Positions 1-64,000 of a stretch of 64,000 bases of DNA are shown here, piece by piece (position 1 is the first letter of the stretch; the number at the start of each line of letters is the position of its first letter). The DNA comes from Geosiphon pyriformis uo1 (lineage: Eukaryota; Fungi; Glomeromycota), in assembly GCA_016748015.1 (NCBI GenBank), contig JAAOMT010000193.1, positions 1 to 64,000 of the forward strand, in the 5' to 3' direction. The notes under the pieces are model-generated. The model worked only from the letters and a program-made list of their open reading frames with translations, was not told the origin of the DNA and ran no database searches. The translations under genes were made by a program, and so were the position numbers.

Positions 1-12
1 TTAAAAAAAAAG

Positions 13-65
<53 letters not shown>

Positions 66-557
66 AAATAAAGAAAATAAGCCGAGGTGATTTTGATTCA
101 TATCCTGTCAATAGCCATGATTAAAAGCTATTGTTCCAGTATGGTTAAGTATGTGCTATTATCAACATAAAATCTTGATAGTTGGGAAGAGATTTGAGAT
201 AGTGAATAATTATTTATTTGATATTTGTGATGTAGAAGGTTGCTTAGAGAAATCTAAACTTTTGAGGTCTGTCTTTTCAGCTTCTAATCCTACTGCTATA
301 TATACATAATTGAGATTCCTCAATTTCTCAATTCCTTGCAACAGGAATCTTGGAATTCCTGAAATCTTGCAATTCCTGATGAGAAGAATTCTGGAATTCT
401 GGAATCCTGTAATTCTTCATCAAAGAATCCTGAAATTCCTGGAATCCTCCAATTTCTCTAAGAGGAATCCTGAAATTCCATATTTACTACGTCTTCATCT
501 GATTGGCTAATATCTACTAATTAATAATACTATATTTTCTATATTCTATGAGTAACA
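1..557 (-). mobile_element. LTR (family A) of a reversed Ty3/Gypsy element or solo LTR, running off the left window edge
   Basis: Reverse complement of 905-~1420. The terminus reads TGTTACTCATAG on the minus strand at 557. It has the same CCAAT box, GGAATTCC-type repeats and TATA-like TATATATAGC as the other family A LTRs. Confidence 0.9.
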
Positions 558-904
558 CTGTCAATAGCCATAATCAAGAGTTATTGTTCCTGTATGTTTT
601 AAGTATCAATTACTATCACCATTTAGGGTTGATAGCAAACAACTGGATTTAAGATGCTGAATAAGTATATTTATTGATATTTTGGAATACTATGGTTTCT
701 AACTGGGAAATAGTAACTAAGGAATTTCTTTTTTCTTTTTCCTTTTTCTTTTTTTCTGCCTCTAATGCTACTGCTATATATATGTATTTTCTAGTTTTAC
801 AGGATTGCTTTGGATCGTCTGTTCTTGCTAGCTATTGCTTCATTTTTCTTATGTTATAACTAATTATCCTATGTTATAACACATTATCTGACATTATTAC
901 ACAT
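558..904 (-). mobile_element. Inverted middle segment of E2's 5' LTR (family B)
   Basis: Reverse complement aligns with ~41804-42151 of the intact family B LTR. Its end (...GGCTATTGACAG) joins the family B piece that resumes at 11095. Confidence 0.85.
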
Positions 905-1799
905 TGTTACTTATAGAATATAAGAAATATAGTATTATTAGTTAGTAGATATTAGCCAATCAGATGAAGACGTAGTAAATGTGGAATTTCAGGATTTCTC
1001 TCAGAGGAATTGCAGAATTCCAGGAATTTTAGGATTCTCCAATGAGAAATTCCAGAATTCCAGAATTCCAGGATTCCTCTCATCAGAAATCACAGGATTT
1101 CAAGAATTCTAGAATTTCTGTTGCAAGAAATTGAGAAATTGAGGAATCTTAATTATGTATATATAGCAGTAAGATTAGAAGCTGAAAAAACAGATCTTGG
1201 AAGTTTAGATTTCTCTAAGCAATCTTCCACATTACAAATATCAAATAAATAATTATTCACTATCTCAAATCTCTTCCCAACTATCAACATTTCATGTTGA
1301 TAATAGCACATACTTAACCATACTGGAACAATAACTTTTAATCACAGCTATTAACAGGATACGAATCAAAATCACCTCGGCTTATTTTCTTTATTTCATT
1401 TTTTTTTTTCATTTTTTTTTTCTTTTCTTGTGTTGTTTTGTTGTTGTATACTAATTGATTAAGGATTAGAAGCACTGAGTTATTGACGTCATAAATAGCC
1501 TGATAAAAGACCCAGAAATAAGGGTAGAATTTTATATATTATCAGATAGCTTACCAGAAAGGCATGACTGCCAGACTAAATCTGGCCTCCATGTTGAGAA
1601 AAAAATTGAACAGAATTGCGATTCCAAAGACTATTACAAATACAGTCAAATCTCTGTTCATTATACAAAGAACTCCACCAAAACCTTTCAGATCGCATAA
1701 GACCTTCAGATTACCAACATTAACAGAAATCAATAGCTTTTGAGCACCAAGTTACAGGTTTGTTATTTATTCTCACACCAAAAATAATCACTTGTAACA
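905..1799 (+). repeat. E1 5' LTR (family A)
   Basis: TG...CA termini, direct repeat of 10208-11094, AGCCAATCAG (CCAAT box) at ~955 and TATATATAGC at ~1159. Confidence 0.95.
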
Positions 1800-1818
1800 T
1801 TTGGTGCTTTCTGTAAGG
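1800..1818 (+). promoter_or_regulatory. Primer binding site (tRNA 3'-end complement; consensus TGGTGCTCYCTGTGAGG)
   Basis: TGG starts 2 nt after the LTR end. The same motif occurs at 11497-11515 (+), 30423-30441 (-) and ~37383-37400 (-). Confidence 0.85.
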
Positions 1819-1861
1819 TATAATCCTACAGAGAACCAGCACCAACAAACACCATCTAAAA

Positions 1862-4800
1862 GTGGCAGAATTAGAAAACATAGGAGTAAACCATTTAAGA
1901 TTCATGAAATCTCTATTTCAACACTATTGTCAACACTTGGAATTAAACCACAATCATATATCCGCCGAATCAGCCTTTAATTTCTACATTAATAAAAAGA
2001 TTTTTTCTTTGTTAGGAACATCAGTGAATACTAAAGCAGCCAGAAAAACTTTCTACAGAGAATTAATTCAAAATACCAACCTGCCAACAAATCACAATTT
2101 TGTCTCTATCATTACTAAAATCAACAAAGAAATTGAACATCATACCCAACAAAGGTATCCAATTACTTACGTCAGTAAAGGCAAAGAAAAACTACAAACA
2201 CTAGCAATAACACCCAAAAAGATACAACTACCCACTTGGAAGAAAACAAGAGTTGAATCACCAACTGTGCTATCCTATTACTACACACTGGAAAGCACCA
2301 TCAATATAATATCAGCAAGCATGTCCACATCAAATGCAACATTAATATTTGGACAATTTTCATTCCAAAGTAAACAAAAAAAAACAGAGTTATTAGGACC
2401 ATATGGCAAATATTTTGAAGGATTTAAATTGTGATCACTGATACCATCAGGAATTTGATCACTGCCACCTCAACCAGACTTTGGAACCACTACCTCATGG
2501 GAATTATCTGAAGAAGAAGAGGAAAAAGAATCAAAAGATTAAGAATTTACTTACCAAAACCCAATCACTGAAACCTGGAAGTTGAAACCCCAAATCTTCA
2601 AACTTAACAAAATCTAAATCTAGAAAATTCGGAAATAGAAACTCCAAATCATCAAAGGCAGAACAATTCAAACCCCGAATTAATTAATTAGCAAAACTTA
2701 TCTCCAGTAATCATCATCAATCAACCACCAATTAATCCAATAGCCGAATCCATACAGCAGCCACTTTAACTACCACTCCAACAACCAGTACCACAACAAC
2801 CACTTCAACAGCCCCAGCAATTTATAGTACCAATAGTCTATGCACCAATTGCCAAATTAGAAAAATTCACTGGTTAAGAGAATGATGCTCAAGCTTGGTT
2901 GAATAATGTCACTAAAGCAATCATGGCAAACAATTGGAATGATGGCAGAGCTCTTTAGGCAATCCCATATTTCTTCCAAGATACCGTGGATTCGTGGTAC
3001 CAAAGCTTAGCTACAAAACCTCAAACATTTGACACATTTAAGCAGGAGTTTCTAAAATATTTTAGTAATAATAACAGTATCAACTGTTTGGTAAATACTT
3101 TTACTACCATCAAACAAGGGAACACTGAAGCCATTACCACGTACTTGGGACAATTCCATAGATGCCTGCGCCAGATCCAAGCTATCAATGCTGATTATTT
3201 CACAGTGGCCCAAATTTTAAATCAGTTTATCAAAGACTTATACAGTAGTATTCTCCAGCGCATATGTCCACTACATCCAGCAGATTTACAAACAGCCATC
3301 ACTAATGCCAAAAATTTTGAAGCAGCTGAACTCGAAGCTAACCATGCCCAAGCTATTAATCTAGTAATAAATAGATCATCTGAATTGGATTCTAAATTGA
3401 AACAATTCAGTGATTTCATCAATCAAAAATTAGAGGGATACTTAGCTGACAATTGAGCAATCTATCAACCGCCACAATAATACAACAATCAGGGAAACTT
3501 TAGTCATGTCCAAAATCAACCACATCCATCATTTTCAGCCAATCAACAGTGGCTACAAGAAATGCATGTTTGCCACTATTGTGATAAACAAGAACACATA
3601 CAAGTCAATTGCCACCAGCATTTAAATAACCAATGATTGGGAAATCAATATTGAAACCCCAATCACTGGTTCCCAGCTCTGAGTTCTCAGCAAAATTAAG
3701 AACAATACCAATACTTACCTCATTATGTACCAATGACACAGCAATCAATTTATCAGCCTCTGATATATCAAGCTCAAATTTATCAACCACAGCCACAAGT
3801 AATTTATCAACAACCACAACCACCAATAATCTATTAACCCCAACAAATTCAAACACCACCCCAAAACTTACCACCCAATGGAACACAAAGACCAAGAATG
3901 GTTCAACAGAGCTAGAGATCGGCAATGGTAGTTCATTAGCCAATTCCCAGTTCTTCACAGCAACTATCTGGATTATGCCAGTGGAATTTGGGTACTGGTC
4001 AACCCCAAAACCTGAATTTCCAGAACTATTTAAGTCTTCTGATTACCCCAGAAAACACCTCAGCCAATAACCTGGAATCCACCCAAAAACAACTACTCAC
4101 CAGTAATATCCTACCTGCTACTATCACCGAAGATGAGTTCTTGACTGCTATCTTCCCATTCAAATTTGAGAAAACAACTGCAATGCTGTTATTTAGTGGA
4201 GCTGCTCTTGAAGCCAAACCAATTACTGTAATGTACACGGATGCCAAAGTTGATGGACAATCTATCAAATTGATCTTTGACAGTGGTTCAGCAGGTAGCA
4301 TTATCACACAACAACTTATGGACCAATTAGGTCACCGAGTTGATCTTGCTGCTAGCGCCAGAATCATCACAGCCAATGAAGTAACCAAAATGCCTATCGG
4401 CGAGATAGATGAATTCCCATTTGAAGTCAATGGCATTATCACTTCCATCAAAGTCTTAGTGATGGAAGCCACCCAATACCAAGCTTTAGTTAGTAATGAC
4501 TGGCTGTCCAAAACCAACATCATTCTGGACTGGATGATGCAAGAGCTCCAACTAAGCATCAATGGTCAACACACACATGTGCCAACCACATGTGGCCACT
4601 TCAAGATTCTGTTAAGAGAGGAACTATTGATAAAGCTGAAGGAAGAAAAAAGAAGCCTATTTGAGAAGCTTACCAAATTTCGTGGACCGACAACGACCAC
4701 AATAAATTGCCACTCATACTCTCATGGAACGACAAAGGAAAGAGGAAAGAAAAAGAAGAACTTACCTGGGGAACAAACCAAGGATTATGAAGTAATGACA

Positions 4801-7800
4801 GCCAAAGTGAACTAGCCACTGAATGAAGTTGGAAAGAAAAGAGGAAAGGAAAAGAACAGGAAGAGGAACCAAAACAAACCACCTCCTCCACTCATATTCT
4901 ATATGTGACACTATCTCAAAATGCTTATTGTTGACCCAAACTTGTATGTGTCAGTTGTGGCAAGAAACTGTCAACAATGGGCGCATGCTGTAGTAAGAAC
5001 AAAGAATAGATGACAGCAACCAAGTACTATTGTTACCCATGCATTCTTGAATGCGATGGACAACTGCCAAAAATAGGAAAATGGGATGGTACTTTGTGTT
5101 TAGCTTGTGAAGATATCCTCTTAGATGAAGGGATGTGGAAAAACATTCCTGGAAGAGGAGGAGCATGCAATGAGACATGCCAATACACTATCCTGATCAA
5201 CAACTGGGTATGAAAAGAAACTCCCATTGACAATGTCTGGAAGCAAGCATTAAGATGTCTAGAAGGATACTCACATGACAAAGATAAGATCTAGAGAATA
5301 GCATATGCTATGTCAGAAGGTGCTACAACAGAGGAGCTGAGAGAAATTAAAAACAACCTACTATCCCTACCTGAGCCCGAATATGTCCAAATCTTTGATG
5401 TTTTTGGCAACATCGAAGACGAATTAGAGAAATTTCATGAGCACTCCCAGCAACTAGCATTCACAAAAGAAGAACAAGAAGAGTGTTTAGCACAGCTAAA
5501 CACCTAGCTATGTGACTACTGTTTAATTCCATATGACTTTTAATATTGTAATGAGTATAACCTCATTTACAATCCACCACCATGCATGATCTACATGATC
5601 CCTGAAGAGAAAGAACCAATTAGTAATTGCACATCAGAATCAGAATTGCCAATCAATTACAATTCAAACTCTGACAATGATGACGACAACAACAGTTTAA
5701 GCTCCATTCAAAATGGCAATAACAATGACAATAATTCCAACTCTGATCCAAACTCTGATACAAACTACAAACAATATATTGCACTACCAAATCTTTCTAA
5801 GGAGCAGAAGTTGAAATAGTATAGTGACAATGGGGAAGGTATTATGTTAGAATGCGTGCATGATACTGATGCAGAGTTTGATCTGAGATATCCAGAAAAA
5901 GATGCTATTAAATTGAAGCCAAATGCACGAGTATGCATTGATCTGAGAATAGCTCTAGAGATCCCAGCAACAATCATGGTTCTGTTAGCATTTAGAAGTA
6001 GTTTAGCAAAAAAAGGAATTAATATTAAAGGGGGAATAGTGGATGCAGAATATACAGAAAATATCAGTGCCATGTTACAAAATAACTCAGAAAAGGCTTA
6101 TACCATTGAGCCAAATGAAAAGATAGCACAGGCAATATTTCTGCCACTAGTTAAAGTAGCTAACTTAATGTCAGTGAGAACAAGGGAAAAATTAAAGATA
6201 ACAGCAAGAGGGATACAAGGATTTGGATCAATGGGTAAAATAGATGTACCAGTTAATATGGTGGAGGAAAAAATTGTTGGTCAAGGAAAAATTATCTCAA
6301 CTGGTCAAGCTATTTCCATTCCACCATATAGCCAGTACATGCTAGCAATAGAAAAAAAGGAAAAAGAACAGCATCAGATTTTTGAAGCAGAACTGACCCT
6401 TTGTAAATCAGGAGAGATTAAACTCATCAATCTCCACATACCAGCCAAAAATTACAGCCACATCAAAATTCCCATCTACAACAACACAGGAAATGTCATA
6501 GTAATACCAGCCAGAACCACCATGGGATACTTAAACACTAAAATAGAGGATCAACCACCAAACCCCATTCCAGACTTTCCACAGCTTTGTGAATATGTCG
6601 ACATTACATCACAAACAATCTATGGACGAGATAAATGTTATTTGCTCTAACTAAAACAATTAGAACAAATGAACATAAGAAATCTAGACCCACTACAATG
6701 TATGCAGCTCAAGATGTTACTCAACAATTTCAATGACATCTTTGCCAGTGAAAACAAATTTGGCAGAACTGACATCATCCAACATCAAATCAAGACTGGA
6801 GATGCAATGCCAATCAAACAGCAAGCATACAGAGTACCACCAGCCAGCCATAAAATCATCTGTTCAAGAGAGTAACCGAATGCTTGACAATGAGTTAATT
6901 CAGCTATCAATAAGTCCATGGTTGTCACCAGTAGTACTTGTCCATAAGAAGAATGGAAAGATCCGATTTTGTGTAGACTACAGAAAACTAAATAGTGTAA
7001 TTTGTGGAGACAACTATCCAACTCCACGAATACAAGAACTATTCGATGCTTTTGGTGGAAACAAATAGTTTTCAATGTTAGACTTAGATAGTGGTTACTG
7101 ACAAGTAGCCATGGATCCAGCCAACAAAGAAAAAATAGCATTCACCATAAAAGAGAGAAACTTTGAGTTTGAAGTTATGCTATTTGGCTTAACCAATGCA
7201 CCAGCCACTTTCCAATGGCTAATAGAAATTGTTTATACTGGCTTATTGTGGAAATCAGTAGTTGTATACTTGGACGACACCAATGTATTCTCAAAAACAT
7301 TTGATGATCATCTTTATCATCTTCAACAAGTGTTTGAAAGACTAAGAAGAGCAGAACTAAAGTTAAATGCAACAAAGTGCTTCTTTGACAAGACAGAACT
7401 AAAATTTTTGGAACACATAGTCAGCAAAGATGGCATCAAAATGGATCCAGAGAAAATAGAGATAGTAAAGAACTTTTCAGTACTGACCAATATGACAGAA
7501 CTGAAATCATTCTTAGGATTTGCCAGCTACTATTGACATTTTATCAAGAACTTTTCCAAGATAGTGCAGCCACTTAACCAACTGCAAACCAAGAATACAA
7601 AATATAAATGGACAGAAAGTCAATAAGAAGCTTTTGATATTCTGAAAAGAAAGCTCATTCAAGCTCCAGTATTGATCTATCCAGATTACAGCAAACCATT
7701 TATCATCACCACTGATGCATCCGGCCAAGCATTAGGAGCAGTACTATCTCAGAAAAGACCAGACAGCAGAGAACATCCAGTAGCATATGCCAGCAGAGGT

Positions 7801-8070
7801 TTAACACCAGCCGAAAAAAACTATGGAACACCAGAACAAGAACACTTAGTAATATACTGGGCAGTTATGAAATGGAAAGAATACTTGAGCCAGAAGTTTG
7901 AAGTATACACAGATCACAAAGATTTAACATCACTCCAAAAACAAGAATTTGGAGATAAAAAACAGTCAAGATGGAAAATGGCACTCGCATTATATAATTA
8001 TACTATACATTATAAAAAAGAAAAAGACAACGGAAATGCTGATGGTTTATCACAAATGAGACAAATCTAA
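1862..8070 (+). pseudogene. E1 Gag-Pol-like polyprotein (N-extension, capsid, CCHC knuckle, aspartic protease, Cys-rich region, dUTPase, RT, RNase H), disrupted
   Basis: Capsid-like SWYQSL...EFLKYFS; knuckle CHYCDKQEHIQVNC at ~3571; protease LIFDSGSAGS; RT RFCVDYRKLN, FGLTNAPATFQ, VYLDD; RNase H TDASG...YASRGLTPAEKNY. Stops are mainly transition-type (CAA/CAG/CGA/TGG to stop). Confidence 0.92.
5844..6240 (+). pseudogene. dut: dUTPase domain of E1
   Basis: Trimeric dUTPase motifs: DA(E/G)FDL, RSSLAKKG, GGIVDA(E/G)Y, EKIAQ, RGIQGFGS(M/T)G. Confidence 0.9.
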
Positions 8071-8131
8071 GGACATTTCAACCCAAAAATATAACAAAAC
8101 CAAAACAATACTTACAAAAATATAACAAAAG

Positions 8132-9508
8132 ATGAACACACAAAAATATCAACAACTTCAACATTATATAGATACTTAACAGTTCAAGGAGAAATTATCT
8201 CAACCAGAACAAAAGAAAATCAAACAACAATCCAAATATTTTATCATCCACCAAAATATACTTTATCAGAAAAATAGAAAAGATTCAAATTAGCCAACCA
8301 GAGTAATTACAGAACCAGAAAAGGAAACAATACTGTTCAACATACATTCAGATCCAACTGCAGGACATTTTCATAAAGAAGCAATCATGGAAAGAACCAA
8401 AAAGAGATATTATTGGTCATCAATGTATCCAGACATCATACAATATGTACAAAATTGTGATGCTTGTCAAAAAAGAGGAGAAACAAGACCCAGCAAACCA
8501 TTGAGACCAATCAAAATGGGACAACTATTTAACCACATTGGAATCAATTTAGTTGGACCATTGACAATTACCAGCAAAGGCAACAGATATATTGCAGTAA
8601 CCATGGACTACCTTACAAAATGGCCAGAAGCAAAAGCAATTCAAAAAGTGGATGCAGAATCTGTTGTCGAATTCGTCCATCAAGATTTGATTTGTCAATA
8701 TGGATGTCCAAAAGAACTATTATCAGACCAAAGAACCCATTTTGTGAATAGAACATTAGCAAAACTAAGCCAAAGATTCGGAATTAAGAGACCACAATCA
8801 TCACCATACCATTCACAAACCAATGGATTAGTTGAAAGATTTAATAGAACATTGTGTAAAGCAATAGTAAAACTCAGCCAAGAAAACCAAGATGAATGGG
8901 ATTTGTTTATACCATTCATACTATTGGCTTATCGGACAATGAAGCAAGACACTACACAAACAACACCATTTGAATTAGTATATAGTAGAACAGCAACACT
9001 ACCAGTCGAGATAGAAGTCAACACTTATCCAACAGAACCAATAACTGTAGACAATTTTCAGAAAACATTACTAAGAAAAACATATGAATTGATGGAAACT
9101 CTAAAAAACAAGTGACGAAGAGCAGCTGATAACATTAAAAAGGCACAAGAAAAACAAAAAGAAAGGCATGATAACCAACTACCAGACAAACCAGTTGAAT
9201 TCAAGATTGGAGACAAAGTACCTTTACATCATACTAAAGCGGAAAACCAATGGAGTGGGAAATTTGACTCCAAATGGGATAGACCATTTTACATAGAAGA
9301 AATTCTAGGAAATGGAGCTTACAAATTAAGACTGGACAACAGAATCTTAGCCAAAGCAGCACATGGTGATTGATTGAAACCATATTACCAGATAGCATTA
9401 GCATCTACCAATAACATTCCACAACTGGAAGTACAAAGAATACTAGTTCAACCAGATAAGATTCCACAAGACTGGGAACCAATCATAATCATTAGACCAA
9501 ACACATAA
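8132..9508 (+). pseudogene. E1 integrase, separate ORF
   Basis: ATG 61 nt after the RNase H stop. HHCC zinc domain (H-SDPTAGH...CDAC), DDE core (DLVGPL-like, SDQRTHF, NGLVERFN) and GPF/Y-type C-terminus (KWD.PF). Confidence 0.9.
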
Positions 9509-9510
9509 AA

Positions 9511-10194
9511 TTGAACAACAAAAGAGTATATAAAGACATAGTCAACACGACAAAAGATACCAGAAAAATGGAAATAACCAACAACATCCACTCACTAGCA
9601 CAACAACTCTTTCAATTGATCCAACACCAAGAAATGGAAATTACAATCAATCAACAAACCATTCGTTACAAAAATATGGCAAAGATACCACAACACAAAG
9701 CACAGAAAAGACTTGAAAATGTTGTTAACAAGATCATGACCAAGATAAAATTGGCCATAAATAAACAACAAATAGTCAGATTATACCAAGACCTTACCAG
9801 AGAAACTTAGACTTGGTGGATACAACAATTTCTGAAAAACTATTGTCATTTCTACTTGGGACAACACATAAATATCCAGAATTTGTACACCGACAAAACA
9901 AAACAGTTATTTGACACAACAATGAGACAACTGGAACAATTTGTGGAAAAGAACAATCTAACCACACAAGCTCAAGCCATCTACTGGCTATATATGGAAT
10001 TTTAGAATCGACCAGAAATCTTACTCAACACAGCCATGGATACAATTACAAGTAATCAATTGGGAAAAATGACCAATGCCCAATTTGAAGAACTACAAAC
10101 TAAAATAACACAAATTATACTTGAAAAAGAAGTTCAAGAAATAATTTAAGAAGGGGAATTAAAGAAATTAGATTTCGACAGAGCTCAATATTAA
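9511..10194 (+). pseudogene. E1 ORF3, unknown ~220-aa protein between IN and PPT
   Basis: Homologous to the intact ORF at 21734-22393(-). Ends ...DFDRAQY-TAA directly at the PPT. Confidence 0.8.
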
Positions 10195-10207
10195 AAGAAG
10201 GGAATAA

Positions 10208-11094
10208 TGTTACTCATAGAATATAAAAAATATAATATTATTAGTCAGTAGATATTAGCCAATCAGATGAAGATGTAGTAAATGTGGAATTCCAGGATTC
10301 CTCTTATAGGAATTGCAAAATTCCAGGAATTTCAGGATTCTCTGACAAGAAATCGCAGGATTCCAGAATTTCAGAATTCCTCTCATCAGGAATTGCAAGA
10401 TTCCAGGAATTCCAGGATTTCTGTTGCAAGGAATTGAGAAATTGAGGAATCTCAATTATGTATATATAGCAGTAGGATTAGAAGCTGAAAAGACAGACCT
10501 CGGAAGTTTAGATTTCTCTAAGCAATCTTTCACATCACAAATATCAAATAAATAATTATTCACTATCTCAAATTCCTTCTCAACTATCAACATTTCATGT
10601 TAATAATAGCACATACTTAACCATACTGGAACAATAGCTTTTAATCACAGCTATTGATGGGATACAAATCAAAATTGTCTTGGCTTATTTTCTTTATTTC
10701 ATTTTTTTTTTTCTTTTTTTTCTTTGTGTTGTTTTGTTGTTGTATACTAATTAATTAAGGATTAGAAGTGTTGAGTTATTGATATCATGGATAGCCTGGT
10801 AAAAACCCAAAAATAAGGGTAAAATTTTATATATTATCGGATAGCTTACCAGAAGGGCACAACTGCCAGACTAAATCCAGCCTCCACGCTGAGAAAGAAA
10901 TTGGACGGAATTGTGATTCTGAAGATTATTACAAATACAGTTGAATTTCTGTTCATTATACAAAGAACTTCATCAAAACCCTTCAGATTACATAAAATCT
11001 TCAGATTACCAACATTAACAGAAATCAATAGCTTTTGAACACCAAGTTACGAGTTTGTTATTTATTCTCACACCAGAAATAATCACTTGTAACA
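10208..11094 (+). repeat. E1 3' LTR (family A)
   Basis: Direct repeat of 905-1799, preceded by the purine tract AAAAGAAGGGAATAA. Confidence 0.95.
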
Positions 11095-11558
11095 ATGAGA
11101 TACTAATTTACATTGTCTTGGCTTATTGTCTCTATTTTCTTTATCTCTTTTATTTTTTGTCTTTATTTTGTTGGGTATACTAAGTGATTGAAGATTAAAG
11201 TGCTAAGTATTGACATTAAGAATTGCCTGGTAAAAAACCTCTATGAGTAAGTAGAATGCATATGAATTACAAATTGCTTAGAGGATTGCTGGCCACTATG
11301 CTGAGAAAAAAATTAACGGAATTGTGATTCCGGGAAGCTATGGAAAAAATAACATGAGAATCTCTGTCCATTATACAAAAAACTTTAATCAAAACTTTCC
11401 GATTAAAACACCTTCAGACATTACTAACATCATCAATTAAGCACCAAGTTACAGGTTTGTTATTTGCTTTGAGATCCCAAATAATCACCTGTAATATTTG
11501 GTGCTTCCTGTGAGGTATAATTCTACAAAGAACCAGTATCAACAACAATTATCCAAAA

Positions 11559-14500
11559 GTGGCAGAATCAGAAATCATAGGAGCAAACCATTTAGGATTT
11601 GCCAAATCTTTGTTTCAACAGTACAGCCAACAGTTAGGATTAAACAACAACTATTTTCCAGCAGAATCAGTCTTCAACTTTTATGTTAATGATAAAATCA
11701 CAGACTGCTTAGAAGGAACAGTTAACATTGAATCTGCAAGAGAAAATTTCTATACAGAATTATTTCAATATATCAGCTTACCAAGAAACCACAGTTTTGC
11801 ACCAATCATCAGGGAAATCAATCAAATTATTGAAAGATACACCCAACAACAATTCTCTATCATCTATGCAGACAAAAACAAAAGAAGGTTGCAAACACCA
11901 GCAGTAACACCCAAAAAGATACAACCACCCACTTAGAAGAAAACCAGAGTTGAATCACCAACCAATCCATCATATCATTATACACCAGAAAGTGCCATTA
12001 ATATATTATCAGCAGACACATCCACATTAAACACAACATTAATCTTTGGACAATTTCCATTCCAAAGTAAACAAAGAAGAGCAGAGTTACTAAAACCATA
12101 TGGCAAATATTTTGAAGGATTTAAATTGTGATTGCCAACACCATCAGATTTCTGATCACTGCCACCTCAACCAGATTTTGGAAATGCGAGTCTCTGGGAA
12201 ATAATAGAATCAGAAGAGAAAGAAGAAGAAAAAGCTGAAGATCAGGAATTTACTTACCAGAATCTGATCACAAAGAATTCAGAAATTAAAACCCCGAACA
12301 TTCAAACCCAGCAAACTTTGAATAATCTAAATCCTGAGTTAATTAATCAAAGAAACTTACCTTCAATAATCATCATCGATCAGCCACCAATTGTATCAAT
12401 ACTGAAACCAATTCCACTGCAGCCACTTCAGCAACCTATTCAACCACCACTTCAACAACCCCAACAGCTATTGTAACAACCACAACCATAACAATTGAAT
12501 TTGAATCCAATGGCCTACACTCCAATAACAAAACTTGAAAAGTTTATCAGCGAAGAAGACAATGCCCAAATATGGCTCAACAACATTGAAAAGACTATTA
12601 CAGCAAATAGATGGAATGACACAAGAGCCCTCCAAGCCATCTTTTACTTTTTCCAAGATACTGCCAATTCATGATATCAAAGTCTAGCTAACAAACTCCA
12701 AGATTTCAATGCATTCAAGCTTGCATTTCTACAATACTTTAGTAATAATAATAACATCAATCATTTGGCAAACACTTTTACTACCATTAAGCAAAGAGAA
12801 AATGAAGCAGTCACTACTTACTTAGGATGCTTCCACAGAAATCTGTGCCAAATTCAGGCCATACAGACTGATTATTTCACAATACCACAAATCCTAAATC
12901 AATTCATTTGAGGCCTGCACAGTAGCATTTTCCAATGCATACATCCAATGCACCTGGCAGATCTTTAAGCTGCCATTACAAATGCCAGAGATTTTGAAGC
13001 AGCTGAACTTAAAGCCAACCATACCCAAGCTGTAAATCTAGTGATAAACAAATCATCTGAATTGGATTCCAAATTGAAACAATTCAGTGATTCAATTAAT
13101 CAGAAACTAGAAGGATACTTAGCTAACAATTGAGCAATTTATCAGCCTCTACAATAATGCAATAATTCAGAAAACATGAATTGTTTCCAAAATTAGTCAT
13201 GTTTTTCATCATTATCATTCAATCAGCTGTGGCAGCAAGAAATGCGTAGTTGCTACAATTGTGGTAAACAAAGTCACATCAGAGCTAGCTGCTGAGGTTA
13301 TAGCAATAATCTACAATTGGAGAATCAAAATTGAAACTCTGATTGCAGATTTCAAACTCTGAACCACTACCCAAATCAAGATCACTATCAACCACACTAT
13401 ACTCAAATAGCACAACAACCAATATACCAAACTTCAGCACCAATTATCTACCAGCCATAGCCGCAAGTAATATATTAGCCACAACAAATTCAAACCCCAC
13501 CACACCATTTAATCCAGACATTATCTGGAAACCAAAGACTAAGAATTGTTTAGCAAAACTAGAGATTAGTGATAGTTGTATATCAACTGATCCCTAGTTT
13601 ATCCAACCATGCCTTAGAATCACATCCCAAGAATTCGGGAAATGGGTACAACCAAAATCAAAGTTCCCAGAACTATCTGAGTCTTCTGGTTGCCCCAAAA
13701 GACACCTCAACTAACAACAACCTGGAAACCTTCCTGAAGCAAATAATCAATAACAACATATCTCCAGCCACCATCACAAATGATGAATCATTAGCAGCCA
13801 TTTTTCTTTTCAAAATTAAGAGATCAACCAAAACCTCTCTCTTTAGTAGAGCCGCCCTTAATACAAAACCCATTACTGTCATGTACACTGATGCCAAAAT
13901 TGATGGACAGGCCATCAAGCTGATCCTAGACAGTGGTTCAGTAGGCAGCATCATCACATGACAACTCATAGATCAATTAGGTTACCAAGTTGATCGTGCT
14001 GCCAGTGCCAGAATTATCACTACTAATGGAACCACCAAAACTCTAATTGGCGAAATCAACAACTTTCCTATTAAAATCAATGGTATCATTATACCAATCA
14101 AGATTTTAGTCATGGAAGCCACCCAGTACTAAGCTTTTATTAATAATGACTGGTTGTCTAAAACCAACGCTATGCTTGACTAGAACATCCAGGAGCTACA
14201 GCTCAACCAAAATGGGCAGCATACTAAAGTATCAGCCACTTGTAGACACTTCAAGACTACTACAACCACACCACTAATTGAATTTAAGGAAAAAGAAAAG
14301 AAACCTATCTGAGAAGCCTATCAAGTTTCATAAGCTGACACCAATTACAACGAATTACTGCCAATATTGTTTTGGAACAACAAAGAAAAAAAAAAAGAAG
14401 AAAACAAGCCACAAGAAGATACCACCAACAAAATTACCAGTGGCTGGGAAAGTTCTTATTCAACTGATACCAGACCAGAACCACCCTATATTCTACTCCA

Positions 14501-16553
14501 GTACAAAGACTGCAGAAAAAAGTTGTCCTCCATGAGAGCTTGGGTTGTGCCTGATAAAAACTACTGGATACAGACCCATTACTATTGCAAATCATGCCAC
14601 TGTGAATATTACAGCTATCCAAAATGCCAAGACAAATGAGACAATGAATCATGTCTCACTTGTGGCAAACAACTGCTCAATGAAAGGATGTGGAATGACA
14701 TTCCTGGTTAAGGAAAAACCTGCGATGTATCATGTTAATACACAAATCTCATTAATGACTGGATAAGTCAAGGAACCCCAATAACTGCAGCCTGGCATTG
14801 AATGATCTCTTGCCTAAACAGTTATCCACACGATGAAGGCAAGATCTGGAGAATGGCCAATGCCAAGATAGAAGATGCTTTGCCCAGTAAGATTTTAGAA
14901 ATAAAAAACAATTTCCCTGAATCAGTTAAAGTTGTTCTTATTCTCAACACTTTTTAGATATTGAGACAGATCCAGAGAAATTCCATGAACACTACCAAAA
15001 TTTAGCACCCACTCAAAAGGAACAAGAACAGTGCTTGGAAGAAATAAACACCCGATTATATGATCACTGTTTGATCCCATATGACTTTCAGTATTGTAAT
15101 AAGTGTGACTTTATTTATAATCTAACACCATACAGAATCTACACGATTCTGAAAGAGGAAGAACCAATCAGCAGCTGCACATCAGAATCAAATTCAACTT
15201 TTAATTCTGATTCAAACTCTGATGATGATGACAACAATGGTTCCAGCTCCGTTCAAAATAACAACAGTGATAACAATGGCAATTTAAATTCAGATTCAGA
15301 CTCCGAACAGTACATCACACTTCTTGATCTCTCCAAAGACCAGGAACTCAGATGGTTCAGTGACAATGATGAAGGTATTATGCCAGAACATGCACATGAT
15401 ACTAATGCAAAGTTTGATCTGAGATATCTGAAAAAAGATGCCATCAAATTAGAACCACATTCATGTATCTGCATTGATCTCAAAATTGCACTGGAAATTC
15501 CTACAACAATAGTTCAATTAGCATCTAGAAGTAGCTTAGTGAATAAAGGAATCAGCATCAGAAAAGAAATAATTAATGCTGGATATGTGAGAAATATCAT
15601 TGCTATACTACAAAATGACTCAGAAAAGACTTATATCATAGAGCCAAACAAAAAAATAACACAAGCAATATTCCTGTCTCTGGTTAAAATAGCTCAATTA
15701 GTATTAGTAGAAAACAGGAAAAAATTAAGAATTACAACTAGAGAAATACAAGGATTTGGATTAACAGATAGAATAGATGTACCAGTCAATATGACAGAAG
15801 AAGAGATTATTAACAAAGGAGAAATTATATCCACCTGTTAATCAATTTCTATTCTGCCATATAACCAGTACATGTTAATTATAGAAAGAAAAGTAAAGGA
15901 TCAGACACAAATTTTTGAAGCAAAACCAACTATTTGCAAATCAGGAGAAATTGGACTTATCAATCTCTACATACCAGCCAAAAACAAGAAACATATCAAA
16001 ATTCTCATCTACAATACAACAGAAAACATCATAGAAATACCAAAAAGAACCACCATTAGGTATTTAAGCACTAAAGTTGAAGAACAGACACCAAACTCCA
16101 TTCCAGATTTCCTACAGCTTTGCAGATATGTGGATATTACATTATAAACAATTTATGAATGGAACAAATATTATCTGCTCCAATCAGAACAATTGGAACA
16201 AATGAACATAGGAAACTTAAACCCACTTTAATATATGCAGCTCAAGATGTTATTCAACAACTTTAATGATATTTTTGCCAGTAAAAATGAATTTGGCCAT
16301 ACTGACATCATCCAGCATCAAATTAAGACTGAAGATACAATGCCAATAAAACAATAAGCATACAGAGTATCACCAGCCAGTCATGAAATCATTTGTCAAA
16401 AAATCAATCGGATGCTTGACAATGGGCTAATTCAGCCATCAATGAGCCCATGATCATCACCAGTGGTACTAGTTCATAAGAAAAATGGGAAAATCCACTT
16501 TTGTGTGGATTACAGGAAATTAAATGGAGTAATAAAAGGAGATAGCTACCTGA
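11559..16553 (+). pseudogene. E2 polyprotein, 5' part (N-extension, Gag, PR, Cys-rich region, dUTPase at ~15380-15770, RT start)
   Basis: ORF fragments 11559-11936, 13569-13961 (LILDSGSVGS) and 15035-15841 (FDLRY, ASRSSL, QGFG). Confidence 0.9.
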
Positions 16554-17482
16554 TATTACAAGTGATTCTTTGGAGTGTTGAGTAAATAACAAACCCATAA
16601 TTTGGTACTCAAAGCAATTGGTGATAATGATAATCTGAAGGTATTTTATCTGAAGGTTTTCCAATTGAGTTTTTTGTATAATGAACAGAGATTCACTGGT
16701 AACAGTTTATTAGTAATTTCCTAAAACCATAGTTTTGTCGATTGCTTGCTCAGCTTGATGGTTGATGATTCTCCTGGTACAATATTCTCTATAAGTGTAT
16801 ACCAGTACTGTTTCCTGACATCAGTTCCTCTGTAAGTTCTCCAAGAGTAAGTATTGTTTAAGCAAGTTTATTCCTTTGTAAGTCCTCCAAGAGTAAGTAT
16901 TGTTTAAGTAAGTTTTATTTCTCTATAAGTCCTCCAAAAGTAAATCCTTTAATCAAGTTAGTAGACAACAAAGAAAATAAAGAAAAGATAAAAAAGAAAA
17001 TAAAAAATAAGCCAAGGCGATTTGCAAGTTAGTATTCCATTAATAGCCATGATCAAGAGCTATTATTCCAGTATGATTAAGTATCAGTTACTATCAACAT
17101 GAAGTGTTGATAGTGAAGAATGAATTTGATATAGTGAATAATTATTTATTTGAGGATTGTGATAACTAAGTTAAGGATTCTTGGTGTTGATTCTCTCTTT
17201 TTCTGCTTCTAATATTACTGCTATATATACATATTTGAGATTCTTCAATTCTTTAATTCTTTGTGACAGGAATCCTGGAATTCCTGGAATCCTGCAATTC
17301 CTGATGAGAGGAATCCTGGAATTCTGAAATCCTGCAATTCCTCGCTGGAGAATTCTGAAATTCCTGGAATCCTGCAATTCCTCTGAGAGGAATCCTGGAA
17401 TTTCACATTTACTACATCTACTTCTGATTGGCTAATATCTACTTGCTAATAATAATATACTTCCTATATTCTATGAGTAACA
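16554..17482 (-). repeat. E3 3' LTR (family C), with ~3 tandem ~44-bp units at 16830-16950
   Basis: Matches 37401-38314. Repeat unit GTAAGTCCTCCAAGAGTAAGTATTGTTTAAG... Confidence 0.92.
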
Positions 17483-17495
17483 TTATTTCCTCCTT

Positions 17496-20400
17496 TTAAT
17501 ATTGAACTCCATCAAAATCTAACTCTTTTAATTCTTCCTCTTGAATTATTTTTTGAACTTCTTTTTCGAGTATTACTTGTGTTATTTGAGTTTGTAGTTC
17601 TTCAAATTGGGCATTGGTCATTTTTCCCAATTGATTACTTGTAACTGTATCTATTACTGTGTTGAGTAAAATTTTTGGTCAGTCTTGAAACCCCATATAT
17701 AGCTAGTAAATGGCTTGAGCTTGTGTGGTTAGATTGTTATTTCTCACAAATTGTTCCAGTTGTCTCAGTATTGTTGTGTCAAATAACTGTTTTGTTTTGT
17801 TGGTGTACAAATTCTGGATATTTATGTGTTGTCCCAAGTAAAAATGACAATAGTTTTTTGGAAATTGTTGCATTTACCAAGTCCAAGTTTTTCCAGTAAG
17901 TTCTTGGTGTAATCCAACTATTCGTTGTTCTTTCATGGCCAATTTTACCTTAGTCATGATCTTATCAATAACATTTTTGAGTTTTCTCTGTACTTTGTGT
18001 TGTAGTATTCTTGCAGTACTTTTGTATTGAATGGTTTGTTGATTGATTGTAATTTCCATCTTCTGGTATTGGATTAATTGAAAAATTTGTTGTGCTAATG
18101 AATAGATGTTATTGATAATTTCTATTTTTCTGTGTTTTTCTATCATGTCAACCATGCCTTTATATATTCTTTCTGTTGATCAATTGAATGTGTTGTTATC
18201 AATGATGATGATTGGTTCCAGATCTCATGGAATCTTATCTGGTTGGATTAGTATTTTTTGTACTCCCAATTGTGAAATATTACTGGTGGATGATAATGCT
18301 ATATGATGGTATGATTTCAGTTGATCTCTATGTGCTGCTTTGGTCAAGATTTTGTTATTCAATCTTAATTTGTAAGCTCCATTTCCTAGAATTTCTTCTA
18401 TGTGAAATGGTCCATTGTTACCAGTAGAATTTTAGCTATTAATTAGCATGAAATTACCCTTATAATTCCAATAATTCATTAGTATATTAATATCATTTCA
18501 AATTATCATTTATTATTTAATCAATTATCACATATCACGATTCAAGTAAAATAATCTAATTAGTATAACAGAAAGTAAGATGATCAAATTACACAATACT
18601 CTGAACTTTGTAACATTCAAAAATTCGCCGAAATTTACAGAAATTCGCCGAAATTATGAATAGTTCACCCAAATTAATCAATAGTTCAGTGAAATAACTT
18701 GTAGTTCATCAAAAATGTATCTTTAGTTTGCTGGAATTTGGGCAAAGAGAAAAAAGTGCAAGTTCATAAACTAGTACTACAACAAGTTGTATAAAAGAAG
18801 AGCTTTTCTCTTCTGGAAAATGTATCTTACTTTAGATTTATTACTTAGAACCATTTCTATATACACAAAAAGAAATAAATACCAAATAATTTAAAAAACC
18901 AAATTCTTTAATTATTGCCCTTGGAAAATCCCCAAAAACCAACTAACATTTCGAAATTGATTAGCTACCAATTTCAGTAAACTGTTAGTGACTCCAGGCC
19001 TGGATAGAAAACGTTTCTCTTGACAAAATTCTATTTTTTTTACATTTTTTTTATTTTTTTTTATTTTTTCTTACTATAATCATTAGGGTAGCCTACAGAC
19101 AAGATTCCTGTAGAAGAGTTGACTTTTACAGCAAAGTAACTGCACATTTTTAGTGAGCTTCCAGATGAGCGATTCCTGGGAAAGAGTTGACATTTACTAC
19201 AATGTAACTACATAAAATAACTGGCAAGGAATTGGCCATTCCACTTATAAGCCCAGCAGTTCAAATTATAGAAAATAATTTGAAGATAAATTCAGTTATT
19301 GGAGGTTCAACTACTTCCTGAAAACATGAATTCACAGCAAATTGACATTACCAACATTTAAGAAAAGAGACCAAAAACCTCCGGTAACACCGTCCCATTT
19401 GGAGTCAAATTTTCCACCCCATTGTTTTTCTGCTTTGGTATGATATAGTAGTACTTTGTCTCCAATCTTGAGTTTAACTAGTTTATCTGGTAGTTGGTTA
19501 TCATGTTTTTTTTTTGTTTCTCTTGTGATCTTTGTATGTTATCAGCTGCTCTTTGTCATTTGTTTTCTAATGTTTCCATTAAGTCATATGTTCTTCTCAA
19601 CAATGTGTTTTTGAAATTTTCTTCTGTTATTGGTTTGGTTGGGTATGTGCTGACTTCTATTTCCACTGGTAGTATTGCTGTTCTACTATATACTAATTCA
19701 AATAGTGTTGCTTGTGTAGTATCTTGTTTCATTGTCTGATAAGCAAATAGTACTGATGGTATCAACAAATCCCAATTGTTCTGGTTTTCTTGGTTGAGCT
19801 TAACTATTGCTTCACACAATATTCTGTTGAATCTTTCGACTAATCCATTGGTTTGTGGATGGTATAGTAATAATAATGGTCTCTTACTTTCGAATCTTTG
19901 GCTCAATTCTGTTAATGTTCTGTTCACAAAATGTGTTCCTTGGTCTGATAATAATTCTTTTGGACATCCATATCGACAAATCAAATTCTAATGAATGAAT
20001 TTGGCAACAGATTCTGCATCCGCTCTTTGAATTGCTTTTGCCTCTGGCCATTTAATGAGATAGTCCATGACTACTGCTATTTATCTGTTTCCTCTGCTGG
20101 TAATTGTTAATGGTCTGACTAAATCAATTCCAATATGGTTGAATGGTTGTTCTACTTTGATTGGTTTTAATAGTTCATTGGGTCTTGTTTCTCCTCTTTG
20201 CTGACAAGCATTACAATTTTGAACATATTGGATGATGTCTGGATATATTGATGGCCAATAGTATTTTTTTCTGGTTCTTTCCATGGTTGCTTTTTTGTAA
20301 AAGTGTCCTGCTGTTGGATTTGAGTGCATGTTAAATAATATTGTCTCTTTTTCTGACTCTGTAATTATTCTGGTTGGTTGATCTAGATCTCTTTTATTTT

Positions 20401-20539
20401 TCTGATAAAGTATATTTTGGTGAGTAATAAAATATTTTGATTGTTGTTTGATACTCTTTTGTTCCATTTGAGATAAATTTTTCTTGAACTGTTGAGTGTT
20501 TATATAATGTTGAAATTGTTGATATTTTTGTATGTTCAT
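17496..20539 (-). pseudogene. E3 integrase (ATG at 20539, split by a solo LTR) and ORF3 (18155-17496)
   Basis: ORFs 20081-20539, 19556-19984 and 17874-18155 are homologous to E1/E4 IN and ORF3. Confidence 0.88.
18416..19389. mobile_element. Solo LTR of an unrelated family inserted in the KWDGPF motif of E3's integrase
   Basis: Termini TGTTACC...GGTAACA, TSD CCAT (18412-18415) / CCGT (19390-19393). Removing it restores the KWDGPF codons. Non-coding; TATAAAAG at ~18790 suggests + orientation. Confidence 0.8.
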
Positions 20540-21733
20540 CTTTTGTTATATTTTTCGTTGGTATTGTTCTGGTTTTGTTATATTTTTGGGTTGAAATATT
20601 CTTAGATTTGTTTTATTCGCAACAAACTGTCAGCATTTCTGTTGTCTTTTCTTTTTTTATAGTGTATAGTATAAGTATATTATGAGAGTGCCATTTTCCA
20701 TCTGGATTGTTGGCCATCATCAAATTCTTGCTTTTGAAGTAATGTTAACCCTTTATGATCCATGTATATATCAAACTTTTGGCTTAAGTATTTGTTCCAC
20801 TTCATGACTGCTCAATAAATTGCTAAATGTTCTAGTTGTAGTGTTCCATAGTTCTTTTCGGCTAGTGTTAGATCTTGGTGTTACAGGTGATTATTTCTGC
20901 TGTTGAATTAAATAACAAACCTGTAACTTGGTGCTCAAAAGCTACTTCCGTTGAGGCTGTTCTGCAGGTGCTGTATCTGAAGGTTTTGGTTAAGTCTTTT
21001 GTATAATGGACAGAGATTCAATAGTGTTGATAGTAGAAATATTTTCCAAGAGTTTTCCCAATTTTTTTCTCAGCATGGTGGCTGGATTTAGTCTGGCAGT
21101 CATGCTCTTCTGGTAAGCTATCTGATAATATATAAAAATTCTATCCGTATTTCTGGGTCTTTTACCAGGCTATCCTTAATGTCAATAACTCAGCGCTTAA
21201 TCATTTATCAATTAGTATATAACAACAAATCAAAATAAAATAAAGAAAGCAAAGAAATAAGCCAAGACGATTTGTAGATTAGTATTCCATCAATAGCCAT
21301 GATCAAGAGCTATTGTTCTAGTGTGGTCAAGTATCAATTACTATCAACATGAAGGATTGATAGTGGAGAAGTGGATGGAGATATAAAATAATTATTTATT
21401 TGATGATTGCATTTTAGTCTAAGAATTCTGTGATATCGATTCTGTTTTTTCTGTTTCTAATACTACTGTTATATATACATAATTGGGATTCCTCAATTCC
21501 TCAATTCTTTACGATAGGAATCCTGGAATTCCTGGAATTCTGCAATTCCTTTGAGAGGAATCCTGGAATTCTGGAATTCTGCAATTCCTCGTTGGGAATC
21601 CTGAAATTCCTGGAATTTTGCAATTTCTGAGAGGAATTCTAGAATTCTACATTTTACTATGCTTACTTCTGATTGGCTAATAATTATGCTAATATATTTT
21701 TTATATTTCTATGAGTAACATTATTCTTTCCTT

Positions 21734-22393
21734 TTAATATTGAGCTCCGTTAAAATCTAACTCATGTAATTCCCCCTCTTGAAGTATTTCCTGGATTTCA
21801 TTTTCGAGAATTACTTGGGTTATTTGGATCTGTAATTCTTCAAATTGAGCATTGGTGATTTTTTCCAATTGATTACTGGTAACCAGATCCATTGCTCTGT
21901 TGAGCAATATTTCTGGTTTATCTTGAAATGCTGTGTGTATTCGGTATATGGCTCGGGCTTGTGTGAATAAGTTGTTCTTTCCTACAAAATATTCTAATTG
22001 TTGTAGTACTCCTTGGTCGAATAATTGCTTTGTTTTATCTATATATAGATTCTGGATATTTACATGTTGTCCCAAGTAAAAATAACAATAGTTTTGTAGA
22101 AATTGTTGTATCCACCAATTCCAAGTTTCTTTAGTCAACTCTTGATATAGTGACTCTTTTGTCGATTCTTTTATTGCTAATTTTACTTTTGCCATGATTT
22201 TGTCCACAGTATTTTCAGTTTTCTTCTGTGTTTTGAGTTGAAATGTCTTTCTAGTATTTTGATATCGAATGGTTTGTTGATTGATTGTAATCTCCATTTC
22301 CTGGTGTTGGATTAATTGAAAGAGTTGTTGTGCTAGTAAGTGAATGTTGTCTGTAATTTCCATTTTTTTGATATTTCCTGTCATGTCTACCAT
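21734..22393 (-). CDS. E4 ORF3, intact 219-aa unknown protein
   Basis: Uninterrupted ORF with homologs in E1, E2 and E3. Its stop codon coincides with the PPT. Confidence 0.75.
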   Translation of the reverse strand: MVDMTGNIKKMEITDNIHLLAQQLFQLIQHQEMEITINQQTIRYQNTRKTFQLKTQKKTENTVDKIMAKVKLAIKESTKESLYQELTKETWNWWIQQFLQNYCYFYLGQHVNIQNLYIDKTKQLFDQGVLQQLEYFVGKNNLFTQARAIYRIHTAFQDKPEILLNRAMDLVTSNQLEKITNAQFEELQIQITQVILENEIQEILQEGELHELDFNGAQY

Positions 22394-22434
22394 GTCTTTA
22401 TATATTCTTTTGATGGATCAATTTAACATGTTGT

Positions 22435-22454
22435 NNNNNNNNNNNNNNNNNNNN
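22435..22454. other. Assembly gap (20 N) flanked by a ~300-bp identical duplication
   Basis: 22131-22434 is repeated at ~22456-22759. Confidence 0.9.
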
Positions 22455-22742
22455 TTTAGTCAACTCTTGATATAGTGACTCTTTTGTCGATTCTTTTATT
22501 GCTAATTTTACTTTTGCCATGATTTTGTCCACAGTATTTTCAGTTTTCTTCTGTGTTTTGAGTTGAAATGTCTTTCTAGTATTTTGATATCGAATGGTTT
22601 GTTGATTGATTGTAATCTCCATTTCCTGGTGTTGGATTAATTGAAAGAGTTGTTGTGCTAGTAAGTGAATGTTGTCTGTAATTTCCATTTTTTTGATATT
22701 TCCTGTCATGTCTACCATGTCTTTATATATTCTTTTGATGGA

Positions 22743-24126
22743 TCAATTTAACATGTTGTTGTCAATAATAGTGATTGGTTCCCGATCTCGTGGAATCTCA
22801 TCTGGTTGGACTAGTATTTTCTGTACTCCTAATTGTGGAATATTACTGGTAGATGGTAATGTGATGTTGTGATATGGTTTCAGTTGATCTCCATGTGCTG
22901 CTTTGGTTAAAATTTTGTTATCCAATCTTAATTTGTAAGCTCCATTTCCTAGACTTTCTTCTATGTGAAATGGTCCGTTCTATTTGAGGTCAAATTTTCC
23001 ATTTCATTGTTTTTCCGCTTTGGTACGATATAGTAATACTTTGTCTCCAATTTTGAATTCAGCTGGTTTGTCTGGTAGTTGACTATCATGTCTTTTTTTC
23101 TGTGTTTTTTGTGACTTTTGAATATTATTAGCTGCTCTTCTTCATTTGTTTTCCAATGTTTCTATTAAGTCATATGTTCTTCTCAGTAATGTTTCTTGAA
23201 AATTTTCTTCTGTTATTGGTTCAGCTGGATATGTATTAATTTCTCTCTCTACTGGTAATGTTGCTATTCTTCCATATACTAATTCAAATGGTGTTGTTTA
23301 TGTAGTATCTTGTTTCATTGTCCGATAAGCAAATAGTACTGATGGTATGAACAAATCCCAATCGTTCTGGTTTTCTTGGCTGAGCTTGGCTATTGCTTCA
23401 CACAATGTTCTGTTGAATCTTTCTACTAATCCATTGGTTTGTGGATGGTATAGTGATGATAATAGTCTCTTGATTCCGAATCTTTGGCTCAATTCTGTTA
23501 ATGTTCTGTTCACAAAATGAGTTCCTTGGTCTGATAATAATTCTTTTGGACATCCATGTCGACAAATCAAATCCTGATGAATGAATTCAGCAACAGATTC
23601 TGCATCCACTCTTTGAATTGCTTTCGTCTCTGGCCATTTAGTGAGATAGTTCATAGCTACTGCTATATATCTGTTTCTTCTGCTGGTAATTGTTAATGGT
23701 CCCACTAAATCAATTCCCATACAGTCAAATGGTTGTCCCACTTTGATTGGTTTTAATGGTTCACTGGGTCTTGTTCCTTCTTTTTGCTGACAAGCATCAC
23801 AATTTTGAACATATTGAATGATGTTTGGGTACATTGATGGCCAATAGTATCTTTTTCTAGTCCTTTCCATGATTGCTTCTTTGTGAAAATGTCCTGCTGT
23901 TGGATTTGAGTGCATGTTGAATAATATTGTCTCTTTTTCTGGCTCTGTAATTACTCTAATTGGTTGATCTGGATCCCTTCTATTTTTTTGATAAAGTATA
24001 TTTTTGGTGAGTGATAAAATATTTTGATTGTTGTTTGATACTTCTTCATTCCATTTGAGATAAATTTTCCTTGAACTGTTGAATGTTTATATAATATTGA
24101 AGTTGTTGATATTTTTGTATGTTCAT
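22743..24126 (-). pseudogene. E4 integrase, separate ORF
   Basis: ATG 62 nt after the RNase H TAA (24189-24191). HSNPTAGH...CDAC, GIDLVGPL, SDQGTHF, NGLVERFN. Confidence 0.9.
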
Positions 24127-24188
24127 CTTTTGTTATATTTTTCGTTGGTATTGTTCTGATTTTGTTATATTTTTGGGTTGAAATGTTC

Positions 24189-27100
24189 TTAGATTTGTCT
24201 TATTCACAATAAATCGTCAGCATTTCTGTTGTCTTTTCCTTTTTTGTAATGTATAGTATAATTGTATGATGCAAGTGCCATTTTCCATTTTGACTGTCTT
24301 CCATCTCCAAATTCTTGTTTTTGGAGTGATGTTAATTCCTTGTGATCTGTGTATACTTCAAACTTCTGGTTCAAGTATTCTTTTCATTTCATGACGGCCC
24401 AATATATTGCTAAGTGTTCTTGTTCCAGTGTTCCATAGTTCTTTTCGGCTGGTGTTAAACCTCTGCTGGCATATACTACTGGATGTTCTCTGCCATCCAG
24501 TCCTCTTTGAGATAATACTGCTCCCAATGCTTGGCTGGATGTATCGGTGGTAATGATGAATGGTTTGTTGTAATCTAAATAGATCAGTACTAGAGCTTGG
24601 ATGAGCTTTTTCCTCAGAATATCAAAAGCTTCTTGTTGACTTTCTGTCCATTCATATTTCACATTTTTGTTTTGCAGTTGATTGAGTGGCTGCGCTATCT
24701 TGGAAAAGTTCTTGATAAAACAACGATAGTAGCTGGCAAATCCCAAGAATGATTTCAGTTCTGTTATATTGGTCGGCACTGAAAAGTTCTTTACTATCTC
24801 TATTTTCTCTGAATCCATTTTGATGCCATCTTTGCTGACTATGTGTCCCAAGAATTTGAGTTCTGTCTTGCCAAAGAAGCACTTTGTCATATTTAACTTT
24901 AGTCCTGCTCTTCTTAGTCTTTCAAACACTTGTTGAAGATGATGAAGATGATCATCAAACATTTTTGAGAATACATTGGTGTTGTCCAAGTATACAACTA
25001 CTGATTTCCACAATAAGCCAGTATAAATAATTTTCATTAGCTGTTGGAAAGTTGCTGGGGCATTGGTTAAGCCAAATGGCATTACTTCAAATTCAAAATT
25101 CCCTTCTCTAGTAGTAAATGCCGTTTTCTCTTTGTCAGCTGGATTCATGGCTACTTGCCAGTAACCACTGTTCAAATCTAATGTGGAGAACCATTTGTTC
25201 CCACCAAAAGCATCAAATAATTCTTGTATTTGTGGAGTTGGATAACTGTCTCCATGAGTTACACCATTGAGTTTCCTGTAGTCTACACAAAACCAGATTT
25301 TTCCATTTTTCTTATGGACAAGTACCACTGGTGACAACTATGGGCTCATTGATAGTTGAATTAGCCCATTGTCAAGCATTCTGTTTATCTCTTGATGAAT
25401 AATCTCGTGGCTGGCTGGCAGCACTCTGTATGCTCTTTGTTTGATTGGCATTGTATCTCCAGTTTTAATCTGATGCTGGATGATGTTAGTTTGGCCAAAC
25501 TCATTTTTGCTGGCAAAGATGTCATTGAAATTGTTGAGTAGCATTTTGAGCTGCATACATTGGAGTGGATCTAAGTTTCCCATGTTTATTTGTTCCAATT
25601 GTTCTGGTTGGAGCAAATAACATTTGTCTCATCCATAGATTGTCTGTGATGTGATGTCAACATATCCACAAAGTTGTAGAAAGTCTGGAATGGAGTTTGG
25701 TGGTTGGTCTTCTATTTCTGTGGTTAAATATCCGATGGTGATTCCTTCTGGTATGTTGATGACATTACCAGTGTTATTGTAGATGGGAATTTTTATGCTG
25801 CTATAGCTTTTGGCTGGTATGTAGAGATTGATCAACCCAATCTCTCCTGATTTACAAAGGGTTGCTTCCGCTTCAAAAATCTGTTCTTGCTTTTTTTCCT
25901 TCCTTTCTATTGCTAATATGTACTGGCTATATGGTGGAATAGAAATAGCTTGACCAGTTGAGATAATTTCTTCTTGGCCAACAATTTTTTCCTCCACTAT
26001 ATTAACTGGTACCTCTATTCTATCTGTTGATCCAAATCTTTGTATTCTCCTCGCTGTTATTCCCAATTCCTCACTCTTTCCCACTGACACTAACTGAGCT
26101 ACTCTAATCAAAGGCAGGAATATTGCCTGTGCTATCTTTTTGTTGGGCTCTATTATATAGGCCTTTTCTGAGTCATTTTGTAGCATGACGATGATATTTC
26201 CTACATATCCTGTGTCAATTATTCCTTCTTTTATATTGATTCCTCTTTTCGCTAAACTACTCTTAGATATTAATTGAACCATTGTTGTTGCCGGAATTTC
26301 TAGTGCTATTTTCAAATCAAGGCAGGTGCGTGAATGCGGTTCTAATTTGATGGCATTTTTTCCTGGATATCTCAGATCAAACCCTGTATTTATGTCATGT
26401 GCACATTCTGGCATAATACCTTTCCCATTGTTACTATACTATTTTAACTCTTGTTCTTTGGAGAGATCTGGTAGTGCAATGTATTGTTCATAGTTTAAAT
26501 TGGGTTTTGAATCTGAGTCTGAATCGTTTTTGTCGTCATTGCCAATTTGAATGGAGCTTGAACCGTTGTTATCATTGTCATCATTGGAGTTTAAATTGCA
26601 ATTGATCGGCGATTCTGATTCTGATGCACAGCTGCTGATTGGTTCTTTTTCTTTAGGGATTAAGTAGATCATGCGTGGTGGTGGATTGTAAATGAGGTCA
26701 CACTCATTACAATACTGGAAGTCACAGGGAATTAGACAGTGTTAACATAGTCGAGTGTTCAACTGCTCTAACCGTTGTTCTTGTTCTTCCCTTGTGGGTG
26801 CTAATTCTTGGTAGTGTTTGTGGAATTGCTCCAGATCCAGGAGGTTTATGATGGGTTCTGTGTCCCAGTCAAGCTCTAAAGGTTCTGGGGGGTTGTTTTT
26901 AATCATTTTTATCTCTTTTGGCATTGTCTCTTTGATTTTTACAAGTGCCATTTGCCAAATTTTGTCGTCATCATATGGACAACTGTCCAGTTGCTGCACG
27001 GCTCTTCTCCAGACTGCTTCTATTGGGGTTCTTTTCCTTATCCAGTCACTTATTAGAATCGTGTATTGACACGATATGTCACATGTTCCTCCACGTCCTG

Positions 27101-30100
27101 GGATGTCGTTCCATATCCCTTCGTCCAAGAGAGTCTTTCCACAAGCTAAGCATGGCTGATTGTCTCATTTCTCTACTCGTTTTGGTCTTTCAAAGTGTTC
27201 AAGAATGCATGGACAACAATAGAACCTAGTTGCCATTGAATATTTCTCATCGTTCCCACAGCATGTGCACATTAACGACAATTTCTTGCCACAATTGACA
27301 CATATCAGCTTAAGTTGACAATAAGTAGATTATTGTGGTATAATGTAGGTGTTATAAACGGTGGTGGTTTGGGTGGTCTCTTTTTCTTTCCCTTTTTTTT
27401 TATTTTTTTTGTCCTCTTCCCATTCCCAGCTTGACATTGGTCTGCTCTCGTCATTGTCAGTTCATGTCAGGTCATCAGTTTCCCAGATAAGTTCTTCCTT
27501 CTGTTTCCCTTTTCTCTTGTTGTTGTCATCCCAGGAGAATATTGGCGGTAGTTTGTTGTGCTCTTCGTCAGCCCACGATACTTGGTAGGCTTTTCTTTCT
27601 CCTCCTCCAGTTCGATCAATAGTTTCTCTCTTGGAGGCGTTTTGAAGTGGCCACACATGGCCAGAACACGTATGTGTTGGCCCTGATACGTTAACTGAAG
27701 TTTTTGGGTGTTTTAGTCTAACATTGCATTGACTTTGGATAGCCAGTCATTACCAACGAGAGCTTGGTATTGAGTGGCTTCCATTACTAGAACTTTAATG
27801 GGGGTCACGATGCCATTGACTTCAAAAGGAAATTCATCGATTTCACCGATTGGAGTTTTGGTCACTTCGTTAGCTATGATGATTCTGGTGCTGGCAGCTC
27901 GATCAACTCGGCAACCTAATTGATCCATGAGTTGTCGTGTAATTATACTGCTAGCTGATCTACTATCTAAGATGAGTTTGATGGGGTGACCATCAACTCT
28001 GGCATCCGTATACATTGCTGTTATGGGTTTCTCTTCAAGGGCAGCTCCACTGAATAACAGTATTAGTGTGTTTTCTTCGAGTTCGAAAGGAAAGATGGCT
28101 GCTAGGAATTCGTTGCTAGAGATGATTGCCAGTAGAATTGTGTTGGTAGGTACGTGCTGATTGGATTCTGTGTTGTTGGATGTGGCATTTTCTGGGGTCA
28201 CCAGGAGACTTAAATAATGTTGGGAATTTGGGTTTTGGACGCAACTGATATCCAAATTCTGGGTGCATGATCTTGATAGTAGGTCTAGTGAACAGGGAAT
28301 CGGTTGGTGAACAACCATTGCTGATCTCCAGTTTTGAGTGACTCTGAATTGAGGGTTGCCTGATGTCATTTGAGCTGGGTTCTGGGGTGGTGTTTGAATT
28401 GGTTGGGGTTGATAGATGATTTGTGGCTGTGGTTAATATATTACTTGTGACTGCAGCTGATAAATCGGAGGTTGATATACTGGCAGTTGATAGATGGGTT
28501 GCTGCATCATTGGCAGGTAATTATTCTGATATTGGTCTTAACTTTGATTTGGATAATGATTCGGAGTTTGGAACTGGCAATTGGGATTTTGATATTGATT
28601 TCCCGATTGTTGGTTATTTAAATGCTGGCGACAGTCAATTTAGATATGTTCTTGTTTACCACAATAGTGGCAGATACGTGTTTCCTGTTGCCACTGTTGA
28701 TTGGTTGATAAAAATGGATGCAGTTGATTTTGGCCATGATTATAATTTCCTTGATTATTGTGTCGTTGTGGAAACTGATAAATGGCGTGATTGTCAGCTA
28801 AGTATCCTTCCAATCTCTTATTAATTGATTCACTGAACTTCTCTAATTTGGAATCCAATTCAGATGATCCGTTTATTACTAGATTAACAGCTTGGGCATG
28901 GTTAGCCTCTAACTCAGCGGATTCAAAATCTCTGGCGCATGTGACTGCATCTTAAAGCATGCCAGGATGCAATGGATGTACATGTTGCAAGATGCTGCTG
29001 CATAGACCACAGATAAACTGGTTAAATATCTGTGATGCTGTGAAATAGTCATTGTCAATTGCTTAAATTTGGTGCAAGTTTTGATGGAAGCATCCCAGGT
29101 AAGTAGTAACTGCTTCAGTTTCTCCTTGTTTCATGGTGGTGAATGTATTGACTAGGCAATTGATGCTATTGTTGTTGCTGAAGTATCTTAGGAATTCCGC
29201 TTTGAAGGCATTGAAATCTTGTGGTTTATTAATCAAGCTCTAGTACCATGAATTGGCAATATCCTTGAGAAAGTAGGGAATGGCTTGCATTGTTCGAGCA
29301 TCATTCCATCCATTGGCTGCAATGGCCTTTTCTACATCATTCAGCCATATTTGAGCATCATCCTCTTCGCCAGTAAAGTTGTCAAGTTTTGCAATGAGTG
29401 CATAGGCCATTGGGTCTAAGTTAGGTAGTTGTGGTGGCTGTTGAAGTAGTTGTTGGGGTGGTAGTTAAAGTGGCTGCTGTATGGGTTCGGCTATGGGATT
29501 AATCGGCAGTTGATCGATGACAATTACTGGAGGTAAGTTTTGCTGATTAATTACTTTGGGGTTTTGATTTCTTGGATTTGGTGGCGTTTAAATATTCGGA
29601 GTTTTGATTTCCAGATTTTCTAACTGTTGCTGAGTTTGAATGTTCGGGGTTTCAACTTCCGGGTTTTCAGGGATTAGGTGTAGGTAAATGAATTCTTGAT
29701 CCTCTGATTCTTCTTCCTCCTTTTCTGATTTTGCTGCTTCCCATAGATTAGAGATTCTGAAATCTGGTGGAGACGATGGTGATCAAAGTCTTGATGGGGT
29801 TGATAATCACGAATTAAATTCCTCAAAGTATTCACCATATGGTCCTAACAATTCTGTTTTCCTTTGTCTACTTTGGAATAGGAATCATCCAAATGCTGAT
29901 ATCACAGTTGATAGAAATGTGTCAGTTGATGATATGTTGATGGCACTTTCAGGTGTATAGTGGTATGATGGATTACTTGGGGATTCAACTCTGTTTTTCT
30001 TCCAAGCAGGTGGCTGTATTTTTCAGGGTGTTACTGCTGGTGTTTGTAATTTTCCCTTGCCTTTACTAGCATATGTAATTAGATATCTTTGTTGAGTGTG

Positions 30101-30379
30101 GTGTTCAATTTCTTTGTTAATCTCAGTGATGATGGATGCAAAATTATGATTTGTTGGTAGGTTGGTGTTTTGAATTAATTCCTTATAGAAAGTTTCTCTT
30201 GCTGATTCAGTATTCACTGGTGTTCCTAATAAAGAGAAAATCTTTTTATTGATGTAGAAATTGAAGGCTGATTCGGCAGATATATGATTGTGATTTAATC
30301 CCAAGTATGGACAATAGTGTTGAAATAAAAATTTTGTGAATCCTAAATGGTTTGCTCCTATAATTTCTGATTCTGCCAC
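24189..30379 (-). pseudogene. E4 polyprotein (N-extension, Gag, CHYCGKQEH knuckle, PR, Cys-rich region, dUTPase at ~26020-26414, RT/RNase H at 24189-25337)
   Basis: ORFs 30023-30379, 28640-28858, 27713-28369, 26742-27128, 25629-26414 and 24384-25337 carry canonical motifs. Confidence 0.92.
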
Positions 30380-31325
30380 TTTTGGTTTGGTGTTGTTAGT
30401 GCTGGTTCTCTGTAGGATTATACCTCACAGGGAGCACCAAATGTTACAGGTGATTATTTCTGCTGTTGAATTAAATAACAAACCCATAACTTGGTGCTTA
30501 AAAGCTACTTCCATTGAGGCTGTTCTGCAGGTACTGTATCTGAAGATTTTGATGGATTTAAAGGTTTTGGTTGAATCCTTTGTATAATAGACAGAGATTC
30601 AATAGTGTCAATAGTAAAGATATTTTCCAAGAGTTTTCCCAATTTCTTTTTCAGCGTGGTGGCTGGATTTAGTCTGGCAGTTGTGCTCTTCTGATAAGCT
30701 ATCCAATAATATATAAAAATTCTACCCGTATTTCTGGGTCTTTTACCAGGCTATCTTTGACGTCAATAACTCAGCGCTTAATCATTTATCAATTAGTATA
30801 TAACAACAAATCAAAATAAAATAAAGAAAAAGAAATAAAAGAAAATAAAGAAAGCAAAGAAATAAGCCAAGGTGATTTGCAGATTAGTATCCCGTCAATA
30901 GTCATGATCAAGAGCTATTGTTTTAGCATAGTCAAGTATCAATTACTATCAACATGAAGGATTGATAGTGGGGAAGTGGATAGAGATATAAAATAATTAT
31001 TTATTTGATAATTGTGTTTCTAGGCTAAGGATTCTGTGATATCAATTCTGTTTTTTCTGTTTCTAACACTACTGCTATATATACATAATTGGGATTCCTC
31101 AATTCCTCGAGTCTTCACGATAGGAATTCTGGAATTCCTGAAATTCTGTGATTTCTTTGAGAGGAATCCTGAAATTCTGCAATTCTGCAATTTCTTGTTG
31201 GGAATCCTAAAATTCCTGGAATCCTGCAATTCCTAAGAGGAATCCTGGAATTCCATATTTACTACGCTTACTTCTGATTGGCTAATAATTATGCTAATAT
31301 ATTTCCTATATTTCTATGAGTAACA

Positions 31326-34300
31326 TCGGCTGGCATATGCTACTGGATGTTCTCTGCCATCTGGTCCCTTTTGAGATAGTACTGTTCTTAATGCTTGGTC
31401 TGATGCATCAGTGGTAATAATGAATGGTTTGTTGTGATTTGGATAGATCAGTACTGGAGCTTGAATAAGCTTTCTTTTCAGAATATCAAAAGCTTCTTGT
31501 TGACTTTCTGTCCATTCATATTTTGTATTTTTGGTTTGCAGATTATTGAGTAGTTGAGCTATTTTTGAAAAGTTCTTTATAAAGTGTCGATAATAGCTTG
31601 CAAATCCCAAGAATGATTTCAATTCAGTCATATTAGTTGGTATTGGAAAGTTCTTTACTATCTTTATTTTCTCTGGATCCATTTTGATGTCGTTTTTACT
31701 GACTATGTGTCCCAAGAATTTTAGTTCTGTCTTGCTGAAGAAGCACTTTGTTGCATTTAACTTTAGTCCTGCTCTTCTTAGTCTTTTGAACACTTGTTGA
31801 AGATAATGAAGATAATCATCAAATGTTTTTGAGAATACATTGGTGTCATCCAAGTATACAACTACTGATTTCCACAATAAGCCAGTATAAATGATTTCCA
31901 TTAGCCATTGGAAAGTGGCTGGAGCATTGGTTAAGCTGAAGAGCATTACTTCAAATTTGAAATTCTCTTCTCTAGTGGTGAATGCCATCTTCTTTTTGTC
32001 GGCTGGATCCATGGCTACTTGCCAGTAACCACTTTCTAAGTCTAATGTTGAGAACCATTTGTTTTTGCTGAAAGCGTTGAACAATTCTTGTATTCTTGGT
32101 GTTGGATAGCTGTTTCCACGAGTTACACCATTGAGTTTTCTGTAGTCCACACAAAATCAGATTTTTCCATTCTTCTTCCAGATGAGTACCACTAGTAATG
32201 ACTATGGACTTATTGATGGTTGAATTAGCCCATTGTTAAACATTTGGTTTATTTCTTAACGAATAATCTCATGGCTAGCTGGTAGTACTCTGTATGCTCT
32301 TTGTTTAATTGGCATTGCATCTTCAGTCTTAATCTAATGCTGGATGATGTCAGTTCGGCCAAACTTGTTTTCACTGGCAAAAATGTCATTGAAATTGTTG
32401 AGCAACATCTTGAGCTGCATATGTTGAAGTGGATTTAAGTTTCCTATGTTTATTTGTTCCAATTGCTCTGGTTGGAGCAAATAACATTCGTTTTGTCCAT
32501 ATATTGTTTGTGATGTAATATTAACATATCCACAAAGCTGTAGAAAGTCCAAAATGGTGCTTGGTGGTTGATTCTTTATTTTAGTGCTTAAGTATCTAAT
32601 GGTGGTTCCAGCTGGTATTACTATGACATTTTCTGTATTATTATAGATGGGAATTTTGATGTGGCTGTAATCTTTGGCTAGTATATGAAGATTGATGAGT
32701 CCAATCTCTCCTGATTCACAAAAGGTTGGTTCTGCTTCAAAAATCTGATTCTGTTCTTTTACTTCCCACTTTATTCCTACTATGTACTGGCCATATGGTG
32801 GAATGAAAATTGCTTGACCCGTTAAGATAATTTCTTCTTGGTTAACAATTTTTTCTTCTGCCATATTGACTAGTACATCTATTCTACCTGTTGATCTAAA
32901 TCCCTGTATTTTTTTTGTTGTTATTCCTAATTCCTCTCTATTTCCCACTAATACTAACTGCACTATTTTTACCAGAAGGAGGAAAATTGTCTGTGCTATC
33001 TTTTCATTTGGCTCTATGATATAGGTCTTTTCAGAGTTGTTTTGTAGCATAACAATGATATTTCCTACATATTCTGCATTAATTATTCCTCCTCTTATAT
33101 TAATCTCTCTTTTCACTAAACTACTCCTATATACTAGTTAAAATATTGTTATTGCTGGGATTTCTAATGCTATTTTTAGATCAATGCAAGTGCATGAATG
33201 TGGTTTCAATTTGATTGCATCTTTTCCTGGATACCTCAGATCAAATCCAGCATCAGTATTATGCATGCGTTCCAGCATAATACCTTCATTATTATCATTA
33301 TACTATTTTAACTTCTGTTCTTTGAAGAGGTCTGGCAGTGCAATGTATTGTTCATATTTTGGGTCGAAATTTGAATCTAAGTTGGAATCATCATCATTGT
33401 TATTGCCAATTTGAACAGAGCTGAAACTGGTGTTTTTGTCATCATCGTTGTCGGAGTTTGAATTAGGATTGAACAGTGATTCCGATTTGGATGTGTAACT
33501 GCTGATTGGTTTGATTTCCTCTGGAATCGTGTAGATTATGCATGGTAGTGGATTGTAAATGAGATCACACTCATTACAATATTGGAAGTTACAGGAAATC
33601 AAACAGTGGTCACATAATCGGGTGTTTAGTTGTTCTAAATACTGCTTCTGCTCTTCTCTTGTAGGTGCCAAATTTTGGTAGTATTTGTGGAAGTCTTCTG
33701 GATCTGTTTCTTTGTCCATGAAAGCATCTGGATTAGGAATATGAATGATATCAACTGGTTCTGGAGGATTGTTCTTAATTTCCAGTATTTCACTGAGTGT
33801 AGCACCTTCTACTTTGGCATTGGCCATTCACCAGATCTCCTCTTCATCATGGGGGTAACTGTTTAAATGATCAAGTGTTTGGTGCCATGCTGCTGTAATT
33901 GGGATAACACGACTTACCCAGTCACTAATGAGGATCGTATATTGGCACAAAGTGTTACACGTTCCTCCTCGACCAGGAATGTCATTCCATATTCCTTCAT
34001 CAAGCAGTTGTTCACTGCAAGCGAGACATGGTTCATTGTTCCACTTGCCCTGTTTTTTTGGGTAGCTATAGCATTTTCTATAGCATGGCTTACAATAATA
34101 ATGGGTTTGCATCCAGTGGTTTTTGTCTGGCACGATCTATGCTCCCATGGAAAAAAATTTCTTTTCACAGTCTTTGCATTTGAGTGGAATATATGGTGAT
34201 TGTGGTAGTGGCTCATGAACTGAGTATAAACTGGTCCAGCCACTGGTTATTTCACTGGTACTGGTGGTCTCTTCCAGTGTGGTTTCTTTCCCTTTTCCCT

Positions 34301-37300
34301 TTCTATTATCTTTCTCTTCCCATTCCCAATCGGCTGGTTTATTGTAGTCATTTTTTGTTTTCCAAGCTTGGTCAGAGGTCCAGATAAGTTCTGTTTCTTT
34401 TTGCTTTCCTTTAATGTTGCCATTCCAAGAAGGTACTGATGGCAACTTGTTATGGTCTTGGTCAGCCCACAAGACTTAATAAGCTTCCCAGGTAGGTTTT
34501 TTTGTTTCTTCCTCAAACTCGATGAGTAGTTGGGCGTTGCTTGGCTTAAAGTGACCACAAGTGGCCAGTGTTCGAGTATGCTGACCACCAAAGGTTAATT
34601 ATAGTTTTTGGGTGGTCCAATTAAGAGTAGTGTGGGTTTTTAACAACCAATTATTGCCCACGAGAGCCTGGTATTGTGTGGCTTCCATTACCAAGACTTT
34701 GATAGGTATGATAATGCCATTGATTTCGAATGAGAAATCGTTGATTTCGCCGATTGGAGTTTTGGTCGCTCCATCAGTAGTGATTATATGAGCACTAACA
34801 GCACGATCAACTCGGCGACCTAATTGGTCCATGAGTTGTTGCGTGATAATGCTGCCTACTGAACCATTGTCTAGGATTAATTTAATGGAATGGCCATTTA
34901 CTTTGGCATTAGTGTATATTGCTGTAATGAGTTTTTCTTCAAGAGCAGCTCTACTAAATAATGGGACTGGAATGGTTTCCTCAAACTCAAATGAAAAGAT
35001 GGCTGCTAATGTTTCATTTTTGGTGACCATTGCTGGTAGTATGTTGCTGGTAAGTTTTTGAATTGGGTTGGTTTCTGGGTTGCTGGGTGTGGCGTCTTCT
35101 GGGATAACCAGGAAACTTAAATAGTTCTGGGAATTTAGGTTTTGGGTGGCATCGGTACCCAAATTCTGAGAATGCAATCCTGATGGTGAGTTGGAGGAAC
35201 TGGAGATCAGTTGGTGAACAACCATTGCTGATCTCCAGTTTTGTTGTGTCATTCTTGGTCTTTGGGTTCTGTGTTAAGGTAAGTTTTGGGGTGGTGTTTG
35301 AAAGGTTTTAGGTTGATAGATTAATTGTGGCTGTGGTTGATAGATTATGGATGGCTGTAGTTGATATATTGCTAGTGGCTGTGGTTGATAAACTGGGGTT
35401 TGATATACTAATGCTTAATAAATTGGCTGTTGTGTCATTGGCAGGTAAGTGTTTTGATTTTGCTCTTGATTTTGATATTGATTCGGAGTTTGGAATCGGT
35501 AATCGGGGTTTCAATGTTGATTTCCTGATCATTAGTTATAAGCATTGCAGTTGGCTCTTATGTGGCCTTGTTTACCACAGTTGTGGCAGACATGCATCTC
35601 TGGCTGTCACTGCTGATTGGCCAATGTTAAGGGATGTGCTTGATTTTAGAAACGATTGTAGTTTCCCTAATTACTGTGTCTTTGGGGAGATTGATAAATG
35701 GACTGATAGTTGTTAGCTAAGTATCCCTTGATTTTCTGATTGATGGTATTACTGATTTGCTTTAATTTAGAATCCAAATCAGATGATCTATTCATTACTA
35801 AATTTATAGCTTGAGTGTGATTGGCTTCTAGCTCAGCTGATTTGAAATCTCTGGTGTGTGTGACTACAGCTTGAAGGTTGGCTGGGTGTAATGGGCATAC
35901 ATGTTGCAAAATGCTACTGTACAGGCCACAAATAAACTGGTTGAGAATCTGGGGTTCTGTAAAATACACAGCATTGATGGCTTGAATTTGGTGTAGGACT
36001 CTATGAAAGCATTCTAGGTATGTTGTGACTGCTTCAGTATTATTCTGTTTGATTGTGGTGAAAGTATTGGCTAGACAATTAATACTGTTATTGTTGCTAA
36101 AATATCCCAGAAAGGCAGTTTTGAATTGTTAGAATGTTTGTGGTCTGGCAGCTAAACTCTGGTACCAAGAATTGGTGGTTTTTTTAAGAAAGTATAAAAT
36201 CACCTGTAAGACTCTGGCATCATCCCAATTGTTTGCTATGATGAGACATCATTGATCCATGCTTGAGTGTTGTCTTCTTCACCAATAAAGTTTTCTAACT
36301 TGGCAATGGGTGCATAAGCCATTTGGTTTACGTTTAGTTGTTGTTGTGGCTGCTGTAGCAGTTGTTGTTACAGTGGTGGTTGCTAAGATGGTCTTTGTGG
36401 CTGTTGAATTTGCAGATTTGGTTGTTGAGGTGGCTGCTGAATGGGTTTGACTATCAGATCAATTGGTGGGTGATTGATAACAATATTTGGAAGTACATTT
36501 GACTGATTAATTAAATCAGAGTTTTGATTGTTTTGATTTTGCTGAGTTCTAATATTCAGAGTTTCAATTTCCAAATTTTTTATGTTTGGATTTCGCGGAG
36601 TTTGAACATTCGGAATTCCAAATTCCGAGTTTTCTGAAATCAGGTTTTGGTAAGTGAATCCTTGATCTTCACTTCCTTCCTTTTCTTCCTCTGATAATTC
36701 CCATGGAGTAGCAGCTCTAAAATCTGGTTGGGGTATTGGTGATCAAATTCCTGATGGCATTAGAGATCGTGATTTAAATTCTTCAAAATACATGCCATAT
36801 GGTCCTAGTAAGTCTTCTTTCTGTTGTTTGTTTTGGAACTGAAATCTTCCAAATATTGATGTTGTGTTTGATGTGGATGCGTCTGCTAATGAAATGTTAA
36901 TGGCACTTCCAGGTGTGTAGTGATATGATGGAGTGGTTGGTAATTCTACTCTGTGTTTCTTTCAACTAGGTAACTGTATTTCTTTTGGTGTTGCTGCTGG
37001 TGTTTGTATTCTTTCTTTACTTTTGTCTGCATAAGTAATGGAAAATTGTTGTTGTGTGTATTTTTCAATGGTTTGATTAATTTCCCTGATAATTCGGGCA
37101 AAACTGTGATTTTTTGGTAAACTGGTGTGTTGAAATAATTCTGTATAGAAATTTTCTTTTGCTGACTTGATATTAATAGTTTCTCCTAAACAGTCTGTGA
37201 TTTTATTATTGACATAATAGTTAAAAGCTGATTTGGCTGAGTAGTGATTACTGTTTAATCCTAATTGTTGACTGTATTGTTGAAACAAAGATTTTGCGAA

Positions 37301-37339
37301 TTCTAAGTGGTTGGCTCCTATAATTTATGATTCTGCCAT
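31326..37339 (-). pseudogene. E3 polyprotein (N-extension, Gag, PR, Cys-rich region, dUTPase at ~32890-33280, RT, RNase H start)
   Basis: ORFs 36962-37288, 35667-35969, 34599-35252, 33303-34472, 32334-33116 and 31314-32150 (YLDD). Confidence 0.92.
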
Positions 37340-37400
37340 GTTTGGATGGTGTTGTTGGTGCTGGTTTTCTGTAAGATTATATCTCACAGAGAGCACCAAA

Positions 37401-38314
37401 TGTTACAGGTGATTCTTTGGGGTGTTGAGTGAATAACAAACCTGTAACTTGGTGCTCAAAGCAATTGGTGACAATGATAATCTGAAGGTTTTCCAATTGA
37501 GTTCTTTGTATAATGGACAGAGATTCATTGATAACAGTTTATTAGTAGTTTTCTGAAACCATAGTTTTGTCAATTGCTTGCTCAGCTTGATGGTTGATGA
37601 TTCTTCTGGTATAATATCCTCCGTAAGTGTATACCAGTGTTGTTTCCTAATGTCAGTTTCTCTGTAAGTCCTCCAAGAGTAAGTATTGTTTAAGCAAGTT
37701 TATTCCTCTATAAGTCCTCTAAGAGTAAGTATTGTTTAAGTAAGTTTTATTCCTCCATAAGTCTTCCAAGAGTAAATCTTTTAATCAAGTTAGTAAACAA
37801 CAAAGAAAATAAAGAAAAGATAAAAGAAAAAAGAAAAAATAAGCCAAGGCAATTTGCAAGTTGGTATCTTGTTAATAGCCGTGATCAAGAGCTATTGTTC
37901 CAGTATGATTAAGTATCAGTTACTATCAACATAAAGTGTTGATAGTAAAGAATGAATTTGATATAGTGAATAATTATTTATTTGAGGATTGTGATAACTA
38001 AGTTAAGGATTCTTGGTGTCAATTCTCCCTTTTTCTGCTTCTAATACTACTGCTATATATACATATTTGAGATTCCTCAATTCTTCAATTCCTTGTAACA
38101 GAAATCCTGAAATTCCTGGAATTCTGCGATTCCTGATGAGAGGAATCCTGGAATTCTGGAATTCTGCAATTCTTCGCCAGAGAATTCTAAAATTCCTGGA
38201 ATTCTGTAATTCCTCTGAAAGGAATCTTGGAATTCCACATTTATTATGTCTACTTCTGATTGGCTAATATCTACTTGTTAATAATAATATACTTCCTATA
38301 TTCTATGAGTAACA
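37401..38314 (-). repeat. E3 5' LTR (family C)
   Basis: Direct repeat of 16554-17482, adjacent to the PBS. Confidence 0.92.
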
Positions 38315-41300
38315 CTAACTCCAAAAATCCAAGAACTATTTAATGCTTTTGGAGAAAAAAATGGTTTTCAACTTTGGATTTAGACAGCAATTACTGGCAA
38401 GTAGCCATAAAACTGGAAGATAAAGAGAAAATGGCTTTTACAATGTGAAAAGGGAATTTCAAATTTGAAGTAATGCCATTTGGTTTGATGAATGTACCAG
38501 CCACCTTCCAACGACTAATAGAAATTATTTACATTAGACTACTATGAAAATTAGTAATTGTTTACTTAAATGACACAAATGTGTTTTCCAAGACATTCAA
38601 TGATCATTTGCATCATTTTTAACAAGTGTTTGAAAGACTAAAAAGAGCTGGATTAAAATTAAATGCAACCAAGTGTTTCTTTGGAAAAACTGAACTCAAG
38701 TTTTTGGGACATATTGTGAGCAAAAATGGTATCAAAACAGATCCAGACAAGATCAAAGTAGTTAAAAACTTTCTAGTACCAGCCAATTTGACAGAACTAA
38801 GAGCATTCTTGGGATTTGCCAGATACTATTGCCACTTTATCAAAAATTTTTCTAAACTGGCCCAGCTATTACACCAGCTTCAATCAAAAAATATCAAATA
38901 TGAATGGACAGAAAACCAGCAAGAAGCTTTTAACATATTAAGAAGAAAGCTTATTCAAGCTTCAGTGTTGATGTATCCAGATCACAGCAAACCATTCATC
39001 ATTACCACTGATGCATCAGGCCAAGCAATGGAAGCAGTACTATCACAGAAAAGACTGAATGGAAAAGAACATCCAATAGCATATGCCAGCCAAAGTTTGA
39101 GTCCAGCTGAAAAGAACTATAGAACACTAGCATTAAAACACTTAGCAATCTATTGGACAGTCATGAAATAGAAAGAATACTTAAGCCAGAAGTTTAACAT
39201 ATACACTGATCATAAAGGATTGACTTCAATTCAGAAGCAAAAATTTGGAGATAATCATCATGCTCGATGGAAAATAAAACTTTTACCATTTAAATATACC
39301 GTACACTACAAAAAAAGAAAAAAAAAACAGAAATGCTGATGGTTTATTACGAATAAGACAAATCTAAGGACACTTCAACCCAAAAATATAACAAAAGATG
39401 AATAAACAAAAATATCAACAACTTCAATATTTTATAAATACCCAATAGTTCAAGGAGAAATTATCTTAAAAGAAACAAAATCATATTAAACAACAGTCCA
39501 AATATTTTATTATTAACCAAAATATACTTTATCAAAAAAACAGAAAGAATCCAGATCAACCAACCAAAGTAATTACAGAATTAGAAAAAGAAACAATATT
39601 ATTCAACATGTACTCCGATTCAATAGCAGAACATTTTTACAAAGAAGCAACCATAGAAAGAACCAGAAATAAATACTATTGGCCATTCATATACCCAGAC
39701 ATAATCCAATACGTGTAAAATTGTGATACTTGTCAGAGAAAAGAAAGAACAAAACCTAGCAAGCCATTAAGACCAATCAAAGTAAGACAACCATTTGAGT
39801 GGATTGGAATTGACTTAGTTAGACTATTAACAATAATTAGCAGAAGGAACAAATATATCACAGTAGCCATAAATTATCTCACTAAATGGCCAGAAGCAAA
39901 AGTAATTCAAAGAGCAGATGCAGAATTTGTTGCCAAATTTGTTCATCAAGATCTGATTTGTCGACATGGATGTCTAAAAGAATTATTATCTAACCAAAGA
40001 ACTTACTTTGTGAATAGAATATTAACAGAACTGAGTCAAAGATTTGGAATAAAGAGACTATTATTATTGTTATATCACCCACAAACCAATAGATTAGTCA
40101 AAAAATTCAATAGAACATTGTGTGAAGCAATAGCCAAAATCAGCCAAGAAAACCACAAATGAGACTTATTTATACCATTAGTACTATTTGCTTATTGGAC
40201 AATGAAGCAAGATACTACACAAGCAACACTATTTGAATTAGTATACAATAGAACAGCAATATTACCAGTTGAGATAGAGGTCAATACATATCCAATAGAA
40301 CCAATAACAGAAGACAATTTTCAAGAAACATTGCTGAGAAGAACATATGATGTAATGGAAATACTAGAAAACAAATGGCAAAGAGCAGCTAATAACATTT
40401 AAAAATCACAAAAAAAACAAAAAAAAAAGCATGATAACTAACTACCAGATAAATCAGTCGAATTCAGGATTGGAGACAAAGTACTGTTACATTATACCAA
40501 AGCAGAAAAACAGTGAAATGGAAAGTTTGATTCAAAATGGGACGGACCATTTCACATACACAAAATTTTAAGAAACAGATCTTACAAGTTATGATTAGAA
40601 AACAGAATTCTGAAAAAGACAGCACATGGAAATTGTTTAAAAATTTATCAAACACAAGGATCGACATTAGTGGAACCACAACTAGGAACACAAATTCCAT
40701 TAATCAGACCAGAAGATATACCACAAGATATAGAACCAATAATAATCATTAAGACATAGCTACATATGTGCCGAAATCCAGATATTATGCATATATAAAC
40801 CTCAAGACCACAAAGAAGAAAACAATAGAAATTTTAAACATAGACCTTTTAGACAAAATTTTAAAATTATCTAAACAATTATTTAATAAAATTCAAAAAT
40901 CTACATCTCAAATAGAAATTATAATCAATAAAAAAGAGATAAGATATAGAGATAAGGGGAAGAAAGAAATAGGTGAGAGTTCAACTAGAACTAACTATTC
41001 TTATTCCTATACTCTGCCCGGAAAGGAAATTTTACAAAAAGAAATTAAATATACTTCTTAGATGGGACATGGAGAAAAAGGAGAGAAGAAAGAAGAAAGA
41101 GTGAAAAAATTAGATAGAAAACAAAAACAATTATATACAACATATTTGGCCCTTAAGCTAAAGAAAATTAAAGAATCTTTAGCTCATGAGACTGAACTCC
41201 CCGAAACAAGAGAGTGGACACCAGATAATGTTTAGGAGTGAAAAAAAAGACTTCTTCTAATATATTGGTTTTATAAAATTGGAGAACAATTAGACTTAGA

Positions 41301-41610
41301 AAACCCATACAGAGACTACAACCAGAAAACTTTCAACAAAGAAGCAATGTAACAAGTAGAAAAATTTGTAGGAAGAAACAACCTAACACTACACTACAAG
41401 GCAACATGTCGATTATACGTCACTTTTCAATATTGTCCAAATGTACTATTGAATAGATCATTGAAAAAGATAACAGTCAACAACATAGAACAAATAACCA
41501 ATTAACAGTTCGAAGATCTACAAAAAGCCATAGTCAATATAACCATCGAACATTACATAAACAAAGTTCTATTAACAGACATAACTGATTTTGCAAAAGC
41601 TCAATATTAA
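38315..41610 (+). pseudogene. E2 3' part: RT/RNase H (stop at 39365-39367), integrase (39398-40759) and a divergent ORF3 (~40768-41610)
   Basis: ORF 38626-39171 (TDASGQ), IN motifs, and an ORF3 C-terminus FVGRNNL...DFAKAQY* shared with the other copies. Confidence 0.88.
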
Positions 41611-41625
41611 AAAAGAAGAAGATAA

Positions 41626-42553
41626 TGTTACTTAAAGAAAAAAAGCCTATCAAAAAAAAAAAAAAAATGTGACCTAAAAAAAAACATAACGAAACATGAA
41701 AGGACACAGAATAGTATACAATAACATTAAATAATGCATTATAATATTGGATAATGCATTATAATGTAGGATAATGTGTTATAATATGAAATAATATAAA
41801 ATAACATGTAATAATGTTAGATAATGTGTTATAACATAGGATAATTAGTTATAATGTAAGAAAAATAAAGCAATAGCTAACAAGAACAGACAATCCAAAG
41901 CAATCCTGTAAAACTAGAAAATACATATATATAGTAGTAGCATTAGAGGCAGAAAAAAAAGAAAAGAAAAAGAGAAAAAAGAAATTCTTTGGTTACTATT
42001 TTCTAGTTAAAAATCATAGCATTCCAAAATATCAACAAATATACTTATTCAGTATCTCAAATTCAGTTGTTTACTATCAATTCTAAATGGTGATAGTAAT
42101 TGATACTTAAAACATACGGGAACAATAACCCTTGATCATGGCTATTAATGGAATACTAACTTACATTGTCTTGGCTTATTGTCTCTATTTTTTTTATTTT
42201 TTTTATTTTTTTGTCTTTATTTTGTTGGGTATACTAAGTGATTGAGGATTAAAGTACTAAGTATTGATGTTAAGAATTGCCTGGTAAAAGACTCCTATGA
42301 ATGGGTAGAACACATAAGAATTATGGATTACTTACCAAAAGATTGCTGGCCATCATGCTAAGAAAGAAATTGATGGAATTGTAATTCTGAGAAGCTATGG
42401 AAAAAATAACACGGGAATCTCTGTCCATTATACAAAAAACTCCAATCAAAACCTTCTGATTGAAACACCTTTAGACATTATTAACATTATTAATTAAGCA
42501 CCAAGTTATGAGTTTGTTATTTGCTTTGAGACTCCAAATAATTATCTGTAATA
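41626..42553 (+). repeat. E2 3' LTR (family B; U3 built from ~10-nt GATAATGT-type repeats)
   Basis: Follows the PPT. Contains the sequences seen at 558-904 (reversed) and 11095-11496. Confidence 0.9.
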
Positions 42554-43499
42554 ACATTTATAATTAAATATAATATAAGTCTAGAATTAAGACTAATATA
42601 ATATGTTTTTAATATGTTTTTAAATTTAATATGGTATTTAAAAGATTATTTATGTTTTTTAATTTTTATATAAAAAAAAATTATAAAAAATACACTACAA
42701 TAAAAGAAAAAAAACTTTATTTTAATTCAAATTATTATGAATTTTATAGTTATTAGTTAGTTTAAAATTTATTATTATACAATTCAAATAGTATTACTTA
42801 AATAGAAAAGTAATCAGAAATTTATTAAAAAAAGACATAAAAACTATGTAATAATATAAAAAAATATAATAACACAAGATAATACAAAATAATATAAAAT
42901 AACTTAAGATAATACAAAATAATACATAATAATACAAAAAAGCACAAAATAACTAATAATAACATAAAATAATTAGTTATAATATAAAAAAACAAAACAA
43001 TAGCTAAAATAATAATTAATAATTAATAATAATAAGCAAATAAAAGCAATCTTATAAAATTAGAAAATAGTATAAAAAAAATAATTTTAGCAAATAAAAA
43101 ACAGACCAAACAAGAATCAATTTTTTTATAATATATTTTTTTATTATAATTTTTTATCTTATTTTTTTATATTTTGTATTAATTAAATAAAAATATTATT
43201 ACTTAATTAAAAAAAAATACATAATTTTAATATTTTGATTTTTAATATCTAATTAATTGCTTTTTTTTATCTTTATTTCAGACCAGATGCTATTAATATA
43301 AATTTTTTTTGGAATTTTTATGACTGAATCAATTATTTTTGATTATAGTAATTAATAAAATACCAATTTTTTTATTATTATTATTTTTTTATTTTTTTTA
43401 CTTTTTTTTATTTTTTTTATTTTTTTTATTTTTTTTATAGAGTAGCAACATTAAAAATTAACTGTTTAAAAATAGATTTTGTAATAATTTAGTAAAAAA

Positions 43500-45900
43500 G
43501 AAAAGCTTTTTTAAGTTTAAATATTAATTTTATCTTATTAGATTACTAAAAAGACAAAAAAACAATACTAAATCTTAATAACTATATTTATTAATTTAAA
43601 GAAAAATACAAATATAATAACACAATTAAAAAAACAATATCTTTGTATCTTATAACAAAAAAATTCAATGAATAAAACTTTAGACAGAAAAATTTTCAAA
43701 AACTAATAACTTACAATATAATTAAAACCAATTTATTTGATTTTTATACTGCTTTTAGTATTTAAATTATGAGTGCCAAATCTTATAATTATATTCTACC
43801 AAGTTTACTTATAATAATAGTTATTGTAAATTTTTTCAAAAAATTTAATAAACTTAGAACATATTTTAATCTTTACCAAACTGTTTTTTAAATAAAATTA
43901 TTCAACAAAATTATATGTTTTATATATATTTTATAAAACTAACCACAATTTTTAATTCTTTTTTAGAGTATTTTCTATAACTGAATTAATAGCAAAAATT
44001 AATAATAAAGTTAATATATTCTTTAAAACTAAAAAATTGTTATTATAAAAATATTTAAATAATTATATATATTAAAGATTTAGTTTGATAACAATTTTAA
44101 TAAAATTTTACAAACAATCTTAATTAATACTATAAAATAAGTATTTATTAAAACTCTTTTTTAATTATAAAGTTTAAAAATTATCAAAACTTATACATAT
44201 TTTTATTAAATTAGCATCAATTTTAAAACTAGACAGAAGTTTAATAAAATTAGAAATAAATTCAAAACACATATTATAATATTGTCAAAATTTATTTAGA
44301 ATACTAAAAAGTTTAATAGTTTTACTAAAAAAAAGAAATTTTATTACTAAAAAAGATTATTTAAAAAATTTGGCTTATTATATTAAAAAAACCAGTATTA
44401 TTTATAAAATTCAAAAAAGTATATTATTGCTATTATAAAAAAAAATTATTAAGAATATTTTAGCTTTTTGTTTATCTTAACATAATAAAATTTATTAATA
44501 ATTTGATTTTATTAAGAACAAAAATAAGTTTATTATTGATTATTAAATAAATTAGCACTATTTTACAAAAAAAAAATTTAAAATATTATGTTATATATTG
44601 TTTTATTGTTAATAAAATTTTTTATCTATTTTTAAATAATTAAATTAATTTTATTTGATTTAATTTTGCAAAATTTTTGAAATTTTTTTGCAAAAAACCA
44701 AATCAATAATATTAATACTTAAATTATTATAAAAAATATCTTAAATAACTCTGTATACTTTAAAATTTAACTTTAATTATTTGTGTATAAATTTTACAAA
44801 TTTTGTATTTAAAATTAAGTAATTTTAAAAACCAGAAATTTTAATTTTAGTTTTAAAAAACACTTAATCTACAATAAGATACATAATATTTTTAAGATAT
44901 TTTACATTATATCTAAATTTTTAACAAGTTTTGACTTTTTAAACTTAATATTTATCATATTTAAGTTTAACAAAATAGAGTTTTTAAATTTGGTCTACTT
45001 AATATTATCAATATTTTTAAAATTATAAAATTTTAATTAATAATATAAGTTTTTTTATAATATAATACCAAAAAAAATAGCAAAATATAAAAAATATATA
45101 TTATTTATTCTTTTTTTTATATATGTTTTATTAATATTAATTTTTGTTATACATATTTTAAATTTTTTTTAATAAAAATCAAGTATTTAAAAATATTAGT
45201 TTAATAATTTTTAAATTAGCAAATTTTATTACAGTTTTATTTTTTTTATAGATAAATATAATTTAATTGCTAACTATAATATAAACTTCTAAAATTTTAT
45301 AATAAGCTGTAACTTATAATAAAAGATTATTATAAGTTATAAATTATATTTTTAGTAATAATATTTTTATTAAATATAAATATAAATTAAAAAAATTTTA
45401 AAAAAGTAAAAATTTTTGATTTTTTTGAGTTTTTTTCTATTATTAACAAATTAATATTCAAAAAAAAAATTTTACAAACTTAAATTCAATTTTTTTTTAA
45501 AAAAGAAAAAAAAATTATTGTTATTTTTAGTATTACTTTTTAATTAATTTTTTAATAAAAATAAATTGATTTAAGTATTTATAAAATTATATTATTTAAA
45601 ATATTAGAATATTTTTGTTATATAAAGTTGGTTTTCTTAATATTTAATCTATTATTAATACTATTATAAAACTGTTTATTTTATTAATTTAAAACACTTT
45701 AAATTTAATTATTTTTATATTTAACTTATTAATAAAAGTTTCTATTAATAATATTTTAACACTAGTTTTTTTGCTTTTTTTGTCTATTTTGTTAAAATTT
45801 ATGTTAATAAATTTTTTTAATACTAAAATAAACTTTTTTATTATTATTTTTTATTATATTTATTCCAAATATGTCTATTATGTTTAACTTTATTAACAAA
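43500..45900 (-). mobile_element. Probable very old antisense LINE remnant (RT region), boundaries uncertain
   Basis: The minus strand at ~44100-44200 reads as a transition-eroded version of the IPK.Y.W....N.RPI.LI.T RT-entry block seen at 50640-50720(+). The rest is nearly pure A/T. Confidence 0.4.
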
Positions 45901-46199
45901 AATATATTAAAAAAAATAGCTTAAAAAAAACTTTTGAAAAAAAAACGATTTATTTTTTGTTTTTTTCATAGTTTAAAGATTAATAAAAAAAAAGTATTTT
46001 AAAATTTTTTTAATTTGTGTAATTTGTTGTATTATTTATAATTATAATAAATTTAGTTATAAGTATAAATAATTTTTTACTTTATTTTTATAATATGTTC
46101 TTATTAATTACAAAATAAAGTTTTTTAAAATAAATAATAAATTAAATTAAATTAAATTAAAAAATAACATATAAAAAATAAGAATATAATTAAAAAAAC

Positions 46200-49100
46200 T
46201 ATTTTTTTTCTTACATCCCAAATTTTATAAAGAGCATAATTTTGATAAAAAAGTTTTTTATTTTTTTTTGTTGTTTCTATCAATATTTTTTAATTCAATA
46301 ACTCTTTTTTTGTAAACATAAAAGCTGTTTTAAGCAGCAATATATCTAAGAAAAAAATACTTAAAGAGGCTTTTTATAATCCAATTGGTAGTTTTTTTTC
46401 CAAAAAAAAATTATTTTTAATAATGTTAAACACTCTGATAATAAAAAAATATCTTTTTGGTCAAATTTTGTTTTGATAATAATATGTTTTTGAATATAAA
46501 TAGTAATTTTAATAATAGTAAATACAGTATTACTTATAAAAATTAGAAATTATAATAAATAGATAAAATAATTAATCAGAAATAGACATAATAAAAAAAA
46601 AATTTCAGAATTCCTCTTAAAAAATTGTAGAATTCCAGAATTTCAGAATTCTTTTCAAAAGAATTAAAAAATTTTAAAAAATCTCATATAATACGAATTA
46701 TATATATAGTAAAAATATTAAAAACAAAAAAACAAACAATTTAGTTCAGAATAATAATATCTCTTTCTTTAAAAAATAGTTTTTTATAACTTGAAATGGA
46801 ATTATACTTATATTAATAAAACATTTATTATTATCCAAATTTATATTATTATTACTTAATTAAAGAAATATTAATTTATTCCATAATATTAACACTTTAT
46901 GTTAATAAAAGCCAATACTTAACTATACTAGACCAATAGCTCTTGATTATAACTATTGATAGAATACTAATTTTTTCTTTTCTTTTTTTCTTTTTTTTTG
47001 TTTTGTTTCTTTATTGTTTACTAATTAATTAAAAAAATTAAGTACTAAGTAATTAACATCAAAGATAGTCTGATAAAAAACCCAAGAACAAGGGTAAAAA
47101 TTTAAGAATAGCTTACCAAAAAAGCACAACTGTCAAAATAAACTGGTCACTATGCTGAAAAAAAAATTCACAGAAAAAAACCATCAATTAAATTTTTGTT
47201 CATTATACAAAAGACTCAACTAAAATTTTTAGACTCTAAAATTTTCAGAAATTACTATTATCAACAATTATTGAATACCAAGTTACAAATTTGTTATTTG
47301 TTTTAATATTCCAAATAATTACTTATAACAATAATAGTTTTGTAACTAATGTTGATGATAGTTCTTTTTTTGGTTTAGTTGTTACTATTCTTAAGACTAA
47401 AAAAATGGCTTCTGCTATGATTTTTGGTTCTTTTTTTGGTTTTTTTAATTTTAATATAAATAAAAAAGTTGGACTTCTCTTACTTTTTTTTAGTGTCTTA
47501 TTATACAAAAAATGAATTGATTTTAAGATTACCAAAACTTAAGTAGAAATACTTATTGAAAAATTTTTTGCTTTAAATATTAATTTTTTAGCTATAGAAG
47601 ACAAGTTAACAATACTAAAAACTCAAATAATTAGAAAACTATTTTTAATAATTAATGAATTTGAGAGAAGTCACTATTTCCTTAAAATTTAAAGAAATTA
47701 TCAGATTAATGTTTATATTAGAAGAAAACATAGAGAAAACTATGTCATTAGCTGGTATAAAAGAGATTATTGTAAATACCAATCTCAAAAGACAAAAATT
47801 TATTCAAATCAAATTATAATTATTAAGGAAATTCTTATAAATACACTAAAAAAAATAATTATTGCAGTTCTATTTAAGTTTGATTAAGTAGTGTTAATCT
47901 ATTTATAATTAATTAGTTTATGACAGAAAACTGTGATAAAGTTTGCTAAATTAGTACAGACAGATTAGTTGACAGCAAAGTAGTTATTTTTAATTAGAAA
48001 AAATTCAGTATACATAGCCAAAGCTATAAGAAATCATAATATTTAGTTGTTAAAAAATTAGTTTAAGATGCTTTTATTTATTTTGTTAATAAAAATAACT
48101 GCTTATAATTTAGGAACTTTATTGAAGAGAACTGGTAAAAAAACTTGTATTATTAACTAATTATTTAATACTGGTAATAAGATTTGATGTGTTGTAGTTA
48201 GTTTTAAAATAAATAAAAAACTTAAGACTGTTTTTTGTACAGAGCCAATCTTTGGTAATATAAAATTCTTTTGGATTAAATTAGTAAAAAATATGGGTGT
48301 TTTGGATATTTGGTTCTAGAATATAATACATCAAACATATTTCTCATGTCTTTTAAAAAAATTTATAAAAAGATTGCTTTAGAAGAAAATTTTTTTTGGT
48401 TGGCCAGATTGTATGTTAAAAAAATGTTTTTATTTTATATTCTACTGTATTTGGTAGCAAATTTTGGCTTAGATAGTTTTATTTGCTGTTTTTTTTGATG
48501 ATACTTATTTTGATTTTGGTTTTTTTTTTTTTGGTATATTATATGTTAAAAAAAGTTTTTAAGTTATTTAAGACAATTTACTTATTAATGTCTATTTGGC
48601 ATTTTTGAAATGTTTTTTAAAGCTTTTGGCAGATCAAGTATCTAATATTATGCAAAGATTAAGTTTTGTAAATCTGGTATTTTTGAAACTTATTTCTCAA
48701 TTCTTCTTTTCTATTGTGTCTGTATTATTAAATTTGAATTTAAATTTAAATATGGTTTTAGATAACCCACTTGTGTTACCTGTTTTTTTTCTTTCAATTA
48801 AAAATAAAAAAGTTTTAAATTTGGGTTTAAATAGATCAAAAATTCTGATTACCAAAGTAAATGGCTTGAAATCAAAAATAGTAACTTTTAAAGTTTTAGT
48901 TAGTTCAGTATTGGTAAGATTAGATCAGTTGTGTACTGGCTCAAGTCTTTTTGGGATTGTTTTATCTTAACAACTGATTTGATTTGGAAATTGTTACATG
49001 TAATGTTTGTAGTATTAATATTTTTACTAAGTAAAAAAATATAGTTTATTGGCATATAGAATTAAATAATATAATCTTTATTATTACAGAAACAAAATTG

Positions 49101-52100
49101 AGATTTAATGTTAAGCCATAAATAATAAATAAGTTTAATAAGATAAAAATTTTTACATTCAGTTTAAACAAAGGCTTTTTTGGTGCTAGAGTAATAATTA
49201 TTATAAACAATTTTCTGGTTTATTATGTTTTAAAGATAAAAAAGATCTCTGGTCAAATTATTTTAGTATAATTTTTGTTTAAAAATAAATTATTAATTAT
49301 AATTTGGGTTTATATGCAGGTGTTTTTGCTAAAGCTAGATTTGGTCAAGTATTAGAAATTAATTTTTTTATTATTAAGACTATTAACTTTAGTACTTTTA
49401 TGGTATTGGACAAAGATTTTAATAAAAACAGTTCAAAAAAAAGTGTAAGTTTTAGGTTTTATGTAAATTTAGGCTTAATTAACTCATTTAATAGATATTT
49501 ATTAGTCAAGACTTCTATTTGGGATAATTTTAAAAGCATTAAAAAAGTCATTAATTTTATTTTTGTAAACCAAAACTTGGCATTTGCAGTTGCTAATCAT
49601 AAAATTAATATTGTGTTTGAGTTTTTTAATACTAATTACAAAGCAGTTTTAGTTGCAGTTAGCTTAAGTGGTTTTTTAAATATTTATCTTAATAATGATT
49701 ATAAGCAGACTAATAGAAATAGATAAAAGTTCAAAATTAAAGATGCTAAGATTAATAAATAATTACAGTTTAGGAAGTGCTTATTAGACAAATTCTTAAG
49801 AAAAATGGCTGAATTTAATAATACAAAATATTGTGACAATTTGGATACTATATAAAAAATTCTAAAAGAAATAGTAATAAGCTTTACTAATAAAGTGTTT
49901 TCTAAACTTTAGTTCAATAAGTTTAAATGTTTAAAAAATAGACAATTATTTAAGTTTTTTAAGCTAAAATTGTTAATGACCAAAATTATAAAGAGTTTGA
50001 ATTTGAATCAAGTTTTAAAAACTGATTATTTTATTAATATTTGAATTAATATTGACAAAAAAAAGGCTTTTAAATTGTGCATTATAATTAATAATAACAT
50101 AAATTTGAAGAATATTCTATATTATTTGTTAAAAGTTAAGAAAAAATATTACAAATTCAAGTATTATAAATCTAAGATTGCCTAAGATAATTTTATCAAA
50201 AAAACTATTAATAAGTATATGAAAAATTTTTGTTTTAATAAAAAAAGAATAATTAAAAGTAATACTTGATTATTTAATAGTTAATGATAATTTAATTCTA
50301 AAATTACATAAGATTAAGTTTATAATTAACACAATTATGAAAAAATAGATAAGAAAACATGTAATATTTAATGTTTTATCTAATAAATAGTCTAATTAAC
50401 ATGCTTTTTTAGATCATATTAATAATAATGCTTTCTCAAAAGTTATGAATAATATTAAATTTGATGAGTTTTTACAAGTTGTTAAGAATTTATCTAATAA
50501 AAAACCCACGAGTCTCTTTGGTATTTCTAATAAATTCTAAAAACATGATAATATGCAAGTTTTGAGTAGTTTATTAGACATATTTAATATATGTTTAACA
50601 TTAAACATAGTTTTTACACATTGAAAAAAAGTCTGAATTTCTATAATACCAAAGTTATATGATTGAAAAAGAACTTTTATAAATATTAGGCCAATAGTTT
50701 TGATTAAAACAGCCCAAAAAATTTATTTAAGATTCTTTTAGATAGAATTTTTTAACTTGTAGCAATTTTAACATCTTGTATAGTGATAATTTCTTAGTTT
50801 TGAAAAGTATATTTATTTAAACTCCAATTTTTGCTGTTGGTTTTATTATTAAGGATATATTAAAAAAGAACAAGAAGCTGTAACTAGTTTTTTAGAACAT
50901 GCATAAAATATCAATTTTGTTGGATAATATTATTTAAAAAACAGTTTGGCTAAAATTAAGATATATTTCTGTTTTATTATTTTTTTTGAAAATATATATA
51001 ATAATTAAATTAATTAAATAATAACAGATTTTGGGCTTATAAAAAAGTATATTGTTTATAATAAACTAGATTAAAGTGAAGTATTTTTATCTTTATTATT
51101 GAAAATCTTCTATAATTTTTTGTTTTATAAGATTAAAAAACATGGCAGTTTGTATGACTATAGATTAAATTCAAAATTTTTTATGCAGACTGACAAGTAA
51201 AATTTTAAAAATGACATATTATTTTTTTTAACAGCAAAAACTTTTGTTAACAACACAATTTGGATTAAAAATAACATGACTATTATTCAGCATATTTTTA
51301 AACATAATTAATGAATTTTTTTAAATTAATAACATTTTAATTAATACAGATAAAATAGTTGTTATACTTATTAATTAAAGAATAGAAGTTTTTTGTTTGG
51401 TGATAAGTAAATCAAACATTTTAATAGCTAAAAAAAGTGAATTATATAGATATTTAGACATTTTTTTGTTTACAAATAGTCTTTTTAAACCAAGTCTTAT
51501 TAAATTTTACTTAAACATTAAGTTTTTTACAAATCTGGTTTTAAAAAAAGCTGTATTTGACAAACAGTTTTTGTACTTAGTGTCTACTATTTTGCAATTA
51601 ATAATTAGTTACAAATTTTAATTTAGTTATGTTTTGGTAAGTATGTATAAAAAATAAGACAAAATATTAAGAAAAAAACTTAAACTTAAAGCCAATTTAC
51701 CTAAAAATTTCCCTAATAAACTTATTGCTTATCTTGAGTTATATGGTCTAAAATTATTTAAAAAATTATAAGTCAAAAATTCTTTGGTAAATTTAATAGT
51801 TTTTGTTAACTTAAAAGATATTTTTAGCAGATTGTTTAAATATAAAGCTATAAATCTGCAGGCCATTAGTTGGATGTTTCAACAATTTTTTTGCTTTTCA
51901 ATTACATTATTAATTAATCTTATAAATTGCTTTTTAGCTAGTGTAATCAACACTCTTATATTATGTAAATTATTTTTGAGCAATAATCTGCTTAATGTTT
52001 TTTGAGTTGGTAATAGTATTACTATTGTGAATGTTTTGAATTTAAAATAGTATTTGAGTGTAATAAATTTGCTAAAAAAATTTGATATTATTTTTACAAA

Positions 52101-53731
52101 CCAGTTTCTAGATTATTATAATATATTTTTTATGTAAAATATATTTTACAAGTAGAAAAAACTGAATTCTAGAAATGTGATTCCTAATTGGTTCAGTTTA
52201 TTGGTTAAGTTTATTAAAAGTAGTAATCTGAATAGTAATAGTGGTCTGATTTCTTATTTTTTTTTGTTTAATGCTTAAGTAAATTTGGTTTTATTTGTAA
52301 GTATCTTTTAAAAAGTAGATCTAATAGTGTAGTTGTTTATACAAATAGTTTGGTTAAGAAATTAGAATTTGTAAGTGTTTACAGTAATACTGTTGTCTAC
52401 TTTTTAAACATTGATATAAGTGAAAAAATTAAAATAAATGGCTTGTTTTCTTTAACTTTAGCAAAACTACAAGTTATTGTTTTTGCTTTAAAATATATTC
52501 CAATGTTTAACTTAGTTGTGTTATTTATAAATAGTCAAATATCATTGAATATAGATGTCTTAATTAGAAAAAATATCAATCTCAATTTTTGCAATAAATG
52601 CTAAATAAGAAAAGAACACATTCTTCATATTATTACATCTAAAAATCTAATAGTTAATTAAAATAAGATCAAAAATCATTTCAGAATTGTTGATAATAAG
52701 TGTGCTAATTTTTTTGCTAATTCTGTCATCATATCTGATTTTATGCTGCCTATTAAAATATTATGTCACTTTCTTATTATTGAAAACAAATCTGTTTCTT
52801 GAAATGTCCACTATTTTATTAGGCATCTTTTTAAAACAATCAGTTTTGTTGGTTGGAATTTTAAATGTGCTAATAATACTATAAACAAGTCTTTGTGTAG
52901 TCTGATTAATATGTATAGAATCTTTAATATATGGCATTTTAATAGTTGAGTTTATTTAGGTTTTACCAATTCAATCTTTACAATACTTTAGTCTTATTTT
53001 ATAAAAACCTTATACTACTGGTTGTTTATAGCCAAGAAAAAAAGATTATATAATTTGAGTTATCTTAGTATATTGTGTATTTAATGTAGATTAGTTAAGA
53101 ACTTTGACTATACATTTTTTTGTATTCATAATAACTGTATTAGGTTAAATCTGATTTAAAATGTGAACTGGTTTGCTAAGTGCTTATGCTATTAATAATA
53201 TGATAATCTGGTCCTTATATAAGACCAAATCTTCTAATTATTTATATATGTTATTGATTGATAAAAAAATGGATGGTAAACACAGTATGTTTATTGGATG
53301 GCAGATCTAATAGTGTGTTGTTAATTATCAATTTGGTCCAAAGTTTTGCTAAAGGCCACAGATCTATCATTTGGTTGCTGACTATTAAACTAAGAGTGCA
53401 TTATGAAAAGCATGATTTTTTACTACACAATAAATTCATGATTTCAGTTGTATTTGGCTTGGCATTTATATGGTCTCTTAAAATAATTCATGATTTTGGT
53501 TTTAGATTGAGTGTTCATGTTTGTTTTGGTTTATATTCTCATTTATCCAGTGTACGTTTTGGTTTTTTGCATGACTTCTCTGTTGTAAGTAGTTTAGATG
53601 CGTAATCCTGCCTTGATTGGCCCGAGTGGCTGGTCACGTGTAGAAAGAGCATAAGCCACACTTAATATAGGATCTTGTATGGTTTTATGATTTTAGGCTG
53701 CATTCGTAAAACAATTAATAAAAAAAAAAAA
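46200..53731 (+). mobile_element. Degenerate non-LTR retrotransposon (LINE): ORF1 to ~48970; ORF2 with APE endonuclease, RT, RNase H and CCHC; 3' UTR and poly-A
   Basis: APE-like start (WK..TCNV, ITETKL) at ~48980-49100. RT entry ISIIPKLYD*...NIRPIVLIKTA at 50640-50720. FV(N/D)(N/D)TIW at ~51243. RNase H VYT(N/D)SL...LA(K/E)LQ...(N/D)SQ at 52330-52540. Cys/His cluster at ~53070-53125. A-run at 53720-53731. The 5' boundary is approximate. Confidence 0.8.
46528..47330 (+). mobile_element. Eroded solo LTR of the same Gypsy lineage, inserted in LINE ORF1
   Basis: Termini TATTAC...TATAACA (decayed TGTTAC...TGTAACA), GAATTCC repeats, and the shared U5 block (ACCAAGTTACA..TTTGTTATTT...AAATAAT). Flanks ACAG / ATAA. 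Confidence 0.8.
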
Positions 53732-53833
53732 GTTTATTTATTTATTATTAATTTTTTTAGAATTTTCAATAAATATACGCACAATATATTTAAATGCTCT
53801 AAAATAACGAAAAACTAAATAACCACAAAGTCA

Positions 53834-54003
53834 AACAAATTTAATATGTTTTTAATAAATATTTTCAAAATAAGTTTCAATTTATTCAATTAATAGAGAT
53901 AATTGGTTTTAATTTTTAACAAATTTAATATGTTTTTAATAAATATTTTCAAAATAAGTTTCAATTTATTCAATTAATAGAGATAATTGGTTTTAATTTT
54001 TAA
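53834..54003. repeat. Exact tandem duplication, 84-bp period, 2 copies
   Basis: AACAAATTTAATATG...GGTTTTAATTTTT occurs at 53834 and again at 53918. Confidence 0.85.
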
Positions 54004-54478
54004 AAAACACTTAATGTAATAAAATAAAATAAAATCAATATAAAAATTGCAACTTTTAGACAATTGTAATTTTTGCAGTAATTACGACTTTTACAAATCG
54101 CGGCATATATATATAATTAAAAAATTGTTTTTAATTATAATTATTTATAATTGGTAAATTACTTTTTTTACGAATAGTTATAATTCAGACTTTAAAACAC
54201 AATAATTGCATTTAATTAAAGAATAAAAAAGATTTACTTATTTATTTTATTATAAAGATTTTTTGATATGAGAAAATAATTTATATAAAAGACAAAAATA
54301 AATTAAAACACTTTGTAAAAAGTCTTTTGTCATTACGACTCTTTTAAATAACAAATATTTTTTGATTCATTAACATTCCAGATAGATCACGGGGATTATT
54401 CTGGTTTAATTGGCTTGATGCGATATAGTAAACTGGTAAGAGACATTTGCTTGATTTGCATCTCTTTTAAAAAGACCA

Positions 54479-56856
54479 ATGAACCGTTTTGCGCGAGTAG
54501 AACTGACTTCTGGTTTGCGTCCTATTTTAGGCCCAACAGAAACTATCCTGGCCATTCAAGACAATATTGGTTTATATGAAGGGTAATTTAATATAAGACC
54601 AGAGTGTAAAGGTGGGAAGTCTTAATATTTTATAATGATTTTTTCATAATCCCATAGGAATGAAAAATTGGCCGAGTATGCAAATGGCAAAGTCTACTTA
54701 ACTACCCATAGGGTCATTTATGTCGACTCAGAACAACCGCAGACAAAATCTCTAGCGCTCAACTTACAGTTAGTAAAAGGACGCGAATTTTTTGTGAGCT
54801 TTTCCACGTTCAGAATCAATGATTTGTCTTAATAAGTTGAATACCTTTGATGTTCATCTTATTCTAACTTATAATCTGAAATTAGACTGGTTTTCTTAAA
54901 TCTTCTCCAAAAATCATACTTCGGTTTACTGAAAACATTTATGGGCTTAAATCTCAAGCACCAACCCTAGCATCTCCGTCATCTTCGACTACAACTCTTA
55001 TCACTCCTGCCATCTGGATTTGTCCCATTTGTTCCTATTCAAATAACTCCACTACCCTAAACCTTAAATGTCAACTCTGTGGGGTTAAACGCGTAGATGG
55101 TCCAGCAACAGCTCCTATATCTCTTAGCGATGTAAATAATGTTGTTGGCGATGGTGATGATGATGATGATAATGATGGTAGTGGCTCATTGTCCAAATCA
55201 CAACGATCCCCCTATACCAAAGAACCTACCGTCATATCTTCGAAGACACTCGCTACTTCCTCGGATGGCATTTCATGTCCTGTCTGTACTTTCTTTAACC
55301 ATCCAAGTATGATGCGATGTGAAGTTTGTGAATCGGAGTTAGGTACATTTAAGATTAACGGCTTAAAAATATCCGAGGATGCGATTATATTATCTCCAGC
55401 TCCGGGCAAATCTGTGACATCTGCCGTAGATTATGTCAAACTGGCGTTTCGTGGTGGTGGAAGTGGCCTGTTTTACGATAAATTAAAGATCGCTATGACA
55501 GAGAAGAAATGGGAGGTAAACAACATAGCTTAACGCATAATACATTTCTTTGTCAGATTGAATAATTTCTTACGGCGAAACCAATTTATAGAAAATGACA
55601 GAGCAGGCGCCTTCAAAATCAAGCCCAGATTTTAATCCTGGACTTGGGGGAATAAGTAAGTCGACCATCGTCTTTAAAGATTTTTTTATTATCCGTCAGC
55701 TTTTCGACATGATCTTTATAAAATCTTCTCAAGGGGGCATTGAACATAATGTCACTGAAAGCAAAAAAGAACAAGAGGAAACCTTGGCTCAAGCTTTTAA
55801 AGATTTGGATGGCCTTATGGCAAAAGCCGAGGAAATGGAAAGTTGGATAACTATGATACTAATAATTTTATGCTCGCTTAAACTTCTGTTTGACGCAATT
55901 TTAATTTTAAGATTATAATATTAACAGGTGAAACTCGCGGAATCCATGAAGCTCAGATTGAGCCGAGGTTCATCCGACTCTGAGGCGGATGAAGTCTCAT
56001 CCTTGAACACATATTTATTGGAATTAGGAGTTTCAAGTCCCGTAACTAAAAGGTTTGTGATGATTTATTCTCAGTTTTGAGAATTAAAAATTCAATTTAT
56101 ATTGATTAATTGGTCCCAATTTAAAGAAATACTTTTGATTTAGAGATGCTGGTTCAAGTTATCATCAGGAGCTATCAAGACAATTAGCTGAATTCCTTGA
56201 AAAAATCTTGGAACGGGAAAATGGAATGATGGCCCTCACCGACATCTATTGTCTCTTCAATCGGGCACGGGGTGTAGGTATGTATCCTTTATTCTTATTT
56301 CTGACATCTGAGCCCATTTTGGCTAAAATCTTTTATATCGTTAATCATCATAGCGCTAATATCACCTGAAGACTTATACAAGGCATGTTCCCTTTTTGAG
56401 AAACTGAACTTGCCGATGCGATTACGAAAATTCGAAAGTGGATTGAATGTTATTCAATCGGATATCCTTTAAATTTTGGCTCTCTCAACGTTGTTGTTTT
56501 TTATATTATTTTTTCCTCTTGTTATACCTTAGATCACTTCTGTACTTACCCATAGCGATGAACAGACTGCACAGCTTATTTTGAGTTTTATTCGAGCCGA
56601 GGGCCCCAAAACTGCCATTGACGTTGCAGAGCGACAGAACGCTAGTATTTTTTTAGTAACTGAACAACTACTGGTAAGCGTCATATCTATACATAGTTCC
56701 TAACTGATTCTTGAATAAAAATTTACAATCACGTTTCGCTGTTTTTTTTGGAAGATGACCGAAGCAAAAGGTCTGATATGCAGGGATGAGACGGTGGAGG
56801 GCATTAGATTTTACGATAACCTTATCAATAATTATCACTGGGAATCGGAGGATTGA
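54479..56856 (+). CDS. VPS36: Vacuolar protein sorting 36 (ESCRT-II), multi-exon
   Basis: GLUE N-terminus (MNRF...[23 protein letters not shown]), two NZF fingers ([19 protein letters not shown]...CEVC), [43 protein letters not shown] and [15 protein letters not shown]. About 9 exons. Confidence 0.93.
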
Positions 56857-57502
56857 ATAAGGAAAAACATTTTTCCAAAGACATTGTTTTTGGATGCCAA
56901 CCTAACAATATGCTACGACTGATCTGATCCTTGACTATTTGGTTCGGATTGCCACATAATTAAGATCAATCCTTATCAACTGACTCATAAAACCAATATC
57001 CTTATCGTCTTTTCCGCCCAAAGTCTCAAACTTAAGATGTACGATATTAGTTTACCAGCTTCATCTAAGAGCTGGATTTCATCTTGTCCATTAAATAATC
57101 CAAAAAACTCTGTGTTAAATGAGGTGGACGATGAAATTGAGATAAGGAACGAGGCCTTAGTAAAACAGTATATTACTAAGAGGACAATGGTGAATACTGC
57201 TGAATTAGAAAACAATGATAAAAAGGTATTATAGAAAGCCCATTTGGACATTTTGAATATTAAATTGAACTAGCATCTCTTAACTGGCCCATAAGCCAGA
57301 GAGTAATATCCTTATATTATGGGGGGATAAAAGTTTTTGGTACTTCATGTTATTTTCGTTCTTTGATCTCGTATATTCAACCATTACTGAATATAAACCA
57401 ACAATTTTGCCATGATTTATTTCGTGGTTTCCTGATCATCGTTATTAACGAAAAAGAGATTAAGTTGATCAAGACAAAATAATAGTGTTTCAACGACACT
57501 CT

Positions 57503-59632
57503 TCATTGAGATGATGGCGAATTTTTCTGATAAAAGTCAAACAATGAAAAATTTGAGCGAGTACTTTGCCGGGATTGATTGTGAAAACGTCCTAAACTTT
57601 TATGATCGCCCAAGATCGTTTTGCGCTTTGACTTACTCTTTGCATCACTTCTATTGTGACTTTTTTCCTTGATTTTAGTGACACTCAAGCAAAAATCTAT
57701 ATGTGTACTCATTCGTAATTCCGAAAGCCCAGAAAACCTTGCGTTACATATGGGACATTCCCAATTAACATCGTTAGAAGCATCTGACTGTACTCGATCC
57801 GTGCATACATTTTTGGTAAATGCTTCCATAAATGACGAAAACCTCAAAGAATTTTCGTTGGATTTTATTTGATGAGTCTTCACATCACGCGTATTGTGGG
57901 AAGATTCAAAGAGTGTGAGGTCTTGTGAATCAAGGTTTTCCAATGCACAATTGATGTTTGTCTCTTTCACGATATTATTGTCATGAGGGTGGCTTTCGAT
58001 GCACAATTTTTTCTGAGAACTACTGTCTTGTAAGGGAAAATACCTTTTAACTCCATGCTTGGACCCCTCATCACGATTACGCAAAGTTGACAAACGAAGC
58101 CCCATGAGTCGTAAGTCAAGCGGAAATTCAGCTTCCAATATCTGCTTTCCATAATAAAACAAATCTTCAGCACTATGAATATACTTGGGGATTGTCTTTG
58201 CTCTAGTAAATAGCTTGAAGGAAGTTAATTTCAGCTTAAGAGAAATGTTTCTCCCCTCCAAATTTTCGGTGACAAGATCTTCTGCCAAGTGAGCTGCCAA
58301 CTCGCGAAGTTTAATTTCTAAATCTTCGGTTTTGTGTAATGGGGCAAATGTTCTCTCAACGCTTATGCTCTTTCGATTCCATTCTACAGACACTTCAATC
58401 GAGCCAATACCTAATGCCACGCGAGCGAGAAAATTGAAAGAGGTCTCCGAAAAGAGCTTGTATACAATCAAGAGTTTATTATATAAATCGCCGCATGTCT
58501 TGATCTCGAGTGCATTCAAAATTCTTTCAGTAACTCTCCCAATCCCACCAATTTTGCGAATGGACAGTTCCTTTATAAAATCTAGCACAGCTTGGCGATT
58601 ATGTGGAAGCTGGTATTGACCATTTGGCTTGTTCATATCTGAACATATCTTAGCTAGCATCTTATTAGGTCCAATTCCAGCGCTAGCTGTAAGGTGTGTT
58701 TCTTTGAATATTTGATCACGAATTTGTTCAACAACTTCGGCAGATGTTAGATCAGTTTCATCCAAGTAACCGGTAATATTAAGATAAGCTTCATCTAAAC
58801 CCATCGAGCAAAATTCTGGATCATACCTAGCCAAGATTTCCTGAACTTGCTTTGATACAGCGGTGTACTTTTCGAAATGGCAGGGCACTATTATAATTTG
58901 GGGACATAACTTCTTAGCAATAAATCCGGGCATCGCACTACGTACACCGTACTTTCTAGCCTCATAATTTGCGGTTGATAACATTGACATTCCACCAACT
59001 CCCAATGGTTTCCCACGTAAATCTGAATTGTCACGTTCTTCCACAGAAGCGTAAAAAGCATCCATATCAATGTGAACTATGGTTTGTGACATGTCACGAA
59101 GGCTCTCATACTCTTGCAGTTTTGCATTAATGATTTCCGAATTTGTAGATAAATCCATGTCCTTTAAGGTTTTGTATTTTCTTAGCATCTCCTCAATTTT
59201 CACAGATAAAGCAGCATCTTTTTTCGCCTCGTTTTCAAAAAATGCAGAGCCCTTGGAAGCTTCATATATTATTGTGTTAACTTTATCCTTATCCACCCCT
59301 TGTAGACCCGCTTTGGTAGCAGCTAATCCTGATATTCTGGCACGCAAAGACTCATTTTCATCGTAGACTTTCAAGTCTTGACTAGGATTCGAAAATATGT
59401 TGCAGTCTTTTCGTGCTAACGCCTCTTGTGTTGGCGCTGCTGCTTCAGCCGTGGGAATGAAACAGTTTGAAGTTTCTAAAAGGCTACCATGGTCTTCAGA
59501 GCTTCTTGCAGTTTCAATAATCGAAGTAGTGCACTCTTTTCCCTTGGTTGACGATGTCTTAAGCCCATATTCTAGTGTAGAATTTTCTTCGTTATCGAAA
59601 ACATTTAATTGGGCTTGGAGCTCTTCAGCCAT
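57503..59632 (-). CDS. POLK: DNA polymerase kappa (Y-family, DinB ortholog), single exon
   Basis: KAGLQGVDKDKVNTIIYEASKGSAFF N-clasp, HIDMDAFYASVE, STANYEARKYGVRSAMP, GLDEAYL, KICSDMNKPNGQ, RKSISVERTF and a C-terminal UBZ (CPIC...HIDFC). Confidence 0.96.
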   Translation of the reverse strand: MAEELQAQLNVFDNEENSTLEYGLKTSSTKGKECTTSIIETARSSEDHGSLLETSNCFIPTAEAAAPTQEALARKDCNIFSNPSQDLKVYDENESLRARISGLAATKAGLQGVDKDKVNTIIYEASKGSAFFENEAKKDAALSVKIEEMLRKYKTLKDMDLSTNSEIINAKLQEYESLRDMSQTIVHIDMDAFYASVEERDNSDLRGKPLGVGGMSMLSTANYEARKYGVRSAMPGFIAKKLCPQIIIVPCHFEKYTAVSKQVQEILARYDPEFCSMGLDEAYLNITGYLDETDLTSAEVVEQIRDQIFKETHLTASAGIGPNKMLAKICSDMNKPNGQYQLPHNRQAVLDFIKELSIRKIGGIGRVTERILNALEIKTCGDLYNKLLIVYKLFSETSFNFLARVALGIGSIEVSVEWNRKSISVERTFAPLHKTEDLEIKLRELAAHLAEDLVTENLEGRNISLKLKLTSFKLFTRAKTIPKYIHSAEDLFYYGKQILEAEFPLDLRLMGLRLSTLRNRDEGSKHGVKRYFPLQDSSSQKKLCIESHPHDNNIVKETNINCALENLDSQDLTLFESSHNTRDVKTHQIKSNENSLRFSSFMEAFTKNVCTDRVQSDASNDVNWECPICNARFSGLSELRMSTHIDFCLSVTKIKEKSHNRSDAKSKSKRKTILGDHKSLGRFHNQSRQSTRSNFSLFDFYQKNSPSSQ

Positions 59633-59960
59633 TTAATCGTAAAACTCTAATATAATGAATATAGTGCTGGAATCCTGGCTTCTAAACAAAACGCGAACAA
59701 AATTGTTAAACTTTTTTTTGTGCAATTAATAAAATACATTGCGAAATTATATTTTAAGTTTAACATATAAGGAAACAAAACACGAGAATTATGACTTAAA
59801 AACAATTTATATTGATCAGCTTTGAAGATTTAGGCAAAATTTGATAATGTAGATAGGCATGTAAAAACAGGATAGTTTTATTGGAGCAAATATTATGGGC
59901 TCTAACTCTAAGGATCATATATTTTTCCCAGATAATACTTTGATCTTTCAATTTTAGCTT

Positions 59961-60884
59961 CTAGCGATTCATATAAGCAATCATATTGATTCGTTGCTTC
60001 CTATTCTTCTCTTCCTGCTGAGCTGTTTCTTTAGCACTCAAAAGTCTCTTGCCGCCCTGTGGCAGTTTATCTTCTTGCTGCCCACCAGTTCCAGCAATAG
60101 TATCACTAATGTATACTTTCTTCGAATTAAGTGAGCTTGAAGCGGTAGATTTGGACTTCACACCAATACCCGATCGATCACTTTTCCATTTTGTAAATAC
60201 TGGTAATCTCCTGCCTTGTTCATTGACCCCCAATCCCTTTTCATAACTCCATCCTTGACCACGAAGCATACGAAACCCAATGTTTGTCTCATTAAGGACC
60301 AACGGATCAACTGGAACTTGTGCTTCAGGTGTATAAGACATCAAATGGGCGGTCCCACGTAGGTGTTGTTCGACCGTATGTGATGGAATATGAATAGAAC
60401 AACTTTCACAAAACCATGTATCTTTACCTTGATTATCACTTGAGTAAAATGAGGATTTAGTGATAATTGAAGTTGTTGGCATTAAATTGGCATTAATTGA
60501 TGATTTATTGTGGTCTGTCATTGAAGACTTTTTTTTTGCTGCGCTAGAAACTGGGGATTGAATATGGCCCACAAATTTCTTGTATGATCTTGTTGGATTA
60601 CGGGTGTTATTAGTTTTTGATATTGAACTTTTTTGGTCAAGAGAAAAACTATGATCACTAGAAAAATCGGTACTACTCTTATTACTTGGAGGCAAAGATA
60701 TCACGCTTTGATAAAAGTCGGAAATGCTCTCAGCACTATTTATGACTTTAGTTGTTGGTTCTTCAAATACGGAAGTTTCGTCATCTTGTTCGAGAGAAGT
60801 ATCAGTTTGAGAGCTCACTGTGGAAGGAACAAACATAATCCGTTTTGGAAGTGAAAGCTCATTTGGAGGGGGTGAAACTGACAT
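59961..60884 (-). CDS. G-patch domain protein with a C2H2/U1-like zinc finger (similar to the GPANK1 C-terminal region)
   Basis: FCESC...HLRGTAH followed by the G-patch NIGFRMLRGQGWSYEKGLG...GRRLPV...DRSGIG. The N-terminus is Ser-rich. Confidence 0.85.
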   Translation of the reverse strand: MSVSPPPNELSLPKRIMFVPSTVSSQTDTSLEQDDETSVFEEPTTKVINSAESISDFYQSVISLPPSNKSSTDFSSDHSFSLDQKSSISKTNNTRNPTRSYKKFVGHIQSPVSSAAKKKSSMTDHNKSSINANLMPTTSIITKSSFYSSDNQGKDTWFCESCSIHIPSHTVEQHLRGTAHLMSYTPEAQVPVDPLVLNETNIGFRMLRGQGWSYEKGLGVNEQGRRLPVFTKWKSDRSGIGVKSKSTASSSLNSKKVYISDTIAGTGGQQEDKLPQGGKRLLSAKETAQQEEKNRKQRINMIAYMNR

Positions 60885-61015
60885 TATTTCCTATGGTTGA
60901 AAAAGGCTGATAGTTCTCACTTAAAACAAAACTATAGGTTTTAGTGTAACAGATTAGTGATAACTAATAAGATCAACCAATTTGGAATTTCTTTCTTATA
61001 TTTCTTTAAAATTTT
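60885..61015. promoter_or_regulatory. Putative compact bidirectional promoter
   Basis: Only 131 bp separate the divergent ATGs of the G-patch gene and NDUFS4. Confidence 0.55.
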
Positions 61016-61893
61016 ATGGCGAAACTTGTTTCTAGACCCCTTCTTCATTCCTCCAGGTCTTTCGCCACTTTTTTTCTTTCTTCCAAATTTCCTAGCATAT
61101 TTCAAAGATTCAGCTCAACAAATGTCTCTAGAAATAAAGCGTCTAGCGACGCTTCTAGAGAACCCACCGAAGTCATTAAATCTGATGAGATAACTGGCCA
61201 TGTAATCCCAGCAGATGCTGTCTCAGGTGCACCTGAAGAGATACGCTACCGCACTGCCCGTATTTACAAGCCTTCTAGGACGGCGATGCAATCTGGCACC
61301 CACGGCACAAAATTATGGAGACTTGACTTTGACGTTCTTGAAGGCGGCATGTGGGAAAATCCTCTGATGGGGTGGGTTAGCAGGTGAGTTTTTAGTTCGA
61401 GAGTATAAGGGTGCTTAAATCGGCAAATCCTGACAAAGGCTTTATTGAATCCGAGAAGGCAATATAAAAGAGTCATGGAAAACAATTGTTTTAATTTCAA
61501 TTGGTGGTCTGGTTTTGAAAAATAAAATTTTGTACATTAAGATAACCTAATGTCGAGTTGTCTCAAAAGATAAAATTCTTTGGCGACACTAAATTTATAA
61601 TAATTCTAATTTTCATGAATCAAATTTTAAGTGCTGACTATTTACACGCATTACAAATGAAATTTCCATCCAAGGAAGATGCGATTCATTTCGCTGAAAA
61701 ACAAGGTATGTAGTTGGTGCTGTTTTAAAATTTTGAAATCAAATCCCTCACAGTAAGCATTTATGGCAATCTCTTTATTAAAGGATGGGATTATTACGTT
61801 CAAGAATCAAAAGAGCCATTGTTTCGAGTTAAAAGTTACGCCAATAATTACAAATATTCACCTGGAAAATTGAGACTAATAAAGACAAAATGA
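61016..61893 (+). CDS. NDUFS4: NADH:ubiquinone oxidoreductase subunit NDUFS4; exons ~61016-61383, 61632-61706, 61784-61893
   Basis: Mitochondrial presequence-like N-terminus, SGAPEE..R.ARIYKPSRTAMQSG, WENPLMGW, F.SKEDAI.FAEKQGWDY, KSYANNY. GT-AG introns. Confidence 0.93.
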
Positions 61894-61937
61894 AGAACAG
61901 TAATATTCCAGGGGAAAAGTTGAAATTTAAAATCTCA

Positions 61938-62675
61938 CTAAATTAATTGACGAAAAGTCAAACTTATTCTGCCTTCAATCACCCTCTTTTGCTTGGGAAT
62001 TGAATGTTTCCAATATAATTGTGTTTTTCCTTTCATCACAAGCAAGGACCCATCTTCTAGTACCCATTTTTTAGTGAGTTTCCTATCATTCTTATTTTTG
62101 AAAACTAAAGCCCTTTGCGAACCCAAGCTCACACAAGCGATCACACCATCAGGTACCAATCCTTTTTCGTCATCAGAATGCTCACCGATAGAATCTTCAC
62201 CATTTTTATACCAGTTAAGTAAAACAAAGTTGAACTCTACCCTAAGTATTTTTTCAATTTTTTCCTTTATTATTTTCACGGTTGGTGGATACTCAACCGC
62301 GTCAACGCTAGCCGTAGTTCCTGAATACCGATATACTTTTCCCGAATCAGATCCAAAGGAGCATGTTTTTCGTGCTGCATATGCTGGGCGGCCAAACATT
62401 ATAAAAGTGGGACGCCTCCAGTAAGGTAATAACGAGAGTTCTCGATAATATGAATTGCTTTCTTTAGAAGATAAGCCTATGTCAGTATAGTATAATACTT
62501 GGGCGTTTGGAAGCTCAAGATCAACAAAAGGGATGGTATCATTATTATGCGTTAGTTTTGGCTTCTTGTTACTTTGGTCAATCGTTTCTTCTTTCTTTTT
62601 GAAAAATGTCTTAATACTGCTTTGAGAGTTTCGGTCAGCGCTGATTGAAGCCGCAAAACTAATAGACCGTTTCAT
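61938..62675 (-). CDS. ALKBH2: AlkB-family Fe(II)/2OG dioxygenase, ALKBH2-like, single exon
   Basis: YRYSG, FNFVLLNWYKNGEDSIGEHSDDE (HxD), IACVSLG, GSLLVM, WKHSIPK, RISLTFR. First ATG at 62675. Confidence 0.88.
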   Translation of the reverse strand: MKRSISFAASISADRNSQSSIKTFFKKKEETIDQSNKKPKLTHNNDTIPFVDLELPNAQVLYYTDIGLSSKESNSYYRELSLLPYWRRPTFIMFGRPAYAARKTCSFGSDSGKVYRYSGTTASVDAVEYPPTVKIIKEKIEKILRVEFNFVLLNWYKNGEDSIGEHSDDEKGLVPDGVIACVSLGSQRALVFKNKNDRKLTKKWVLEDGSLLVMKGKTQLYWKHSIPKQKRVIEGRISLTFRQLI

Positions 62676-62955
62676 ACTCTGGAGTAGCAAAACAAAATTA
62701 TGTTTAATATTTAACTAATTAATATCACATCAAAACAATCGAAAATTATTAAATATATGTTATAAGGTGTGGATGAATCTAGTTGTAACAACCTGTTACA
62801 TGAAACAACCTCGAAAATAGCTTCAATTAGGATCGGAAATTTTAATAAATTTTAAAAAAATAACATGTAATAATGATGTGTATTATTTATTATTATTGGA
62901 CAAATTAAAGTTGGATCATTAATTTCACTAGAAATAAATGCAATGTTTAATTTAC

Positions 62956-63700
62956 CTAATTTTGACATCTTGCATTATTGTGTCCTGAAAGACCACATCT
63001 ACTACAAGTGTATTTTGTGCGTGGTTTTCTTTTTTTTTCAGTAGCAGACTTATAACATTTGGTTTTTGGGTGTTCTTTATGTCGTGATACTAATGGATTT
63101 TCAACTTGCTCAAGCTTATTTTCTTTTATTGGCATCATTAACTTGATTGTTTTCCAGGACTTGGTCTTGATTTTGAAGTGTAGGCACCACTTTTTTATGT
63201 TGGCCAATAAATTGCCTTAACCATATTATCATCTTACTATGATTGTTATGTTTAATAGCGAGCTGAGCAGTCTGTTATGCAAGTTCTCACACTTCACCAT
63301 ATTTTTGTTTTCTCTGTGCTGCAAAATGTAAAACATTGGTAATGGTTTTAAGTATAGTTAAAGGATTTGGAATTATTATTTTATCAGAAGAATTTTTACA
63401 GTTTTTTAATTTGTAAAGCAAAAAACTTTAGTAACTAAATTATTATTTGAATGTGAAATTTTACAATTTTTGAATGTAGCATTACTTGAAAATAATGGTA
63501 ACAAACAATACTATAAGGTATATTAAACAAGTATAAACAAAGATAAAAAACAGAATTAACAATTATAATAAAATATAAATGTTTGGTGTTTTCTGGTTAT
63601 AGGTCTATAATCTTCTATACTTTTTTAATGTTTTTTTATTGACTTCAACAACCATTAATTTCAATAAAATTTGTTTTATGTTATACAGATTCTCAATGAA
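62956..63700 (-). pseudogene. Decayed MULE/FAR1-like transposase C-terminal remnant
   Basis: NPLVSR(H/R)K(E/G)(H/R)P.TK.YKS...CSRCGLSGHNNARC matches the KGRP plus CCHC tail typical of Mutator-like transposases. Upstream sequence is eroded and the boundary is uncertain. Confidence 0.55.
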
Positions 63701-64000
63701 ATCACTTATTATATTAGGACTAGAATTCTAAATATCAAAATATTATTAAATAAATGACTTGAAAAAGTACACTAAGAAATAAATTTTCTTACTTTATTAT
63801 AAATATTAATATTCAATAATAATTGACTTATAATAAAGTATAGGTATTGTGCCATTTCTAAATGTTCTATGGATAAGATATAAAATATTGAGTTATTTGT
63901 TTATTAATCTTAAAAAAAAAATTATGGCCAATTGACATAATTTTTATATAAAATAAAAGTGTATAATATTTAAAAAAACGATTTTATTCTGTCTTACTTT

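What the first reader, a model, noticed from the sequence alone, without database searches (positions are those of the whole stretch)
558..47334. Insertion sites are consistent with 4-bp CpG-centred targets (nCGn): possible CpG or methyl-CpG-directed integration
Seen TSD pairs: E4 TTGG/TCGG (20875, 31326); solo LTR CCAT/CCGT (18412, 19390); E1 ACAG/ATGA (558-561 reversed, 11095), where a related LTR still reads ACGG at ~30892-30895(-); the left-edge element junction ATGT (901-904 reversed) versus ACAT in the uninterrupted LTR (41804-41807), implying ACGT; E3 CTGA/CTAA at a conserved Pro codon, implying CCGA; the solo LTR in the LINE ACAG/ATAA, implying ACGG; and E2's right flank ACAT. Two sites retain CG directly and the rest collapse to nCGn by C>T/G>A decay. 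CpG is scarce in this AT-rich DNA, so chance is unlikely. Inference: the integrase prefers CpG-centred sites, possibly methylated ones. That would steer elements into other young repeats and away from genes, explaining the nesting. An unrelated LTR family shows the same preference.
Basis: partly seen in the sequence, partly recalled or inferred. Interest (0 to 1): 0.85.

Follow-up and report, generated by a model that had tools for sequence, protein, structure and literature searches.

The report
Fungal retrotransposons that insert at CpG
In a nest of jumping genes in a fungus of the mycorrhizal lineage, the insertions sit at four-letter sites that likely all had CG in the middle, likely because the integrase prefers that sequence, as related animal transposons do; nothing here shows that the CG must be methylated.

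Summary
The junctions are as described. They belong to nested Ty3/gypsy LTR retrotransposons (gag-PR-dUTPase-RT-RH-IN-ORF3) in a Glomeromycotina genome. Only the 4-bp register gives TSD pairs without transversions (5 of 5 pairs). Of 8 junctions, 4 show a central CG directly (CG kept, or TG and CA in sister copies), 1 implies CG through a conserved Pro codon, and 3 are compatible but uninformative. Only 1.9-4.7% of positions in these elements score 'CG' by the same rule (P about 1e-5 to 3e-4). Against a generic pyrimidine-purine (YR) preference, known for 4-bp integrases, the excess is modest (P 0.003-0.04). No independent genome-wide TSD set could be obtained. The methylation reading has no positive support: no chromodomain, no methyl-reader fold in ORF3. 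Neighbouring genes carry 28 CpG/kb against at least 47 inferred for fresh elements and 0.3 in old repeats today, so CG preference can favour young over old repeats but cannot by itself avoid genes. CG-centred 4-bp targets are published for Ginger1 transposons (CCGG, CCGT/ACGG), whose transposase is gypsy-integrase-like; my searches found no such report for an LTR retrotransposon. Verdict: real, probably intrinsic integrase specificity; a new variant of a known kind.

The parts
17..557 (-). Left-edge element, LTR (5' part; rest outside window)
   Evidence: 90% to E1 LTRs, TGTTAC start at 557
558..561 (-). E1 left TSD copy ACAG (inside the inverted segment)
562..900 (-). Inverted piece of E2's 5' LTR (segment 558-904 flipped between two inverted LTR starts)
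   Evidence: 92% to 41807-42146 reversed
901..904 (-). Left-edge element's remaining TSD copy ATGT; sister LTR reads ACAT
905..11094 (+). E1, full-length Ty3/gypsy element; LTRs 905-1799 and 10208-11094; gag, protease, dUTPase, RT-RH, integrase (about 8100-9500), ORF3; broken by stops
11095..11098 (+). E1 right TSD copy ATGA
11099..42553 (+). E2, the outer element: rest of 5' LTR 11099-11496, PBS from 11497, internal part interrupted by E3, 3' LTR 41626-42553
16550..16553 (+). E3 TSD copy CTGA
16554..38314 (-). E3, inserted in E2's RT; 3' LTR 16554-17482, 5' LTR 37401-38314
18412..19393 (.). Solo LTR B 18416-19389 (TGTTAC...GTAACA, 974 bp) in E3's integrase gene, TSD CCAT/CCGT
20875..31329 (-). 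E4 20879-31325 in E3's RNase H region, LTRs 20879-21720 and 30442-31325, TSD TTGG/TCGG on the + strand
21734..22417 (-). E4 ORF3, 227 aa stop-to-stop, mostly helical, no known family
38315..38318 (+). E3 TSD copy CTAA
41804..41807 (+). Uninterrupted sister of the left-edge site, ACAT
42148..42151 (+). Uninterrupted sister of the E1 site, ATGG
42554..42557 (+). E2 right flank ACAT (partner outside window)
42788..43772 (+). Strongly decayed E2-type LTR from 42792, left flank ATAG; right end not definable
   Evidence: alignment score 609 vs at most 450 in 20 shuffles
46524..47334 (+). Solo LTR A 46528-47330 in the ORF1-like part of a decayed LINE-like element, TSD ACAG/ATAA
54500..63000 (.). Gene region used as comparison: CpG 27.9/kb, o/e 0.83; no LTR insertion

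Best explanation
These nested gypsy-type retrotransposons make 4-bp target duplications, and their integrase likely selects targets with a central CG step by reading and bending the DNA itself, probably without needing methylation. Shown: element anatomy, 4-bp register, CG at 4 of 8 junctions directly, and heavy later C-to-T/G-to-A change that hides it. Inferred: the integrase pair cuts 4 bp apart around a sharply bent central step; 4-bp integrases favour YR steps, and this lineage has narrowed that to CG, as Ginger1 transposases have. Consequence (inferred): fresh elements are CpG-rich and old methylated repeats lose CpG, so new copies tend to land in young repeats rather than old ones; their absence from genes, which are also CpG-rich, must come from selection or a separate chromatin-level bias.
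For: 4-bp register unique. CG direct at E4, solo B, E1, left-edge; inferred at E3. Background 1.9% and 4.7%; P 9e-6 to 3e-4. All 8 junctions have a YR-type centre (background 22%). CpG cytosines differ between sister LTRs in 90 of 126 cases against 17-30% elsewhere, so decay is expected. Precedent: Ginger1 TSDs CCGG 75%, CCGT/ACGG 24%, with gypsy-like integrase (PMC2836005); two of the five inferred targets here are ACGG/CCGT and four of five contain CCG on one strand. Central YR preference of 4-bp integrases is largely independent of chromatin (PMC4422553). No chromodomain on the integrase; ORF3 model matches no methyl-binding fold. Weak outside hints from run X1: single flanks ATAG and GTGT, and a 14-contig plurality flank ACAG (C as plurality expected about 5% of the time).
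Against: Against a generic YR preference the CG excess is only P 0.003-0.04. E3 rests on inference: 3 of 3 homologous sites read CCAA. The larger X1 group (34 contigs) gave plurality flank ATAT, which fits doubly decayed CG and plain AT-rich DNA equally. No target reads CCGG, the commonest Ginger1 site, and kinship with Ginger1 was not tested. That methylation is dispensable is argued from absence and analogy; every informative target lies inside a repeat that later decayed like methylated DNA.
Confidence: 0.6

Rival explanations
1. Methyl-CpG-directed integration: the intasome, or ORF3 as adaptor, prefers 5mCpG, so copies land in silenced repeats and avoid unmethylated genes.
For: All informative targets are inside other transposons, none in the CpG-rich gene region. 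TEs carry high mCG in R. irregularis and core genes low (PMC8647823 passages). CpG decay shows the hosts were methylated at some time. CpG methylation altering retroviral integration in vitro is in print (Kitamura 1992; title seen, paper not held; content recalled).
Against: Fixed insertions avoid genes under selection anyway. No chromodomain; no Pfam family or significant fold for ORF3, best Z 4.5. Time of methylation relative to insertion is unknown. Ginger1 shows CG-centred targets with no reported methylation link in the parts read.
Confidence: 0.15
2. Generic flexible-step preference: the integrase favours any central YR step (CA, TG, TA, CG), as other 4-bp integrases do, and CG is over-represented here by small numbers.
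For: YR preference is general for 4-bp TSD retroviruses (PMC4422553 section 6). 8 of 8 centres are YR-type; three junctions show no CG. X1 flanks read TA, TG, TA, CA.
Against: CG-implied steps are 314 of 1717 YR columns (18%) internally and 64 of 747 (9%) in LTRs; P(at least 4 of 8) = 0.042 and 0.003; counting E3, P(at least 5 of 7) = 0.003. In retroviruses the YR gain is only about 63% over background, far weaker than 8 of 8. None of the five two-sided pairs has an unchanged CA/CA, TG/TG or TA/TA centre, which are 614 of 747 compatible background pairs.
Confidence: 0.18
3. Chance or after-the-fact reading of decayed 4-mers; no target preference.
For: Decay lets many 4-mers be read as former nCGn (22% compatible); one locus.
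Against: Positions are fixed by LTR ends, all junctions in the window were counted, and the strict rule has a 1.9-4.7% background.
Confidence: 0.05

Closest known systems
Ginger1 DNA transposons (Bao, Kapitonov, Jurka 2010, PMC2836005)
   Same: 4-bp TSD centred on CG (CCGG, CCGT/ACGG); TGTNR ends; H2C2, DDE core and GPY/F motif; a YPYY-like segment before the zinc finger (by eye).
   Different: Ginger1 are TIR DNA transposons of animals without RT, with OTU/Ulp1 tails. Here: LTR retrotransposons with gag, PR, dUTPase, RT-RH, ORF3; inferred targets CCGA (2), ACGG (2), ACGT (1), none CCGG. Common ancestry not tested.
4-bp TSD retroviral integrases PFV, MoMLV, PERV, XMRV (PMC4422553)
   Same: 4-bp stagger and a flexible YR step at the centre.
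   Different: Their preference is weak (about 63% above background) and covers all YR steps; here it appears strong and CG-specific.
Drosophila gypsy-group elements with sequence-specific targets: gypsy TATA, Idefix ATAT, ZAM CGCG (PMC5408687, PMC3276498)
   Same: Ty3/gypsy LTR elements, 4-bp palindromic targets shared within a clade.
   Different: CGCG has GC, not CG, at the centre; most are AT-rich; insect errantiviruses with env.
dUTPase-bearing fungal Ty3/gypsy elements (Postia PosPlaTy3-5, Tuber Tmt1; passages of PMC2864245)
   Same: dUTPase between protease and RT (stated for PosPlaTy3-5).
   Different: The passages discuss chromodomain elements and give no CG target; relationship not tested.
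Unnamed Glomeromycotina Ty3/gypsy polyproteins P0011, P0012 (Cetraspora pellucida), P0013 (Rhizophagus clarus)
   Same: 45-49% integrase identity; same part of the tree with about 55 soil-metagenome copies (support 92-94, quick search); TGTTAC LTR starts and TTTGGTGC-type PBS in several relatives.
   Different: Their target sites could not be read.

Membership tests
Ty3/gypsy (Metaviridae) LTR retrotransposon | gag, then PR-RT-RH-IN order | tested here: met
   Pfam hits in order along E1, E3, E4
Ty3/gypsy (Metaviridae) LTR retrotransposon | Direct LTRs TG...CA, PBS, PPT, 4-6 bp TSD | tested here: met
Ty3/gypsy (Metaviridae) LTR retrotransposon | GPY/F motif in integrase C-terminal part | tested here: met
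   GPF in E2 and E4 by eye; weak SH3_Tf2-1 hit E 0.005
Chromovirus | Chromodomain at the integrase C-terminus | tested here: not met
   No chromo hit on E1's 466-aa read-through integrase nor on P0011, P0013, P0014; chromodomain-bearing hits fall elsewhere in the tree
Ginger1 | TIR DNA transposon without RT | tested here: not met
   LTRs and RT-RH present
Ginger1 | 4-bp TSD, CCGG or CCGT/ACGG | tested here: inconclusive
   4 bp and central CG met; 2 of 5 inferred targets ACGG/CCGT, 0 of 5 CCGG
Ginger1 | YPYY motif upstream of the H2C2 finger | tested here: inconclusive
   By eye three aromatic positions present, Pro replaced in window copies, present in P0013-P0015; the paper's alignment files could not be read
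Ginger1 | C-terminal OTU or Ulp1 domain | tested here: not met
   No such Pfam hit
Ginger1 | Integrase groups with Ginger1/GIN1 in a tree | not tested
   No labelled Ginger1 sequence was among the proteins fetched
Errantivirus (ZAM group) | ORF3 is an env gene; target CGCG | tested here: inconclusive
   ORF3 has no Pfam family and no fold match; targets have central CG, not GC
Methyl-CpG-reading integration system | Preference for 5mCpG over CpG | not testable with these tools
   Needs methylation maps with new insertions or in vitro assay

The most novel reading that the evidence does not exclude
A Glomeromycotina-wide gypsy clade integrates at methylated CpG, using the host's own silencing mark as its landing signal: new copies go into young methylated repeats, and the target pool shrinks as those CpGs decay, which would build same-age nests and be self-limiting. 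The conserved ORF3 could be the adaptor.
Probability: 0.15. Interest if true: 0.85.

Novelty: new variant of a known kind. Interest (0 to 1): 0.45.

Why it matters
A strong CG-centred target rule in an LTR retrotransposon would extend the Ginger1 pattern to the retrotransposon side and bear on the open question whether Ginger1 came from a YPYY-type gypsy lineage. In a genome that erases repeat CpG, such a rule ties insertion sites to repeat age. Practically, the TSD centre is the fastest-mutating spot, so tools that demand identical TSDs will miss these elements: 0 of 5 pairs here are identical. If methylation is read, it would be a new way for an element to find silenced DNA.

Tried and rejected
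My LTR-end pattern had a wrong gap length and matched nothing even in the window; the metagenome scan with it (0 hits) is no evidence. Viral contigs: no relatives. Metagenome scan with alignment A4 gave 80 loci (best 80 of 443 confirmed); those with LTRs were collapsed or ended inside the LTR, and none gave a usable TSD; the ACGG after a GTAACA-like motif in L043 lies in open coding sequence and was rejected. Laying run X1 showed very many LTR copies (10116 contigs laid) but only a few flanks; X2 and X3 hold next to nothing (1 and 0 laid). X1 may be the window's own sample, so it is not independent. LINE ORF1 homologues could not fix the solo A codon. Pfam on the 12 read-through frames of 42.5-54 kb: 0 hits. 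ORF3: model pLDDT 71, Foldseek PDB no match at E 0.001 or better, VIA best Z 4.5 with weak helix-turn-helix-like rows at Z 3-3.5, below the noise level; the Atlas did not answer. 3-, 5- and 6-bp TSD registers rejected. Earlier-findings look-ups were empty. No further large insertions in the 4-copy alignment.
Full report
Setting. The window is 31% GC with CpG o/e 0.36. A G-patch gene at 59964-60890 has its best named hits in Glomus, Rhizophagus, Funneliformis and Acaulospora (33-45% identity), and the LINE-like repeat at 46-50 kb has its only hits (4 of 4) in Geosiphon pyriformis (31-41%), so the host is a Glomeromycotina fungus; the species was not determined. Bases 1-42553 are a nest of Ty3/gypsy elements with gag, protease, dUTPase, RT, RNase H, integrase and an extra ORF3 before the 3' LTR. 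LTRs run TGTTAC...GTAACA with a TTTGGTGC-type PBS and a purine tract. E2 is outermost; E1 and the left-edge element sit in its 5' LTR, E3 in its RT, E4 and solo LTR B in E3. Sister-LTR divergence is 10.6% (E2, part of the LTR), 10.3% (E1), 8.5% (E3) and 8.2% (E4), in line with the nesting order (E3's ends were set 13 and 1 bases off in that script).

Observation. All quoted 4-mers are present. In 5 of 5 two-sided pairs the 4-bp register has only transitions, while 3, 5 and 6 bp bring transversions in 14 of 15 tests (E3 taken, the others; the exceptions are none for 5 and 6 bp; 3-bp rows all carry at least one transversion, so in effect every other register fails). Direct evidence of a central CG: E4 (TCGG kept; an Arg codon in the AYASR stretch), solo B (CCGT kept; 2 of 3 uninterrupted homologues CCGT), E1 (CA and TG in the two copies; ACGG still in E4's LTR), left-edge (TG versus CA in the sister LTR). 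E3 (CTGA/CTAA) implies CCGA only through the conserved Pro codon and one-way decay; its 3 homologous sites read CCAA. Solo A, E2's single flank and a newly noted decayed LTR at 42792 (flank ATAG) are compatible but uninformative.

Chance. In sister LTRs 308 of 316 differences are transitions; a C before G differs in 90 of 126 cases, before A, C, T in 70 of 395, 78 of 261, 69 of 419. By the strict rule (CG kept, or TG and CA), 64 of 3365 LTR dinucleotide pairs and 379 of 7990 internal columns score as CG. P(at least 4 of 8) is 9e-6 or 3e-4. Plain chance is therefore unlikely. The harder rival is a generic YR preference, which holds for PFV, MoMLV, PERV and XMRV (PMC4422553, abstract and section 6). 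CG is 9-18% of YR steps here, giving P(at least 4 of 8) 0.003-0.042, or 0.0001-0.003 for 5 of 7 with E3 counted. That favours CG but on few events.

Outside data. One public run holds the LTR (X1; possibly the window's own sample). Laying it gave two single flanks (ATAG; GTGT) and two plurality flanks at the LTR end (ATAT from 34 contigs, ACAG from 14; 21 further rows not shown by the tool). All four centres are YR-type; C as plurality among 14 random bases is expected about 5% of the time, but the contigs need not be independent, and ATAT says nothing. Eighty metagenome loci show the clade is common in soil assemblies, with about 55 copies grouping with the window, Cetraspora and R. clarus integrases (quick tree of 191 rows, support 92-94, midpoint root; rows under 170 aligned residues left out), but gave no TSD. 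One search was a faulty pattern and is no evidence.

Mechanism. Best reading: direct selection of a central CG step by the integrase (inferred). Ginger1 transposons, whose transposases share the H2C2, DDE, GPY/F and YPYY parts with some gypsy integrases (Athila/Tat, Gypsy-1-I_RO, DGLT-A1), make 4-bp TSDs CCGG (75%) or CCGT/ACGG (24%) (PMC2836005; parts 1-3 of 5 read; its alignment files unreadable). The integrase here has GPF and a YPYY-like segment by eye and no chromodomain. ORF3 has 83 relatives at E 0.001 or better, a mostly helical model and no significant structural match, so nothing points to a methyl reader, though that does not exclude one.

Nesting. The gene region (54.5-63 kb) has 27.9 CpG/kb (o/e 0.83), the nest today 7.2 (0.24), the old repeat zone 0.3 (0.04); fresh elements had at least about 47 per 1000 columns. 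CG preference alone thus favours young over old repeats, but gives less than twofold against genes. Avoiding genes needs selection, chromatin targeting or 5mC reading. mCG is high in TEs and low in core genes of R. irregularis (PMC8647823 passages), so the methylation model is possible, but fixed insertions cannot tell it from selection. Solo B shares no nucleotide similarity with the main LTR but shares its termini, so it is not an independent test.

Literature. Ten searches found no report of CG-centred TSDs in an LTR retrotransposon or of target sites in Glomeromycotina elements; the library lacks most subscription papers and Repbase entries, where such a note could stand. Passages only were seen of PMC6839031, PMC5408687 (ZAM group CGCG), PMC2864245 (fungal dUTPase elements), PMC11952901 (AMF TE survey, no TSD), PMC12810828 (not relevant), PMC3276498 (clade-wise palindromic targets), PMC12440569 (Troyka has CG termini and 3-bp TSD, a different thing) and PMC10045372. 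Kitamura 1992 was not held; its content is recalled. The reading of the PBS and of LINE RT motifs is from recall and was not used as evidence.

Verdict. Observation confirmed; CG-centred 4-bp targeting likely real (about 0.75 summing the two CG readings); intrinsic integrase readout 0.6, generic YR 0.18, methyl-CpG 0.15, chance 0.05. New variant of a known kind; interest 0.45.

Noticed in passing
window 558-904: 347-bp segment inverted between two opposed LTR starts, likely by recombination between them; E1's 5' LTR may be chimeric.
   Followed up: partly
window 22130-22759: Exact 305-bp duplication either side of a 20-N gap in E4's ORF3; looks like an assembly artefact.
   Followed up: no
window 42554-53000: Old repeat zone at 9-22% GC with almost no CpG; sister LTRs also differ at 17-30% of non-CpG cytosines and 97% of changes are transitions. 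A strong RIP-like or general C-to-T process, although RIP is reported absent in Gigaspora (cited in PMC8647823).
   Followed up: partly
window 5820-6650, 14930-15841, 25629-26438, 32334-33137: dUTPase between protease and RT in all four elements.
   Followed up: partly
window 21734-22417 (-) and equivalents in E1, E2, E3: ORF3 of unknown family, 83 relatives; by eye also at the C-terminus of Cetraspora P0011; E2's version is much more diverged. Only sub-threshold helix-turn-helix-like fold hits.
   Followed up: partly
P0013, P0015: Relatives carry a Spuma_A9PTase (foamy-virus-like protease) Pfam hit; P0013 also has a second protease-like hit.
   Followed up: no
window 46342-50038 and 43818-44311: Decayed LINE-like element on + whose ORF1-like part matches G. 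pyriformis proteins; a second, inverted related piece near 44 kb.
   Followed up: partly
window 54886-62714: Long open frames for a RanBP-type zinc finger protein, a Y-family DNA polymerase (IMS), a G-patch protein and a 2OG-Fe(II) oxygenase, in CpG-rich DNA with a sharp border to the repeat zone near 53.5 kb.
   Followed up: no
L008, L009, L018, L019, L030, L054, L056, L066: Soil-metagenome relatives share purine tract plus TGTTAC LTR starts; several have a TTTGGTGC-type PBS.
   Followed up: partly

Follow-up and report, generated by a model that had tools for sequence, protein, structure and literature searches.

A Ty3/Gypsy-type element family of Geosiphon pyriformis with the integrase in a reading frame of its own

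Described Gypsy elements and the four copies in the window

Pol of canonical Metaviridae is described in the consulted part of the source as a single polyprotein with the integrase last (PMC3248453), and the available section on DGLT-A likewise places Gag and Pol in a single ORF (PMC5911963). A dUTPase between protease and reverse transcriptase (RT) is reported, in the cited portions, for PosPlaTy3-5 of Postia, for Phanerochaete and Tuber, for the rotifer Juno, Vesta and TelKA elements, and for planarian Burro; the rotifer dUTPase-bearing elements carry varied ORF3s too (PMC2864245, PMC5408684, PMC6431247). Those portions describe a canonical pol with integrase for the dUTPase-bearing Gypsy elements and make no mention of a separate integrase ORF. 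In the textbook view, the integrase of an LTR retrotransposon is a protease product of Gag-Pol, which also explains its entry into the particle. A lineage that starts its integrase afresh would need another route of expression and packaging.

The window, which is the whole 64,000-nt stretch of G. pyriformis DNA analyzed here, contains four Ty3/Gypsy LTR elements, E1 to E4, which are nested and decayed (Table 1). E3 carries two of the others, E1 in its 5' LTR and E4 in its RT; E4 in turn carries E2 in its RNase H. All four are flanked by TG..CA LTRs, with a PBS-like TGG motif and a polypurine tract. After subtraction of nested inserts, their internal regions measure 8.4-8.5 kb with the same domain order, in agreement with the preliminary description, which had proposed one layout of about 8.4 kb for the four copies. 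Its statement that each copy has different LTRs was not confirmed, as the LTRs are homologous, with identities of 73-82% between elements versus 89-92% within an element. C>T and G>A were the prevailing changes in the decay of all four copies, and no RIP signature was seen in E1-E4 (TpA/ApT < 1). LTR elements account for 41.2% of the G. pyriformis genome according to the cited part of a genome report (PMC11952901). At least 240 "hypothetical proteins" of G. pyriformis are pieces of the E1-E4 family, which is relevant to their annotation.

Table 1. Coordinates of elements, modules and landmarks in the window
Feature	Position	Strand	Remarks
E1-type LTR, piece of a fifth insertion	17..557	-	extends past left window end
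E3 5' LTR fragment, inverted	562..901	-	
Element E1	905..11094	+	LTRs 905-1799, 10208-11094
E1 N-terminal extension, ATG-poor	1862..2832	+	same frame as Gag; putative GTG start 1862
E1 Gag	2833..3900	+	capsid, CCHC-like knuckle, Gln/Pro-rich linker
E1 aspartic protease	4150..4600	+	Pfam
E1 Cys/His-rich domain	4945..5650	+	no family match; 20 conserved Cys/His columns, several CxxC pairs
E1 dUTPase	5820..6250	+	full-length, trimeric-type
E1 beta-rich module, 3' of dUTPase	6228..6647	+	weak likeness to the spacer before RT in an integrase-fused Gypsy element
E1 RT and RNase H	6650..8070	+	conserved TAA 8068-8070 at end
E1 A-rich spacer, ATG-free	8071..8131	+	in-frame TAA 2 codons before integrase ATG
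E1 stand-alone integrase	8132..9508	+	H2C2 zinc finger, core, SH3-like module
E1 ORF3, ~209 aa, predicted helical	9568..10194	+	without known family; 3' end at polypurine tract
Element E3	11095..42553	+	3' LTR 41626-42553
E3 landmarks	GTG 11559, Gag ATG 12510, RNase H stop 39365, integrase ATG 39398	+	
E3 ORF3, diverged	about 40840-41605	+	
Element E4	16554..38314	-	host site E3 RT; split by E2 and solo LTR
E4 landmarks	start 37339, Gag ATG 36322, RNase H stop 20604, integrase ATG 20539, ORF3 from ~18125	-	
Insert in E4 integrase C-terminus	18416..19389	.	bounded by TG..CA; likely solo LTR, other family
Element E2	20879..31325	-	host site E4 RNase H
E2 landmarks	GTG 30379, Gag ATG 29410, RNase H stop 24191, integrase ATG 24126, ORF3 ATG 22688	-	

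The polyprotein and its accessory modules

A single frame holds, in order, an N-terminal extension, Gag, protease, a Cys-rich domain, dUTPase, a beta-rich module, RT and RNase H; after its stop come a spacer of 30-62 nt, an integrase with its own ATG and a 3' ORF of about 210 aa (ORF3). Pfam matches followed the order Gag, protease, dUTPase, RT, RNase H and integrase, with PF19259, PF03732 and PF13975 above their curated cut-offs, indicating a Ty3-type Gag capsid and a retroviral-type aspartic protease. Frame-breaking indels from the N-terminal extension to RNase H were each confined to one copy. The Gag start position is ATG in E2-E4 and ATA in E1.

The candidate start codon of the extension is GTG in E1-E3 and ATG in E4, and no ATG is conserved within the extension. 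Shared ATGs occupied 3 of 1,092 leader columns versus 77 of 5,327 downstream columns (Fisher p 0.0005), and all three leader ATGs lay in another frame and had a pyrimidine at -3. We infer that the extension probably begins at the GTG. We rejected an open frame that enters the extension from the LTR: none of the three frames stays open past the LTR end or PBS, where E4 is shorter by one base. A weak third-position bias was also seen in the 15 codons upstream of the GTG, which counts against a GTG start followed by restart, and the ATG of E4 at this position was likewise counted against the explanation favored below.

The first dUTPase domain of E1 matched PF00692 (E 5e-21) and PDB entries, and TIGR00576 aligned over positions 18-143 of 143, below its cut-off. 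With five conserved motifs read by eye, we take this domain to be a predicted trimeric dUTPase. The beta-rich module gave no Pfam or NCBIfam hit, hhalign probabilities of 0.6% against the first dUTPase domain and 1.9% against Gypsy spacers, and no Foldseek match at E 0.001 from a poor query model (pLDDT 40). The dUTPase match is confined to the first domain, and the tandem dUTPase folds suggested earlier were not supported. Two higher hhalign values for this module were rejected: 91% against dUTPase was an artefact of overlapping ends, and 93% against spacers was circular, the independent value being E 0.033 for 1 of 624 sequences. The Cys-rich domain matched none of the other Cys-rich modules compared.

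The ORF3 model was helical (pLDDT 59). At E 0.001 it matched no viral structure, and the best candidate (VIA, Z 5.7) was taken as noise, as was the best hit of ORF3 among PDB sequences (E 0.054). No membrane-spanning stretch was detected in ORF3 or the N-terminal extension; the maximum 19-residue hydropathy of three ORF3 sequences was 0.27-0.87. Envelope families were absent from the Pfam matches of 65 members, and viral-contig scans with single proteins found nothing. The label "virus-like" given at first found no support, neither an envelope nor a membrane feature having been detected. The N-terminal and Cys-rich domains, as anticipated, and also ORF3 matched none of the families searched, and all extra modules show the codon-level constraint expected of conserved parts.

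The separate integrase and its distribution

The RNase H stop and the integrase ATG are present in all four copies. Among 1,799 scored codons, decay stops fell at 57 positions, of which 50 were private, five were in two copies, two in three and none in all four, which upholds the earlier view that the layout is ancestral and not a product of decay. Neither the stop nor the ATG had a variant at 1% or more among the 1,105 contig pieces of run X1 aligned there; X1 may be the source of the window itself, so these pieces represent other copies within one genome and not a second genome. The second in-frame stop, two codons 5' of the ATG, had a 4.6% variant in X1. Spacers of 61, 62, 30 and 62 nt in E1 to E4 fall into three frames, are 53-60% A and have no internal ATG; a pyrimidine tract before the integrase ATG occurs in none of the spacers examined. 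Because of the integrase-frame TAA and the three spacer frames, a simple frameshift or read-through into the integrase was rejected. The integrase is indeed uncoupled, as first proposed, being a stop-separated ORF with its own ATG in 4/4 copies. A chromodomain gave no hit, and the decayed C-termini of E1 and E2 gave only SH3_Tf2-1, below the cut-off (E up to 1).

Among near RT-RNase H relatives, 45 of 88 end no more than 45 aa past the last RNase H motif, Rhizophagus irregularis proteins among them. Four R. irregularis proteins stop at the motif itself, and the integrase Met is the first residue of one R. clarus protein. The arrangement of stop, spacer and integrase ATG was also found on three unrelated contigs, with spacers of 30 nt (L002, whose ORFs are uninterrupted), 74 nt (L003) and 139 nt (L104). 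The integrase Met aligns among the window copies, L002, L003 and R. clarus. Judged from these sequences, the split integrase is not peculiar to the window family and is a trait of a broad group, Rhizophagus elements among them. Rhizophagus, with its uninterrupted relatives, is a system in which the split integrase can be tested.

RT and integrase grouped with Gypsy-type sequences in trees made of Gypsy-type sequences only, without Copia, Bel or retrovirus outgroup, and Gypsy-type Pfam sets were found in the nearest relatives. The split integrases are joined by two integrase-fused relatives (P0463, P0513), which counts against the main explanation. The split-integrase grouping in the integrase tree had an SH-aLRT of 94 with two fused rows inside it, and a tree constrained to one split-integrase clade gave an AU p of 0.578 and was not rejected. 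The window family appears to be a deep branch. Only among G. pyriformis proteins did the searches pick up counterparts of the N-terminal extension, the Cys-rich domain and ORF3. The suggestion that the unusual modules together define an undescribed clade was not borne out: the split integrase is more widely distributed, and a dUTPase between protease and RT recurs in only some of the relatives. A search of published papers turned up no account of a Gypsy lineage with a split integrase.

Expression of the integrase and comparison with known systems

We lean, at slightly better than even confidence, toward translation of the integrase from a shared RNA by termination and restart at its own ATG in this Glomeromycotina-type fungal Ty3/Gypsy element. 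Scanning ribosomes would start at the GTG, in strong context, to make a polyprotein that includes the N-terminal extension and measures about 2,070 aa, or would leak past the ATG-poor kilobase to the Gag ATG to make one of about 1,745 aa. A fraction of ribosomes would restart after the RNase H stop to give the integrase, and a second restart after the integrase would probably give ORF3, so that both would be produced at a lower dose. Because the integrase could not ride on Gag-Pol, the free protein would need to bind RNA or Gag to reach the particle. The dUTPase may keep uracil out of cDNA, the Cys-rich domain may bind zinc, and ORF3 may be a soluble accessory factor, not an envelope. In favor of this reading stand the junction conserved in all four copies and repeated in relatives, the lack of splice-acceptor features in the spacers, the aligned integrase Met and the ATG-poor leader. 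Restart after an ORF of about 2,000 codons would be unusual, and in L003 and L104 scanning would face competition from a short upstream ATG frame in the spacer; both points count against restart. We are doubtful of the wider proposal of a polycistronic Gypsy lineage across mycorrhizal-type fungi with a non-AUG start, leaky scanning, two restarts and a free packaged integrase, here with CG-dinucleotide targeting and three new accessory domains.

The strongest competitor, possible although we think it unlikely, is that integrase and ORF3 each have a subgenomic mRNA, produced by splicing with a donor close to the 5' LTR or by a promoter inside RNase H; foamy virus Pol is a precedent for a subgenomic mRNA in the cited part of the source (PMC7828637). 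A donor-like GTTTGT block in U5 is invariant in 8/8 LTRs, AAG lies directly 5' of the integrase ATG in 4/4 copies, and locus L011 passes into poly(A)/poly(T) immediately 3' of the RNase H stop, at a single contig end, which fits a separate integrase transcript. However, U5 ends are conserved anyway, for integration and priming. The A-rich spacers lack an acceptor-like tract, the L003 spacer lacks any AG, and L002 has no AG beside the ATG.

An intron that deletes the RNase H stop and joins the integrase to a shortened polyprotein, packaged as Gag-Pol, is improbable. Five R. clarus gene models (P0455, P0457, P0458, P0622, P0625) join RNase H and integrase through a predicted intron, but the join loses the last RNase H motif, a sixth model retains this motif and a seventh has the integrase Met as its first residue. 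At the corresponding codon a GT is missing from the window copies, L002 and L003, and such a fusion would make the conserved integrase Met needless. That the stop is a defect of a single progenitor amplified in trans by intact helpers, with the extra ORFs arising by decay or chance, would suit four heavily decayed copies, but this very improbable reading is largely refuted by the coding constraint retained on integrase and ORF3 downstream of the stop, by the lack of any read-through variant at 1% or more in X1, by uninterrupted relatives (about 50% RT identity) that are also split, and by the insertions of more than 10 nt in E3 ORF3, all four of which are multiples of three.

The window elements share with canonical Metaviridae the LTRs, the Ty3-type capsid and the order protease-RT-RNase H-integrase, and with DGLT-A a single ORF for Gag and Pol; they differ from them in the stop-separated integrase ORF, the N-terminal extension, the Cys-rich domain and ORF3, when set against the canonical form. 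Because the integrase lies outside Pol, behind a stop and with its own ATG in 4/4 copies, they are a variant lineage of Gypsy ancestry and not canonical Metaviridae. The nearest RT-RNase H relatives, at no more than 61% identity, are elements of R. irregularis, R. clarus and Cetraspora pellucida and the metagenome loci L002, L003 and L104. Their polyprotein likewise ends at RNase H and their integrase has its own Met, whereas no counterpart of the N-terminal, Cys-rich or ORF3 module was detected in them and only some carry a dUTPase; L002 also differs in having Gag and Pol in different frames. According to the cited portion of one account, LINE-1 restarts over a 63-nt spacer and SART1 at a stop-start overlap (PMC5972666). 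As restart would provide here, a downstream enzyme ORF is translated past the stop of a long upstream ORF, but these are non-LTR elements and the likeness is an analogy of mechanism only. Foamy virus Pol is described, in the section cited, as made apart from Gag from a spliced mRNA and packaged through RNA (PMC7828637); there the whole Pol is separate, whereas in the window elements the integrase alone is.

Nested elements and their decay

Self-comparison and junction reading of the window revealed nested LTR elements at 17-42553, comprising four Ty3/Gypsy copies, E1-E4. Once the inserts were taken out, the internal regions were colinear and 8,396-8,533 nt long, with pairwise identities of 54-90% per 600 columns. 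LTR identity was 89-92% within elements versus 73-82% between elements (the boundaries of E3 and E4 being approximate), which makes E1-E4 subfamilies within a single family. Each copy was decayed, and the commonest private changes were C>T and G>A.

Elements and other features in the window
Feature	Position	Strand	Remark
E3		+	Outermost element, holding other insertions
E1	905-11094	+	Inserted in 5' LTR of E3
E4	16554-38314	-	Inserted in RT of E3
E2	20879-31325	-	Inserted in RNase H of E4
Insertion sites with CG-type flanks	557/11095, 905, 16554/38314, 18416/19389, 20879/31325		
Inverted piece of E3 5' LTR	562-901		Between two inverted LTRs
Donor-like and acceptor-like motifs	1758-1831		GTTTGT in U5 (8/8 LTRs); TACAG past the primer-binding site (3/4 copies)
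Exact 305-bp duplication	22130-22759		Surrounding a short N gap within the E2 ORF3
Low-GC tract	43000-54000		9-25% GC, TpA/ApT >1; mutated far beyond E1-E4
LTR relic	~46620-47330		Barely recognisable, window family; inside the low-GC tract
Host-like ORFs	54886-62714		No CpG depletion; RanBP-type zinc finger, Y-family DNA polymerase (IMS), G-patch protein, 2OG-Fe(II) oxygenase

The 4-bp flanks at all five insertion sites fitted a CG at the centre or, as its decay product, TG/CA (clear in three, reconstructed in two); within the elements, 380 of 7,986 columns were of this type. CG may thus be a target preference. The inverted LTR piece likely arose by recombination between the flanking inverted LTRs, with assembly error as the alternative, and the 305-bp duplication is most likely an assembly artefact.

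The junction between polyprotein and integrase

Pfam matches gave the domain order Gag, protease, dUTPase, RT, RNase H, and integrase. In E1-E4, a single common frame ran from the primer-binding site to the end of RNase H, where it closed at a TAA in all four copies. The integrase ATG, kept in all four, followed 61, 62, 30, or 62 nt past this TAA, and a second TAA lay two codons upstream of it. By comparison, decay stops fell at 57 positions among the 1,799 codons scored, and no such position was common to all four copies. ORF3, downstream of the integrase, terminated at the polypurine tract. Among 1,105 contig pieces of sequencing run X1 at this junction, the first stop and the integrase ATG showed no variant of at least 1% and the second stop a 4.6% variant; X1 is possibly the window's own source and hence not independent of it.

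Because a second stop intervenes and the frame varies between copies, frameshift or read-through cannot join the integrase to the polyprotein. We favor, on balance, termination of the polyprotein, after which ribosomes would restart at the integrase ATG on the full-length RNA, over three rivals; PMC5972666 offers a mechanistic analogy for such a restart. Translation of the integrase from a subgenomic mRNA, for which PMC7828637 offers an analogy, is a possible but less probable route. A spliced fusion, of the kind in five R. clarus models that join RNase H to integrase via a predicted intron, is improbable. That the split is a defect is the least credible reading.

No conserved in-frame ATG was present in the extension upstream of Gag in E1-E4. 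In E1-E3 it opened with a GTG flanked by A at -3 and G at +4, with ATG there in E4, and all three retrieved G. pyriformis proteins spanning the site carried Val. ATGs common to at least three copies numbered 3 in 1,092 leader columns versus 77 in 5,327 downstream columns (Fisher p 0.0005), and the three were out of frame and in weak context. A non-AUG start at the GTG, with leaky scanning to the Gag ATG, would fit this pattern. Speculatively, the GTTTGT and TACAG motifs could bound a 74-nt intron whose removal would strip the primer-binding site from the mRNA.

Identity and constraint of the additional modules

Because the coding test took the frame with fewest stops and ignored transition bias, a shuffle test was added that used changes common to more than one copy. 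Third positions exceeded second positions in 10 of 11 modules (p at most 0.009); the excess was not significant for the dUTPase (p 0.17). A dN/dS near 1 for the extra modules, which would have refuted the preliminary description, was not seen.

The first dUTPase domain was complete. The second dUTPase fold proposed behind it was not borne out for the beta-rich module that follows, whose sole lead among 624 sequences was a weak match (E 0.033) to one Gypsy protein with a fused integrase, in the spacer preceding its RT; the module may therefore be an ordinary Gypsy spacer. The Cys-rich domain conserved 20 Cys/His columns and matched no family searched. ORF3 was predicted to be helical with low confidence, had no membrane-spanning stretch, and gave no credible match in family or structure searches. 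Profiles of the N-terminal, Cys-rich, and ORF3 domains found no credible match among the 624 non-Geosiphon sequences. All 120 homologues listed for the dUTPase region (163 found), and all 120 among the matches listed for ORF3, were Geosiphon pyriformis hypothetical proteins, which points to that fungus, or one closely related to it, as the likely host. The N-terminal, Cys-rich, and ORF3 domains so far appear confined to the window family.

Distribution of the split integrase and comparison with known elements

Filtering 140 candidate relatives, 122 from two sets and 18 selected from a third, for one RT, near full length, and at least 45% identity left 88. Of these, 45 ended within 45 aa of the last RNase H motif (at least three looking cut by a contig end), 26 carried an integrase, and 17 had a longer tail without an integrase match. 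Ending labels clustered on the tree, with 3 changes versus a shuffled mean of 23. Protein clusters of relatives took in Rhizophagus irregularis, R. clarus, and Cetraspora pellucida; four R. irregularis proteins ended at the last RNase H motif, and the integrase Met was the first residue of one R. clarus protein.

At the DNA level, 79 metagenome loci comprised 44 fused, 15 without integrase, and 20 not fused; three of the 20 were inspected, and L002 and L003 showed a clean split. L007, a decayed copy, was left out of the count. Among 81 further loci, 59 were fused, 13 lacked integrase, 5 were cut, and 4 were not fused; L104, the one inspected of these 4, was split. The scans relied on generic RT motifs, so that the bulk of the loci are ordinary Gypsy elements. 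L104 and other genome-contig loci came from prokaryote genome bins, to which eukaryote DNA had most likely been misassigned. At L011 (1571-1670), a poly(A)/poly(T) contig end immediately followed the RNase H stop.

Other captured modules were seen in relatives (the group of proteins P0459, P0466, P0467, and P0456), namely NUDIX before the protease, dUTPase after RNase H, and a Cys-rich extension past RNase H replacing the integrase. In L002, an uninterrupted relative, Gag was preceded by a long Cys-repeat extension (1-1440) that bears no relation to the window's Cys-rich domain.

The window family branches deeply. It took no resolved position in free RT trees, and a tree constraining it with the split group was not rejected (AU p 0.578). 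Its integrase joined the split integrases in a group (SH-aLRT 94) that also took in two fused ones, and a single origin of split integrases is possible.

In the open-access literature searched, we found no account of Gypsy elements whose integrase has an ORF of its own; an element table supplementing PMC2864245 and the PMC11952901 repeat library may be relevant to how novel this is. As far as the available portions go, "separate ORF" denotes other things in PMC5911963 and PMC5890265, and the surveys of transposable elements in these fungi (PMC11952901, 10.1101/2021.03.30.436303) gave no element structure. PMC3248453 covers canonical pol, and dUTPases lying between the protease and RT are already on record (PMC2864245, PMC5408684, PMC6431247). 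The architecture is real and conserved and is best taken as a variant form of the Ty3/Gypsy element. The free integrase, the trait of greatest interest, is common to a wider group in mycorrhizal-type fungi.
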